This document shows positions 1 to 64,000 of a stretch of DNA of 64,000 nt, in pieces. Below the pieces are notes generated by a model that was not told where the DNA came from, did not search any database, and worked only from the letters and a program-made list of their open reading frames with translations. The DNA comes from Mytilus edulis (Eukaryota). The stretch spans positions 20,522,001 to 20,586,000 of the forward strand of contig NC_092350.1 of NCBI RefSeq assembly GCF_963676685.1, read 5' to 3'. A program made the translations under genes and the position numbers. The first letter of the stretch is position 1. The number at the start of each line of letters is the position of its first letter.

Positions 1-11
1 TGGTTGCTGCC
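1..11. mobile_element. Terminal end of another copy of the same MITE (truncated by the window start)
   Basis: TGGTTGCTGCC followed by TTA matches the TIR end plus a TWA TSD; LINE coding sequence resumes immediately after. Confidence 0.7.
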
Positions 12-566
12 TTAGTGATTGTCATCATATGATATCTACTTTTATAAAAGGTCATACACCTAATTGTGTAAACAGTAAGACACAATACAGAAGTTTTAAA
101 TCTTTTAATGTTGATAATTATATTAATGATCTTGATAATATAAATTTTTTACATGATTCAGATGAATGTATAGATGATATAAATTTGGTATATAATGATT
201 TTGAAACAAAAGTCTCTGATGTGATAAATTGTCATGCACCAATGAAATACAGATACCCTCGAAAAAACTCAGTACCATATATGAACAGAGAACTAAGAAA
301 AGCTATTTTTCACAAACAAATGCTGAGAACAAAATTTGAAAAATACAAAACAAGCAAAACTTGGGAAGCATATAGAAGACAAAGAAATATGGTCACAAAA
401 TTAAAAAGAAAATCAGTGAACATTTATTTTCAAGAAAGATGTGCTGGAGGACAAAAATCAAAACACTTTTATAGCACAGTCAAACCATTTTTATCTAAAA
501 AAAATCTACCTGTAGCCAACAAAAAGTTGTACTTGTGGATGATAATAAAATTTTAAACGACACTAA

Positions 567-863
567 GGCAGCAACCATTTGATTTTCTGGGGGGGGTGGG
601 GGGGGGGGGGGCTATGGGTTTTTTTGGAAAAAAAAGTTTGTTTCCAGTTTTTGGAGAAAAAAATAATTTGTTTTTGATTCTGAGAAAAAAAAATTGTTTG
701 TTTCACCCTCAGCTGCCACTATATGTAATGCTAAAATTGAAAGAAAAAAATTGTTTTCGATTTGTCGCGAAAAAAATAGATTGTTTTTCGCCGCAGGCGA
801 AAAAAATAATTTGTCCAGAAAAAAAAACCATAGCCCCCCCCAGAAAATCAAATGGTTGCTGCC
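567..863. mobile_element. PIF/Harbinger (Tourist-like) MITE, 297 bp
   Basis: TIR GGCAGCAACCATTTGATTTTCTGGGGGGG / CCCCCCCAGAAAATCAAATGGTTGCTGCC; TAA TSD at 564-566 and 864-866. Removing it restores LINE frame DNKILNDTK-DVCDNFNTFF. Confidence 0.92.
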
Positions 864-1038
864 TAAAGATGTCTGTGACAACTTTAATACTTTTTTTGTT
901 AATGTTGCCAATGACATAGGCAAAGGTACTATTTTTTAAGAAAAAACACATCCGAGTATTTTAAAAATTAAATCTCACATACAACATGATAAACCTTTTG
1001 ATTTTAAACCTATACATGTTGACACAGTAAACAAACTT

Positions 1039-2547
1039 GTGAAAAAGATCAATATAAAAAAAGCTACTAGCGTAGATCAAATATCATCTAAACTACTACG
1101 AGCTGGTGCACCAGTACTCAACAAACACATAACAACATTAATAAATAACACCATAGAATCCAGTGAGTTTCCCAACAGACTCAAAGAAACTCAGGTTGTA
1201 CCATTACATAAAAAGAATGATCCACTGGATAAAAAGAACTATAGACCTGTGAGCATTTTACCAACAATTTCAAAAGTCTATGAAATGGTTATGTCTGACC
1301 AGTTAACTGAATTTTTTGAGAACATATTTCATGCTTTTTTATGTGCATTCAGAAAAGGTCATGGATGTCAGACAACTTTGCTGAGACTCCTTGAGGATTG
1401 GAAAACAGCTTTGGATAATAATATGTATGTGGCAGCTATTCTTATGGATCTTTCGAAAGCTTTTGACTGTTTACCTCATGATATTCTTTTAAGTAAATTA
1501 TCTGCCTACGGTCTTTCTTCTAAATCAGTGAAATTACTTCAAAATTATCTTACAGATCGTAGGCAACAAATCAAACTTCAGGGAGTACTCAGCAGTTGGG
1601 CTGACATCCAGAAAGGGGTACCCCAAGGCTCAATCCTGGGGCCCCTATTATTTAATATTTTTATAAACGACATATTTTATTTTATTGAACATGGTACCTT
1701 GTATAATTATGCAGATGACAATACTCTGTCTTATGCTGACAATGATTTTGATAATTTATTATGTACACTCGAAAGAGAAAGTGCTGTTTTAATTGACTGG
1801 TTCAGATTTAATTGTATGCAGGCAAATCCTGACAAATTCCAAGCCATTGCAGTTGGAAATAAAACATTTGCAAAAAAGTCTGTTTTTAATATGCAGTCAG
1901 CAAAAATATCCTCTGATGAGATTGTCAAACTTTTGGGTATTGATATTGACTATCAACTTAATTTCAATCACCACATTAAAAATATTTGTCGTAAAGCATC
2001 CCAACAACTGAATGTTTTAAAGCGCATTGGCTGCTACCTTACTAAATTGAATAAACTGACAATTTTCCACACATTTATTTTATCTAATTTTAATTTTTGT
2101 CCTTTGGCATGGCATTTTTGCAACAAAAATAACACCCCCAAATTGGAAAAAATTCAGGAAAGGGCTTTACGATTTATATATGAAGACTATGTTAGTTCAT
2201 ATGATGAACTACATTTACGAGCAAAGGTTCCATCGCTGAAAATAAGACGTATGCGTAACATGGCTATTGAGTGTTTTAAAATTTTATATAAATTGTCACC
2301 ACCATGCTTACATGATTTAGTTGTTTTGAAAGACTGTAAATATAATTTTAGATATTCTAATATTGTAGATATACCTAGGGTCCGAACAACAACCTATGGT
2401 AAGAACTCTTTTAAATACACAGCTGCTGTTTTATGGAATGATCTACCTGATGATTTTAGAAAAATTGCTAATTTTAGTCAGTTCAAAAATATTTTAAAGT
2501 CATGGAATGGAAATGACTGTAAGTGCACAGTTTGTGCAGACTTTTAG
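1039..2547 (+). pseudogene. LINE reverse transcriptase domain (remaining open part of ORF2, 502 aa)
   Basis: All core non-LTR RT motifs are present; the upstream part of the same ORF2 is disrupted. Confidence 0.9.
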
Positions 2548-2884
2548 TTTATATATTATGAAAATTTATTTACCATCTAGATCATATCCCATTTTTTCAA
2601 TTTTTTATGCTAAGCATTTTTACCAGCTTTTATGCCTAGTTTACACTTATATGCTTTTAGCCTTAATACCTAGCTTATGCTTATATTCTGCTTTTTAAGT
2701 GCTTCATTTTTGTGCTGTGATATTTATTGCATGTGTACTATATTATGTATTGTATTGTTATAAATGTTGTACTGTTAAATAATGTCTCATATGTCGGTTA
2801 AAAGCTCATTAGAGCTTATGTTTGTCTATGTTTTATATACCATGCCGACTCTAAATAAAGCTTATTTATTATTTATTATTTATT

Positions 2885-3330
2885 GGAGACATTTGTTTTG
2901 TATGCAGGCGCTACTGGAATGTTGCTAAATAGAACTGGAAAATTCACAATTGGGAAGCTTAAGTAATCTCTTTTATTTTTGTTAAGTTTTTTTCAACTGA
3001 TATCCTCATTGTCAATTTCTAGATGACAGTCAAGATATGAGGCAGACTTACCTGTATCTGTTGTATCCTTTATCTCTAGGTAGATGGGATAGATGCGTTC
3101 AACATTGTCACCAAATTTTGAATTATGAAGTGAGAGAGTATGTAAGCAATATATAAATTAAATAAACAAGACACAACTTTATATGAAATTACTATGGTAC
3201 ACAAATTTTTACGGCGATCAAAATGTAAATTGGATAATATGATGAACTAATGTTGGTATATTCAAAAGGCATACTAAATGTTTTATGAAATCAACCAACA
3301 TAATAGTAATTACTGCCATCTTGGATTGTA
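2885..3330 (-). mobile_element. Degenerate Penelope-like RT fragment (host site of the LINE)
   Basis: gtatgcaggcgctactggaatgttgct is reverse-complement-similar to 53400-53440 (SNIPAAPAY) and similar to 31935-31965. Confidence 0.6.
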
Positions 3331-4355
3331 AAATAGTAGTTGACAAAAGGTCTAGTTCTTTGTTTAAATCTGCAAATTTGAGACCGATTGACAATTAATG
3401 TGTTAGACTGTTGACATAAATAAAGAGAAATAAGTGATGTATTGCATTATTCTGCCTTATCTATCAAATACCAAATATTTATGTTTGTTCGAATCAAATT
3501 GTTATCTTAGCCATTTAAGGGGCGATAACTCAATTAGAAATATTTTCATGAAATTTTCATTATTTGCTTGTTAGAAAACAAGGTTGGTGACATTATTTTT
3601 ATTATCATTTTCTTGAAGTATATTTCTAAATCTATCTTCTCATAAATGATTTCAAAATAATTAATTATCTCTCATGGAATTCTTTTTGAGTCACAAAAAA
3701 GCATGTTTTCAAAAACAATCTGTAAATCTACATTCTTGCAAAGCATAAGACAATTATATCTGGGAAATTATATACCAATAATCAACCTTAATAAAAAGTC
3801 ATTTCATTATGATAGCTTGAAGAGAAGATAATTATTGCCGGAGAAAATTCTATCTCAATATCATGTCCGTGACAGCGTACTGTACTGTGACCTAAGATCA
3901 ATGGTTTTTGTTCAGATCGTTGAAATTACCTCCCTTGAAAGATGGAAAAGATCAGTAATTTTTGCTGGGATCTCCCAGAAATTATTTTAGCTCGCTTCCC
4001 ATTTATAAGTGCATTTACATTACTAATGATATTAGCTGAAAGAGACGAAAAGTTAGTTTAAATTTAACTTGCCCCAAGGTTGATTATATGAATCCACCAC
4101 TTCTGAGAAACAAAAACTATAAATCTAGCCATTTCGTACCACACCATTTCGTACCCTTTTACAATATAGAATCATAAATTCGGCATAACATTTTGTACCA
4201 TAATCAAAGACAACATCATTCCATACATAGTCATGTTATGGTATGATATAGAATAAGCGGAGGCGTCACAGTACCAAAATATTCACCTGGCTTTAAAACC
4301 TAGTCCAAATAATAATATGAGTCTTAAAAGGCTATTATATTATTTGCCATAGCCT

Positions 4356-4484
4356 TAGTCCAAATAATTATGACGTCTTGAAAGGCTATTATATTTTTTT
4401 TCTTTGACGCCTTACTTCGTCGAAGTAAGGCGTCAAAGAAAAAAAATATTATAGCCTTTCAAGACGTCATAATTATTTGGACTA
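4356..4484. mobile_element. Palindromic 129-bp MITE with 9-bp TSD, nested in an older copy of the same family (4301-4520)
   Basis: 64-bp arms with one mismatch and a 1-nt centre; TAGTCC...GGACTA termini; CCATAGCCT at 4347-4355 and 4485-4493. Confidence 0.88.
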
Positions 4485-5004
4485 CCATAGCCTTTCAAGA
4501 AGTCATAATTATTTGGACTGCTTGCTTACCCTAATGTTTAAGATTTATACATAATAAACATATTTACACTTTTGGTGTTTAGTTTAATTTTGTCTCAAAA
4601 TTACCCTAGTTCTGCTCCAAATAACATTCTGACGTCAAGTAACAATCACCTTTTAATTCTAATATGACGTCCTTATTACGCTTTGTAAATAAAGCCATGT
4701 TCTAATGAGCACAAAATATGTTTGACACATGCGCATAAATTTACTGTTTATTTTAAAGTTATTTCCATCGTTATCAATGGTTATCCTATAAAATATATAC
4801 ATTTAAGTAGCTTACATAAACTTTTATAATATATGTTATTTGGAACAACATATATTTACCCTGCTCGTATTTTTTTAAAATTATCAAATATGACATGTAA
4901 TGTAAAGACTCATCGGGGAGGAAACCGGAACAGCTAAACATTTTTACAGTATTTTCGTATGCTTTGACCTATAGAAATACTGTATTTGTCCTATTAGAAT
5001 CGAA

Positions 5005-5208
5005 ATAATTCCTTCATGTCATGCTTTATGCTCATTTTAACATGGCTAGGCATTATATTTGTCGATATTTTACACTGAGCTAATTTTAATATGGATAGGC
5101 ATTATATTTGACCACATTTAATACCTCGCTAACGCTCAGTGTAAAATATCGACAAATATAATGCTTACCGATGTTAAAATGAGCATAGAGCATGACATGA
5201 AGGAATTT
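5005..5208. mobile_element. Foldback MITE with ~75-bp inverted arms
   Basis: aattccttcatgtcatgct...tacactgagc versus gctcagtgtaaa...catgacatgaaggaatt. Confidence 0.75.
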
Positions 5209-5727
5209 TTTCTTAAATTATTGTGGCATCAAATGTAACTTTATGCTTTGAATTGTGATGTTGAATTTTACTAGAACTTGTTAGACTTAACGTAATGGTG
5301 GACAAATTTGCATACAATTGTAAATACTTTATAACTTGTTTAATATCTAATTTACATATATATACCTTATCGCTATTTGTTCACCATTAACCTTATTGCT
5401 AGTTGCTCACCATTACTGGTCATCACACATTGTCACAAAGGTTCCCTTCAAATTTTTATGTCACAATAAAAAATATCTGAGGCCACAATAAAAAAGTGAT
5501 TGTTGAGTGCATTCAAAAGATGCAGCAATGCTGATTTCCATTAAGCAATGTATATTTTTTGTAAATTGTAACTTCTTTGTTCTTTTGATTTGATTTTTTT
5601 TCGCATCATGACCATTAACATAAATTGATTCAAGGAAAAAGGAAATGACCACACTAACTGAAATTTCACAATGCAATGTAATGTCCTATCATGCTGATTA
5701 AAAAATCCTGTCTTTTTACAGTATATA

Positions 5728-6022
5728 AAATTGAGAATGGAAATGGGGAATGTGCCAAAGAGACAACAACCCGACCATAGAAAAAAACAACAGCAGAAGG
5801 TCACCAACAGGTCTTCAATGTAGCGAGAAATTCCCGCACCCGGAGGCGTCCTTCAGCTGGCCTCTAAACAAATATATACTAGTTCAGTGATAATGAACGC
5901 CATACTAATTTCCAAATTGTACACAAGAAACTAAAATTAAAATAATACAAGACTAACAAAGGCCAGAGGCTCCTGACTTGGGACAGGCGCAAAAATGCGG
6001 CGGGGTTAAACATGTTTGTGAG
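5728..6022 (+). repeat. High-copy interspersed repeat family A (aaattgagaatggaaatggggaatgtg...); class uncertain
   Basis: Further copies at ~19121-19206, ~20545-20850 and ~22991-23275 in this window. Confidence 0.8.
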
Positions 6023-6171
6023 AGTATATGTATATCTGTGGACACAAATACTGATCATGCTGATTGTTCTTTTAAAAAAAAAACATAAACAAATTATAGT
6101 TTGTTCAGATAAGACAGTATCTATCTTTCCAAAGAATTATGACATGTATGATAGTTTATAATACTTTTCAG

Positions 6172-8160
6172 ATATCCTCCAATACCACCAAGATTGATTT
6201 ACAGCCACATAGCTATCTTCCTAGCAGTTGGATTCCTCATGTCAGCAAGAGTGAAAAGAAAAGAATTGTCCTTGGTTTATGCTGGTCAACTGTTATATTT
6301 TGCTTACAATACATATACAAATGATAATCTACGATATACTGAACCACAAAGGGTAAGACCAAATAAAATAATAAACATGTATTTCTTTTAGCATGTTTAG
6401 AGAAAATAGCTATAGAAATTTCATTTTAACAGAAAATATTTGTTTATATTGTTTAATTTAAACATACATGTATACATATCAGATGTTTAATTCGATGTCA
6501 ACAGCTTTTATACTGAAAAATCACCACAAAAAATGTTTCACTAATGGTCACCAGCTTTCACACAGAAGATCACCACCAAAATTGATTCACTTATGAAACC
6601 TGTGCATTTACACAGATAAATCATGAGGAAAAGGATTCACTCAAAGTTGCTAGCACTGAATCAGAAAACTCATCACCAAAAATTCTCTGATAGTCAACAG
6701 CATTTCCACAGAAAGTCATCTCCAAGATTGATTCACCCACACATGCTACATGTAGCATTGAATGGAAAAAATCACCACCAAAAGTGATTTACTAATGCTA
6801 ATAGTTACCAGCTTATATACAGAAAATTCATCACCAAAATTGATTCACTCAATCTCCATCTTTTACACATAAGAAATCACCACCAAAAGGGATTCACTCA
6901 TACATCATGTATACAGACACCAACTTTTACACAGAAATAAAAATCAGCCAAAAGTGATTCATTCACAGTCGGTAGCCTTAACACAGAAAAATAATCACCA
7001 AAAGTGATCGATTCAGTCACTGAATCACATTGTGAAAAATGTTTATTTATCTTTTCATTTTTGCAACAACTTAAGGAGGCTCGACTCGAGGGTATAAAAA
7101 TTTCAGAAAAAAATCAAACATTTGTTTTTCATTACAAATTTTATTTATTTCATTTTGTAGTTGTTACTTCATCATATGGTACAAAAATCATTCAAAACAA
7201 TCAATTCGTGTTGGCCCCAGATGACTTTCAAAATGTATACATCATTGAAAAAGTTCCAAATTATCTCCCTTTGGTGGAAAAATGCCATTTTTTGGCTCTA
7301 AAATTGAAATATCTTTTTCAACTCATCGGTGACCTATCTTTTTTAATATAATTTCCATATAAGCTGTACTTAAACTAAATTATTGTAAAATGTTAGCGAT
7401 TTCTGTAATAAATTTCTTTTTTTTATTTCGATATTACCTTTATTTCTCCTATTACTTCAACAGAAAAAAAACACCTTTACAAAAATGTATGCTTCTTTCG
7501 AAGGCAGATTGTGAGCGCAAATGAACGGTGACCCCACTTTTTTATTTTATTTTTCTATTAACTATAAGATAAAGTTCATTTATAGAAAAATATAGAGAAA
7601 TCCTATATAAATGATTTAGACCCGCGAACCCCCTTAAAAGTTTATACTAGAGACTTAAATGGGTCAATACATTATGTGTTTTTTTCTTTTTTTTTCAGAT
7701 AAGGATGTCAGTAAGATTGGTTGGCTGTGCTGGTGTATTGGTATTATTCTCTTATTTCCAAGAGCAAGTCAAATCCAGACAACTTAGAAAACTTGGAGAA
7801 ACATTAGTTGGAATATTTCTAATTGCCTATGTATATATAATCAATAACACTTATGAAGATAAGCGAGCCTTCCTAATGCACATCCCTGGTGGGGATTGGA
7901 GTAGATATTTCATTACTTTAGTTTTAGCTTGTGGTGCTATAAGCTTCTTCTCAGGATATTTTTTACGTGATGTGTCTATATCATTAGCAATAGTCTTCGC
8001 AATACTGACAGTAGCTATAGACTGTGACATTCAGTATTGGGTGAATAAAAGAGGGATGCTATATTGGAACCAAGTTAGGGTTATTGCAGATGATTTATGT
8101 ATAATTATTGGATTTTGTTTGTTAATTTCAAGGGGAGATAACAAAATAAAAATGGATTAA
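6172..8160 (+). CDS. TMEM101: TMEM101-like multi-pass membrane protein; coding exons 6172-6352 and 7699-8160; upstream exon(s) not found in the window
   Basis: Canonical AG/GT boundaries join in phase 0 (…YTEPQR|IRMSVR…). The protein matches TMEM101 motifs as I recall them (FLMS.RVKR, EDKRAFLMHIPGG, FFSGY, IDCDIQYW, YWNQ). It ends in KIKMD. Confidence 0.88.
6510..7030. repeat. Degenerate ~44-bp minisatellite in the TMEM101 intron
   Basis: Recurring aaatcaccaccaaaa..gattcact...cacag units, about 11 copies. Confidence 0.7.
7075..7633. mobile_element. Non-autonomous DNA transposon with TTAA TSD (Kolobok-like termini)
   Basis: TTAA at 7071-7074 and 7634-7637; imperfect TIR GGAGGCTCG / CGAACCCCC. 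Purine-purine termini plus TTAA fit Kolobok. Confidence 0.65.
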
Positions 8161-8568
8161 ATATTTTTTTTCTCATTTATAAAAGTTTTGTTTTAGGCCA
8201 CCTCAGTAATATTGATCCAAATAGATTTGTGCATATGTGACTCAATACTTGATTATTTGTTTAAAATTTCACTTAAAATTTTACTATTATTTATAGGAAC
8301 AGTTCTTAGTAATTTATAACCAATAATCTAGAGTTTATTAGCAACATTATTTTCTATAATTTTTTGGCGTTATTTTTACAAGTCATTCTTAGACATGTTA
8401 GAAACAGCACCTAAAACAATTGAGCCATTTCCAAATACTGAAATTTTTTTTAATTATTTTCTTTCTTTGTCCTTAAGATCCACAATAATGCAAAGAAATT
8501 AAAGCTACAAAGGTCAGGTAAATGTTTAGCATGAACAAAATGAAATGTAAAATAAACAACTTTACTAA

Positions 8569-8860
8569 GGAAAACCATTTGATTTTCGGGGGGGGGGGGG
8601 GGGGGCTATGGTTTTTTTTTCTGTACAAACGTCTGTACAAACTGCGGCGAAAAACAATCTATTTTTTTCACGACAAGTCGAAAACAATTTTTTTCTTTCA
8701 ATTTTAGCATTACATATAGTGGCAGCTGAGGGGGTAACAAACAATTTTATTTTTTTTTCAGAATTCAAAACAAATTATTTTTTTCTCCAAAAACTGGAAA
8801 CAAACTTTTTTTTCCAAAAAAAACCATAGCCCCACCCCAGAAAATCAAATGGTTGCTGCC
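8569..8860. mobile_element. Second full copy of the Harbinger-type MITE, opposite orientation to 567-863
   Basis: Reverse-complement homology to 567-863; TAA at 8566-8568 and 8861-8863. Confidence 0.9.
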
Positions 8861-9514
8861 TAAAGAAATTGAAAGCTCAGTATTCCTTATTAGTTTAGTT
8901 GTGTATAAATATGATTTGTTTACAGCTCATGGTACCTAGTATAATGAGCCAATTTCAGAAATGTATTGTCACAACAACAATAATGAGTATTTTTTGGGGA
9001 GAATATTCTTGGCCCATTTTAACCTAAATGGCTGTAATTCATGTTTGAATAAACAAGTATTGAATGATAATACTTGTCTATTATCATTGAGATCATTATG
9101 AGTTGATTACTTTAAAACTCATTAAAATGCTTGATTTTGTTTGTTATACTATCTCATGATTATACCATGTATACGAAGGACAGTTACGTATCTTTTTATG
9201 TTAATAAAAACATTTTATACTTTATTTGATATCAGTAGTATTGTATTTAATATCAGAATTTTATACTGTATGCTTGGTACCTAGTTTGTTTAGTTTTGTT
9301 AAGGGGCTAGGTTGAGTTAATGCTGTAAGTTTCCATCAAATCACTAGGCCAATTTAAACTGTACCAGAATAAACAAAGTATGAGTGATATATGGTTAACA
9401 TCAAGGAGGCAGCAACCAAAGACCACAATAAAAGATATTAATACAATGTACATCTATCAACTTACAGATCTGTCCCTTTCAATTTTCTGGTTGTAGTTCA
9501 AATTTTCAAGTCTA

Positions 9515-9651
9515 CAGAGGCGGATTTAGAGGTGGACCCTTTACTCGAAAAATTTAGTTGATTATAAAGGGAATCATTAAAGCATGACCTGAGTGGCCCT
9601 CTTAGTCGGTCAGTGGGCCTCCACTTATGAAAATTTCTGGATCCGCCACTG
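9515..9651. mobile_element. Short MITE, CAG(A/T)GGCGGAT termini, 5-bp TSD
   Basis: TIR cagaggcggat / atccgccactg; GTCTA on both sides. Confidence 0.78.
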
Positions 9652-10283
9652 GTCTACTTCTGTCTCATTTTGTATGTTTATTTATCTTCCACGAAGAAGT
9701 ACATTATAAAACTTATATACATATATTTTATGGTAGAAATTACTTGACTATGGTAAGTAAGTATATAAACTTGTAATTTCGTTCCTAAATTCAATATCTG
9801 TAGGACTAGAGCATGCACATTTATATTATGTTGGAAAATTGTTGATTAATAATCATTAATATATAGTTTCGAATGCTTTGACCTCTAATTATGTACCATA
9901 TATAAATAGGAGGCGTTCTACAAATTAAAGAACCTTTGCAGCAAATATCAATGGATCCAAAGGTGACATGAAGCAGGGGAAATATTTGCCCATATCCATC
10001 TTGCCTTCATTTCCAGTGGCAGTGTGAATTTCTTTACTGAACCAGCCTATAGTCATGATAGTATTGGTTGCTCTTTTCCTGGATATGCATTCATGAAATA
10101 TTTGCTACTAGACGTCAAGCAAGCAATTAATAAAACAACCCTTCCCAAGATACATTTTCTTATTCCTCTTAAATACATAAACACACTATGATTTTATTAC
10201 ATTTTTCAAAAGCAATCAACACAAAAATAATAGGCATTTGTATAATAAAATACTTTATTTCAACCATACTAATTTATACTATT

Positions 10284-13200
10284 TCATTCACATCTCTTAC
10301 AGAAATGGGGACACTCATTTCTCAGGTTGGTGTAGATTCTGCAGTACATGTCCTGTAAATCATTGGTATAGCCATTACAATAACCAGGACTTGATACAGC
10401 ACAATTTACTGAAAAAAAGATACATTAAGAATTAAACTTGGAATCTCAAGTGAAAATTTCCGAGAAAAAACTCAGTATTTTCAATCTGAGCGAAAACTCT
10501 CTACGTAATTCACAGAGACACTTGTCTCATAAAAAAAAATCTATATAGGAATTGTTTTCTGAGATAAGTGCCTGTGGTAATTCAAGTTCATGAGTGCTCC
10601 ATATCACCAATTTTTTTTCATGTTCTTGGCTAGATATGTCGACCACTTTACATGTCATGTATTGACATTTTTAAAAAGAACACAGACATAGCGTAGTATC
10701 AATATATTATAAATTTAAATATGACAACAAAAAATAAATAATGAACAGATAACTTTACAAAAAAAAATAAATATATCATCTTGAATATGAAAAAAAAATG
10801 TAAATCTGATATGTGTTACGCCATGCAAGTGCATCTGTATACAAGAAAGACTTACAAGACTGGCATTCATCCCCTTGGAAAGGACTGTTAGGATGATTAA
10901 TACATGTGCATTCACATGTACCTAAATCTAATGATCCATCATTCATGCACATTTTCCCGCCACAATCTATAAATGTATAACAAAGAGCTATTTACAAGTA
11001 ATTTTTAGTGCCACAAGAACTTTAATCAGTTCTAGATTAAAATATGAAAAATTCAATTGTAAAAGAAACTATAACACAAAACTGCAAATATGAACCAGTG
11101 AAGTATTATAAATGATGATGATGCAGTTATAGCGGTTTTTTGTTGAGCCTGCAACATTTTGGCACGCTTTGACTTTTTTTGCATCAGTAATTTTGTCAAG
11201 AAATCATCAAATTTAATGAAACCAAGACAGAAGTTTTTTGTGACCAAAAAGACAGACTAAGTATTGAAATCAAGATTGTGAAAATACATTTTTGTTCTAT
11301 TTTCCATTTACAGATAAATTGACTTAACGGTTTTTGGTAATCAACAAAACAATACAGTTTGTGGTTCAAATTTATCAGACATCAATAACTATGTTAAAAT
11401 TTCGTGGACTTGTGCAACTTGAACAGAAGCTTCTTCAAGATCATGAAAAAGCATTTGAAGAAAGTAAAATAGATTTATAAGAGGCGGATTTAGGGGGGGG
11501 GACGGGCCCGGGCCCCCCTTTTCTGGGAAAAATTTGGTTGCTTATATATGGAATCACTGAAGCATGACCAAAGCGGCCCCCCTCTTAGGCAGTCAAAGGG
11601 CCCCCACTTATGAAAAATTCTGGATCCGCCACTGTTTATGATTTTAGTTTCAATGTTTTAGTGAAAAGGGACATTTTTGGCAGTCAGCATTATGTACACT
11701 TTTAAACTGACACCAACACCGGAACCTTTATGATTATTAATTAAATATTTGTAGAAGTGACACAGGCATATTGATCAACTATTCGGTGTCGAAGCATAAT
11801 AAGGTCATTTTAAACTGATAATCTGAACTTTTTTTAACCAATCAGTAAGTAGCTATGCATAAATCAAAAAAGATTATTTTTTATACTTTTAGATTGCTGC
11901 ATGAAATGACTGATGTCAATTAAAAGCAAACAATACATTGTCATGTAACTTGCGTCTTCGTGCACATGGATACTTTTTGTATTTGAAAAAACATTCATAA
12001 AGTGCCTCAGATTTTCTATTATATGTCCTATAATTCTATGTTCTAATATATTTTTCGTATTAGATAACAATCTGAGCGTCTTTTTGACGTGCACTCTTGA
12101 CTTAAGATTATGGCCTTACTTACTTCGTATTTCTAACTTGAGGGCCCTCATGGGGTTTTTGATTATGTGATTACTTGGCCTTTTTTTTAATGATTATTTG
12201 ATTATTAAGCCAAATATTTCATGATTATTTGATTACCTAGGACTGTATTTTTAGTTTATGATTATTTGATTACTAAAGATAAGCAAATATCTAATGATTA
12301 TGTGATTATATTGGCAAAAAAATGGTGATTATGTGATTACTAGGACCCCCCCATGAGGGGCCTCTAACTTTTAAAACTTGTTTTTCATAAATGGATTGAA
12401 CAAAGATTATGATTTCGACCTCATACATGTACATAACACATGACAAAAGTTTTCACAGTTACTGTGAGAACTTTTGTGAGTTTAAAAGTAAAAATGCTGC
12501 CTTTCAAAGATTAAAACACAGCTTAAAACTTAGGTGAAAAAAACCCCAGTTTAAATTTAATAGTAAAATGTTTTTGTTGTGACAGCATAGCCTGGTTTTC
12601 TTTTTTCAAAATAAATTTTGACAATATTACCGCATAAGCCGTCAACACAATTGTTCGGACAGGCTTCACATGGTTGTCCATTTTTCCATGGCACTGAATA
12701 TTCTTCCCACACCAATCTAAATAATAAAATATATTCTTTACAAGGGTTGTGCGAACTTCATTACAAAAGGATGAAAGCTTTACAATTCTAAATAAGAAAT
12801 TTAATAATATATCTTACTTAATAATACTGTAATGTTTATTGGTCGTCATGGTAATAAACCAGGAGAATCTTGTTGTATTTTATGCAGAAAGAAGCGTTGA
12901 GTGGATTAAGACGTTTGTTGGGGAAATTAGTAACCGTGTCGAAAGTTATAGGGGTGATCGTAAGGGACTCTCTATGCTCCGTGAGGATAACATTTAGAGA
13001 ACACCCCTATCAAGTAAATAGTGGTATCGACCACGGGTATATAAAAGAATGAGAAACTGCATTCGATGCTGTCGATGAGCTGTCAATATTCAAGAGATTG
13101 TACGTCGGATATATAAAGTGCTAAAAGAGCCTTAATATTCAAAGAACACTTTGTACCAGGTACAAAGTAAACGTACAAGTTGAACGGATTGACAAGACAG

Positions 13201-16200
13201 ACTGTCCCACTCGGAGGACGGCTGTTCCAGCCCGCACTGTCTGGTAGTGACAGACTCCCATTCGGAGGACAGGCTTTACCAGCACACACTGTCTGATAAA
13301 GACAGACTGTACCAGCCATACTGTCTTTTAGTGACAGACAAACCCATCTTGAGGACAGGCTGTCTTATTGTATTATATTTGTATATATATTATAATTGTC
13401 TGTTGTTACTTTATATCGGCAAAGAGTCGGTGTGTATATTTTAGTTCATTGTGCATAGCATAGATAGTTACAGTTTTTGGTATTGACGTATTGTTTGTGG
13501 ACAACTTGGATCAAAGTATTTACTGGAACGTTCGTTTAATGGTTACACGTTACAATACCAAGGATTTATATAATAATGGTTATCCTTGATAAAACTCCAA
13601 CAACTATTAAATGTAACCATAGTAACTTATATAACTGTATTTTAAAACCCCTTAGTAACCAATATTCTGGCATTACACATTCTGGAATTTTAATACAATT
13701 ATTAAGCACTCCTTGTATGTCGATTATTAAACTTTGCCCTTTCCAACAAAATATTAAGGCATTCCCAAAAATAATTGATGATATACTTCCTATTGTATAT
13801 ATTATTATATTGATACTTAAATTATTGTGCCAACCGGCCTCAAACTTCAACTTTGGCCTTGTATTTTTTTCTCATCTCGTGGCAACATTTTTAATAATTA
13901 AAAATCTGGTTTTTTTTTTAGAGGTTTACATTTTATATCCTATGAATTTAACCAAGAGTCTCTTGTAGATCTATACATATATATTTACATACGTGTATGC
14001 GTAATTGCAAACAAAATATGCAGAACAACCACACACTCCCCGGGCACAACCAATACGGTTCGTCTTCCAGTAAAGTATCTGAAAGAAAACATAGCAATTA
14101 AAATATTAAGATGTGGTCTAACTGCAAAAGGTACAACTATCTACCAAAGACCAAAGTATAATATTTTTATCAAACGTTAAAATTGTATAGCTTTAATGTA
14201 TATTTCAATCTCCGTTTATAAATTAAGAAACTATTAAGAAACTAAGGTTCACACTCCCTTTTGAAATAAAAGCTGACAAAACTAGGTGGGTTGGTTATTC
14301 TAGGCATTATAGTACATGACCGTTGGCTAACGTTACTCGTAAGGGTAACACAAGAAAATCCTACGGCGGCACGGAATTTAGTATTTTTTATTTCCTACAC
14401 CTATAATTTAACCTGGTAAAAACATTTTGAATGGCAAATTGTTCTGACTTGTTCATTTCTTATATCAAATTGTTTATTATATACTATATAGTGCATGCAT
14501 TACATGTTACTCTTGTTTTACCTGGGCAGCATGTAGTACATACTATATAGTGCATGCATTACATGTTACTCTTGTTTTACCTGGGCAGCATGTAGCACAT
14601 ACTATATAGTGCATGCATTACACGTTACTTTTGTTTTACCTGGGCAGCATGTAGAACATATTATATAGTGCATGCATTACACGTTACTCTTGTTTTACCT
14701 GGGCAGCATGTAGTACATACTATATAGTGCATGCATTACATGTTACTCTTGTTTTACCTGGGCAGCATGTAGCACATACTATATAGTGCATGCATTACAC
14801 GTTACTCTTGTTTTACCTGGGCAGCATGTAGCACATACTATATAGTGCATGCATTACACGTTACTCTTGTTTTACCTGGGCAGCATGTAGTACATACTAT
14901 ATAGTGCATGCATTACATGTTACTCTTGTTTTACCTGGGCAGCATGTAGCACATACTATATAGTGCATGCATTACACGTTACTTTTGTTTTACCTGGGCA
15001 GCATGTAGTACATACTATATAGTGCATGCATTACACGTTACTCTTGTTTTACCTGGGCAGCATGTAGTACATACTATATAGTGCATGCATTACACGTTAC
15101 TCTTGTTTTACCTGGGCAGCATGTAGTACATACTATATAGTGCATGCATTACACGTTACTCTTGTTTTACCTGGGCAGCATGTAGTACATACTATATAGT
15201 GCATGCATTACACGTTACTCTTGTTTTACCTGAGCAGCATGTATCACATACTATATAGTGCATGCATTACATGTTACTCTTGTTTTACCTGGGCAGCATG
15301 TAGTACATACTATATAGTGCATGCATTACACGTTACTCTTGTTTTACCTGAGCAGCATGTATCACATACTATATAGTGCATGCATTACATGTTACTCTTG
15401 TTTTACCTGGGCAGCATGTAGTACATACTATATAGTGCATGCATTACACGTTACTCTTGTTTTACCTGAGCAGCATGTATCACATACTATATAGTGCATG
15501 CATTACATGTTACTCTTGTTTTACCTGGGCAGCATGTAGTACATTCTATATAGTGCATGCATTACACGTTACTCTTGTTTTACCTGGGCAGCATGTAGTA
15601 CATACTATATAGTGCATGCATTACAAGTTACTCTTGTTTTACCTGAGCAGCATGTAGTACATCCTGTTTATTACATACTATATAGTGCATGCATTACATG
15701 TTACTCTTGTTTTATATACTATATAGTGCATGCATTACATGTTACTCTTGTTTTATATACTATATAGTGCATGCATTACATGTTACTCTTGTTCTATATA
15801 CTATATAGTGCATGCATTTCATGTTACTCTTGTTTTACCTGGGCAGCATGTAGTGCATGTTACTCTTGTTTTACCTGGGCAGCATGTAATACATCCCAAG
15901 CATTTCCGGTAAGCGATCCAGTCCCATACTCAAAGTCATCTCCTTCTTTAAACCATTTATTCAGACAATCTGACCAACCTATTGACCCATAACACAAGTT
16001 CTGTCCAGTAGCAACACCAGGAAGTGCTGTAATAAATAATTTTCTTATGGAAAAAAAATATTGAGATGCAACTAAGTGAAAGATCAACTGGAATTCAACT
16101 GAACGAAACATTAATCATTCCATTTGTAGAGTTCAGGTTTGGCAGACGACCTTCTTAATACAAAATAATAAAAAGTTGAAAGCATGATGAAAAACATGAA

Positions 16201-19200
16201 AACATTATTTTAAAAGTGAATATACGTTTGGGTATTATTGCAAAGTTTACATAAAGTGTACTGTTAAATCTTTAAGTATTATTTGTGAAAAAAATATCAT
16301 ATAGATTCAGTCAAACAAAAACGACTATAGAAATTGATAACTGGGTTGGGGTGGGGTGTTAATTCGAATTGATTTCATGAAAAGCATGAATTATTATAGA
16401 TATTGACGTCTAAAATTATTTTGTACTAGTATTGTGGAAAATGTTTACAGAAAGTTTACTGTTAGTTTTAATAGATCTTTTTTTTAAGTCTTTAACTGTG
16501 TTATTTGTGAAAAAAATATCATATATATTCAGTCAAACAAAAACGACTATAGAAATTGATAACTGGGTTGGTGGGGAGGGGTGTAATTAGTCGAATTGCT
16601 TTCAGAAAATATCACACGTACAATCAGAATATCTGTCATAGTAATTATCATGTTCCATAGAATATCTCAGTGCGTGTTTCATGGCCTCTTCTGCTAAGGC
16701 TTCATCCCATACCTAACAAGGAGAAAACATGACTTTTGTATATAACTATATAACAATACTATGTGTACAATTATATTAGAATTCTATGTCTACCATTATA
16801 TTACAATACTATCTGTACAACTATATTACAATACTAGTGTAGTGTAACTGTAATACTATATATGTGTACACATTTTTGGGGTCTTTTATAGCTTTTTATG
16901 AATACCTTATTTTTCTTGGCCCATTCTTCTCTATTTTTAATTCAAGCACTAAGTCTTCATTATTCTCTTTTTTTATTTTTTGGTCTATTTTTGACATGGA
17001 TCATCGTTCTTCAATGTTTTGTTTGGATCAACCAACAGCTTTCATTTTGAAAGTGTTAACTATTGGCATTGAATGGTTTTTATAACCTTCCTTTTTTCTC
17101 GTTCATCCCAACATTTCACCGAACAGGTTTTACAGCGGAATGTGTTTCGGTTCCTAACATAACGGGCTCCACAAGAGGAGCAGAAACTATTAATATTAAG
17201 TTCCCTCTTTCTCCAATTCAGCTGCGCATTATGCTTTGAGAAAAAGTATTGTTTATCTCATTTTCTTTCTGCAATCTTTCATTGGTTCTATTTATAATGC
17301 TTCCTTCTGATTCTTCTCTGAGTTCTTAAAAAAATTGTTAATCAACAAATATGCATATGTAACTTATTGTAAAGTCTTGAATAATTTTATATATGATACA
17401 GTGGAATTTGTGCTTTTATATTTTCAATAAACTTACCATTTTCATCATGTTTGTTGCATTAGGAGCAATACGTTTTCTGAAGGCGTTGTGGGAATCTACA
17501 ATTAGTTTCTGGGTGTACGGTGTCACTTTACCGGGAACCTTTAGTGTAGAATTAAAGAATGGAATATATATATATTTAATTTATCTATACGAACTTGATA
17601 ACTATCATACTTAAAATCCCAATACAATGACCAGTTTCCAAAATATAGCCCAGCAGAAGCTATACAACGTTTGTATTTTGCTTTAAAGTTAAATCCATTG
17701 ATATTAGGAAAGCATATATGATTATACAATCCCTTTCTAAAATTTAACTATATTTGACAGATATATCGATATAATATAAAGTACTGACTGGAAAATCATG
17801 AATAGCACTAAACATAATAGTCTTGAGATGTTTCTGTTCTATTGTTTTTACTAATAAACCATTTTACCATTATAGTTGTAAAAATGACAGTTACTTGACT
17901 GCATTCGCCAGTCCATTATTCCCCTAATTTCATATCTGTTTTTGTTGTATTGTTTCAGGATAAAAGTACTTTTAAAAATTAAAATGCCCAATACAAAATC
18001 GAGGATTATAATTATACTCACTGCCAAAATTTCAGAGACACCTAAAACGGAAACAACGTTAATTTATCAGCTTATGTTCATCATGATGATGTTACTTGAA
18101 ATTAATGCATTTACCTGCCTTAATTAAAACTTCTATATTTGTTAATTGTTCATAATGTATACGTTTCATGGTCAATAAACAAGTGAGGGTGTAAAACATA
18201 ACGAAAGGAAGTTTTTGTTCATAAATAATTTATTTGCGTTTGAGGGCACGAACAAGAAAATAATGATATTTCAATTGATCCATTGGCGTGTTAACATCAC
18301 TTTCAACACGATTGTGCTATTTCGTGGTGGTCAGTTTTTATTGATGAAGAAAGCAGGATAGCCCAGATTGAACCACCAACATTTGGTATTTAAACTAGCT
18401 CCTCTAAACAATTACGATTTGAGTCGAGCACACCTACCACGTGCGAGATTCGAATTCATCACCACCTCCGTGTTGACAGGCTAGTGATACAATAGTTAGA
18501 CTACTTAGACCCCTCCTCAATCACGGAACAGAAGAAATAACTGAAAATCTTATGAAATGGTATGCAGGAAAATTGAGTTTCATGACACCCAGTTATTACC
18601 AAAGGCCCCCTGCGCCAAAAACTTGACATTAACTTCATCTCGCATGCCTTAAAGTGAGAGTAATGAAACAACCCCTTTGATAGAATAAGGAGTGTATAAT
18701 GTTTGTGTATATGTATGAAATCATATCAACCAGATAATACCTAATAACGGTTATTCTGAAAAAGTCAAAGGCACTGAAAATATCTAATGAGCACTTTTAC
18801 GAGTTTTGATTTCTATACGGGGCTTGCACCAAACTCACTTTCTCTTTCCTTAAGTTTGCATTTACTCCTGCAGATATAATCCATCATACAATTTAGTTTT
18901 GAAGACTTTTTATATCAAATAAAACCCCTTTAAATCAAGATGAACTGCATGCGTACCTGATTAAAACTTCTTTCTCTCTGTTTCTATTTAGAGCATACTT
19001 GAATTTACAAACCCTATATCTCTTAAAAGTATCGTTTGCCTTTGATTAATATAAAATAAACCATGCAAAAGCAGATTATCTGAAATTCTGAACACAAACT
19101 TTGTAATAATAATAATAATAAAATTGAGAATGGAAATGGGGAATGTGTCAAAGAGACAACAACCCGCCCAAATAAAAAACAACAGCAGAGGGTCACCAAC

Positions 19201-19749
19201 AGGTCTGTTTTTATGTCTTATTAAATGTCTTTTTGCGTTTGTTTCTCTGTCTTATATTTTCTCCCATTTATTTGTATTGAAGTCCTGTCATGTAATGGTG
19301 TCATTTTAATTTTATAATTAACATTGCCATTAAAGCGGTAGCTTTGGAATGCCACAAAACCAGGTTCAACCCTCCATTTTTTTTTCTAAAAATGCCCTGT
19401 ACCAAGTCAGAAAATGGCCATTGTTATATTATAGTTCGTTTCTGTGTGTGTTATATTTTAATGTTGTATTTCTGTTGTGTCGTAGTTCTCTTATATTTAA
19501 TGCGTTTCACTCGGTTTTACTTTGTAACCCGGATTTGGTTTTTCTCTATCGATTTATGAATTTCGAACAGCGGTATACTACTGTTGCCTTTATTTGCTAC
19601 ACTTTTCAATATCGGAATTTCTAAAATTATAACAATAATTCATTGACTTAGGATATATTTGTACAAAAAAAAATATATTTTCAATGTATATACTTACAAA
19701 TAAAAGCAGTAACAAGAACAACTGGAATCAAACGTCCTAGGTCACCCAT
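10284..19749 (-). CDS. Secreted CAP-superfamily (SCP/CRISP-like) cysteine-rich protein with EGF-like and ShK-like C-terminal modules, 274 aa. Exons 19749-19698, 18041-18022, 17538-17437, 16712-16622, 16026-15875, 14078-13993, 12716-12631, 10966-10856, 10408-10284
   Basis: All nine exons have GT/AG boundaries with matching phases (825 nt). Signal peptide MGDLGRLIPVVLVTAFICVSEILA. CAP motifs HNAFR, NMMKMVWD, GQNL, W..E, LHAAQ, IGCA, FVCNY. Hinge GQPCEACPNNCVDGLC, then DCGGKMCMNDGSLDLGTCECTC, then a six-Cys CPHFCKRC end. AATAAA lies ~25 nt after the stop. Confidence 0.9.
11479..11634. mobile_element. Second copy of the 5-bp-TSD MITE, in a CAP gene intron
   Basis: Homologous to 9515-9651; TTTAT at 11474-11478 and 11635-11639. 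Confidence 0.78.
12140..12364. mobile_element. MITE with internal GATTA(T/C) sub-repeats and 6-bp TSD
   Basis: TIR gagggccctcatgggg / ccccatgaggggcctc; TAACTT at 12134-12139 and 12365-12370. Confidence 0.8.
12828..13554. mobile_element. Probable solo LTR (Gypsy-type) in a CAP gene intron
   Basis: TGTAATGT...ACGTTACA inverted termini, 4-bp TSD ATAC (12824-12827 and 13555-13558), internal short repeats, no coding capacity. Confidence 0.72.
14479..15888. repeat. 59-bp tandem repeat array overlapping the CAP exon 5 donor
   Basis: Twenty regular 59-bp units (register shifts 1 nt per 60-nt line), then shorter partial units running into the exon end. Confidence 0.95.
18285..18510 (-). mobile_element. 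Degenerate tRNA-derived SINE (related copy at ~42745-42920)
   Basis: Reverse-strand B-box-like sequence (gattcgaa(t/c) on +) and homology between the two copies. Confidence 0.5.
19330..19595 (-). repeat. High-copy interspersed repeat family C (…aaaggcaacagtagtataccgctgttc… end)
   Basis: Related copies at ~32050-32195 and, inverted, at ~39305-39600. Confidence 0.7.
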
Positions 19750-21699
19750 TTTCTACAGTTTGTAATAATTCACTTATCGTACATATGTTACGGAAGATGA
19801 GGACTAACTGCTGGTTTTTTCTTCATTTGTTCTGTACTGGTCAATAACCTTATTTACATATTTTATATCTACATAATATATATCTTTTTGTTGTTCAATG
19901 ACAATGCTAGAAAGTGATTCATTATATACATGCACGAAAAAAATAATGCACATAGACGACTGTTCACAAAGATAATTAAATATGCGTTGACATATGTAAA
20001 TGTTGAGTTAAGAATGTGTTGAACAAAAAGGGTTAGGTATTGTTTCGCCGATAATTCTATTGAAACCACAATTTATAATATATGCCATGGTCAATTGATA
20101 TAAAACTAGCAACCTAACCAAAAAATCCTTTAATAGAATACAACATGTTTCAGAAATAAAGGTCATTGTACATGACACATATATGTAGAACGGTCCGTTA
20201 TAGACTTTTGATAACATTCTTTGTATAATTGCATTTTGCAATTTTGACAACCTAAAAATTGAAATATAATAATAATTATTTTGATACGAATCCCGACAAG
20301 CCCTCCAAAATATAATGATGTTTAGCAATTCCCCTAAACATTTTATTTTAGAGATTCTAACACTATTTTGATCGGTCTACTGAACTACCGAAAGTAAAAA
20401 GTAAACAAACAACTAATTTCATTAAACATCATTCGCTTTCACCTCTTATAAATATGTGCATATGGTAACTGACAAGTTGTTAACTCTGTAACGAGCTGGT
20501 TTCAATTCTAGACATTGATCTCAATGAACCAAAAAGGAATTAGAGTAGAGAATGGAAATGAGGAACGAGTCAAAGAGACAAAAACCAGACCCCAGAGTAG
20601 AAAACAGCCCAAGACAACCAATGGTCTTCATCGCAGCAAGAAACGTCCGTGTCCGAAGGTGGGCTTCAGCTGATCCTTAAGCAGTAATATATACTATTTC
20701 AACGAAATGGACGCCACACTGAACACTGAAACATATGAACCTAATGATAAAAAAGGCTTGGGGTTCCTGTCTTATAACAGACCAACCAATGCGGGGATAC
20801 ACATATGTTTTGTGACATCTTAAGCCTATACATTTAGCCAATGTGGAATAAACAAATACACCGCACTACTTACAATACATTATTAACAGTAATAGTTTGG
20901 GTAGGGAGAAAAGGCCACCGAAAAAACTGAACCATAACAATATGAGTTGTGTACAACATTGTACATATGATAAAAACTAAATAATATTGTAGAATCAAGA
21001 CTGAAAAGGAAATATAAGTTAAACTGACCAAATCAATATAATGAATTGAGAACTTCAGGAAAGAGGTATGATAAGAATAAGTTAAAGAAAGCAATGCATG
21101 AATGTAAGAAGACCATTTCTTGGAAGGAAGACAAGTTTAATTGAACAATTCGAGATAATTTTGGGGATATTGATCAACAGTGGGAAACGGCGTGATATTT
21201 ATTAGAGTAAAGAACATTTGCAAATTTGACTGGTGTAGACGAAATGCGCGTTTGGCGTATAAAATTATAATCCTGGTACGTACTTTTGATAAATATTTAA
21301 TATAATACCCTTTTGGTACATTTTTGAAATACCGGTAATTGCGACATTAATTACGGCAACAACTTAGAAGGTGTTTTTTTAACGATTAACATAAAAATCA
21401 ATCTGGTTTCACACATATCAACAAATAAATCATATAACCTGCAATGCAATGATTTTTAGTAAGTCCGCTTTCCATATATTTATTCAATTTATGTAAACAA
21501 TAATACAGGTAAAGTCACTTTAGCACACAATTTTAAGCAAGTCTGAAAGGTAACAATATTGTATGCTTATTTAAAAGTTCATGCTTATCTACTAGTATAT
21601 ACTATTGATTTTGTTTGTTTCCTGCTTCAAACAAATAAGCATGCATCTATATCGACAACCATAATAACATGAATAAGTGACGGGGGCGTGTGCATGTAA

Positions 21700-22170
21700 A
21701 ATTTTCAACGATTAAATTCAAATAGGCTTTTACTGGTAACAAAAGCTGTTTTAGTCCCGTCTTGGGGGTCCATGCCCACTTGATGATAACCACTAGCCAA
21801 ATCGAGAGTACTAAACAATAGGTTTCCCCTTAGTGCATCAAGACAGTCCTCTATTCTAGGCAAAAGGAAATTATCTTTAATAGACACATCGTTGACTAAG
21901 CGAAAATCAATATACAGGCGAATTGACTGGTCCTTCTTGCGAACAACTACAATAGGGTAGGTCAATGGTGACTGGAAATGACGTATAATACCCCATCAAG
22001 CATTTGTTGTATTTCTTTGTCAACCTCTTTTCTTTGAGCCAAAGGTACACGTCATGGGTTTTGTTTTATGGGATGATCATCTCCTGTATTTATTTTATGT
22101 TGTTTTATGTCTCTCCTACCCAGGTCATTTTTGGATATTGCAAAAGCGCCAGAGTATTTAGTTAAAACTA
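21700..22170 (-). mobile_element. Ty3/Gypsy LTR-retrotransposon RT fragment (degenerate)
   Basis: HKINTGD..PIKQ, PIVVVRKKD..IRLYIDFR, LPRIEDCLD, FSTLDLASGYHQV, KTAF; stops and frameshifts present. Confidence 0.88.
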
Positions 22171-22241
22171 AAAGGTCAACTAAAGATTTGCATTTATTCG
22201 CTTAAATTTGGGGTTACTTTAACACTTTTCCATCACAACTT

Positions 22242-22785
22242 ATTACCTTAGCTGTATTTGGCAAAACTTTAAGGAATTTTTTGTCCCCAATGCTCTTTTA
22301 CTTCGTACTTTTTTTTTACCTGAGTGTTTGATATTTTTTAGACGGAGCTTTGTAGACGGAACGCGCGTATGGCGTAAATATAAAATTTCAATCCTGGTAT
22401 CTATGATGAGTTTATTTACAACCACTAGGTCGATGTCACTGCTGGTGGAGTTTTAATTCCCCGAGGGTATCACAAACCCAGTAGTCAGTACTTCTGTGTT
22501 GACTTTAGTTATCATTGATAATGTTCATAATTATAAATTAACTGTTAACAAAACTTTATAATTTTTGAAATACTAAAGCTTTTCTACCTTAGGAATAGAT
22601 TACCTTCGCTCTATTTGGCCAAACTTTTATGATTTTTTTGTCCTCAATGCTCTTCAACTTCGTATTTTATTTGACCTTTTTAACATTTTTTATTCGAGCG
22701 TCACTGATGAGTCTTTCGTAGACAAAACGCGCGTATGGCGTAAATATATAAAATTTCAATCCTGGAATCTATGATGAGTTTATTT
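22242..22785 (+). ncRNA. Retrozyme-like repeat: ~1.5 tandem monomers (~368 nt) carrying type I hammerhead motifs (both mutated)
   Basis: gcgtca-CTGATGA-gtct..agac-AAAA-cgcgcg-TA-tggcgt at ~22698-22741 (G12 lost); a decayed first motif at ~22340-22375. Confidence 0.8.
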
Positions 22786-23964
22786 GCATATGTTCAGGTA
22801 AAACTAAATCAAACTCGATTCATAAACCCAGCTTTTTTTTCTTGACATAAACTGAAACATAAAATTAAATAACATTTTATGAAATATTACTGACATAAAA
22901 TGTCCTTGAAGGTCTATTCAACCGTGAAACCGGTATGATATTATCATGATTATGGGGGATACTATGGAGAACAATATGAACAATTTGACAAATTGAGGAT
23001 AGAAATGGGGAATGTGTCAAAGAGACAACAACCCGACCATATAACAGACAACAGCAGAAGGTTACTAATAGGTCTTCAATGCAGGGAGAAATTCCCGCAC
23101 CTGGAGGCGTCCTTCAGCTGGCCCATAAATAAATATATACACTTGTTCAGTGATAATGAACGTCATACTAAACTCCAAATTATACACAAGAATCTATAAA
23201 GTTAAAAAGGATACAAGACCAACAAAGGCCATAGGCTCCTGACTTGGGACGTACAGACGCAAAAATGCGGCGGGGTATATATGTCAGTATGGCATTCAAC
23301 AATAATCAGACCCCATTTTGCATACTTGCAGTCAGTTGAAAATGACTCGATCGAAATGACATATGTAGACTATACACAGTATCGGGCAAAACCTCAATAC
23401 TTCCTATTATTGGGTATACGGGGATGTGCCAAAAATATGGGTCATAATTTTGCGAGATTTTATATAAAAATGACCCTCCTTTTTAATGACATCCTATATT
23501 AAAATGCATTTACGTTTGATAACTGTATATTGATTTGGGGTATGATCTACATATCATATATAAATATGCTATTGAGAATCTTACATTATTAATGGTCAAT
23601 TATTATATTAGATTAAATCGATTCATTTGAAAGTTCACCTTTCAAATAAGTACCCAAATGAACCATCAAACGATGTCAATTCATATATAAAAACTTAAGG
23701 GTAGATGGTATATTTATGAATTATGAGTGATGATGAGTTAGTGCTTATATAAGCATGGGTCATATTTTAAATATTGTATATAAGTATAGGTCATTCTTTT
23801 TTTTATAAATATTTATGTAACTATAGGTACTAAATTTCAGTGAATGCTATAATAAAATGGGTACGTTTTTTGAGGCAAAAATGGCACACACCTACCAAAA
23901 AAATATCGAAGTTACCCCCCCCCCCCCCCCCGTGTGTCGCATGTCGAGATTCCCTGTAAAAGAA

Positions 23965-24185
23965 CATGTACATGACCTAGATGACATCATTGTGTTTTCT
24001 AAAATCATTTGAGGAGCACATTACCAGGCTCCAAGAAGTTTTTGATAGAAGTTAGTTGGCTCGGTTGAAAATTGCTCTTAAAATATGTGTTTTATTTTTG
24101 GGACATGTTGAGAATGAAGAGGGTATGTCACAAGATTCAATTAATAACGAGGCTGTACAGTCATGGCCGTTGCCACCAAATGTTA
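23965..24185 (+). mobile_element. Degenerate Gypsy RT fragment
   Basis: Reads LDDIIVFS..FEEHITRLQEVFDR...FLGHV across frameshifts. Confidence 0.6.
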
Positions 24186-24441
24186 CGGGACAGGGTTGTA
24201 TTGATACCTGTAGTTTTACTCACACGTGACTATGATAACGGTAAATTCTACTACAATGTATATGTCAACCCTATGTTACGGGACGGGGGCTCTATTAATA
24301 CAGATTAACACACATGTGACTATGGTATTGGTAAATTCATCTATGTCAACCCTATGTTACGGAACGGGGGCTGTATTGATACAGGTTAACACACATGTAA
24401 CTGTGGTATTGGTAAATTCAACCATCTGTCAACCCTGGTAT
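24181..24441. repeat. ~81-93-bp tandem repeat, about 3 copies
   Basis: tgttacgg starts at 24181, 24274 and 24355. Confidence 0.65.
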
Positions 24442-24989
24442 TAAGTTACAAACTAAGTTATACTGGTAGCGTAGCTGGCAAAATGGTCAAGGCAAATAGT
24501 AGTGTAGCAGACAAAACAGCTAAGGCACTGGTCTAAATATGGTAGCTCAGAAATTCATTAACATTGACTTACTTATTACACGTACAACATATAACAAGAT
24601 GTATTTAGCTTCACAATTTATTATATACAAACAATCAATACTATTACAAGTATAAATCACATGAAAATCACACTAGAGCACTTAAGTAATAAAATATACA
24701 GGACCCCTCTTTTAGGTTCGTTAGTCGTTTGTCAACAACATAGTAAGTGTAGTAAAACATCTAGGTCAATCTTGGTTTGGTTCATTTATTCGACGGGAAG
24801 GCATACACTAGCAAAGGTACATGCATTGCATCGACAGCAGCACTTGGTATGTTTCCTTGGTATCAGGAGTGAACGCCATGGTATCGGGCCGCAGTCTATG
24901 CAATACATGTACCTTTGCTATTGTATGCATCCCCGTTGAATAAATGGACCAATAATATAAATATATACGACAGCAATAAATTATTTTTC

Positions 24990-25420
24990 CAGTCCAGTAT
25001 TAGTGATGAATATATGTTATTTTAACAATATGCATTCCTTGAACATATTCCAGAGTATATTTCTATTTGTCGTTTTGTTCAGCCTTTTTTAATTATAAAA
25101 CAAATTCATACGTCATTTAATGCTGTCCCAGTTAGCTTTTCTGTACAAAGGGAATTTTCTTGGCCTATTGTTGTTATCATTGGATTGGTGATTAATTCTA
25201 CATACACAAAAATCATGCTCTGCTATTCCTGGAATGACATCTAGTCTGCCCATTAAACAGTTGGTGATAATAGTGTTCAATGTGTTTCATACATATTTGT
25301 AGTTGGCGCATGTTTAAAGTTGAGTCTATAAGCTTGTAGTTTTGTTCTGCATTGTGAGTTCCTTGGTTTTCCTGGTAGGATGTAGTCGCCCTATACAATC
25401 ATTTAGAATGAATTATTTTG
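24990..25420 (-). mobile_element. Degenerate LINE endonuclease-linker fragment
   Basis: Minus strand reads PGIAEHD and PRKFPLYRKANWDSIK, typical of the end of the APE domain. Confidence 0.5.
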
Positions 25421-26042
25421 TGAAGCTCTATTGACAAATGTTTCAATTCAGAGATGCTCTTCATATTAAAAAGTAAACTCACAAAAATACTGAACTCTGA
25501 GGAAAATTCAAAACGGAAAGTACCTAATCAAATGAAAAATCAAAAGCTCAAACACACCAAACGAACGGATAAACCATTAGTATAGTCGGATAATTTTATA
25601 AAGATCATATTAAGTATTTCGACATGTTTAACATAGAACTAAACATTGTGTGTTAAAAAAAACTCTATATCCATAATTCGCTTTATACTGTGTGATGGAC
25701 AGTGGCTTGTTTTTTTTTGAAGGGGAGGAGACTTTTGAAAATAAATTGCCTGACATTTATATTTTCAAGTGTAGGATGGAAATTAATATCATAAACCTGA
25801 AAGTTTTGGAAGTAGTTTTGCATGAAAATGAAAATAGTCATACATGAAGTATTTTGTAAAAAAATAATTAATCTGTACGTTCCTCGTTGTTTTTCAATAT
25901 AAATGTGAAAAATATTTCCTTGACCTCCCAAAGAATATGAAATAGTCGTTCACATTTACTTGTTTATTCTATGCCGCACCTGTGTTGACCTTTCACATTA
26001 ATTTACCTTTTGTTTTACTTTTTTCTTTAGTTTGTATACAGT

Positions 26043-29000
26043 ATGCCTAAGATAATAATTCACACCAACATAAAGAATGAAGACATTCCTGATGACTTTG
26101 AAGAAAAAGTTGCACAAAAAGTCTCTGAAGTCGTAGGGTATCCAATTGAGGTGGGTATAACTTTCGTTTTATTTTTTTTAAGATCAGTTTAATTGTTTGT
26201 TTACAAAAGTTTTAAATCCTGTAATTTCCCTCTCATCAAGTATACATACAAAACCATGTGTGTAATGATACATGAAAGGCCGTAGATAAAATTATCAGGG
26301 AGACTTGATTAACTTGATAGCCAATAAATTGAAAAGATCATACTGCTATTCTGACACTATGTTAACAAAAGTGTCAAAATATTCTTCATACGTATATGAA
26401 TGAGCTGGAGGGAGAACCCCCTGTTTACACAAACGTCTACAAAAACAACAGTCCCTCTGATTAAACTTATTTGCAAACCACCTGAATTACGTGTATTGCA
26501 GATATGACACCTCCCCATTGTTAACAGACGTAAAGGGGATTCCTCTCGATGGGAAAAGTGTACCCTAGGAAATGATTGTATACACCGGTTCGAGAGGGAC
26601 ACAGTTATAATTCCATTTATTGTTTTCCTGAAAAATCAACCCCTTAAAAGATCGACAACCTCCAAATTCCATTGCCGAAACTAATATTTAAATAACTTTT
26701 ATCTTTTAACATTTCAAGAACGTGAACAATATATTATTTATATTTTTTAGATGTGTGGTCTTAAACAAATACGACAAAAAAAGTCTTTCATAAATTGTGA
26801 ATATTATCCAAACAGTACTAAAAGGACGAAACCAAATGTTTAATCGTTATAACATAATTAACGCTATAAAAATAATTATTTCTACTCTATACAAAGTCCA
26901 TCAAGAATCATTTCAAGAGAAGCTTGGACTCTTGTTGAAATTTGTAACAAGCAAGATTTGATGAATAAATACTATTATGTTGTTAAAATAAATAAATAAA
27001 AAGACTCATTTTGTCATCTTTCACGCAGTATGAACTAAAAGCTCCAAAATACAACAATCTGGCACAGCAGTGATATTCAAATATTTTTTATATTTCCTAC
27101 ATGCAATAGTATGTACAGTTTATAGTATTTACAATGGTTGTAATGGGACTGGCGGGTGGAATATTTTGTGAATCGAAATGTTTGTATATAGTTAAACAGA
27201 TGCATCAGCCAAGGTCAAGTATTATGAAATTGAAAGATCAATATGCTTTACACATTTTAGAATTAAAAGCACGTGATAATAAGTATTCAAAACTAAGAGA
27301 CGTTCCATATAAATATGTGTAATTGTATAAAACTAATATATATTATAATCAATAACTACGTAATTTTGTTATTAGTTAATTTTAATCAAAATAAATATTA
27401 TTTTTATATACAAACTTTACTACACATTCATGGCTCTACAATCTGTCTATACCGATTTCTCAACATTGCACAAGGTAATGTTTTTCTCTAACGTTTTCAC
27501 ACTAAATCCATAGGAAGCTGGATTTATTAGTAATGAATGATTTTTATAGTCTTATATGTATGTTTTTTTTATATTAGTTGTCATTGGCTTTGGACTCGCT
27601 GTCAGTAACTGCGAGTACACTCAGATATGTACTTGGTGTCGTTTTGTGATGTATATATAAGTACCCTGCCTCGTCTACTCTGTTTTTGTTCGATGCATTT
27701 CTATTATGTATCTATGTATCCATTTGATGAGTTGAGCTGATTTTATAGTTTGTTCTTATATTGTGCTGTTACACCACTGTCCATGGTTAGGGGAGGGTTG
27801 TTGCACCTTCGACCCGTCACATTGTATGATGATGGAAGTTTTTAACAACATTGACTGGCTATACAGCCCTCACACGGGCAGTCACATTTTGTATGTGCCT
27901 CACCAAATGCAGGTGTCTGAAATTCAGTTGTTGTCGTTTGATGCTATAGATCGTATTTGTTTTTCGCTCATTATTTATGTATAAACCAGACCGTTAGTGT
28001 TCTCGTTTAAATTTTTTCAATTTGTCATTTCTTTGCATTTTATAGCTGACTTTGCGGTATTTTTTTTAACTCATTGTTTTAGGCCGTACGATGACATTTT
28101 AATTCCGGTGTCATTTGGTCTCTTGTGGGGAGTTGTCTTATTAGCAATCATATCACATCTTATTTTTTAGTATAAGCCAATGTCCTCATTAAATTGAATT
28201 TCTGTTTATTGTGCTATTGTCATGAAATGTATTGTTCTGCGTAATTTTTGCTTATCTACATTGTCTATAGAGTGTCTTTATGCCATTTGAGTTTTCTTTG
28301 TTGAAATAGTTATTTATTTTTATACTCTTTATAGTGATTAAGATTAAAACACAATCAGAATTTTTGACAAGTTTACCTCTTATGTCTGTATGCTTTGCTC
28401 ACACATTGCTATTAAGTTTAATAGAATTTCATTCAAATGGCATACATGTGAGATGTTTAGCTAGCTATAAAACCAGGTTTAATCTACCATTTCTATAAAC
28501 GGAAATGCCTGTACCAAGTATAAAGAAATATGACAGTTGTTATCCATTCGTTTGATGTGTTGAACTTTTGAGTTTTGCCATTACATGAAGGACTTTCCGT
28601 CTTGAATTTTCCTTTGTGTTCGGTAATTTTGCTAGTTTACTTTTTAATTTAATGTTATATGAAAGTACTATTGTGCATCTAACATTGAATCGTCTATATA
28701 CAACGTGTCGCATTCTATCGGAAACACCACTTTACATACAAATAGAGATATAATATAACAGCTTTAAATGAGACAACTAAATAAAAATGAATCGAGAAGC
28801 AATCGGACATGAAAAGGACGAATACATATATCAAGTCTAGCTTTTCAACTGTATGTGTAAATATTGCAGATTATATATGTGTCTGTAACCCCTGGTGACA
28901 GGATGATACACAATGGTAGCCGGGATCCAATGGCGTTTGTTGATATTGATACTGCACTGAAGTTCAATGAAGAAGTAAATCCTGGTTATACTGTAAAATT

Positions 29001-31094
29001 CCAAGAATTCTTTACCAAGGCGCTCAATATTCCATTATCAAGGTACTGTGATACTGTTAATCATGTGTTGATGAGAAAAAACGTAGAGAATACTCATATA
29101 AATGTACAGGTAAAATGACAACAATTAACAATTAAAAGTTGAAAAGATATACCCTGAAAAGTTGGAGGTCATCTTGCGGTTTGTGAAATGAATGATATTT
29201 TTACCTACTGCACTTAGTTTTAATGATAGTCGAGTTTACTTAAAATACGACGTTCGATCATTGTTCAGAAAGTATTCAAAATCGACGATGCACAATGAGC
29301 TCAAACTGTTTGATCCTTACAAGAAGCCCGAGGATATGCATCCTGCTTTTACGATAAGTATGTTGCTGTTCCAGCTGACAAAACCTCTAACAATACTTTT
29401 GTATATGCAAACATCGTTATTTGGAACATTTCGTAGAATAAATTGGAATTTACAGCAAAATTGGGAATCCCACATATACCCTTACATCATTGACGAAATA
29501 GGACAGTTTAGAAAATTACAAATTCTCCCTTGTCTCCTTTGTTATATACAAACAAAAATTATGATGAAAACTCAAATCTTTAAACTGAATACATTAAAGA
29601 CTGTAACTTCACAAACATCTTTATAAAGAACAAGATAAAACGGTGGTCGTCAAAGGTTGGTCAAAGCACCTTTCTTAAGTTTTTACCACCATTATTTCCA
29701 AAGAAAGAAATTGCAACCATAAATTTTGTGATGAAGTACAATGTATATTCAACCTTCAATGGCAAGCAGACGTTGATTTTTAAATATGTATCCTAAATTA
29801 TTTAAGCACAATCTTTACAATTTTGCAGTAATAAAAAAAAACCTTGATTTTTCTACCTTTTACACTTAAATTACCCATGCCCAATTGAAGTATCGGCTAT
29901 ACTATCTCATTAAATAGAACTTTTGGGAAACGTACAGAAAATTTCCATGTTTTAGATAATAAAATCCTTATTTTGTAAAGAACCACTGATTCCCACAAAA
30001 AATAAACCTGGACGTATTTGTTTTATCAGCAACATATTTATTGAAATTTGTGGCATGATATTTTCAGTTGGCATTGTAATGGGTACTTATGGTTCACAAT
30101 ACTGGGCAACTTGTGTGTGTACTCATATAAAGTTGATTTCATTCAAAGCCTTCTAAAGACAGATAGAAAAAGTAATTTGCAAAGTTCTTTCATATCATTT
30201 TCAGTTATATTGCTGATGGTTTTTACTCAATAAACCACATTTCAATGAGTGCTTACAGTTCATATATCCAAGTGAACCTGAAATTAATGATACAACCGAG
30301 AGTAGAATGTCTGCTTCCCATCTTTATCTTTTCATCTGTGTCAATATGTAGAAAACGATCAACATATGGAGCAGACCTTCTACTTTCTCAATAGTTACAT
30401 GCTATCTACTCTACGTTTGGTGTTTAAATGTCTCAGTAACCCTCGTGTACATAAATGTTCACTTTATACATACTTCATTAACAGTGATGTGCTTCTTACA
30501 CATAAAGAGTTACGACAACGAATCAATCAACAAAACGTACGTTTTACGGTCACCATCACAAATTAGATAATATGTGTCTTGTTTTAACTCAATAGCAAAT
30601 GCTTCCTTGGAAATGAAGATACAAGTATAGTCAATCTAATTACTTGACCCTCATTAATATTTTGTTGGCTTGTGATTGATATTAACTTGGTTATTTGACC
30701 CGTCACGATAACATGTTTGTTTGTGAAGGATATTTGGTTAATTGACCCTCAACGACTACTTGTTTGTTTGTGAAGTATAATGGGTTACTGTACCGTCTTT
30801 CTAACTTGTTTATGATTGATTTTTGATTAACTTATCCTCTGTTTGGTAGCTTGACAATCCAATATAACTTAAACAGGATGAGGAGGTGTGGTCAATGAGA
30901 CAATTGTCTACCAGAGTTCAAATGAAATTTTATTTTATTTGACAGTTCAAGATGTTCCATAACTATTGCATTCATCTCGATTATTTTTCTTTTTATTTAG
31001 GTTAGTTCTTCATTATCACGACGCCAAAGTATCAGATTATGGAGTATACAGAAGAGCACCCGAATATAAACACGAACAATATTTCTCACAATAA
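26043..31094 (+). CDS. MIF/D-dopachrome tautomerase-like protein 1 (124 aa); exons 26043-26150, 28870-29042, 31001-31094
   Basis: MPKIIIHTNIKNEDIPDDFEEKVAQKVSEVVGYPIE|IIYVSVTPGDRMIHNGSRDPMAFVDI...LNIPLSR|LVLHYHDAKVSDYG... Met-Pro start; 108/173-nt exons with phases 0 and 2, as in canonical MIF genes. Confidence 0.9.
29190..30570 (+). mobile_element. Highly degenerate Penelope-like RT remnant in intron 2 of MIF-like 1
   Basis: Colinear similarity to 41360-41591 and 52472-53650 (e.g. DKYVAVPADK, YPSEPEINDTTES..SASHL). Confidence 0.65.
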
Positions 31095-31429
31095 AGCTAT
31101 TTTGATCATTTCTGGTTTATAGTTTTACCCACAATTTTATTTTATTTCATATTCTCAACCATAGAAACATGTTGTTGAGACAATTGCCGATAAAAGTATA
31201 TCGACATTGTCTATCACGAAACTGATCAACTCGAATATATTAGCTTGCTCCTTGCTGATTCGCTTGATATCCTTGTTTAAAAGTCAGTATCAAAACAAAA
31301 ATGCCCCTATTCCATATAAAAAGACTATTTTCCTATAACCGATTTTTGACTCTAAAGTATATACATTTTTGACAGTTAACCTACTCTGTGGTAGGACATT
31401 GTGGTTCTCGGTCAAGTAAAAGCATTTTA

Positions 31430-31990
31430 AATAAAGAAGGAGCGAAAGATACCAAAGGGACAGAAAAACTCATAGATTGAAAATAAACTGACAACGCCAT
31501 GGCTTCAAAAAACAACAAACATACAAATAATAGTACACGAGACACAACATAGAAAAATAAAGACTAAGCAACACGAACCGCACCAAAAACTAGAGGTGAT
31601 ATGTGGTGTTCCGGAAGGGTAAGCAGATCCTGCTCAATATGTGGCACCCGTCGTGTTGCTCATGTTATTACAAACCCGGTAAATAATCTAACTCGGTAGG
31701 TCGCATTCGTAAAAAGGGAAGGATACTGTAGTTACGACATAAGGAACGTATCCGATATCATATGTGATTCCATTACGGTCAACCAACTCGTGATGGCGTC
31801 CATAAAATTTACAAAGGAATGATTTCAACTTCACCTTTGGAACTCTTGGTTTAATAGCTTCCTTGTGAGCAACAACCCTCTATCAAGGAAATCATGAAGC
31901 CCGGAAATATCGTATCATTTGGGAGATATATACTTCGTATGCAGGTGTTGCTGGAATGTTGCTACATAAAAATGGAATTCGCAATTAGGA
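31430..31990 (-). mobile_element. 3' end of the Penelope-like element (weaker copies at ~36000-36230 and ~37575-37920)
   Basis: Reverse-complement similarity to 53400-53970. Confidence 0.75.
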
Positions 31991-32231
31991 GCTGAATTGA
32001 ACTCCAAAAAAGTAACATTGGTGTATTTTGGGACTAACAAATCTTATTTTACGTTGCACTTCAATGTTTCTGTTGTTTCGTTGTTTTCCTCCTATAGTTG
32101 ATGTGTTTCTATCGGTTTTAGTTTGTAACCCGTATTTGTTTTCTCTCAATCGATTTATGACTTTTGAACAGCGGTATAATACTGTTGCCTTTATTAATAC
32201 AATTTAGTTGTCATGGACAGAATATGTAAAG

Positions 32232-32502
32232 CTGTAAATAGTTATCAAAGGAACCAGGCGTATAATTTAATACGGGAGACGCGCGTTTCGCCTACATAAG
32301 ACTCATTGGTGACGCTCAGATCAAAATAGTAAGAAAGCCAAACAAGTACAAATTTGAAGAGCATTGAAGACCCAAAATTCCAAAAATGTGTGCCAGCTGG
32401 GATAAAAAAAAATCTTAGTTTTTCGAATACTTTTCAAAACAGTAAATTTATAAAAATGACTACATACTTGATAACAAAGTCAAGACTGAAGTGCTGACTA
32501 CT
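32232..32502 (-). ncRNA. Retrozyme-like partial monomer with a mutated hammerhead
   Basis: Minus strand gagcgtca-CCAATGA-gtct..aggc-GAAA-cgcgcg-TC; homologous flanks. Confidence 0.7.
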
Positions 32503-35500
32503 AAATGTGACCGTATTGCAATAATCTTTAAATCTTCTAAAAGCTCGAAAAATATATCTATAAACAGGGTTTACAATAAGTGTAAAATCATTATATTTAT
32601 GTTGACTTTGCGAATTTGTCATCAACTCATTGCTTTAATGCCTATAAAATAACCGATATTTGATGTTGGTCATCAAACTTTATTTTATGGAAATCTGCGT
32701 AAACTGTCCCCAAAATTATTTTTTTTAAATAAGTTAAGGTGATTCACAAAAAGATATTTCGCTACAAAATTTCATATGCAAAGATATAATTGCGTGTAAA
32801 AGATCTTTTGAGTAAAGTCTTTGCTCATATCAAACATTGGGAAAGCTATTTGTAAATAACTTTTTATTTGAATGTCAGTCCACGAATGTTGAATTCGTCC
32901 ATTAGCCGGTGTCCATTTGTTTTGCTTTTCTGTGCCGTTTTGTTTTTGTTTTTGAAATTGTTTTTACACTGAATTCATGCTTCATTCAAAATGCAATTCT
33001 TTTCCGTTTCGTATGCATGGCATTCCGTTAAAAAATGAAAGTCGTCTTCAACTTGCATATTTAAACACTGCAATCAAACACTTAATTTTTTTCGATTCTT
33101 CTATATCGACCTTTCTCAAAAGCTTTCTGATGAGCTCTGCATTGAGTTAAGCTTTTTCGATACTGAAATTCATCCGCTTGATATATATAATGTGCTTCCC
33201 TTTTGAAGATGTTTTTGTACGCAATTTTCCTTTTTCAACATTTGCATTATCGTCTATAGTATTTTCCCAGTAAATCCTATATCTACATCCACATCAATAC
33301 ATCTTAAAATATATACAGTACTTAAATACCAGGATGACTTTTGTGAGTGTGTATAATTATGACCAGGGGTTGATTTAAAAATAATGATCTGATCCTCTTC
33401 TAAACCAATTATTCTCTGTACAAATTTAAGAATAAGACAAATAATGTTAATATGCATTAGTACGGCCTAGCTCACCCATACCAGCTAAATTGCATGACTT
33501 TTATTTTGAAATAATATGTATCTGTCTTCATATCTCGAGTGTAGCTGCAGTAGATGGCTTCAGACACATGCGTCGTGCGGATTGAAGTCTATTACATATC
33601 CTGCAAAAATATTCACAATTGACCTTGCAAACATTATTCAACCGAACACCTTTCCTTGTAAGAGTAAGCTCCCAGAACACTGATTTTCTTGTGTTTGCTA
33701 CGCCTTTGTAACCGTTAAAGATAACGACAAAAGTATTTCAACAATTTGCTCGTTATATCTTCAGGATGTTGAGATTGGTTTAGACCGAAGCGTCCCGGAG
33801 ATACCATATGAGAGTTATTCCACGTTATACATTTGATATAAGTGATATGCATTTCTAACTGGTAAACCATAAGTGATAGAAACCCAGGGAGTTTTGATGT
33901 CCTTATTCCACAAAATGAAAACTAGGTCAAGGTCAAATGTCAAGGTCATATCAAAAATTTTGATTTTGGCCTATTTCACGTCTTTTCAGAAACCATATAA
34001 GATATCGACTACATCTTTTTATGAAATTGTCCTTTGCGACACGTCGTAACTCATAAATGTTGGTTGAAGGGTGCGTAGCCATTAAATGTGAGTTTTCACC
34101 CCTCTTTTATTTATAATTATGCGTATAGTGATATAACTCATTAACTATACATATCAAAGTCCTAGGGTCTTTTGATTTGAGGTCCTTGGTTTATGACCTT
34201 GAAATTAAGGTCAAGGTCATTGATAAGGTTGACGCTCTTGGTTTTGACCTTTGCTTTAAATTCATATTTATACATTATGACGTTATCGGACTTTGTACAT
34301 TAGCTAACAAGCAATGTGACAAATAAAAAGCCAACCGGAAATTACTTTGTGAAAACCAGAAGTGGCTAATTTTTGTACTTATTGCATGTAAAATTATATA
34401 TAACAATATATTTTTGAAAGCGATGACAAATACATAATCAAATAAAAACAAAAGTGTCATTTTTTAGACCAGAAGTAACAAATTACCTCCTTAATTTCAA
34501 ACAAATTTGTAAAGAAACCATATATTTTTGGAATCAGCAAACAATGAGCTATCATTTGATACTGGAAATGACATAATAAATCACATTTTATTTTTGTATC
34601 TAAATCAATCGTAAGAAGTGGAAAGACCTTCAATTGTTCTGTGAACAATTGGTTCTTAATTAAACTTGTTTTCTTATTGAAATCATTAACGTATACCGTT
34701 AAAAAAACTTATATAGAGAGGACTCTGTTATTACATTTCACAGAACTCAGTTTTGGAACTATTTAATAACATTTTATAACATTTTGTTTTTCGTTTATAT
34801 ATTCCGTGAATCCAAATGTATACACTCTTTTTATCTTGTCACACAACGAAGATATCTATAGTTATAAACGGGGATTTGAATACGTGTGTTAGTATAGGTG
34901 TACCTAATTATTGACCAGATAACTGCATTTGTAAGGTAAGTTATCGTTACTTCTATGTAGACAAAATGGATTTTATCGTCATTTTTTTTAACATTTTCTG
35001 CTGATTCATAATAAGAGCCTGGTAGTTTAGTCTCATCTAAATCTTCTGATAAGACTTATTAACATGCCTTTGTGTTATACACGGATAGAGTGTATATCTT
35101 AAACTGTACTCATAATTTGTCTACAGGTTTAGTTTGTTCTGATAAATTCCGCTTAATTTTCACCCAAATATCATGTCGAACGATTTCAGTGTTGATGATC
35201 TAGATACGTATTCCGGCGTGAAAAAGAAATATTCACTAATTCCAATACAACAGAACAAGAGAAAAATCTGCTACAGGTTATGCTTGTATAATTTTTTATT
35301 GTATATTTCCTTCAAACCATATTAAAATTGCCTAAAAAAGCCGATGTACTCAGCTAGAATGTCACTGAGTAAAAAAAAAAAGATAATTGCTCATTAAATG
35401 TATAGTTTGAATCACTTTATATGTGCAGTAAGTCATAAGAAATGTGTTGGTATATTCATGTTCCATGTACATTGAGTAATTCTGAACTGCTATGTTTAAA

Positions 35501-35863
35501 CCAAAGACGATACACTGAATAGGTTCAAGGTAACATATGCCACGTTGGTATCTACTCTCTCTTTGTAAAGGAGGCGCGATATTTAGATTTAATCGACAAT
35601 TGCCCCTAAACATATGGGGGTGGAATCATCACACTCATTTACATACATTTTAATCAGCTAGGGTACATCTTTATTAAATCATCTTAGTCTTTCATAAAGA
35701 ATAAAGACATATTACAGTGTATAAACGTGACATTCGTTTTATATTTGCCAGTAGACGTGACCACACATCAATCAACCAAATCTAATTATGAGTCCTTATT
35801 TGTTTTAGCAATTTTTATAAGGTCTGAAATCTAGACTCAATTGTTACCTGTAGCTTTAACATA

Positions 35864-38402
35864 ATGCCTGGAATAACTGTCCGTACCAACATAAAAGAAG
35901 TAGACTTACCAGATGATTTCGAGGAAAAAATTGCTGATAAAGCCAGTGAAGTTCTAAAAGCACCATTAGAGGTAGCCAATTGTATAAAATAATAAATGAT
36001 AAAAATGGAAAATATACCAAAGAGGCAGTAAAAAAACAAAGAAAAACAAAACAATACCATGGATAAAAGAAAGAAAAAGACCAACAGTCAAACAAAAGAG
36101 TACAACACACTATAATTAAACTTAAGATCGACCAACACCAATAATATAAAAATTCTGGGATGAAACATGCAGAAGGGGTCATTATTCCTCCTCCATCAGT
36201 GACGTCTGCCATGTAACCCCATGTTAAAGAAACATGTGTGCGTCATATCTGGTGATAAGGTATCAAACAATAGCGGATTTAAAATTGTCTTTTTTAAACA
36301 CAAAACTTGTAGGCGTTGTAAACTTTGAAGTTTTAATTTTTTTTCGTATTAGCAAATGCATATAATTTCCAAGCTCTGTTCGGTGTTTAATTTTAATACT
36401 TATTGTGACACACAAGCACTTAGGAAAATCTTAATAGTCAAACTTTGTTGTCTATGACCAGACATTCTTGATTCTGTTGAATATTGACTGCTAGTATTAT
36501 AATGATATTAATCCTTTTCCTATGGGAATATTTTTCAGTTGATTTATATATTAGTCTCCCCTGGAAATAGAATGTTGAACAATGGAAGGAAAACACCAAT
36601 GATATTTGTTGACATATCATCCATTTTTAAAGAAAATATCTACGATGATTTCAACAAAATCTTTATACCTTTTTTTGCTTCACTCTTAGATCTTCCACAC
36701 AACAGGTAATATTTGACTTTATTACTCTCGTTGAAATAAATAAATGAATAAAGTAGTACATTGTATATTGCATGCTCCTTTCAGATAATTTCCTAAAGCC
36801 TGTAGAGCAAGACTTTAGTCAGCTTGCTTTCTTTGTTTTTATATTGTACTATCATTAGGATAACACCCAATTAAATTCAAATATTATATATACAGGCTAA
36901 ACTATGCCTATATACATTGTTTAAATATGTCAATTTTATTTACAGAGCTTGTATAAACAATTATACAAACAAAGCAAGCAAGCCAACCAAAGTTTTGCTT
37001 TACATGCATTAGGAAATTAGCTGTAATATGTTTACTTTTTCTAAGTGTTGCGATTCCATTTCATTCTTTTTGTGTATTTCTAAGTTGTATTATATAATTG
37101 TTATTGTACAGCTTCTGGTGATAGTTTGTTTGATGTGCTATTTGTTTCGCTCCTTGGATTTCATTTTAAAAGAAGATGTGGTATGATTGCCAATGAGACA
37201 ACTCTCCACAAAAGACCAAAATGACACACATTTTAACAAGTTAACAACTATCGATCACCGTACGGCCGTCAACAATGAGCAAAGCCCATAGTCAGCTATA
37301 AAAGGCCCCGAAATGAAAATGAAAAACAAACTAACGGACTTATTTATGTACAAATAAAAGAACGAAAAACAAAAAAGGTAACACATGAAAGTATTTCACA
37401 TCTATATTCTTAGATAGTGATTGTTGTGTTTGCGATTGGATTAGACCCCGTTATAGTTATAATCGGTGTCATTTGATTCGTGTCTCGGTCGTTTTCAAGT
37501 GGGGGCTCTTTTTGTTTTAATGTTACAAAATTTGTATGTATTTGATTCCTCAAATGGTAGTCTCGAGGGTATATAAAAAGGAGAGGCGAAATATACCAAA
37601 GGGATATCCATAGGTTAAAACCAACCGGACAATATCATTACAAAAATCGACCTATAGAACGCACAACCCTAAAAACATCTCAGCACAGAAGAATTCAGAC
37701 TAAGCAAAAGAAATCAACAAAAATATCGGGACTAATTTTATGTGCTTTAGAAGGGTAAGCATGTTCTCCTCCAAACGAGACACACGTTCATTTGTAATTG
37801 TAACTAAAAACCAAATAAAGATGAATATTCCAGAAATCTTTACCATGTGCACTTTTACTGTAGTAACATTTCGTTATGACGATTTTTCTACAACTAGGAA
37901 AATACCATTTTTCTCGAGTAGCGTGAGATAAGAAATCATCATAAATAATGATCATGGGATCAAAAGTATATTAATCTGGTATGGAATATCTTGCAATTTC
38001 ATTGGTTGCCTTAACAGAGTGTATGAGCTAATATCCCATTTGAAGAAAATAGTCAGTTGTGTTGAAGTTACTGTAGTGTATTTGTTATTTTGGCGTCAAG
38101 GGGAGATTTCGAATCGAATTCCCTGTCAGTGCCATATATTCCCTTCGCCGAATGGTTCTTGGGACATAAACACTGACAGGGAATATGCGTCTTTTTTTCC
38201 ATTCGAAGATTGCGAATAACATTTCAATATATAACGTTAATAAAGGTAGATATAAATGTTAATTTCAGATAGCATTAAACTAATTTCTTTTCTTTACAGA
38301 GTAGTTATAAAGTACATCAATATATGTCCCACAGATTTTGGAATGGTTAGAGAGGCACCAGAATTCAAACATGCTGAATTTTATTCTTCACTAAAGCAGT
38401 AA
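35864..38402 (+). CDS. MIF/DDT-like protein 2 (125 aa); exons 35864-35971, 36539-36705, 38300-38402
   Basis: MPGITVRTNIKEVDLPDDFEEKIADKASEVLKAPLE|LIYILVSPGNRMLNNGRKTPMIFVDI...DLPHNR|VVIKYINICPTDFGMVREAPEFKHAEFYSSLKQ*. Canonical splice sites; in-frame 6-nt deletion in exon 2. Confidence 0.9.
37170..37385 (+). repeat. High-copy interspersed repeat family B (atgtggtatgattgccaatgagacaactc...)
   Basis: Copies at ~43100-43360, ~56800-57000, ~60495-60590 (+) and ~27900-28170, ~42590-42735, ~46250-46435 (x3), ~57945-58100 (-). Confidence 0.8.
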
Positions 38403-39827
38403 TGTTTCAACAAATATGTGATTTTATAGAAAATTTCAATTACGTACAGAAACATCTTAAATGTTTTGTTTTCCTCAAGAATAGTAGACAATCAAAACCT
38501 GTTTATAACAAATGATGAACTCTCAGCTGGTCCCCAGCGAGAAGTTTGCCTGAGTGTTTTCTTTACAATTAACAAATACAGTTGATTTAATAGCTTTAAT
38601 TTTGAAATCAATTTTCACTAAACGTTTATCAACTTATTCATTACATTGTTAATTGTTTCTTTAGATAATACAGTTATTAAATGAGCAAACAAATATTAAG
38701 ACTATCATCTAGTCCCAAATGATAATGTAGAGCTATTTACGTTCACTTTGCGACCCACTTAACGTAATCTGGGTATAAATGTGTCCATTTTGTATATATT
38801 TGTTCAAGCGATTACGCAAGTATCGCTCGACAAAACCAGCGATTACCCGATTAATACACTAATGACTACACAAAAAACCTACATTCCGTTACAGACTTTG
38901 TAAGTAGTTTCAAGCAATATTCAATACCTGAATAGGAAGACAATTTATAAATAAACCTCTTCATACATAGATTATTTTATTCGTGATTTTTATTGACTCC
39001 ATAACCAATGTAAATAAATGAGTACACACAAAACCACGGAAAACTGTTTTCCCGCCACATTCTCATGTGCCTGTTTAAAGTCAGAAGTTGTCTTTTATTG
39101 TCATGATGTTTCTTGGCTATTTAGGATATCTGTTGTTGATTTTTGAACGTTAATATTAAAAATTTCTAAACAACGGTGAATGTAAGAGCAATTTAAAGTT
39201 TCAAAGATTTCATAAAATAAAGGAGACAGTAGTTTACCGAAAATCAAATATTGTAAAGAAATAAAAAAAACGACATGTTAGGTACAAAGTAGAAATAGAG
39301 TGAATTAGGGCAACAGTATTATAACGCGGTTTAAAATTCATAAATCCATTGAGAGAAAACAAATCAACGTTACAAACTAAAACCGGAAGAAACACACCAA
39401 CTATAAGAGGAATACAAAGGAACAACAGGAACACTTAAGTGCAACACAATCAAACGCCAATATGCATAGGAACGAACTATTTGACAACGACTGCCATATT
39501 CCTGACTTACTGCGGGACATTTTAAGGAAACAAAAAGCGGATTTAACCTTGTTGTATGGCTAGATAAACCTTCCATTTATATGGCAATGTTAAAATTATC
39601 GCTAAAATGACAACATTAAGTGACAAAAATACAGTACAAACAAATAACATAATAGTCGGCATAACGAACATTGTCCAACAACGACACATAGAAGAGGACA
39701 TCACAAACAGTGACGCATTTATTTACCGAATATGTAATCTAAAAATCGTACAATTATTTTCACTATACCAGTCCAAACAATTATTGGTATTGAAAAGCTA
39801 TTTCATAATCATATGGACTACACACGA

Positions 39828-40393
39828 TAAGCTTTTTTTTACCTCAGGAATAGATTACCTTAGCTGTATTTGGCAGACCTTTAGGAATTTCGGTCCTCAA
39901 TGCTCTTCAACTGTGTTTCTATTTTTAGCCTTTCTAACTTTTTTGGATTCGAGCGTCAATGATGAGTCTTGTGTAGACAAAACGCGAGTTTGGTGTAAAT
40001 ACAAAATGTATTCCTGGTATCTATGATTAGTTAATTTACAACCACTGGGTCGATGTCACTGCTGGTGGAGTTTTAATTCCCCGAGGGTATCACCAGACAA
40101 GTAGTCAACACCTCTGTGCTCACATGAATTATCATTGATATGGTCATATTTATATATTAACAGTTTACACAACTTTTGAACTTTTGAAATACTAAGGCTT
40201 TTTCCCTTAGGAATAGATTACCTTAGCTTGGCAAAACTTTTAGGAATTTTGGTCCTCAATGCTCTTCAACTTCGTATTTTATTTGGCCTTTTTAAATTTT
40301 TTGGATTCGATCATCACTGATGAGTCTTGTGAAGACGAAACGCGCGTCTGGCGTAAATACAAAATGTTATCCTGGTATCTATGATGAGTTTAT
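39828..40393 (+). ncRNA. Retrozyme-like repeat, ~1.5 monomers (~358 nt); the second hammerhead has an intact core (40311-40354)
   Basis: CTGATGA (40317-40323), stem II gtct/agac, GAAA (40337-40340), C-GCGC-G minimal stem III, GTC triplet ending at 40348. Confidence 0.85.
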
Positions 40394-41359
40394 ATACATA
40401 ACACATTATTCAACCGAAACGACAACATAAACATCATATATAAACACATATATGTTGGGTGTATAAAATACAGAGACACATCGTAAAGCTGCAAATACAC
40501 ACTTGATAAAATAATTATATTTGGGGAGAGTAAGCGTATCCATGCATGCATCATTCGCGATGCGAATCAACACTTAGTCACCATGTAGAATAGTACACAA
40601 TCGGTAAAATTACATACCAGATGACTATGATAGTATCTAAAGATCTAAGTCCGACAGCGAAAACATGTGAGTTGAGACACTGACTCACCTTGTAGCTCAA
40701 CCACGTCGCGAAGTTGGCAGTAAAACTTATAAGTGTAAATATATAACTGATGATTTATAGATAAAGTGTTGATTTCAGTCGTCATTCCTCACAACTCTGT
40801 TTCAGCAGTTCTTATGTATGGAGTGCAGTCCTGTTAACGAAGTCCTATAGTGTGAGTATACAGCGTAATGAATTGATTGAGATATGTACGACGGAGCAGA
40901 GGGTATGTAACTGCTATTAAATTTAAAAGCAGAACAAATCTGACAGTAATGGTGCACAATCAGTGCCAACTGAAATCCCAACTGCCTGCTGAAATATTAT
41001 TCCACCGAACTCAACAACTACGTTGTCAATCAAAAAGTGCAGCATTTGGTGATACAGGTATCATCTTCTGTGTATTTGTTGTGGGAATTAGTGCGGTTCA
41101 TAACAAAGAGAGGTTTTCCGTGGCCCAAAACAAGAATTTTGTATTGTCGCTCCTCATTTTTGTAGAAAATAAATTGTTAATGGTATGAAATAGTCAATCC
41201 CTAATAAAGTATGGAGAATAGAAATGTAACGGAAAGACCAATAAGAGGTTTTCAATCAAATTGAAACGGTATCACACTATTTCTACGTCTGGGTTTTTAA
41301 GTAGACAGAATAGTGGTAATACATAAAAAAAAAATGTGTAGTCGAACATGAATTAAGGC

Positions 41360-41591
41360 AGTGAGGTCGTTGATACAACACAGAATTAAGAAACTGAATG
41401 GGTCTACCAATGCCCATTCTACGTCAATCTTTAAAGACCCAAATGTTGCAAAACACGTATCCTACCTCCATGACAAATATGTAGTTGTCCCCGCAGATAA
41501 AGTCCTAAACAACATCGTTTTTGTGTGTACAACATTACATTAACTGCTTGATAAACGAATTGGGTATTGACAATTTACTTGGAAACTCAAC
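41360..41591 (+). mobile_element. Penelope-like element, 5' portion (interrupted by the TIR element)
   Basis: LHDKYVVVPADK..NNIVFVC; the sequence resumes at 52472 across the CTCAAC duplication (LGNS-TYTLT). Confidence 0.8.
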
Positions 41592-43399
41592 TATGGAATG
41601 CCAAAACTGTCTTGTTATGACCATTTTCATTATATGATGTACATTTACCTTAATATGATGTGCACTTGTCATTATATGATGTGAAAACACCTTTATGTGA
41701 CGTGCAACTATGCTTATATTATGTGCAAGTATCTTTATATGATGTCCAAACATCTTTATATGATGTGCAAATACACTTATATGATGTGCAAAAACACTTA
41801 TATGATGTGCATACATACTTATATGATGTGCAAAAGTACTTGTATGATGTGTAAACATTCTTATATGATGTGCAAATGTACTTATATGATGTGCAAATAT
41901 CCTTATATGATGTGCAAATGTACTTATATGATGTGCAATTGTACTTATATGATGTGCAAATGTACTTATATGATGTGCAAATATACTTATATGATGTGCA
42001 TTTTCCCTTATATTATGTGCAAACATCTTTATATGATGTGGTTGTGTCATTATATTATGTGCTTGAAATCTTATATCATGTGGTTCGGTTAACTTCATTA
42101 TATGTTGTCGAAACGTCATTATATGATGTGCTTTCATCGTCGTTATGGTCAATGAACATGATTACGATTAGAATGATTACTGTCTACGTCATAACTGATT
42201 CCGATCTGCTTCTGCAGAATTAATATAAACCAGGCTCAAATCTGTAGCTATTTAAAAAGAGAAAAACCTTGACATGTTTGTTCCTCGATTTAAGATGAAA
42301 AATATCACACCAAATATTGATGGAAAATTGTCAAATTATGAATTTTAATCGATGGGTCTACAATAATGAACTTATGGGATCTACAATAATGAGCATACAG
42401 TTAAAGTTATTAAGTTTTAGAAATAGATCTTTAATCTTTTAAGCGAAAGTGCATTTTTTCGATAAAGTGAGATAGTGCATTTTAACAAAAATTAACGTTT
42501 CAAACATTTCGGCGGAAGATTAAGATCAATTAATACAGGAACTAGTTGAAGAATTTCCCGGTAGCGGCGAAAATATGATGAAACAAATTTTGGGGCTCTT
42601 ATTTATAGCTTGCTGTTCGGTTTGAGCAAAAGCTCCGTGTTGAAGGCCGTAATTTAACCTATAATTGTTAACTTTTTACACATTATGACTTAGATGTAGA
42701 GTTGTCCCATTGGCACTCATATAATGTCTTCTTATTTCTATTCATTCGTGGCTTTGAGTTTATATTGATGAAAGAACCACCGACTTTCGGTAGGAAAAAC
42801 TAATAATTCTATTCAATTAAGATTGGAGTCGAGCTTACCTGACACGTGTGGGATTCGAACTCATAATCTACATGTAAGTGTTGACAGGCTGGATACTTGG
42901 ACCACTCGGCCACCGAGCCCCCCCCCCCCCCCCCCTCCAAAAAACAAGGAATTAAAGGAGATATGGGATGACCTTCAACTCGGTGCATGACATTTGCGTG
43001 CTTCTCTTTATTATGTTTTCATGCATTTATTGCACATCTTCACTTACATGATTATGAATGTATGCTTTACGTCCAGCGGAAAATTGAAAATAAAAAAGAC
43101 TATGTGGTATGATTGCCAATGAGACAACTCTCCACAAGACACCAAATGACACAGAAATTAACAACTAAAGATCACCGTAGGACCTTCAACAATGTGTAAA
43201 GCCCATACCGCATTATCAGCTATAAAAGGCCCCGAAATGACAAATGTAAAACAATTCAAACGAGAAAACTAACGGCATAATTTATGTACCAAAAAATGAA
43301 CGAAAAACAAATACCGGTATGTAACACATCAACAGACGACAACCACTGAATAACAGGCTCCTAATCGTACGAGAACATATTAATGTGAAATGAATATTA

Positions 43400-43650
43400 A
43401 TCCTGTTTTGTATTAGACCGACACCCTGAGTAAGATTTTTAACATGCTAGTTCACAGAAATCCGTTTCACCTTACCCGGACAGATTATTCTGATTCCGAG
43501 CCGAACAAGTCTTTGATTTTACACCTTAATTTAGCAGGGAAGCAGCAAATACCAATTTTAAATTCTTTGGTTTAAGTTGAACCGGCCGGGATTCGAAACT
43601 ACGACCAGCAACACTAGAGGCTAACATGCTACCATGAAAGCACCGCCACT
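43400..43650 (-). mobile_element. tRNA-derived SINE, degenerate
   Basis: Minus-strand head tggtagcatgttagcc...gtttcgaatcccggccgg resembles A/B boxes. Confidence 0.5.
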
Positions 43651-45089
43651 AGACAGTTACCCGTAATATAAAAGGAAAGCCGTTCAGATATACAACTCCG
43701 TATACAGGGCTAAAATACTGACCATTGATTTTGTTTTTGGTGATTGCGGGGGTGTGGGGGGGGGGAAGGTTGGGAGGGGGGCATATTTTTTGGAAATGTT
43801 TGATTCCAAGTTTCTTAAAAGATATTTTATCTTTTTAGAAGGGAATCAAAATAATTGTTTCCATTGATAATGAGAGAAAAAATAAAAACTATAATGAAAT
43901 TAAAAAAAATAACCATATTATTTAAAAAAAAAAAGGGTATTTTTCATTAAAGTCGAAAAATATCTTTGTCCTGGAACAATGAAGTACACGTGCTCCTGCC
44001 CACACTGCATGTTTACATCACGATGACCGTGAGGGCATTCCGATGTATTGCCGCAACAGAGATTTGACTTTCGATTTTGACTGGTAACCGATCGTATAAA
44101 AACACAGACATAATCGAGTGCAAAATAACATTCCTTGTCGCTTCAAGTAATACTCATAAAAACATTTTTTTAGAACATATTTAATTAATAATATGAAAAT
44201 GTTGTGTCGTTAGAAATATATTATATTATATATATGTAAGTAAAAAATCATTAAGATCTATGCACACGTACAGAAAAATTGTGTTAACGCATGCGGAAGA
44301 ATATCTCAAGGACGTTTTTGCGGGACAAATGAATGCCTACATATATCCAATCTATTAGAAACTCCGAATTATTACAGAAGAGTTTTCACCATGCACTTGC
44401 ACTGCACTATTATTAGAATAGTAGAATAGAATGCTTTACATTTGGATGAAAATTATATATACATGTAACTGTTATATACAAATATTAATTTAATATATAA
44501 CAACAAACCAGAGCATACAGGTATTTATCATATGTTTAGTAGTAAATACAGTAGTTTTGCATATGTGATAAATAGCCTGCTGTTTAATCAATATCGCGCA
44601 ACTTTGATGCGCACCCTTTATCGCATACCCTTTATCACACCCCTACCCTTTATCGCATACCCTTTATCACACCCCTACTTTTTTTTTTTTTTTTTTTTTT
44701 ACATAAAGTCAGTTTTTTTTTTTTTTTGCTTAAGAAAATTTTTCCTCAAAATAGGTAAATTTTTTTAATGACGTCATTGTTTGGTATGTGACGTCACGAA
44801 CGTCGAGTTTTAATATTGTATGTGACGTCACGAACGTCAAGTTTTCATATTTTTTGGCACACTAAATGTAACTATGAAAAATACAAAACACACAAATTAA
44901 TACAATAATAAACTAAATATTTTTAAAACAACAGCACGCAAATTGTAAGGTAACCCAGGTGCTTCGGATAAGTAATTGAGCAGTTCTTTTAAGGTCTTTG
45001 AAACAAGACAAAAGTAGAAATGAAGGTAACCCAGTGCTATGGATCCGAAAACAGTTCATATAATATAATACTCTTCCGTTGAAATATAT

Positions 45090-45241
45090 GATAAAGTGTA
45101 TAATACATGGCAAAATCCGTATCACATGCCGTATCACCCTCGACCAATATCATCCCTCGGGCCTAAAGGCCCTTGGGCTGATATTGATGTCTCGGGATGA
45201 TACGACATATGATACGGATTTTGCCATGTATTATTCTCTAT
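45090..45241. mobile_element. Foldback MITE, ~150 bp
   Basis: ataatacatggcaaaatccgtatca... / ...tgatacggattttgccatgtattat around a central gggcct-aa-aggccc. Confidence 0.75.
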
Positions 45242-45369
45242 GTATCACTACAATATACTTGTGATTACAGTGAGGTTGAAATCCCTTTTATTTATTCATC
45301 ATCCACGCACGAACTTGTCTCAGAAAAAAATATATCTCAGTAAGTTAACCTCACTTTCAGGTATAGAGA

Positions 45370-48300
45370 TGTGATTTTCTTTTAGACAAGTGCGTGTGAC
45401 CATCCACGAGAACTTGCGGTCATCCGATGTTCAGTACTTCAGTCCTTTGATACTTTCTGTTCTAGTAAATATTACATCAGCCAATGAAGTTCAGCCTTCA
45501 CATTTTTGAAGTTGTATATAAATCCGACAAAACCGAGAATCCCAATGGTCTTTAAACAGAAAATTGAATGGAGCGTTTTCAGATCCGCGTAAGCATAGCT
45601 TGGACACACAATATCTGTAATTTAATTAGATTGGTGTCTGAATGAACATAAAACACTGTATTTATTTATTGTTCACTGAGGCCTGGTGGTCTCTGACAGA
45701 GAGAGAGTTGTGTTTTAAATTCTTCTAAGGTTCTTGGTTCGATTCCCGTCTTGGAAGAAAATTTCAGGGACTTAATTTTCGGCTCTCCCTTGACACCATT
45801 TGCGAGTATGGTCTTGAGGAAACGATGATAGTCCGTCGGAAGGGAACGATAAATGGCTGACCCGTGTTAAGAGAGAGCCATATCTCTTGTACGTTAAAGA
45901 CACCCTTGTAGATTTCGAAAAAGAGCAGGCTAATGCCGCTACAAGGCAGCACTCGCACCCGCAAAGTGGAAAGGATTAATATAGGTTGAAAAACTTGTTT
46001 CCCAATCCACTTTAAATAAATATGTTTAAACTAAATTCTTCTAATTGAAGATTTTATACGGCGGTGACTTTTAATATTTTGCGTTTATCTTTAAAACTAC
46101 AATAGATTAAAAAAAAAATAATAGTGCGATGTGTCTGAATATATTCTATGGTAAATTTTTAGGTCCCACTTTGGGCAATTTTGGCTCATATGAGTTTTGT
46201 TGTTTTGTTGCCTATTATCTTGATACATAGAGCAACCTTTTCTTAGCAAAATAGTTTTCTCGTTTAAATTGCTTTACATTGTCATTTCGGGGCCTTTTAA
46301 AGCTGACTATGCGGTATAGGCTTTGCTCATTGTTGAAGGCCGTACGGCTACCTATAGTTGTTAATTTCTGTGTCATTTTGGTCTCTTGTGAAGAATTGTC
46401 TCATTGGCAATCATACCACATCTTCTTTTTTTATATTATAAGAACAGATTTAAAAATAAGTAAATAATAATTATTGTCATTTTCATCATTGGTGGTGGGG
46501 ACGTGGTAGGAAAGATGGGAATTCCATTAATTTTCTTCCAAGTAATTTCCGTGAAATAGAAAAAAAAACAATCAAGACCCCTCCCCCCCCCCCCCTAAAA
46601 AAACCCGCCAGAGAACAATTTCACACACCTTTTTCAATACTTTGTTTGTAATAACAAAAACAAAAAAACGCATTAAATTCCTTTTACGTTATAAGTTTAA
46701 AATAGCACGTCAATAGTGGATCTAGAACTTCAAGTGTGGAAGTTGTTTGCGACTTGGAATTAATTTGGATATGCCGGTTGTGGTCTTATTGATATTTATC
46801 ACACCTTCATTCAATATTACTAGTTTCAGATGAAACCATACTCTGCTAGAAGAAATTATTTGTTGAAAATAAGGATTTAGATTTTAACAGATGAGATTTA
46901 TTACACATAATAAATGTGGTCTAAGATTTTCAAAAGTTGAAATTGTCCAATTACCTATTATATTGTCCAATATCCGAAATCTAAATATATTGCTAGATTC
47001 AGCATATCAAAGAACCCTAAGAATTGCTTGTTTTAAGTCCAGTTTTGGCCCCTAATTTCTATAAAGTTTTTGTTTGGCAACAAAGTATTTACGGACAACG
47101 AACACATCGCAAAAACCTTATACGGCGGCAAATCTATAAATATAAACAATTGAATACCACTATTCTATTTAAAAAAAAAAATCAAAATTAAAGGCTCCTA
47201 TCACCTCTTTATGGGGGTTGCAAATGACCGGTCCATTATATTAGTCATCACCCTATCAATGTCCGGTTTTTGTCCATTTTTGTGTCTTTCTTCAGAAAAG
47301 TGATATATAAAGAGAAACTTCCACAGCTAAAATGATCAGCAAATTAAAGCAAACTTTACAATGAGCATAGAGCATGGCATAAAAGAATCATTTCTTTAAT
47401 TTAATAACTTTAACTGTATGCCCATTATTGTAGACTTCGTATGTTCATTATTGTAGACCCATTGATTAAAACTAAACTTTTCAATTCATAATTTGACAAT
47501 TTTTCAATAATATATGGTGTGATTTTCTTTTAGACAAGTGCGTGTGACCATCCACGAGAACTTGCGGTCATCCGATGTTCAGTACTTCAGTCCTTTGATA
47601 CTTTCTGTTCTAGTAAATATTACATCAGCCAATGAAGTTCAGCCTTCACATTTTTGAAGTTGTATATAAATCCGACAAAACCGAGAATCCCAATGGTCTT
47701 TAAACAGAAAATTGAATGGAGCGTTTTCAGATCCGCGTAAGCATAGCTTGGACACACAATATCTGTAATTTAATTAGATTGGTGTCTGAATGAACATAAA
47801 ACACTGTATTTATTTATTGTTCACTGAGGCCTGGTGGTCTCTGACAGAGAGAGAGTTGTGTTTTAAATTCTTCTAAGGTTCTTGGTTCGATTCCCGTCTT
47901 GGAAGAAAATTTCAGGGACTTAATTTTCGGCTCTCCCTTGACACCATTTGCGAGTATGGTCTTGAGGAAACGATGATAGTCCGTCGGAAGGGAACGATAA
48001 ATGGCTGACCCGTGTTAAGAGAGAGCCATATCTCTTGTACGTTAAAGACACCCTTGTAGATTTCGAAAAAGAGCAGGCTAATGCCGCTACAAGGCAGCAC
48101 TCGCACCCGCAAAGTGGAAAGGATTAATATAGGTTGAAAAACTTGTTTCCCAATCCACTTTAAATAAATATGTTTAAACTAAATTCTTCTAATTGAAGAT
48201 TTTATACGGCGGTGACTTTTAATATTTTGCGTTTATCTTTAAAACTACAATAGATTAAAAAAAAATAATAGTGCGATGTGTCTGAATATATTCTATGGTA

Positions 48301-51300
48301 AATTTTTAGGTCCCACTTTGGGCAATTTTGGCTCATATGAGTTTTGTTGTTTTGTTGCCTATTATCTTGATACATAGAGCAACCTTTTCTTAGCAAAATA
48401 GTTTTCTCGTTTAAATTGCTTTACATTGTCATTTCGGGGCCTTTTAAAGCTGACTATGCGGTATAGGCTTTGCTCATTGTTGAAGGCCGTACGGCTACCT
48501 ATAGTTGTTAATTTCTGTGTCATTTTGGTCTCTTGTGAAGAATTGTCTCATTGGCAATCATACCACATCTTCTTTTTTTATATTATAAGAACAGATTTAA
48601 AAATAAGTAAATAATAATTATTGTCATTTTCATCATTGGTGGTGGGGACGTGGTAGGAAAGATGGGAATTCCATTAATTTTCTTCCAAGTAATTTCCGTG
48701 AAATAGAAAAAAAAACAATCAAGACCCCTCCCCCCCCCCCCCCTAAAAAAACCCGCCAGAGAACAATTTCACACACCTTTTTCAATACTTTGTTTGTAAT
48801 AACAAAAACAAAAAAACGCATTAAATTCCTTTTACGTTATAAGTTTAAAATAGCACGTCAATAGTGGATCTAGAACTTCAAGTGTGGAAGTTGTTTGCGA
48901 CTTGGAATTAATTTGGATATGCCGGTTGTGGTCTTATTGATATTTATCACACCTTCATTCAATATTACTAGTTTCAGATGAAACCATACTCTGCTAGAAG
49001 AAATTATTTGTTGAAAATAAGGATTTAGATTTTAACAGATGAGATTTATTACACATAATAAATGTGGTCTAAGATTTTCAAAAGTTGAAATTGTCCAATT
49101 ACCTATTATATTGTCCAATATCCGAAATCTAAATATATTGCTAGATTCAGCATATCAAAGAACCCTAAGAATTGCTTGTTTTAAGTCCAGTTTTGGCCCC
49201 TAATTTCTATAAAGTTTTTGTTTGGCAACAAAGTATTTACGGACAACGAACACATCGCAAAAACCTTATACGGCGGCAAATCTATAAATATAAACAATTG
49301 AATACCACTATTCTATTTAAAAAAAAAAATCAAAATTAAAGGCTCCTATCACCTCTTTATGGGGGTTGCAAATGACCGGTCCATTATATTAGTCATCACC
49401 CTATCAATGTCCGGTTTTTGTCCATTTTTGTGTCTTTCTTCAGAAAAGTGATATATAAAGAGAAACTTCCACAGCTAAAATGATCAGCAAATTAAAGCAA
49501 ACTTTACAATGAGCATAGAGCATGGCATAAAAGAATCATTTCTTTAATTTAATAACTTTAACTGTATGCCCATTATTGTAGACTTCGTATGTTCATTATT
49601 GTAGACCCATTGATTAAAACTAAACTTTTCAATTCATAATTTGACAATTTTTCAATAATATATGGTGTGATTTTCTTTTAGACAAGTGCGTGTGACCATC
49701 CACGAGAACTTGCGGTCATCCGATGTTCAGTACTTCAGTCCTTTGATACTTTCTGTTCTAGTAAATATTACATCAGCCAATGAAGTTCAGCCTTCACATT
49801 TTTGAAGTTGTATATAAATCCGACAAAACCGAGAATCCCAATGGTCTTTAAACAGAAAATTGAATGGAGCGTTTTCAGATCCGCGTAAGCATAGCTTGGA
49901 CACACAATATCTGTAATTTAATTAGATTGGTGTCTGAATGAACATAAAACACTGTATTTATTTATTGTTCACTGAGGCCTGGTGGTCTCTGACAGAGAGA
50001 GAGTTGTGTTTTAAATTCTTCTAAGGTTCTTGGTTCGATTCCCGTCTTGGAAGAAAATTTCAGGGACTTAATTTTCGGCTCTCCCTTGACACCATTTGCG
50101 AGTATGGTCTTGAGGAAACGATGATAGTCCGTCGGAAGGGAACGATAAATGGCTGACCCGTGTTAAGAGAGAGCCATATCTCTTGTACGTTAAAGACACC
50201 CTTGTAGATTTCGAAAAAGAGCAGGCTAATGCCGCTACAAGGCAGCACTCGCACCCGCAAAGTGGAAAGGATTAATATAGGTTGAAAAACTTGTTTCCCA
50301 ATCCACTTTAAATAAATATGTTTAAACTAAATTCTTCTAATTGAAGATTTTATACGGCGGTGACTTTTAATATTTTGCGTTTATCTTTAAAACTACAATA
50401 GATTAAAAAAAAATAATAGTGCGATGTGTCTGAATATATTCTATGGTAAATTTTTAGGTCCCACTTTGGGCAATTTTGGCTCATATGAGTTTTGTTGTTT
50501 TGTTGCCTATTATCTTGATACATAGAGCAACCTTTTCTTAGCAAAATAGTTTTCTCGTTTAAATTGCTTTACATTGTCATTTCGGGGCCTTTTAAAGCTG
50601 ACTATGCGGTATAGGCTTTGCTCATTGTTGAAGGCCGTACGGCTACCTATAGTTGTTAATTTCTGTGTCATTTTGGTCTCTTGTGAAGAATTGTCTCATT
50701 GGCAATCATACCACATCTTCTTTTTTTATATTATAAGAACAGATTTAAAAATAAGTAAATAATAATTATTGTCATTTTCATCATTGGTGGTGGGGACGTG
50801 GTAGGAAAGATGGGAATTCCATTAATTTTCTTCCAAGTAATTTCCGTGAAATAGAAAAAAAAACAATCAAGACCCCTCCCCCCCCCCCCCCTAAAAAAAC
50901 CCGCCAGAGAACAATTTCACACACCTTTTTCAATACTTTGTTTGTAATAACAAAAACAAAAAAACGCATTAAATTCCTTTTACGTTATAAGTTTAAAATA
51001 GCACGTCAATAGTGGATCTAGAACTTCAAGTGTGGAAGTTGTTTGCGACTTGGAATTAATTTGGATATGCCGGTTATGGTCTTATTGATATTTATCACAC
51101 CTTCATTCAATATTACTAGTTTCAGATGAAACCATACTCTGCTAGAAGAAATTATTTGTTGAAAATAAGGATTTAGATTTTAACAGATGAGATTTATTAC
51201 ACATAATAAATGTGGTCTAAGATTTTCAAAAGTTGAAATTGTCCAATTACCTATTATATTGTCCAATATCCGAAATCTAAATATATTGCTAGATTCAGCA

Positions 51301-51820
51301 TATCAAAGAACCCTAAGAATTGCTTGTTTTAAGTCCAGTTTTGGCCCCTAATTTCTATAAAGTTTTTGTTTGGCAACAAAGTATTTACGGACAACGAACA
51401 CATCGCAAAAACCTTATACGGCGGCAAATCTATAAATATAAACAATTGAATACCACTATTCTATTTAAAAAAAAAATCAAAATTAAAGGCTCCTATCACC
51501 TCTTTATGGGGGTTGCAAATGACCGGTCCATTATATTAGTCATCACCCTATCAATGTCCGGTTTTTGTCCATTTTTGTGTCTTTCTTCAGAAAAGTGATA
51601 TATAAAGAGAAACTTCCACAGCTAAAATGATCAGCAAATTAAAGCAAACTTTACAATGAGCATAGAGCATGGCATAAAAGAATCATTTCTTTAATTTAAT
51701 AACTTTAACTGTATGCCCATTATTGTAGACTTCGTATGTTCATTATTGTAGACCCATTGATTAAAACTAAACTTTTCAATTCATAATTTGACAATTTTTC
51801 AATAATATATGGTGTGATTT
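45370..51820. repeat. Tandem triplication of a 2148-bp unit
   Basis: Identical ORFs at 45764, 47912 and 50060. By eye the copies differ mainly in homopolymer lengths and one substitution near 51075. Confidence 0.95.
45675..46033 (+). mobile_element. tRNA-derived SINE (also at ~47823-48181 and ~49971-50329)
   Basis: A-box-like tggtggtct, B-box GGTTCGATTCCC, a central segment (gtcggaagggaacgataaa...cgttaaagacaccc) resembling Deu/Nin-type cores as I recall them, and an AT-rich tail. Confidence 0.7.
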
Positions 51821-52471
51821 TTTCATCTTAAATCGAGGAACAAACATGTCAAGGTTTTTCTCTTTTTACATCTCAACCATTTTCCAAACGATAGCTACAG
51901 ATTTGATCCGGGTTTATATTAATTCTGCAGAAGTAGATCGGAATCAGTTATGACGTAGACAGTAATCATTCTAATCGTAATCATGTTCATTGACCATAAC
52001 GACGATGAAAGCACATCATATAATGACGTTTCGACATCATATAATGAAGTTAACCGAACCACATGATATAAGATTTCAAGCACATAATATAATGACACAA
52101 CCACATCATATAAAGATGTTTGCACATAATATAAGGGAAAATGCACATCATATTAGGATGTTTGCACATCATTTAAGGATCTTTGCACATCATATAAGTA
52201 TATTTGCAAATCATATAAGTACATTTGCACATCATATAAGTATTTATGCAAATCATATAAAGATGTTTGGACATCATATAAAGATACTTGCACATAATAT
52301 AAGCATATTTGCACGTCATATAAAGGTGTTTGCACATCATATAATGACAAGTGCACATCATGTAAAGGTAAATGCACATCATATAATGACAAGTGCACAT
52401 AAAAAAAGGTAAGTGCACATCATATAATGAAAAGGGTCATAAGAAGACAGTTTTGGCGTTCCATACTCAAC

Positions 52472-53970
52472 ATATACCCTCACGACACTTACCAAAGAGG
52501 AAATCCTGGATACTCATAGGTCTGTTCTATATTCCTTTGGAATTTCAACTAAAGATGAAGAACTGGATCTTCCGTCTCTGTATTGGATACCTAAACTACA
52601 TAAGAGTCCTTACAAACAACGGTATATTGCTGGGTCTTCCAAGTGCTCCACGAAACCTCTTTCTAAATTATTGATATCTATGTTATCAGCAAACAAAGCC
52701 AGGCTTCAACGTTATTGTTTAACTGCCTAATCTAGAGGTGGCGTGATTCAGATGTGGATACTAAATTCAAAGATCTTTAAAAGTGCATACAATCTAACTC
52801 TCTTTCATCTTGCAATAGTATTAAAACATTTGACTTTTCTACACTTTACAAAAGTACTCCACATTCAAAACTAAAAAACAAATTGAAAGAGTTGGAATTG
52901 CTTTGTTTCATAAAAAAGAATGGCCAACGTAGATAAAAGCATCTTGTCTTAGGGAGGGATAAATCTTACTTAGTAAAGGATCACTCTGATTCAAACAAAT
53001 AATTCTCTGAATCTGACATTATCAAGATGCTTGATTTCTTATAGACAATATATTTGTTACGTTTGGAGGACGTGTTTTTCAACAGACAGTCGGCATTCAA
53101 ATGGGAATCAATTGTGCCCCTATTCTTGCCGACTTGTTTCTTTATTATTATGAGGCTGACTACATACAGGAGTTTCTTAGGAAGGAAGATAAAAATTTAG
53201 CAATATCCTTTAACTTTAATTTCCGCTTTACAGATGATGTTCTCTCACTAAATAATTCAAAATTTGGTGACTATGTTGAACGCATCTATCCAATCGAACT
53301 AGTGATAAAAGACTTACATCTAGAAATTATGGGTCGGTTGAAAACAAATCTTAACGACAAAAGAGATGATTTCAGCTTTCTAATTGTGTACTTTCCATTC
53401 TAAGTAGCAACATTCCAGCAGCACCTGCATACCGGGTATATATCTCCCAAATGATACGATTTTCCCGTGCTTGTATTTCCTATCATGATTTTCTTGATAG
53501 AGGGTTGCTGTTCACAAGGAAGCTATCAAACCAAGAGGGTCCAAATGGTGAAGTTGAAATCATCCCTTCGTAAATTTTACGGACGCCATCACGAGTTGGT
53601 TGACCGTTGTAGAATAACTGTTACACAGATGATATCGGATATGTTCCTTACTTCGTAACTACAATCCACTGCACTTTCAACAATGTGACCCACCGAATTA
53701 GACTATTTACCGAATTTGTTGTAACATAAGTAACACGACGGGTGCCACATGTGCCACAGGATCTGCCTACCCTTCTGGAGCACCTGAGATTTCCCCCAGT
53801 TTTTGGAGGGGTTCGCGTTGCCTATTCTTTAGTTTTATATGTTGTGTCATGTGTACTATTGTTTGTCAGTTTGTTTGTTTGTCTTTTTTCATTTTTAGCC
53901 ATGGTGTTGTCAGTTTATTTTCGATTTATGAGTTTGACTGCCCCTCTGTTATATTTCGTCCATCTTTTAA
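52472..53970 (+). mobile_element. Penelope-like retroelement RT and 3' end (degenerate)
   Basis: YWIPKLHK.PYKQRYIAG, TFDFSTLY, GIQMGINCAPILADLFL, FRFTDD, DKRDDFSF, KFYGRH; many stops and frameshifts. Confidence 0.85.
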
Positions 53971-55144
53971 AGACTAGGTAAATATCATTATTTGTCTTTC
54001 TCAATGTTGCGCCGATCGGAATATACCTGAAAACAATAATCTTGAAACTGTAAATACGATCAACTGTTTTGGTCAACGTCAGATTTCAAACTGAAAAACT
54101 GTCAGATTCTTTTTAGCATGTTGTGTTTAAAATAACTACACATTTACGTAGTCCTTATTGCCGGTTAACATGCAAACAGTAGACGAGGACGTTTAAGGAC
54201 AAATTAACGACTCTTGTATTTAAAGGATATATAATAACTATCTTGAAAGGTAATCGATTGCATATCATAACGTTTAAAACATCGTTGTTAAGTGAATTTC
54301 TACGCATAAAATCGAGGCCGACATGATGACTATGGGACATGAATGTCATATTCGCGGAAAATATAGTGCGGGAATTATAAAATACAAAAGAACTGAATAA
54401 TTGTTTATTATGAAGATAATTACTTCAAACTTTGCACAACACTCAATATTTGCTTTTTGTTGAAACTTACTATTGTGGTTCATCTACACCCAGAAAATTC
54501 ATGACAGGCAGTACCTTGCGGTTAATGATTAAAATTGCCTGTCGGTACAAATTTCCCTACGGCAGGTCACAAAATGCTTTGATCGCTAGAAAAGAAGGCA
54601 TCATTCCAAATCTCAATTAACAGAACCTACTACTTTATAATGAAAATTCTTGTTAGTGCTTATGGATTTTTATTTTCATCACGTTTTAAGATTTCTGTAG
54701 ACAATTTTCAGTCAATATGTGTCAGTCAACTTGTCACTAGACATATGGACAGTTTGACTAAATGTTTTTTCTTCTTTTTAACTACAAAGGATCTCTGAAC
54801 TCAAAGAACTTTTTACATATGAGACACACACGCTTATAATAAAAATTAACATACGCACAAAGCGCGTACATACGACTCATTAGTGGTGCTAAAATCAAAA
54901 CAGTTGAAAGGCGCAATTAAACGGCAATCAAATGATACGGTTTATTATATTGATATTGCTACCTGTTGCCCCGATATCCTCCAATGAGACAATCTGGTTA
55001 TCATCTTTCATATATTGGCTATCATCATATGATTCAATGAAGTGGATTGTAAAAAAATATGATGTGATCTATCGAAATACCTTCTGAGCAGTACATGATA
55101 ATTGGAATAAGGACTTACACGGTATTACGAAAGCCCAGAAAGAT

Positions 55145-55292
55145 CATGCGAGATTCGATATACGAAATTCGAGATTCAATAATCTGAAGTTCGAAATTCG
55201 AAATTCGAGATTTAATAATCTGAAGTTCGAAATTCGAAATTCGAGATTCAATAATCTGAAATTCGAAATTCGAAATTCGATATTCGAAATTC
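55145..55292. repeat. Short tandem repeat of GAAATTC/GAGATTC heptamers within ~35-bp units
   Basis: Directly visible periodicity. Confidence 0.8.
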
Positions 55293-55915
55293 TATCCAGC
55301 GTCACAATCAGAAGAATGCTTCTTACTTGTGAATTATTTTAGACCAATGAACTGTGTTTTTACATAAATGATATTGAAATTACACGTGTGCTTTTAACTG
55401 CATAGTGTAGTAAATTGGTTGTCGTGCAGGAAAGACATAAGAAGGTATGTTTTTATTTGTTTATTGCACCATTTGTTTGTAGTTTAGTTCAACTTCACAA
55501 ATATAATAAAGCGTATTGGCTACGTATTATTTCAAGAGCAAACTTTGCCTAAATTAAACATGACAAAGTTGCATACAACATTATCTAAATAATTTATCAC
55601 ATTAAAAGTAAACAAGTAAACATGATAGGATGTTCGTACCTTGAGATATGTTTACAGATAAAGATAATTTAATTCCTTAAACGCAAAATTTAGTTTGATT
55701 TATACACCCATCAGGTAAATTTATATTATTTCTCAATCCTAAGTTTGGGTCAAATTATAACATACAATAGGTAGAGATTCATTATTTTCTCCCTAACTTT
55801 ATTTACATCGACATCTTTTTAACCCATAAAAAAACTAATGAAAACAATATGGTAGAAATATTGAATGATTCTTTATGTTTATTATGAAATTCAGTTGGAT
55901 TTTTTGTTATACAGA

Positions 55916-58719
55916 ATGCCTAGAATACTCATTCGTACGAGCTTGAAAGATGCAGATTTGCAAGATGACTTTGAAGACAAAGTAGCACAGAAAATTAGCG
56001 AGGTTCTTGAATATCCGTTAGAGGTAAGAGCAATTATGAAAAATCAAAGGTTAATTGAACGGTTTAGTTTATAAACACTATGACATGAAGACTTTTTTTA
56101 AAATATACTCAAGACCTGCACAATAAAATCTTATTATGATAGTAAAGAGTCTGAAATTCTACACATAGCAATGGAGTTCTTTGAACATTCAACCCTTCAA
56201 CCATACCAAGTTAAAATTAAAAATCATTTACATTATATGGTCCGAGACAAATATAGTCCCTATTGTTGACAGTGGGTTAATTGCCATTAACTTTTATACC
56301 CCCTCCGAATTTATTTCTCCATGTTTAATGCCTCATATTGCAAGTAGGGGTTTAAAATTACACTGTAGAAAAATTTGGGTCCAGAATTTTAAAGGAAAGT
56401 AGTGATTTGGTCTAGCTGAAAAAGGTTTAAAATTAGCACTTCGGAAGCTGTCAAAAGATTTCAAGACGCCCTAAACATAAAATTGTCCTTATTTTGAGTT
56501 AGACCCGATGAAGTTTTCTATGATTTTGATATAATTTGTCCCAAAAGTAGTACAACACACTGTAAAAATTTCATTGAAAAAGCGCAGGTGGGATTTTTTA
56601 AATTTTCATTTATATTCTAAAAGAAATGCACTACGAAATAATTGTGGTCTCGGACCATATGAAATTTCGACAGACGACAAAACATATGTGATATGTTTGC
56701 TTGTCAATATACCTACTAGGTTGACTTATCCCAATGGACATTTTAACATACAGATAATATAAAACAACGAATATCATCAGTCAGATGTTAGACAAGTATA
56801 AAGAAGATGACTTGGTATGATTGCCAATGAGGCAACTTTTCACAAGTGACAAAATGACACAGAAATTACAACTCTGGGTCGTTGTATGCAATATAACAAT
56901 GAATCCGAACAAAGCCCATACCTATAAGCCAGTTATAAAAGGCCCCGAAATGAAAAATGTAAAACAATTCAAACGGCAAAAACCAACAGCCTTATCTATG
57001 CCCCCCTCCCCCCAAACCAAAGGATATATGTATCTGTTTGTTAATTTTATAACAACAAAAGCTTTTTTTTTAATCTTGAAATCAGCGATACGTTATTTTT
57101 GTATCTTCTTTAACAACAAGAAAATGATACCTAAAAGGAGAATCAAAACTCAATAGCCGAAAAAACAAAACAACGGAAACCGTCCAAAAAACAAACACAA
57201 ATTTGTGGCGCCGTCTTGTTGTTCATGAATGCGCAAATGCGATTTGATTTTAATAGGACTTCTTGACTTTTAAAAATGTGTATAAAACTATAAAGTCTTT
57301 CATGGATCTACACAGAACGACTGTATTAACAATATCTATAGTGTACATTAATTTTGTTATTGCACTAGATATTGAATCGAAAACACTGAATTGAGCAAAT
57401 AAGTACGTCTAAAGTAAAATCGAAAAAATGCTGAACTCCGAGGGAAATTCAAAACGAAAAGTTACTAATCAAATGGAAAAATCAAAAGTTGTAACATCAA
57501 ACGAATAGATAACTGACATATTCCTGACTTAGTACAGGCATTTTTTTAAGGTAGAAAATTGTGGAATAAACCTGGTTTAATATATATTATAGCGTACGTA
57601 CTTTACTTTCAGTTGGTGTATATAAATGTATCAACAGGTAACAGGATGATAAATAATGGAAGGAAAACACCTATGATGTTTGTAGATATAGAATCAGTGA
57701 ACAGGTTTAATGAAAAAGTCAACGATGATTACACAAAAGTCTTTATTCCATTTTTTGCTTCATTACTGAATATGCCAACTAATAGGTAGTATTTTATTAT
57801 TTCATTGTTTAAAACTGTACAATATAAAATAAAAACAACTAAATATTGTAAATTAAAAAATATGTTAATGTATCTTAAAAACGTATTTATATATCTAGCA
57901 TAATTCGGTGAATATAAAAAAAGAAGATTTGTTTTGTACATTGATCAGGCCGTTAGTTTTCTTGTTTGAATTGAATTATTTTGTATTTGTCATTACTTGC
58001 CCTTTTAAAACTTACTTTATAGTATAAGTTTGTTTATTGTTAAAGGCTGCACCCTCTGTTCCATTGGTGGAGGGAGTTGTCTCATTGGCAATCATAACAT
58101 TGATTTCATTGATTTCGACTAACTTTGTTGTTGTGTTAATGTTTATTTGTCAAACTTCTCAAAACATGGTTTATTTGAATATGTATATGTAAAGAACAAA
58201 AATTCATCTGTGGAAAAAGAGTATTATGTTTACTAATTATGAAAAAGATAATCTTTACTAAACTTTGACTTATCAAACTTTGCTACATTTAAGCAAGAAC
58301 GTAAACATGTAAGTGCAAAACACACTATATCAATTATATATATATATAACTGAATGCAAAAAATGTAGACAATCTAATTTTAAACTGGAACGCAACACTG
58401 AAGATTGAAAAGCTTCCGAATAACGAGCCTGATTATGCTCAAGACACGTATGCTTCGTACTGTCATACATGTTTGTGTTCCTTGCATTAAAATTTCTGTT
58501 AGTCATACGTTTAATTGTAAGTCGATCAGTGGATGTTTATTAATTGGATGTTCATAAACAAAATGAAATGATGATCAGTTTGTTTGCATTATAAACTATG
58601 TTCTCTTTTCTTTCAGAATTGTTGTAAAATATCATGATGCAAAAGTTCCCGATTTCGGAGTCGTTAGACAAGCACCAGAATTCAAGAGTGCTGAACATTA
58701 TATAGCATTGAAAGAATAA
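55916..58719 (+). CDS. MIF/DDT-like protein 3 (127 aa); exons 55916-56023, 57613-57785, 58617-58719
   Basis: MPRILIRTSLKDADLQDDFEDKVAQKISEVLEYPLE|LVYINVSTGNRMINNGRKTPMMFVDI...NMPTNR|IVVKYHDAKVPDFGVVRQAPEFKSAEHYIALKE*. Exons of 108/173/103 nt; a possible 5'UTR exon donor lies at ~55444. Confidence 0.9.
56235..56660. mobile_element. TIR-bounded MITE in intron 1 of MIF-like 3
   Basis: 14-bp perfect TIR ATATGGTCCGAGAC / GTCTCGGACCATAT; no clear TSD. Confidence 0.55.
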
Positions 58720-59773
58720 TTATTCCATGACATGATCAGACATGGCTCAATGTTTTTAATTTTACAGGATTTAATGCATGTACTTGAACATTCATATTGT
58801 TTTTCTATAGAATAGAATTTTCCTGTTAATTGAGAATAACTGTAATAAGTCGATCACTAAAAAAAATATAAATTACAAATATTAATTAAAATAGCTGATA
58901 TTTGACGGACACACACTTTTTTTTATTGAGAGCGTTTTCACACATTTTTTTGTAGAGATCCATTATTGAAAAAAACTGAAACTTCGGTTCGAAATCAACT
59001 CAACGAAAATGAACGTTAAATTCATTTTGTATTGAGACCTATTTTGTTTTATAGATCCAATGTGTATTTTAAATTTGGCTTCTTAAAGTTTATATACCAA
59101 CAGTTACACCTCTTGCCAAAAAGGGGTCGTACTTTTCAGTTGTTCTTGAGTCCGATATTGTAGCTTGAAATTACTCCGGGTTTATTTTGGGAAACAGTGT
59201 ATTACGGATAAAAATCCTGGAATATAATAAACCAAAATTTCCAGATATGACAACATGATGTACTGACTCTAAAACACTAAAGTAACCAAAACTACATCAT
59301 ATAGTCGTGAAGATTAAGTGTTTTGATACTTGTTCGTGAGTTTTGTCAATAAAAGTTCATGTGAATACTTTGTAAGGTCATAACATTATAATTTCTTCTT
59401 TTTTGTTTTAAAGTTTTTAAAAAGCTTATATGTGAATTCTCGGAGTTCGATATTTTTGTATTTACCTTTAAACTTGAACGCCACAAAAAAAAGATATTGT
59501 CAGTGGATGATGCAAAGATAACAAATACGACTGTTTAATATGACAATGAAAATATGTATAAACATTAACATATTGAACATATAAATTGCATTGCAATTTC
59601 ATTTACTAAATGTGTCTATACGGCAAGAACATCAACAGCAAGTAAAAGAAGCACAATTCAACGGACTGCCATGCCGAGTAAAGAGGACATACTTGCTATA
59701 CTTGTTTGGACCTTTTGGATTATAGCTCTTCATCTTTTATATAAGCTTTGGATTTCATATATTTTGGCCACGA

Positions 59774-59817
59774 GCATTACTGAAGAGACATGTATTGTCG
59801 AAATGCGCATCTGGTGC
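59774..59817 (+). ncRNA. Type I hammerhead ribozyme, second sequence family, core intact
   Basis: gcatta-CTGAAGA-gaca-tgtat-tgtc-GAAA-T-GCGC-A-TC-tggtgc; stems I, II and III all pair; ATC cleavage triplet ending at 59811. Confidence 0.82.
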
Positions 59818-62800
59818 AAGAAAATTGGTACCATTAATGTTATTATTGAATCTATAATGTGTAAGCCGATGTTATACCAACTGCATATATTGTTTACATC
59901 AATTTTCCTTTGTCATTAGTATTTGATTTGATTTGAATTACAAGTACCGTGTTTTACTAACCATTGTTTTCTTTTAAAATAATGGTGTAGTCTTGTATAA
60001 TCATACGTATGCTAGGGTATAATGTAATAGTTATGCGACCATATATCATAATTACTTTACGTTTTCGTCCGTTTATTATCGGAATTTAACCTTTTGCAAA
60101 ACACGGCTGATAGTGAAATAAACTGTTAATAAAATAAAATGTCTGTCTTACTAGCATCGTTCAATTTGTTCTTCAATGAAAACAAAACTTAAACTTTGTT
60201 CCATTAAAAATCGATTACAAAATGGAAAAAAGTTGATAATAATTTCAGGATTCAAACTATGAAAGTTATTTTTATAACATTTATGGGAGGGGGTATTTTA
60301 TCAAAGTGACAAGCAAGGAAATAGAAACAAATCTTCTAAAATAGTATAAACGTCTAGGAGTTAGTTATAGTGCTCTCCATCATATTGATTTATTATTTTC
60401 CCAAATTGTTTGGTTAAGTGTTGGGGTGGCATTTACCCCTTTTCAACGGCTCCTACGCCCATACTACTAAGTTACTATAATCAAATAGATAAAGGCAGAT
60501 GTGGTGTGAGTGCCGATGAGACAACTCTCCATCCAAATAACAATTTAAAAAAGTAAACCATTATAGGTTAAAGTACGGCCTTCAACACGGAGAGTAGGAT
60601 AAATTTTTTTTTCTTCATATAAGCTGTTAAGTTGTAGGTTTACCCATTGTTCCCATATTATGGAAAGATTACTAATCTATTAAGTTTTGCTGTCTAGTTC
60701 CTTTATTTTTTAGGGAAGTTTAATGATTTTTGAATCCATATCCTAGATTCAGGGGTTGGTTATTTTTTAAAGATATCTTGTGTCATGCTTGAGTTAGTAA
60801 AAGACGTTGCCAGTCTTGACCAGGGGAGTTAAAAGTTCTCTAGTGTCCCTTGTCGGAACTAAAGTTCCTCCTTTTTAAGATGGAGGGGGGTGTTGTGTAA
60901 TTGCCCAGTAGTTCTAGGGGGTTTCCTCTGTCTGGTGTGATCTACTGGTAAAGAGCAGAGAGACCCGAATGGTGACGTGCATGGCCTGGTAGAAGACTGG
61001 AGAGCCCCGAATGGAGACATGACACAAGGGTCACGCTTGACCGGATACAGCCTCTTCTTGACCTGGATGATCACGATACAAAGCCTATCGAGAACTAGAC
61101 AAGATTAATCCCTGTAGGATACCAAGCCATAAGGTAAATATCTACACATATTTACACCTGTTACATACATAACCCTAGGGGTATACGTAGAGCCCAGATA
61201 GACAGGCCAAGTAACACTTTACTAAGTCTATATTATATAAGATGAATTTGAAAAAAGTGTGAAATTGACAATTGAGAGTCGATAGTGTAGAGGTGAAATA
61301 TTTCTAAAAGGGGTCATCCCAAAAGTGAGAATTGCATAATTGACTTTTAGGGTGCATTGTAAAAATAGCGTTTATAATACGACTAACAATAAGTGTAAAT
61401 ACAAATTTTTATGTAAGCAAATATTTGGGTAACAAACAATAATTTTATTTGTACATGAATGTCATTCCATATTGTCATTTAAAACATGATTTTGTGTTGA
61501 TTGCTTGGTTTGTTTGTTGGTTGATAAAGTGTGTGCCAAATATCAAGTGACAAGTTCTTTAACTCGACATATTAGTTGATTGGTTATTTGATTGATCGAA
61601 TGCGTTATTGATTTATTTGTTTACAGTTTGCATAGTGCAAGTGACGCAGATTTCTTTTAGACTAATTCATTGATGGATTGTTTGTGTGACCGGGACAAAT
61701 ATTTAAAGAACATTCCTAGATTCAACAATATGTATTCAAACAAATCATCACATGACAAGATAATATATTTGAAATTATTTTCTAGATTTCTGACATATGA
61801 AATGAATATCTAGGATTCAGAAACAAGCAAAGTTGCTTCTACAAAACTGTTTCGTAGCACACAAATAAGAAAACATAAGTATAGATATTGGCATGCTCTG
61901 TGATAAATATATGAATATGAAAAGAGTGAAAAATACATTTGAAAAACGTAATAAACATGAAATTTTGTATTGTGTACAGTGTGAAATGCTTTGGGTTTTT
62001 ATTGGATGATGGCGCAGTAAAACTTCAACGATAAAAACGTTTGCTTCCGATAATGTATTTCTGCACAAACTTCAATATCTGCCGTTGAGCTAAAAAGCAA
62101 CATAGTGGTGTCAACTTGGACAGGAATGACTGGAACGGAAGCTTATATTCCATGTCTAGATCGATGTATATTGTATAAGATAAATGGAAGTGAGAGTAGC
62201 TTTCTTAATCATAACAACTATTTTATTTCAAATAAGAAACAGAACGGCGACCACTTCCTCGATTAAGTACAAGATGACGATACTAATGAAACGAGCGAAA
62301 ACAAAAGGCGAGGGAATCTTAAACAACAAAGTTCAGACCCATTTCAATTTTGTTTTTGATAAAACAAAAATTACAAACACAACAAATAAATAAAACATAA
62401 TTCCTTATGATCTCTAGAAAAGGGAAATGTAAAGATGAATATTAAATGATATTTTAGGAGTGTGTAAATACTTGCATGTTGCCATTGAAATTTATAAAAG
62501 AAAATGATAGGGTATTTTTGATAAGGGAAAAAAATAGGGTGTTAAATCCGTGCATGTTCCTTAAAATTCCATGATTCAGATATCAATACACATTTGCACT
62601 GACTCGAACACCTATATTCAAAGAATCCATGCCCGACATCTTTTTTTTTCTCTTATTCCTAGAAGCATAGCTCCGCGTATTTTTTTTTTTTTTTAAATTT
62701 GTGCATTACATATTGGAAACTAGACATCACCATGATCACAGTAACTAATAATCAATTAATCAATCGATTTAAAATAGTTGTCTCTTAACGTTATGAAACC

Positions 62801-63177
62801 ATTCTCAACTATAAAAATCAACCAATCAAGCAAATGAACCAAGCCAATCAATTATGACTGCGAATTCAGTTGAATGAGACATGAAATATAATCTAAATGA
62901 ATACTAAAAAAACTTTTTATGATGACCCCTCATTTAAATGTTGCCAAACATCATGTAAGTTTAACTTTATATAGAGCTAGTCTTTAAATAATGATGATTG
63001 GTGAATTAGTAGTAAATTGGCAGGTCATATCAGGTTAATTAGTGTAAATGTGTATTCATGTGGTTTTTTTTTTTGTTTAAATGTACTTTAATCATTCTAA
63101 TCATTTTCTGTGCTTTATTTTGTAATTCATTTGATTGTATAGCTCAAATTTTGGGCACCATGATTGGTTAATAAAAT

Positions 63178-63220
63178 TATCTATCTAACTATCTATTTAT
63201 CTATCTATCTATCTATCTAT
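63178..63220. repeat. (CTAT)n microsatellite upstream of the USP gene
   Basis: About 10 imperfect tetramers. Confidence 0.8.
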
Positions 63221-63250
63221 ATAGAATGGACTTCGGTTAATAACATTAAC

Positions 63251-63266
63251 ACGGAAGTAAAATGGC
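63251..63266 (+). promoter_or_regulatory. ETS (CGGAAGT) and YY1-like (AAAATGGC) motifs at a housekeeping-type start
   Basis: acggaagtaaaatggc overlaps the USP ATG; motif match only. Confidence 0.4.
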
Positions 63267-63347
63267 AAGTGGTGGATGGGATTTAGAATCACAGAAGACC
63301 GAAATACGTGATCTTTTGAATACTCCTCTTGTGAAGGGCGACAAATG
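63262..63347 (+). CDS. USP15: First coding exon of a USP15/USP4-like ubiquitin-specific protease (start of the DUSP domain); the gene continues beyond the window
   Basis: MASGGWDLESQKTEIRDLLNTPLVKGDK(W) resembles the USP15 N-terminus MAEGGAADLDTQRSDIATLLKTSLRKGDTW; GTAAGA donor in phase 2. Confidence 0.82.
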
Positions 63348-64000
63348 GTAAGATAATGTTTTATTATCTATGATGCTTTCTATAATTTATTGTAACAAAT
63401 GTCTATTCACATCAGTGGGATATTATCAGTGATCAAATTTTAAAAATAAACTGTTCTTAGACTAGCATTTTCAAACGGAAAAGCATTTACTTGATATATA
63501 TATAGGCATGTATATTTTCAAACTTCACGCTTTACCTCGGTAATGGACAACTAAATAAATCTCTTTAAATGCCCTATTTGATATTTGCAAATTAAATAAA
63601 CTACAAACGTGTACGAAATTCATCCTTGTTTTGAAGAAAATAAGATGAAGGGTATTAAGGTTCATCATAACAAACGGACAAATATGGCTGTATTTACATG
63701 CTAAAAATTACTCTGAGTACAGACTTACCTGTGGAGTTGGAAAAGTTTGAATGCCTGGCATCCAGTAGATATAATAAAGTTAAATTCATTTTGTGTTTCA
63801 GAAAAATAAAATCTCTTTTGGATTTTGATGGGCATTTTTTTTCCTTCATGCATAAGGTGTGAAAATTAACTAAGTTGTGGTATAACTATGAGATGCTCCC
63901 TCAGGTAAAAACCGGTTTGTATTGTTTTGATTGTCCTTAATTGACATGGACAACAGGTAGCATAACAACTATAGGTGAGTTAAAGAGTTTATCTGAGTCA

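Follow-up and report, generated by a model that had tools for sequence, protein, structure and literature searches.

When the end of an exon and the 5' splice site behind it are multiplied many times within the following intron, is the authentic donor still selected, or do the copies compete with it and alter the output of the gene? This question is raised by intron 5 of a CAP/CRISP-family gene in a 64,000-nucleotide stretch of the Mytilus edulis contig NC_092350.1, hereafter the window, for which an initial annotation had proposed that the length of an array of donor copies could tune productive splicing through NMD. The gene comprises the following features:

10284..19749, minus strand: CAP/CRISP-family gene with nine coding exons and an open frame of 274 aa
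19749-19698, 18041-18022, 17538-17437, 16712-16622, 16026-15875, minus strand: coding exons 1-5
14078-13993, 12716-12631, 10966-10856, 10408-10284, minus strand: coding exons 6-9
15875..16026, minus strand: coding exon 5, ending ...VLHAAQ, with a phase 0 junction to exon 6
13993..14078, minus strand: coding exon 6, encoding the C-terminal part of the CAP domain; its acceptor is T-rich (T 0.65)

The host gene is intact. Its joined exons amount to 825 nt with a single terminal stop, every intron is bounded by GT-AG, and the deduced protein is identical to the database protein P0004 at 274 of 274 residues. The earlier assignment of the exon 5 end (...HAAQ) to donor 15874 was confirmed. In a search of longer proteins with exon 5 as protein query one of eight candidates matched, a Mytilus edulis CRISP. 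The CRISP protein cluster comprises seven members (P0001-P0007) from four Mytilus species, and those other than P0004 match the model at 225/265 to 270/274 aligned positions; they carry the automatic labels 'CRISP' and 'cysteine-rich venom protein Mr30-like'. Pfam CAP (PF00188) scored 60.2 bits on P0004 against a cut-off of 21.1; exon by exon, only one of seven exons gave a CAP match, below the cut-off, and the full-length protein was decisive. A search for Pfam ShK at the C-terminus, with E values up to 0.5-1, gave no match, and we take the six-cysteine tail of this CRISP merely to resemble that domain. Exon 5 is single-copy at the DNA level, and the gene as a whole is an ordinary one. A distant paralogous CAP exon (38%) at L010 1501-1644 (G000:C13) ends ...GHFTQ, compared with ...LHAAQ here, apparently at a weak-looking GTTTG donor. 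No tandem repeat was found in 3.1 kb at this exon, and the candidate of a paralogue carrying the same array was rejected on this ground.

Several further elements were observed in the window. A TMEM101-like open frame at 7651-8160 on the plus strand (Pfam PF15111, E 3.2e-23) lies tail-to-tail with the CRISP gene at a distance of about 2.1 kb, and the CRISP start codon is preceded, at a distance of about 2 kb, by a short, stop-flanked reverse-transcriptase fragment at 21705-21995 on the minus strand (RVT_1, E 8.8e-9). A 2,148-bp sequence is present in three tandem copies, nearly identical (99.9%), at 45370-51821 within the region 41714-52427, flanked by inverted repeats of about 750 bp (41714-42435 and 51674-52427, 84.5%) with 21-bp arrays. 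The arrangement has the appearance of a large foldback-type element whose interior was triplicated very recently, or of an assembly duplication.

The 12-mer CAGGTAAAACAA has 22 minus-strand matches in the window, where base composition would predict 0.0075 per strand. They mark 22 identical CAG/GTAAAACAA sites, namely donor 15874, a copy at 15838 and 20 array copies spaced exactly 59 bp apart between 15642 and 14521, so that the position, spacing and number of copies first described, about 21, were recovered in full. The splice-site copies and the repeats around them are arranged as follows:

15866..15877, minus strand: authentic donor CAG/GTAAAACAA, whose intron begins at 15874
15860..15862, minus strand: in-frame TAA at intron positions +13..+15
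15820..15888, minus strand: 36-bp duplication that includes donor 15838, second in order and the nearest competitor
15671..15837, minus strand: 41-bp sub-array of 4.1 copies, intronic part only, containing no donor
15643..15675, minus strand: remnant junction, 9 nt that match the flank behind the array plus 22 nt of exon end
14481..15662, minus strand: 59-bp minisatellite, 20.0 copies with 95% matches (TRF)
15188..15542, minus strand: three 118-bp dimers forming a higher-order repeat (lag analysis)

Each 59-bp unit consists of 18 nt of exon end and 41 nt of intron start. The exon-derived part had been put at about 14 nt; these 14 nt are exact, but the full exon part extends to 18 nt after one difference at position -15 (window position 15889), where the true exon end has T and all 21 copies have C or A. 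The donor-free 41-bp sub-array sits between the second donor and the main array, which begins 232 nt beyond the true donor. The array contains ten distinct unit types, the donor 9-mer is intact in all 20 units, and the proposed 118-bp periodicity is evident in the six units with donors 15524-15229, where no letters differ at lag 2 compared with four at lag 1. The authentic donor matches the U1 consensus at 7 of 9 positions and is joint best in the CRISP gene. Local folding gave the true donor a predicted accessibility of 0.028 and 17 of the 21 copy donors higher values of 0.057-0.159, among them 0.057 for the second donor 15838, whereas four units carrying C-to-T at position -4 (GCT-CAG) had an approximately tenfold lower predicted accessibility. 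Folding of the RNA from 15560-15960 pointed to no special structure (z = -1.83, 5 of 100 shuffles equally stable). Each unit moreover contains perfect palindromes 8 and 10 nt long that abut and might promote slippage.

Where did the unit come from? A 23-nt core of its intronic part has 21 exact matches in the genome (G000), all of them in intron 5, compared with 0 for the control, which indicates that the unit was born at this locus; since 21 of 21 core matches fall at one locus, an origin from a dispersed element was rejected. A 24-nt junction pattern, sought in metagenome contigs, gave no matches. The remnant junction at 15643..15675 may be the trace of an older and longer duplication, to judge from its sequence. 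Together with a second remnant junction in another DNA run (X3, see below) it suggests that the first duplication took in no less than 27 nt of exon together with some 52 nt of intron. In the scenario we propose, a stretch of roughly 75-80 bp across the exon 5/intron 5 junction would have been duplicated, internal deletions would have trimmed it to the 36-, 41- and 59-bp units, and slippage or unequal exchange would have amplified the 59-bp unit and later the 118-bp dimer. This amplification would have stretched intron 5 from about 443 nt to its present 1,796 nt; the former value, obtained by subtracting the amplified DNA, would place the intron near the shortest ones of the gene (447 and 483 nt). 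Local duplications were also observed in intron 4 (about 120 bp at 88%) and intron 3 (25 bp, 3.8 copies), at 16264-16609 and 16747-16841, respectively, which points to a general tendency of the CRISP region towards tandem duplication.

How unusual such an event may be was estimated from 200 kb sampled as 20 spaced stretches of two contigs, which contained eight minisatellites, or 40 per Mb (95% interval 17-79), some of the TRF periods in this sample being multiples of the true unit. With an assumed number of 150,000-350,000 donors this density gives about 180-1,900 donor-spanning arrays per genome by chance, an order of magnitude reached by arithmetic and not a count. A donor-like motif was found in none of the eight sampled minisatellites. 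The intactness of the donor in 20 of 20 units is not significant, because approximately nine mutation events would all spare the 9-mer with a chance of 0.23, and selection to keep or to purge the copy donors is thus not detectable.

The array, or most of its length, could in principle stem from assembly expansion, the outcome named by the initial annotation as a refutation, and the number of 20 units is indeed a figure from this assembly alone. Against this, the ten unit types stand in an ordered pattern, and repeat words were strongly over-covered in all three DNA-type runs examined, where the summed contig depths of repeat words and exon 5, compared over 15796-17600 and not to be read as copy numbers, were 146 versus 5.2 (X1), 1074 versus 63.5 (X3) and 600 versus 18 (X5). 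The exon 5 contig stops in each run at 15859, where the repeated words begin. We conclude that the array is not an assembly artefact and give an expansion of this kind next to no credence.

X1 is possibly the window's own source, while X3 and X5 represent organisms A and B with two species labels. Their flank alleles differ from the window by about 2% (9 differences in 476 nt for X3, 8 in 450 nt for X5). X5 contains the 59-bp unit in the register of the window, including a variant present in 4 of the 20 window units; X3 has a loose end matching a window unit variant, and a junction with 27 nt of exon that is absent from the window, whose own remnant junction has 22 nt. As both runs carry other flank alleles together with the repeat, the array is also present in other animals, which bear two species labels. 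Its layout varies between animals, and its presence under both labels is compatible with some persistence. One contig of X1, with a depth of 5.2, departs from the window only in a single base of exon 5, which it lacks at 15908 and which is present in X3 and X5; the gap would be a sequencing error or else a frameshift allele.

What would the use of a copy donor do to the mRNA? As had been predicted for the downstream donors, it retains GTA AAA CAA GAG TAA in frame and leads to the TAA at intron +13..+15, a stop at codon 144 of 274 inside the CAP domain; the four copy donors translated (15838, 15642, 15583 and 14521) all gave this same stop. Downstream of it remain 408 coding nt and three further junctions. 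In general, an mRNA is degraded when its premature stop lies far ahead of later junctions, and this would probably apply to the mussel transcript. The first donor 15874 is used in all seven database gene models, and the exon 5/6 junction reads ...HAAQ-ILYW... in the seven proteins of the cluster, without insertion. Since these are gene models, of which P0004 was possibly modelled on the same DNA, they show that the first donor yields the conserved protein and not that it is the sole donor used. From the raw RNA run X22, about 6% of which was read, three reads fell on the region and none in exons. In the RNA-type contig runs X15-X20 a fraction of 0.10-0.19 of the sampled words was present, exon-internal 31-mers making up 0.149 of the stretch; this would fit spliced mRNA, but we do not count it as evidence.

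A first monomer spanning the exon/intron boundary, a splice signal repeated head-to-tail and birth at the locus place the CRISP array among the junction-spanning minisatellites (F7-type or mirage), a class in print since at least 2006. According to Borensztajn et al. (2006; PMC1557585), only the most upstream donor is used in the 37-bp VNTR of human F7 intron 7, and the first donor alone in the minisatellites of LMNB2 and of PDGF intron 4, whereas two pseudo-sites are used besides the first donor in the IFN-inducible 6-16 gene and in CBS intron 13. These arrays share with ours the boundary-spanning first monomer, the identical donor repeated in the intron, and units of comparable size (31-100 bp) in comparable numbers (5-25). 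Each F7 unit, however, is given there only 4 nt of exon compared with 18 nt in the mussel CRISP, and the mussel array, described here from DNA sequence, is compound, combining parts of 36, 41 and 59 bp with a 118-bp dimer. Among invertebrates, PMC3087553 describes 'mirage' minisatellites in amphioxus Adh3 and in the globins BflGb6 and BflGb9, which left splicing undisturbed by RT-PCR and were proposed as raw material for intron gain. They resemble the mussel array as tandem duplications at exon boundaries with AG/GT signals and local homogenisation, and they show allele differences, as the mussel array may do; ours differs in belonging to a mollusc, in involving the donor side only and in having 21 copies compared with 3-6 in BflGb6. 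A literature search for a Mytilus intronic splice-site minisatellite found no paper among those searched, and mollusc cases may be unpublished.

The mussel array is a locus-born exon 5/intron 5 minisatellite in an intact CRISP gene, and by analogy with these genes we consider it likely that its 21 extra donors are silent or nearly so because the most upstream donor would be chosen. Their silencing is deduced from other genes, and its transfer to the mussel would extend a first-donor rule derived from mammalian cells. Exon definition or 5'-to-3' scanning would select donor 15874. A copy, where occasionally used, would lead to the stop at codon 144 in a transcript that would probably be degraded. 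On this view the array would be tolerated, drifting DNA and not a regulator. Given that F7 uses its most upstream site and that 6-16 and CBS leak to at most two further sites, distal units should alter little; if the rule holds here, 15838 would be the sole serious competitor and array length would have little effect.

This leaves room for a constant, non-adaptive leak, in which 15838 and perhaps the third donor take a visible minority of splicing events and generate stop-containing mRNA independently of array length. The second donor is identical to the first, lies merely 36 nt away and has the higher predicted accessibility (0.057 versus 0.028), and the use of two pseudo-sites besides the authentic one in 6-16 and CBS, reported in PMC1557585, sets a precedent. 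However, none of the seven database models, all with the first donor, shows a leak, and F7, with a spacing of 37 nt, gave none in 50 extra clones according to the same paper; we therefore regard a leak of visible size as rather improbable. Still less credence can be given to the length-dependent regulation suggested by the initial annotation, in which more units would mean more splicing or U1 binding at copies, hence NMD, and allele length would set the CRISP output. In its favour, every copy donor translated runs into the stop at codon 144, ahead of 408 coding nt and three junctions, the structure varies among animals (X3 has another junction), the title of a CBS paper ties its 31-bp VNTR to lower enzyme activity, and at many human loci splicing shows an association with the length of a tandem repeat (PMC10078293). 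The latter work sets a precedent for repeat length shifting splice-site use but rests on genotype-splicing association and, in the passages cited here, does not concern repeated donors. Against such tuning, F7 pseudo-site use drops with distance and the most upstream available site alone is taken (PMC1557585), the variable array starts 232 nt downstream of the true donor, and no selection signal is detectable on the copy donors. The idea is thus unsupported, though not refuted, and we regard it as a very slim prospect.

The units might also act as acceptors, either as zero-length recursive sites or by releasing 21-nt mini-exons that add YVLHAAQ in frame and avoid the stop. Both AG/GT, which was found in every unit as first noted, and TAG-21 nt-GT occur in the consensus unit, and the 21-nt cassette is in frame and free of stops. 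The pyrimidine tract had been judged poor, which applies to T, whose share upstream of both AGs is 0.30 and thus below all eight real acceptors (0.40-0.70), but not clearly to total pyrimidines, which at 50-55% fall within the range of real acceptors (45-80%). The introns known to host recursive splice sites are very long, tens of kb, whereas intron 5 is short, 1,796 nt or 1.8 kb, and recursive splicing has no evident role in it; a recursive step at a copy would rebuild the same donor and hence be harmless. The extra heptapeptide is present in none of the seven database proteins, and we consider acceptor activity extremely unlikely. A bolder combination would see in the array common to two mussel species a natural dial of NMD loss, set by length and by unit variants including the four with GCT-CAG, together with the 21-nt cassette spliced in as a new mini-exon; it appears very unlikely.

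Under the favoured reading of silent or nearly silent copies, the locus as it stands is of little importance, a further instance, in an ordinary gene, of an oddity already described. Should array length tune the output after all, the locus would provide a direct example, of a kind seldom found, of gene dose set by repeat number via donor competition, and if the dial and mini-exon reading were true, intron or exon gain would have been caught in the act. Since the base at -15 separates the true exon end from all 21 copies, short RNA reads suffice for counting donor use; wild alleles of this locus could thus serve as a test bed to show whether the mammalian first-donor rule applies in a mollusc.

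Follow-up and report, generated by a model that had tools for sequence, protein, structure and literature searches.

Retrozymes with repeats of 350–390 bp were described in the mussel Mytilus galloprovincialis by Cervera and de la Pena (2020, PMC7229834). In the available parts of that report, these elements are low in GC, carry tandem type I hammerheads of several ribozyme subfamilies, encode no protein, are expressed, and number in the thousands of copies; excision of their units and ligation to circles were shown. Rolling-circle copying by the enzyme of a Penelope-like element (PLE) or a LINE was proposed there (see also preprint 10.1101/721605); a helper family, a fixed end of insertion, or a signal for recognition is not mentioned in the available passages. 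For Poseidon, a PLE of the green anole, passages of Frangieh et al. (2024, PMC11167929) report fixed internal starts located 3′ of the hammerhead, cutting and extension of both target strands, A/T-rich targets, and, in vitro, a requirement for ca. 55–60 nt of RNA downstream of the start. Poseidon is autonomous, carries its own hammerhead, and uses two starts 85–92 nt past the cleavage site, which result in a 30–40-nt tail. Naiad PLEs, as characterized in the available text of Craig et al. (2021, PMC8557442), are dominant in bivalves and feature N-terminal GIY-YIG, CxC, and DKA motifs, partial tandems, 5′ truncation, and no canonical hammerhead; neither a conserved 5′ RNA structure nor a retrozyme partner is described in that text, although the deposited consensus sequences show the hairpin treated below. 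Finally, vertebrate retrozymes were presented as non-autonomous PLE derivatives on the basis of homology to PLE termini and co-occurrence (Li, Clavereau, and Pollet 2026, bioRxiv 10.64898/2026.07.22.740005); the available portion of that preprint concerns terminal repeats of Xenopus PLEs, samples no molluscs, and maps no mechanism.

The repeats studied here were found in a window of 64,000 nt from Mytilus edulis (GCF_963676685.1, NC_092350.1, positions 20,522,001–20,586,000, forward strand). It holds six decayed copies of a type I hammerhead repeat of 348–366 nt, belonging to three subfamilies (A, B, and C). Eight matches were obtained with nhmmer and likewise eight with a three-subfamily profile (E 7e-89 to 4e-6), and all six hammerhead loci listed in an earlier note on this DNA were present. 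Two copies belong to subfamily B: one of 66 nt on the forward strand (21234–21299), which is 5′-truncated, begins within the hammerhead, and has no CUGANGA core, and one of 270 nt on the reverse strand (32233–32502), in which the core and stem I are mutated. The two loci that had been put at ca. 1.5 units are forward-strand copies of subfamily A with 1.5 units (22242–22788) and 1.55 units (39835–40398), and their cleavage-site equivalents are spaced by 366 and 358 nt, respectively. In the first, one hammerhead (site after 22369) lost its core through deletion and the other (site after 22735) has GAAA changed to AAAA. In the second, the first hammerhead (site after 39990) carries two core changes; the other (40311–40354, forward strand, cleavage after 40348), detected by descriptor scan and by RF00163 at 25.9 bits, has an intact core and a palindromic stem III, with stem I weakened to 3 contiguous pairs. 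A heavily decayed fragment with an unreadable 3′ end lies at 54848–54915 on the reverse strand (E 4.4e-6), and a 5′-truncated, 151-nt copy of subfamily C, 95% identical to a C array, at 59695–59845 on the forward strand. Within the latter, the descriptor scan revealed an intact type I hammerhead (59774–59817, forward strand) with the palindrome UGCGCA, 6/6 pairs in stem I, and cleavage after 59811; as this is a lone site, no unit can be released.

The claim of tandem type I hammerheads was thus borne out for ribozyme type and tandem arrangement, but only two of the eight sites in the window (cleavage after 40348 and after 59811) retain an intact core, which leaves each window locus with at most one working ribozyme. 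The window copies are ordinary dead insertions. Rfam models, which the note had suggested as a check, gave only two matches in the window, both below the gathering threshold (25.9 vs. 34 bits and 25.2 vs. 48.5 bits); a cut-off at gathering level was rejected as a detector, because the family would be missed. At the family level, more than 100 intact hammerhead cores, mostly with a palindromic stem III, were counted among loci taken from the genome. Units measure 348, 355, or 364–366 nt at a GC content of 33–39%, the loci consist of tandem units between unrelated flanks with no LTR structure, and two reading frames overlapping retrozyme copies had no Pfam match. The repeats are mussel-type non-LTR retrozymes, self-cutting RNA elements of an established kind; their likeness to the published mussel clones is one of size, copy number, and ribozyme type, as far as these are given in PMC7229834.

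The 3′ end can be read in five window copies, all of which stop 34–53 nt past the cleavage site, where a common boundary at 35–45 nt had been noted, and their 5′ ends vary, as had also been seen. All five end 0–3 nt ahead of a common downstream landmark, the start of a hairpin: 2 nt short of it in the 66-nt B copy, 1 nt in each of the two A loci, 3 nt in the C copy, and at the hairpin position itself in the reverse-strand B copy. Copy ends were mapped with three subfamily references; a single reference shifts the ends of B and C (false values of +37 and +3). In a blind 1-Mb sample, from which ten matches to a different, 543-nt hammerhead repeat were excluded before counting, 50 of 68 A/B/C matches ended −5 to +20 nt before the hairpin (binomial P 3e-42). 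Four others passed the hairpin start, at scattered points, and 14 stopped 21–137 nt short; a second cluster of 3′ ends, such as an optional 30–40-nt tail from a second start site would leave, was absent from this sample. The 3′ ends in this sample are not random, and the fixed start of reverse transcription proposed in the earlier note survived testing. Unlike Poseidon, the mussel retrozymes have one start site and no tail class, and an element without a protein of its own would use the signal in trans. The modal gap to the hairpin was 3–4 nt in young retrozymes (89/100 within −10 to +25) and 3 nt in young Naiads (67/74), and an 8-nt motif (GGTATCT plus the next base) is located ca. 20 nt upstream of both kinds of end.

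The hairpin that starts at the fixed end point is 62–70 nt long and matches the opening bases of a young Naiad without a hammerhead at 81–86% identity; copies of this Naiad have their own 3′ ends in the same register to the hairpin. Homology between retrozyme and Naiad is confined to this segment (E 3e-15, 7e-19, and 2e-20; next match E 0.6), a shared stretch of 62–98 nt at the Naiad start, situated at the Naiad tandem junction. The hammerhead and the remainder of the retrozyme unit have no counterpart in the Naiad unit. A retrozyme derived from a terminal repeat, of the type of Li et al. (2026), was accordingly rejected for this comparison: the hammerhead region is not shared, the partner is a Naiad without a hammerhead, and only the start segment is common. 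A fold common to the Naiad, A, and B hairpins was obtained (z −3.5 and −2.6), and the inner stems also fold in circular units of A, B, and C. In the window, a covariance model detected Naiad-type hairpins in the first long locus (22419–22488, forward strand, 86.2 bits) and in the second (40039–40108, forward strand, 83.7 bits); the outer stem is decayed in both, the first does not fold as such alone (z −0.98), and the fold of the second has a z of 0.25.

Non-coding SINEs use the enzyme of an autonomous LINE by way of a common RNA structure. In the retrozyme–Naiad pair, by contrast, what the two have in common is located past the 3′ end of every insertion, so that only tandem or circular RNA can pass it on. 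A shared 3′ tail of the SINE–LINE type was rejected, as inserted retrozyme and Naiad copies have nothing in common there beyond the 8-nt motif.

The hairpin is more than 80% identical across subfamilies that are overall only 64–66% alike, and covariation within this genome alone was not significant (60/500 shuffles). Published Naiad consensus sequences from other animals begin with the same core, their stems re-paired, and all 11 occurrences of an 11-nt hairpin core in them are at an element start or junction (both judged by eye). An alternative helix or pseudoknot (columns 24–30 with 54–60) showed no two-sided change, is broken in the Naiad, and is absent from the published consensus sequences; it was rejected as a conserved fold. 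A second Naiad family bears a related hairpin (22 exact matches). The hairpin is absent from seven loci of a TGA-containing Naiad family, five of which share the full-length start, and from a fourth hammerhead repeat family; none was seen in Naiad-2 loci, the 5′ ends of which may be missing. At one locus (L133), a Naiad 3′ end and a retrozyme unit are joined in register.

The Naiad unit measures 3370 bp, with intact 995-codon frames and all diagnostic motifs. Its protein (P0001) has an N-terminal GIY-YIG domain, a Zn-finger-like motif, a KR block, CxC, GxKY, and DKA motifs, and a C-terminal RT, and was assigned by the definition given in the available text of PMC8557442. No hammerhead core was found on either strand of the unit. 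In the window, a 5′-truncated Naiad 3′ end (31433–32004, reverse strand, 84% identical to the young family) stops 5 nt before the hairpin position. A second 5′-truncated copy, on the forward strand, consists of an upstream piece (41348–41591) and a remainder with a broken RT frame and 3′ UTR (52465–53969, 87% DNA identity to the young family, ending 3 nt short of the hairpin position), parted by a 10.9-kb DNA-transposon-like insertion. The Penelope-like RT neighbors to which the earlier note drew attention are thus real, but both families occur in the window at genome-average density (Poisson P 0.44 and 0.39); local clustering was rejected, and the co-occurrence is ordinary. The idea of a Penelope-like helper held up on other grounds. 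The reason offered for it, an association of Penelope-like elements with such ribozymes, did not, the candidate helper being a Naiad without a hammerhead; the link is firmer than first proposed, its basis being not neighborhood but a common hairpin with which the 3′ ends of both families are in register. On this sequence evidence, the retrozyme helper is likely a Naiad, with the two hairpin-bearing families as candidates, and the young Naiad is an abundant, intact, and apparently active candidate helper.

We consider it probable that the hairpin is bound by Naiad protein, with reverse transcription beginning a few bases upstream of it, where retrozyme insertions end. Tandem loci would be transcribed, hammerheads would excise units, and a host ligase would close the circles. 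The Naiad RT-endonuclease would then bind the hairpin, nick A/T-rich DNA, and prime 1–6 nt 5′ of the hairpin, often aided by a few T/A bases of microhomology. With the signal 3′ of the start, a first pass would not copy it; Naiads would regain the hairpin from the next unit of tandem read-through RNA, and retrozymes through circularity. A cut linear unit would yield a copy of only the 35–50 nt between cleavage site and start. On a circle, RT would cross the ligation site and make repeated rounds, so that copies of 0.1–21 units would arise whose 3′ ends are fixed and whose 5′ ends are random. The hammerhead would thus provide the circle and the hairpin the helper. A wider proposition, rated slightly above even, is that the hairpin, kept in animals as far apart as corals, bivalves, and hemichordates, serves Naiad RTs as recognition and start signal, positioned 3′ of where they prime, much like an element of a telomerase RNA, and that mussel retrozymes are chimeras of this captured signal with an unrelated hammerhead and have to be circular since a copying pass leaves the signal out. 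If so, any RNA circle with this hairpin would end up in DNA as a tandem array.

What is likely new here, at the level of sequence, is that retrozyme insertions end at a fixed point just before the hairpin that opens ribozyme-free Naiads, which likely names the copying enzyme and its signal. Neither a Naiad–retrozyme link nor a Naiad 5′ hairpin was found in the titles and abstracts searched; either may stand in subscription journals, Repbase, or the supplements of PMC7229834 and the 2026 preprint. The result bears on which enzyme moves animal retrozymes and on which RNA signal Penelope-like RTs recognize, and a 65-nt hairpin, a mapped start, and an intact, apparently active helper make both questions experimentally accessible. 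If true, the mechanism accounts for why retrozymes need ribozyme and circle, offers a model for rolling-circle retrotransposition, and bears on template choice by the telomerase-related PLE enzymes.

In young arrays, as many as 20 units are almost identical and carry variants found in that array only: 5/5 full units are identical in L254 and 19/20 in L301, and the two arrays differ by 7 changes. The unit identity in young arrays could also come from local homogenization or assembly polishing. The 3′ end was at the fixed point in 6/7 young arrays, and those 98–100% identical end 0–4 nt before the hairpin. Rare alleles were common to units of one locus 30x more often than across loci (76/12096 vs. 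122/577376 sites), and divergence within a locus was below the mean between-locus divergence in 45/48 loci. There was no excess of copies of exactly one unit. Arrays of identical units with private variants match the rolling-circle prediction, which is supported to that extent from sequence, while older arrays may include some linear multimer templates. An unlikely alternative, although the best of the rivals, retains the same helper and signal but has as template mainly a linear, partly cut multimer, with long arrays growing by unequal crossing-over. It would explain the dimer or trimer periodicity of L021 and L174, the common alleles shared among units (in A arrays, 92/660 differences within a locus separate two common alleles), and the 5′ ends of long A arrays in selected loci, which lean towards the cleavage site; 5/12 A arrays of at least three units begin near it (fraction 0.10–0.15 of the unit, in the style of 2.0–2.2 units). 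These three features suggest that linear multimers or DNA-level expansion contribute to arrays. The anole PLE, moreover, did not need hammerhead cleavage in vitro in the available account (PMC11167929). Retrozyme RNA was expressed in four raw-read RNA runs under the same species label (possibly from another individual or species), with a sense excess of only 1.3–2.5-fold in three libraries and none in the fourth; reads passed the cleavage site with no drop, which speaks for this alternative, and with no pile-up of ends, and go-back joints of 360–366 nt were equally consistent with tandem DNA and circles. Against this alternative stand the young arrays, whose 5–20 units are identical and carry variants of their own and in which the 3′ end is fixed and the 5′ end random, the low divergence within loci, and the northern blots of PMC7229834, in the passages of which mussel retrozyme RNA is mostly circles.

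It is distinctly improbable that the hairpin is instead a processing or promoter signal, the RNA being cut or begun immediately upstream, with the enzyme of a Naiad or a LINE then priming at the free 3′ end by ordinary target-primed reverse transcription. The hairpin is Naiad 5′ UTR, 18 nt ahead of the first ATG, one full-length Naiad (L188) starts at it without an upstream repeat, the GGTATCT-type motif precedes both kinds of end, and the window contains a LINE-type RT frame (940–2547). Cutting at this point, however, would cap copies at one unit, yet 12/78 blind matches are longer and arrays reach 21 units; 5′ ends were not enriched at the hairpin start (4/66), the four RNA runs had no pile-up of ends just before it, and no 3′ tail of more than 8 nt is shared. 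More improbable still is that the segment is left over from an ancestral Naiad terminal repeat and that another enzyme, from a hammerhead-bearing PLE, now moves the repeats: such PLEs occur in mussels (PMC7229834, available passages), and retrozymes resemble terminal repeats of hammerhead-bearing PLEs in Xenopus in the portion of bioRxiv 2026.07.22.740005 at hand, but the hairpin is better conserved than the subfamilies are overall, and a relic would not fix the ends of young arrays.

Under the preferred mechanism of Naiad priming at the hairpin, both target strands would be primed, giving back-to-back inverted pairs. Four 5′-to-5′ events (7/117 copies) were found, one pairing subfamilies A and B, and they fit Penelope-type insertion; there were no retrozyme–retrozyme inverted pairs in the blind 1 Mb and no inverted Naiad at the 5′ end of 68 Naiad copies. 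Target duplications of at least 7 nt were not above chance for retrozymes (4/79 vs. 2.8%), and Naiad target duplications were above it (7/51 vs. 1.7%). In single cases examined by eye, target duplications of 4–5 nt and one small deletion were observed.

Searching with a profile built from the window's repeat recovered all six hammerhead loci claimed in the earlier note, and a profile of the three retrozyme subfamilies (A, B and C) returned the same eight segments (E 7e-89 to 4e-6). The two longest loci comprise about 1.5 units, as had been described, their cleavage sites being 366 and 358 nt apart. Unit lengths are 364–365 nt in A, 355 nt in B and 348 nt in C, with 37–39% GC; A and B are 86% identical, A and C 64%, and B and C 66%. 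The CUGANGA and GAAA motifs with paired stems II and III are intact in only two of the eight window hammerhead sites (cleavage after 40348 and after 59811); each locus holds fewer than two intact hammerheads, so none could release a unit. Rfam covariance models gave two matches in the window, but both were below threshold. A first look at the 1.37-Gb genome yielded 6,462 candidates. The element class is already known: by features, not by sequence comparison with published clones, the repeats match the 350–390-bp hammerhead repeats of Mytilus galloprovincialis in size, ribozyme type, GC and abundance, and those repeats self-cleave and accumulate as circles (available part of PMC7229834).

The 3' ends were mapped on natural tandem references in a blind sample of 100 10-kb stretches at round coordinates. 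Ten of the 78 matches were set aside as copies of a 543-nt hammerhead repeat that is unrelated; the 68 retained correspond to 68 matches per Mb. The common 3' boundary holds beyond the window: 50 of the 68 copies end between -5 and +20 nt before the landmark, the start of a 62–70-nt hairpin, while 4 run past it and 14 stop 21–137 nt short (P 3e-42 against uniform ends). The 5' ends, which had been called variable, fall all over the unit; copies longer than one unit make up 12 of the 78 matches. Loci picked with a mid-unit query behaved similarly. The five readable 3' ends in the window lie 0–3 nt before the landmark, and in the RNA runs retrozyme reads depart at +47/+48.

The same segment opens a Penelope-like element. 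An RT fragment from the window retrieved 27,307 genome candidates, many of them 3370-bp tandems in which a 1000-codon frame is intact; their protein carries an N-terminal GIY-YIG, a KR block, CxC, GxKY and DKA, the motifs by which Naiads are defined in the accessible portion of PMC8557442. No hammerhead core was found in the 3370-bp unit. At each tandem junction the Naiad start matches retrozyme positions +45 to +114 (A, 83% over 70 nt; B, 86% over 71 nt; C, 81% over 98 nt; E 3e-15 to 2e-20), and outside this segment the best match between the units was no better than E 0.6. When ends were compared with the Penelope-like family, as had been suggested, blind-sample Naiad copies ended in the retrozyme register in 44 of 79 fragments and in 18 of 19 young ones. 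The modal gap to the hairpin is 3 nt in young Naiads and 3–4 nt in young retrozymes (all loci, selected ones included), and Naiad RNA read depth drops 40- to 100-fold at the boundary, into heterogeneous flanks. Retrozymes and Naiads do occur together in the window, but both are at ordinary density and do not cluster locally.

On folding, the common segment of Naiad, A and B gives a five-stem bulged hairpin (z -3.5 and -2.6); the two decayed window copies gave no such fold on their own. Among 15 sequences, 99% of cells in the hairpin model pair; covariation was not significant (60/500 shuffles) because these sequences are too alike. In the portion of the PMC8557442 supplement available, the 11-nt core occurs 11 times (occurrences, not a share of all consensus sequences), 10 of them no more than 60 bases from the start of a Naiad consensus and the other at an internal junction, and one oyster and three coral variants are also present. 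By eye, the outer stem is re-paired among the consensus sequences seen: it reads ACUGGGU/GCCCAGU here; Tgra has ACUGAGU/GCUCAGU, Mgal ACCAAGU/ACUUGGU and Pfla-1 ACCAGGU/ACCUGGU, and two oysters share ACCGAAC/GUUCGGU. Re-pairing of the same kind is seen in the second stem. The consensus labels are taken to denote oysters, hemichordates and corals. The core at published Naiad starts and the re-paired stems therefore indicate an old Naiad feature, transferred from Naiad to retrozyme. A competing helix, a possible pseudoknot, was rejected; it had no two-sided change and is not kept in the published consensus sequences. In circular folds, a second small hairpin directly follows the common one (window ~22486–22506 and ~40105–40125); all three subfamilies keep it, C with two-sided changes, and the Naiad lacks it.

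Reverse transcription of the anole Poseidon element begins internally, at fixed sites, and needs ~55–60 nt of RNA 3' of them; both target strands are extended (PMC11167929, in part). The hairpin would fit the role of that RNA, and the retrozymes are probably copied from a circular template by a Naiad protein acting at it. The protein would bind the hairpin and prime 1–6 nt upstream, leaving the signal outside the first pass; Naiads would recover it from the next tandem unit and retrozymes from circularity, as a cut linear unit holds just 35–50 nt upstream of the start. A Penelope-like helper for retrozymes was proposed earlier (PMC7229834), and one in Xenopus is supported by terminal-repeat homology (bioRxiv 2026.07.22.740005), as far as the available text of each goes; literature searches listed no publication describing a hairpin at the Naiad start or retrozymes that have captured it.

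Seven young B arrays run to 2–20 full units each, with a mean of 0–2.2 changes within and 1.3–10.5 between arrays; the five units of one (L254) are identical, as are 19 of 20 in another (L301), and the two differ by 7 changes. The fixed 3' end is present in six of the seven, and 5' ends are scattered. Across 48 multi-unit A loci, divergence within the locus was below the between-locus mean in 45 (0.060 vs 0.099), and rare alleles were shared 30 times more frequently within loci than between them. Arrays of identical units are what a single circle copied over and over would give; local homogenisation or polishing of the assembly could produce the same pattern. Linear multimers as template are unlikely, yet several observations speak against circles as the sole template: of 660 within-locus differences, 92 separate two common alleles (the share between loci is 21%), a dimer or trimer periodicity is seen in L021 and L174, and the 5' ends of long A arrays, in selected loci, lean to the cleavage site. 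Four RNA runs (two studies, same species label) held 2,682–6,105 retrozyme-matching reads in 7–13 million records, with no end pile-ups. That the hairpin is a processing signal seems improbable, and that the common segment is a relic still more so. L301 (G000:C3:104727500-104736000), L254 and L302–L304 form a very young B sub-lineage whose arrays reach 21 units with 98–100% identity, and are candidate source loci active at present.

Four 5'-to-5' inverted pairs were seen among 117 copies, one of them (L025) made up of an A copy and a B copy that both stop at their fixed ends; none occurred in the blind 1 Mb, and no inverted Naiad was found among 68 Naiad copies. At L133 a Naiad 3' end is joined in register to a B unit, and at L178 and L215 one family has inserted into the other; the duplications there, of 4 and 8 nt, take in the T/A-rich end of the element. 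Duplications of at least 7 nt flank 4 of 79 retrozymes (chance 2.8%) and 7 of 51 Naiads (chance 1.7%). At L105, L200 and L133, a retrozyme copy is immediately preceded on its 5' side by Naiad sequence in the same orientation, which does not resume farther downstream in the stretch examined; these junctions are possible template switches.

The genome also has a Naiad of the published Mytilus type, with a related hairpin (the start of its consensus has 22 exact matches), so at least two families are candidates for the helper; the one with the identical outer stem is the 3370-bp family. The 543-nt repeat lacks the Naiad hairpin and ends elsewhere. Its palindrome is UCCGGA, it forms a nine-unit array at L298:5200-10000 and occurs at L112, L105, L279 and L170, and its copies stop 300–370 nt past the cleavage site, often in TA runs. 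Another young and very abundant Naiad family (40,684 candidates) lacks the hairpin in all seven loci checked, five of them with a full-length start in common. In its 1002-codon frame, TGA occurs in frame four times, each time where the other Naiad has a cysteine (L246, L250, L251), and the family is likely a selenoprotein Naiad; the accessible part of PMC8557442 names clams and spiders, not mussels, in this connection. Its 3' ends lie on the minus strand of the window at ~5728–5813, ~19121–19206 and ~22990–23075.

One window Naiad copy is split by a 10.9-kb element (41592–52465) with long inverted ends bearing 21-bp minisatellites and with a 6-bp target duplication; three near-identical 2148-bp tandem units (45370–51763) lie inside it. 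Its ends begin TATGG, a feature reminiscent of IS3EU DNA transposons. Three dispersed MIF-like exons (28861–29118, 36533–36621 and 57550–57789; Pfam PF01187 for two; repeat family D18) are probably a small tandem gene family with repeats lying within. The window also contains an open 535-codon LINE-type RT frame (940–2547), a TMEM101 exon (7651–8160), a short LTR-retrotransposon-type RT fragment (21705–21995, minus strand) and a 59-bp satellite of 20 copies at 95% (14481–15662). Two perfect or near-perfect inverted repeats (4385–4455 and 5040–5174) scored weakly against microRNA models and are probably small DNA-transposon ends. Families D11, D12, D14 and D19 represent a further abundant repeat whose T-rich 3' end is fixed; it lies at 27995–28173, 37164–37329, 43090–43271, 46251–46440 and 56798–56981.
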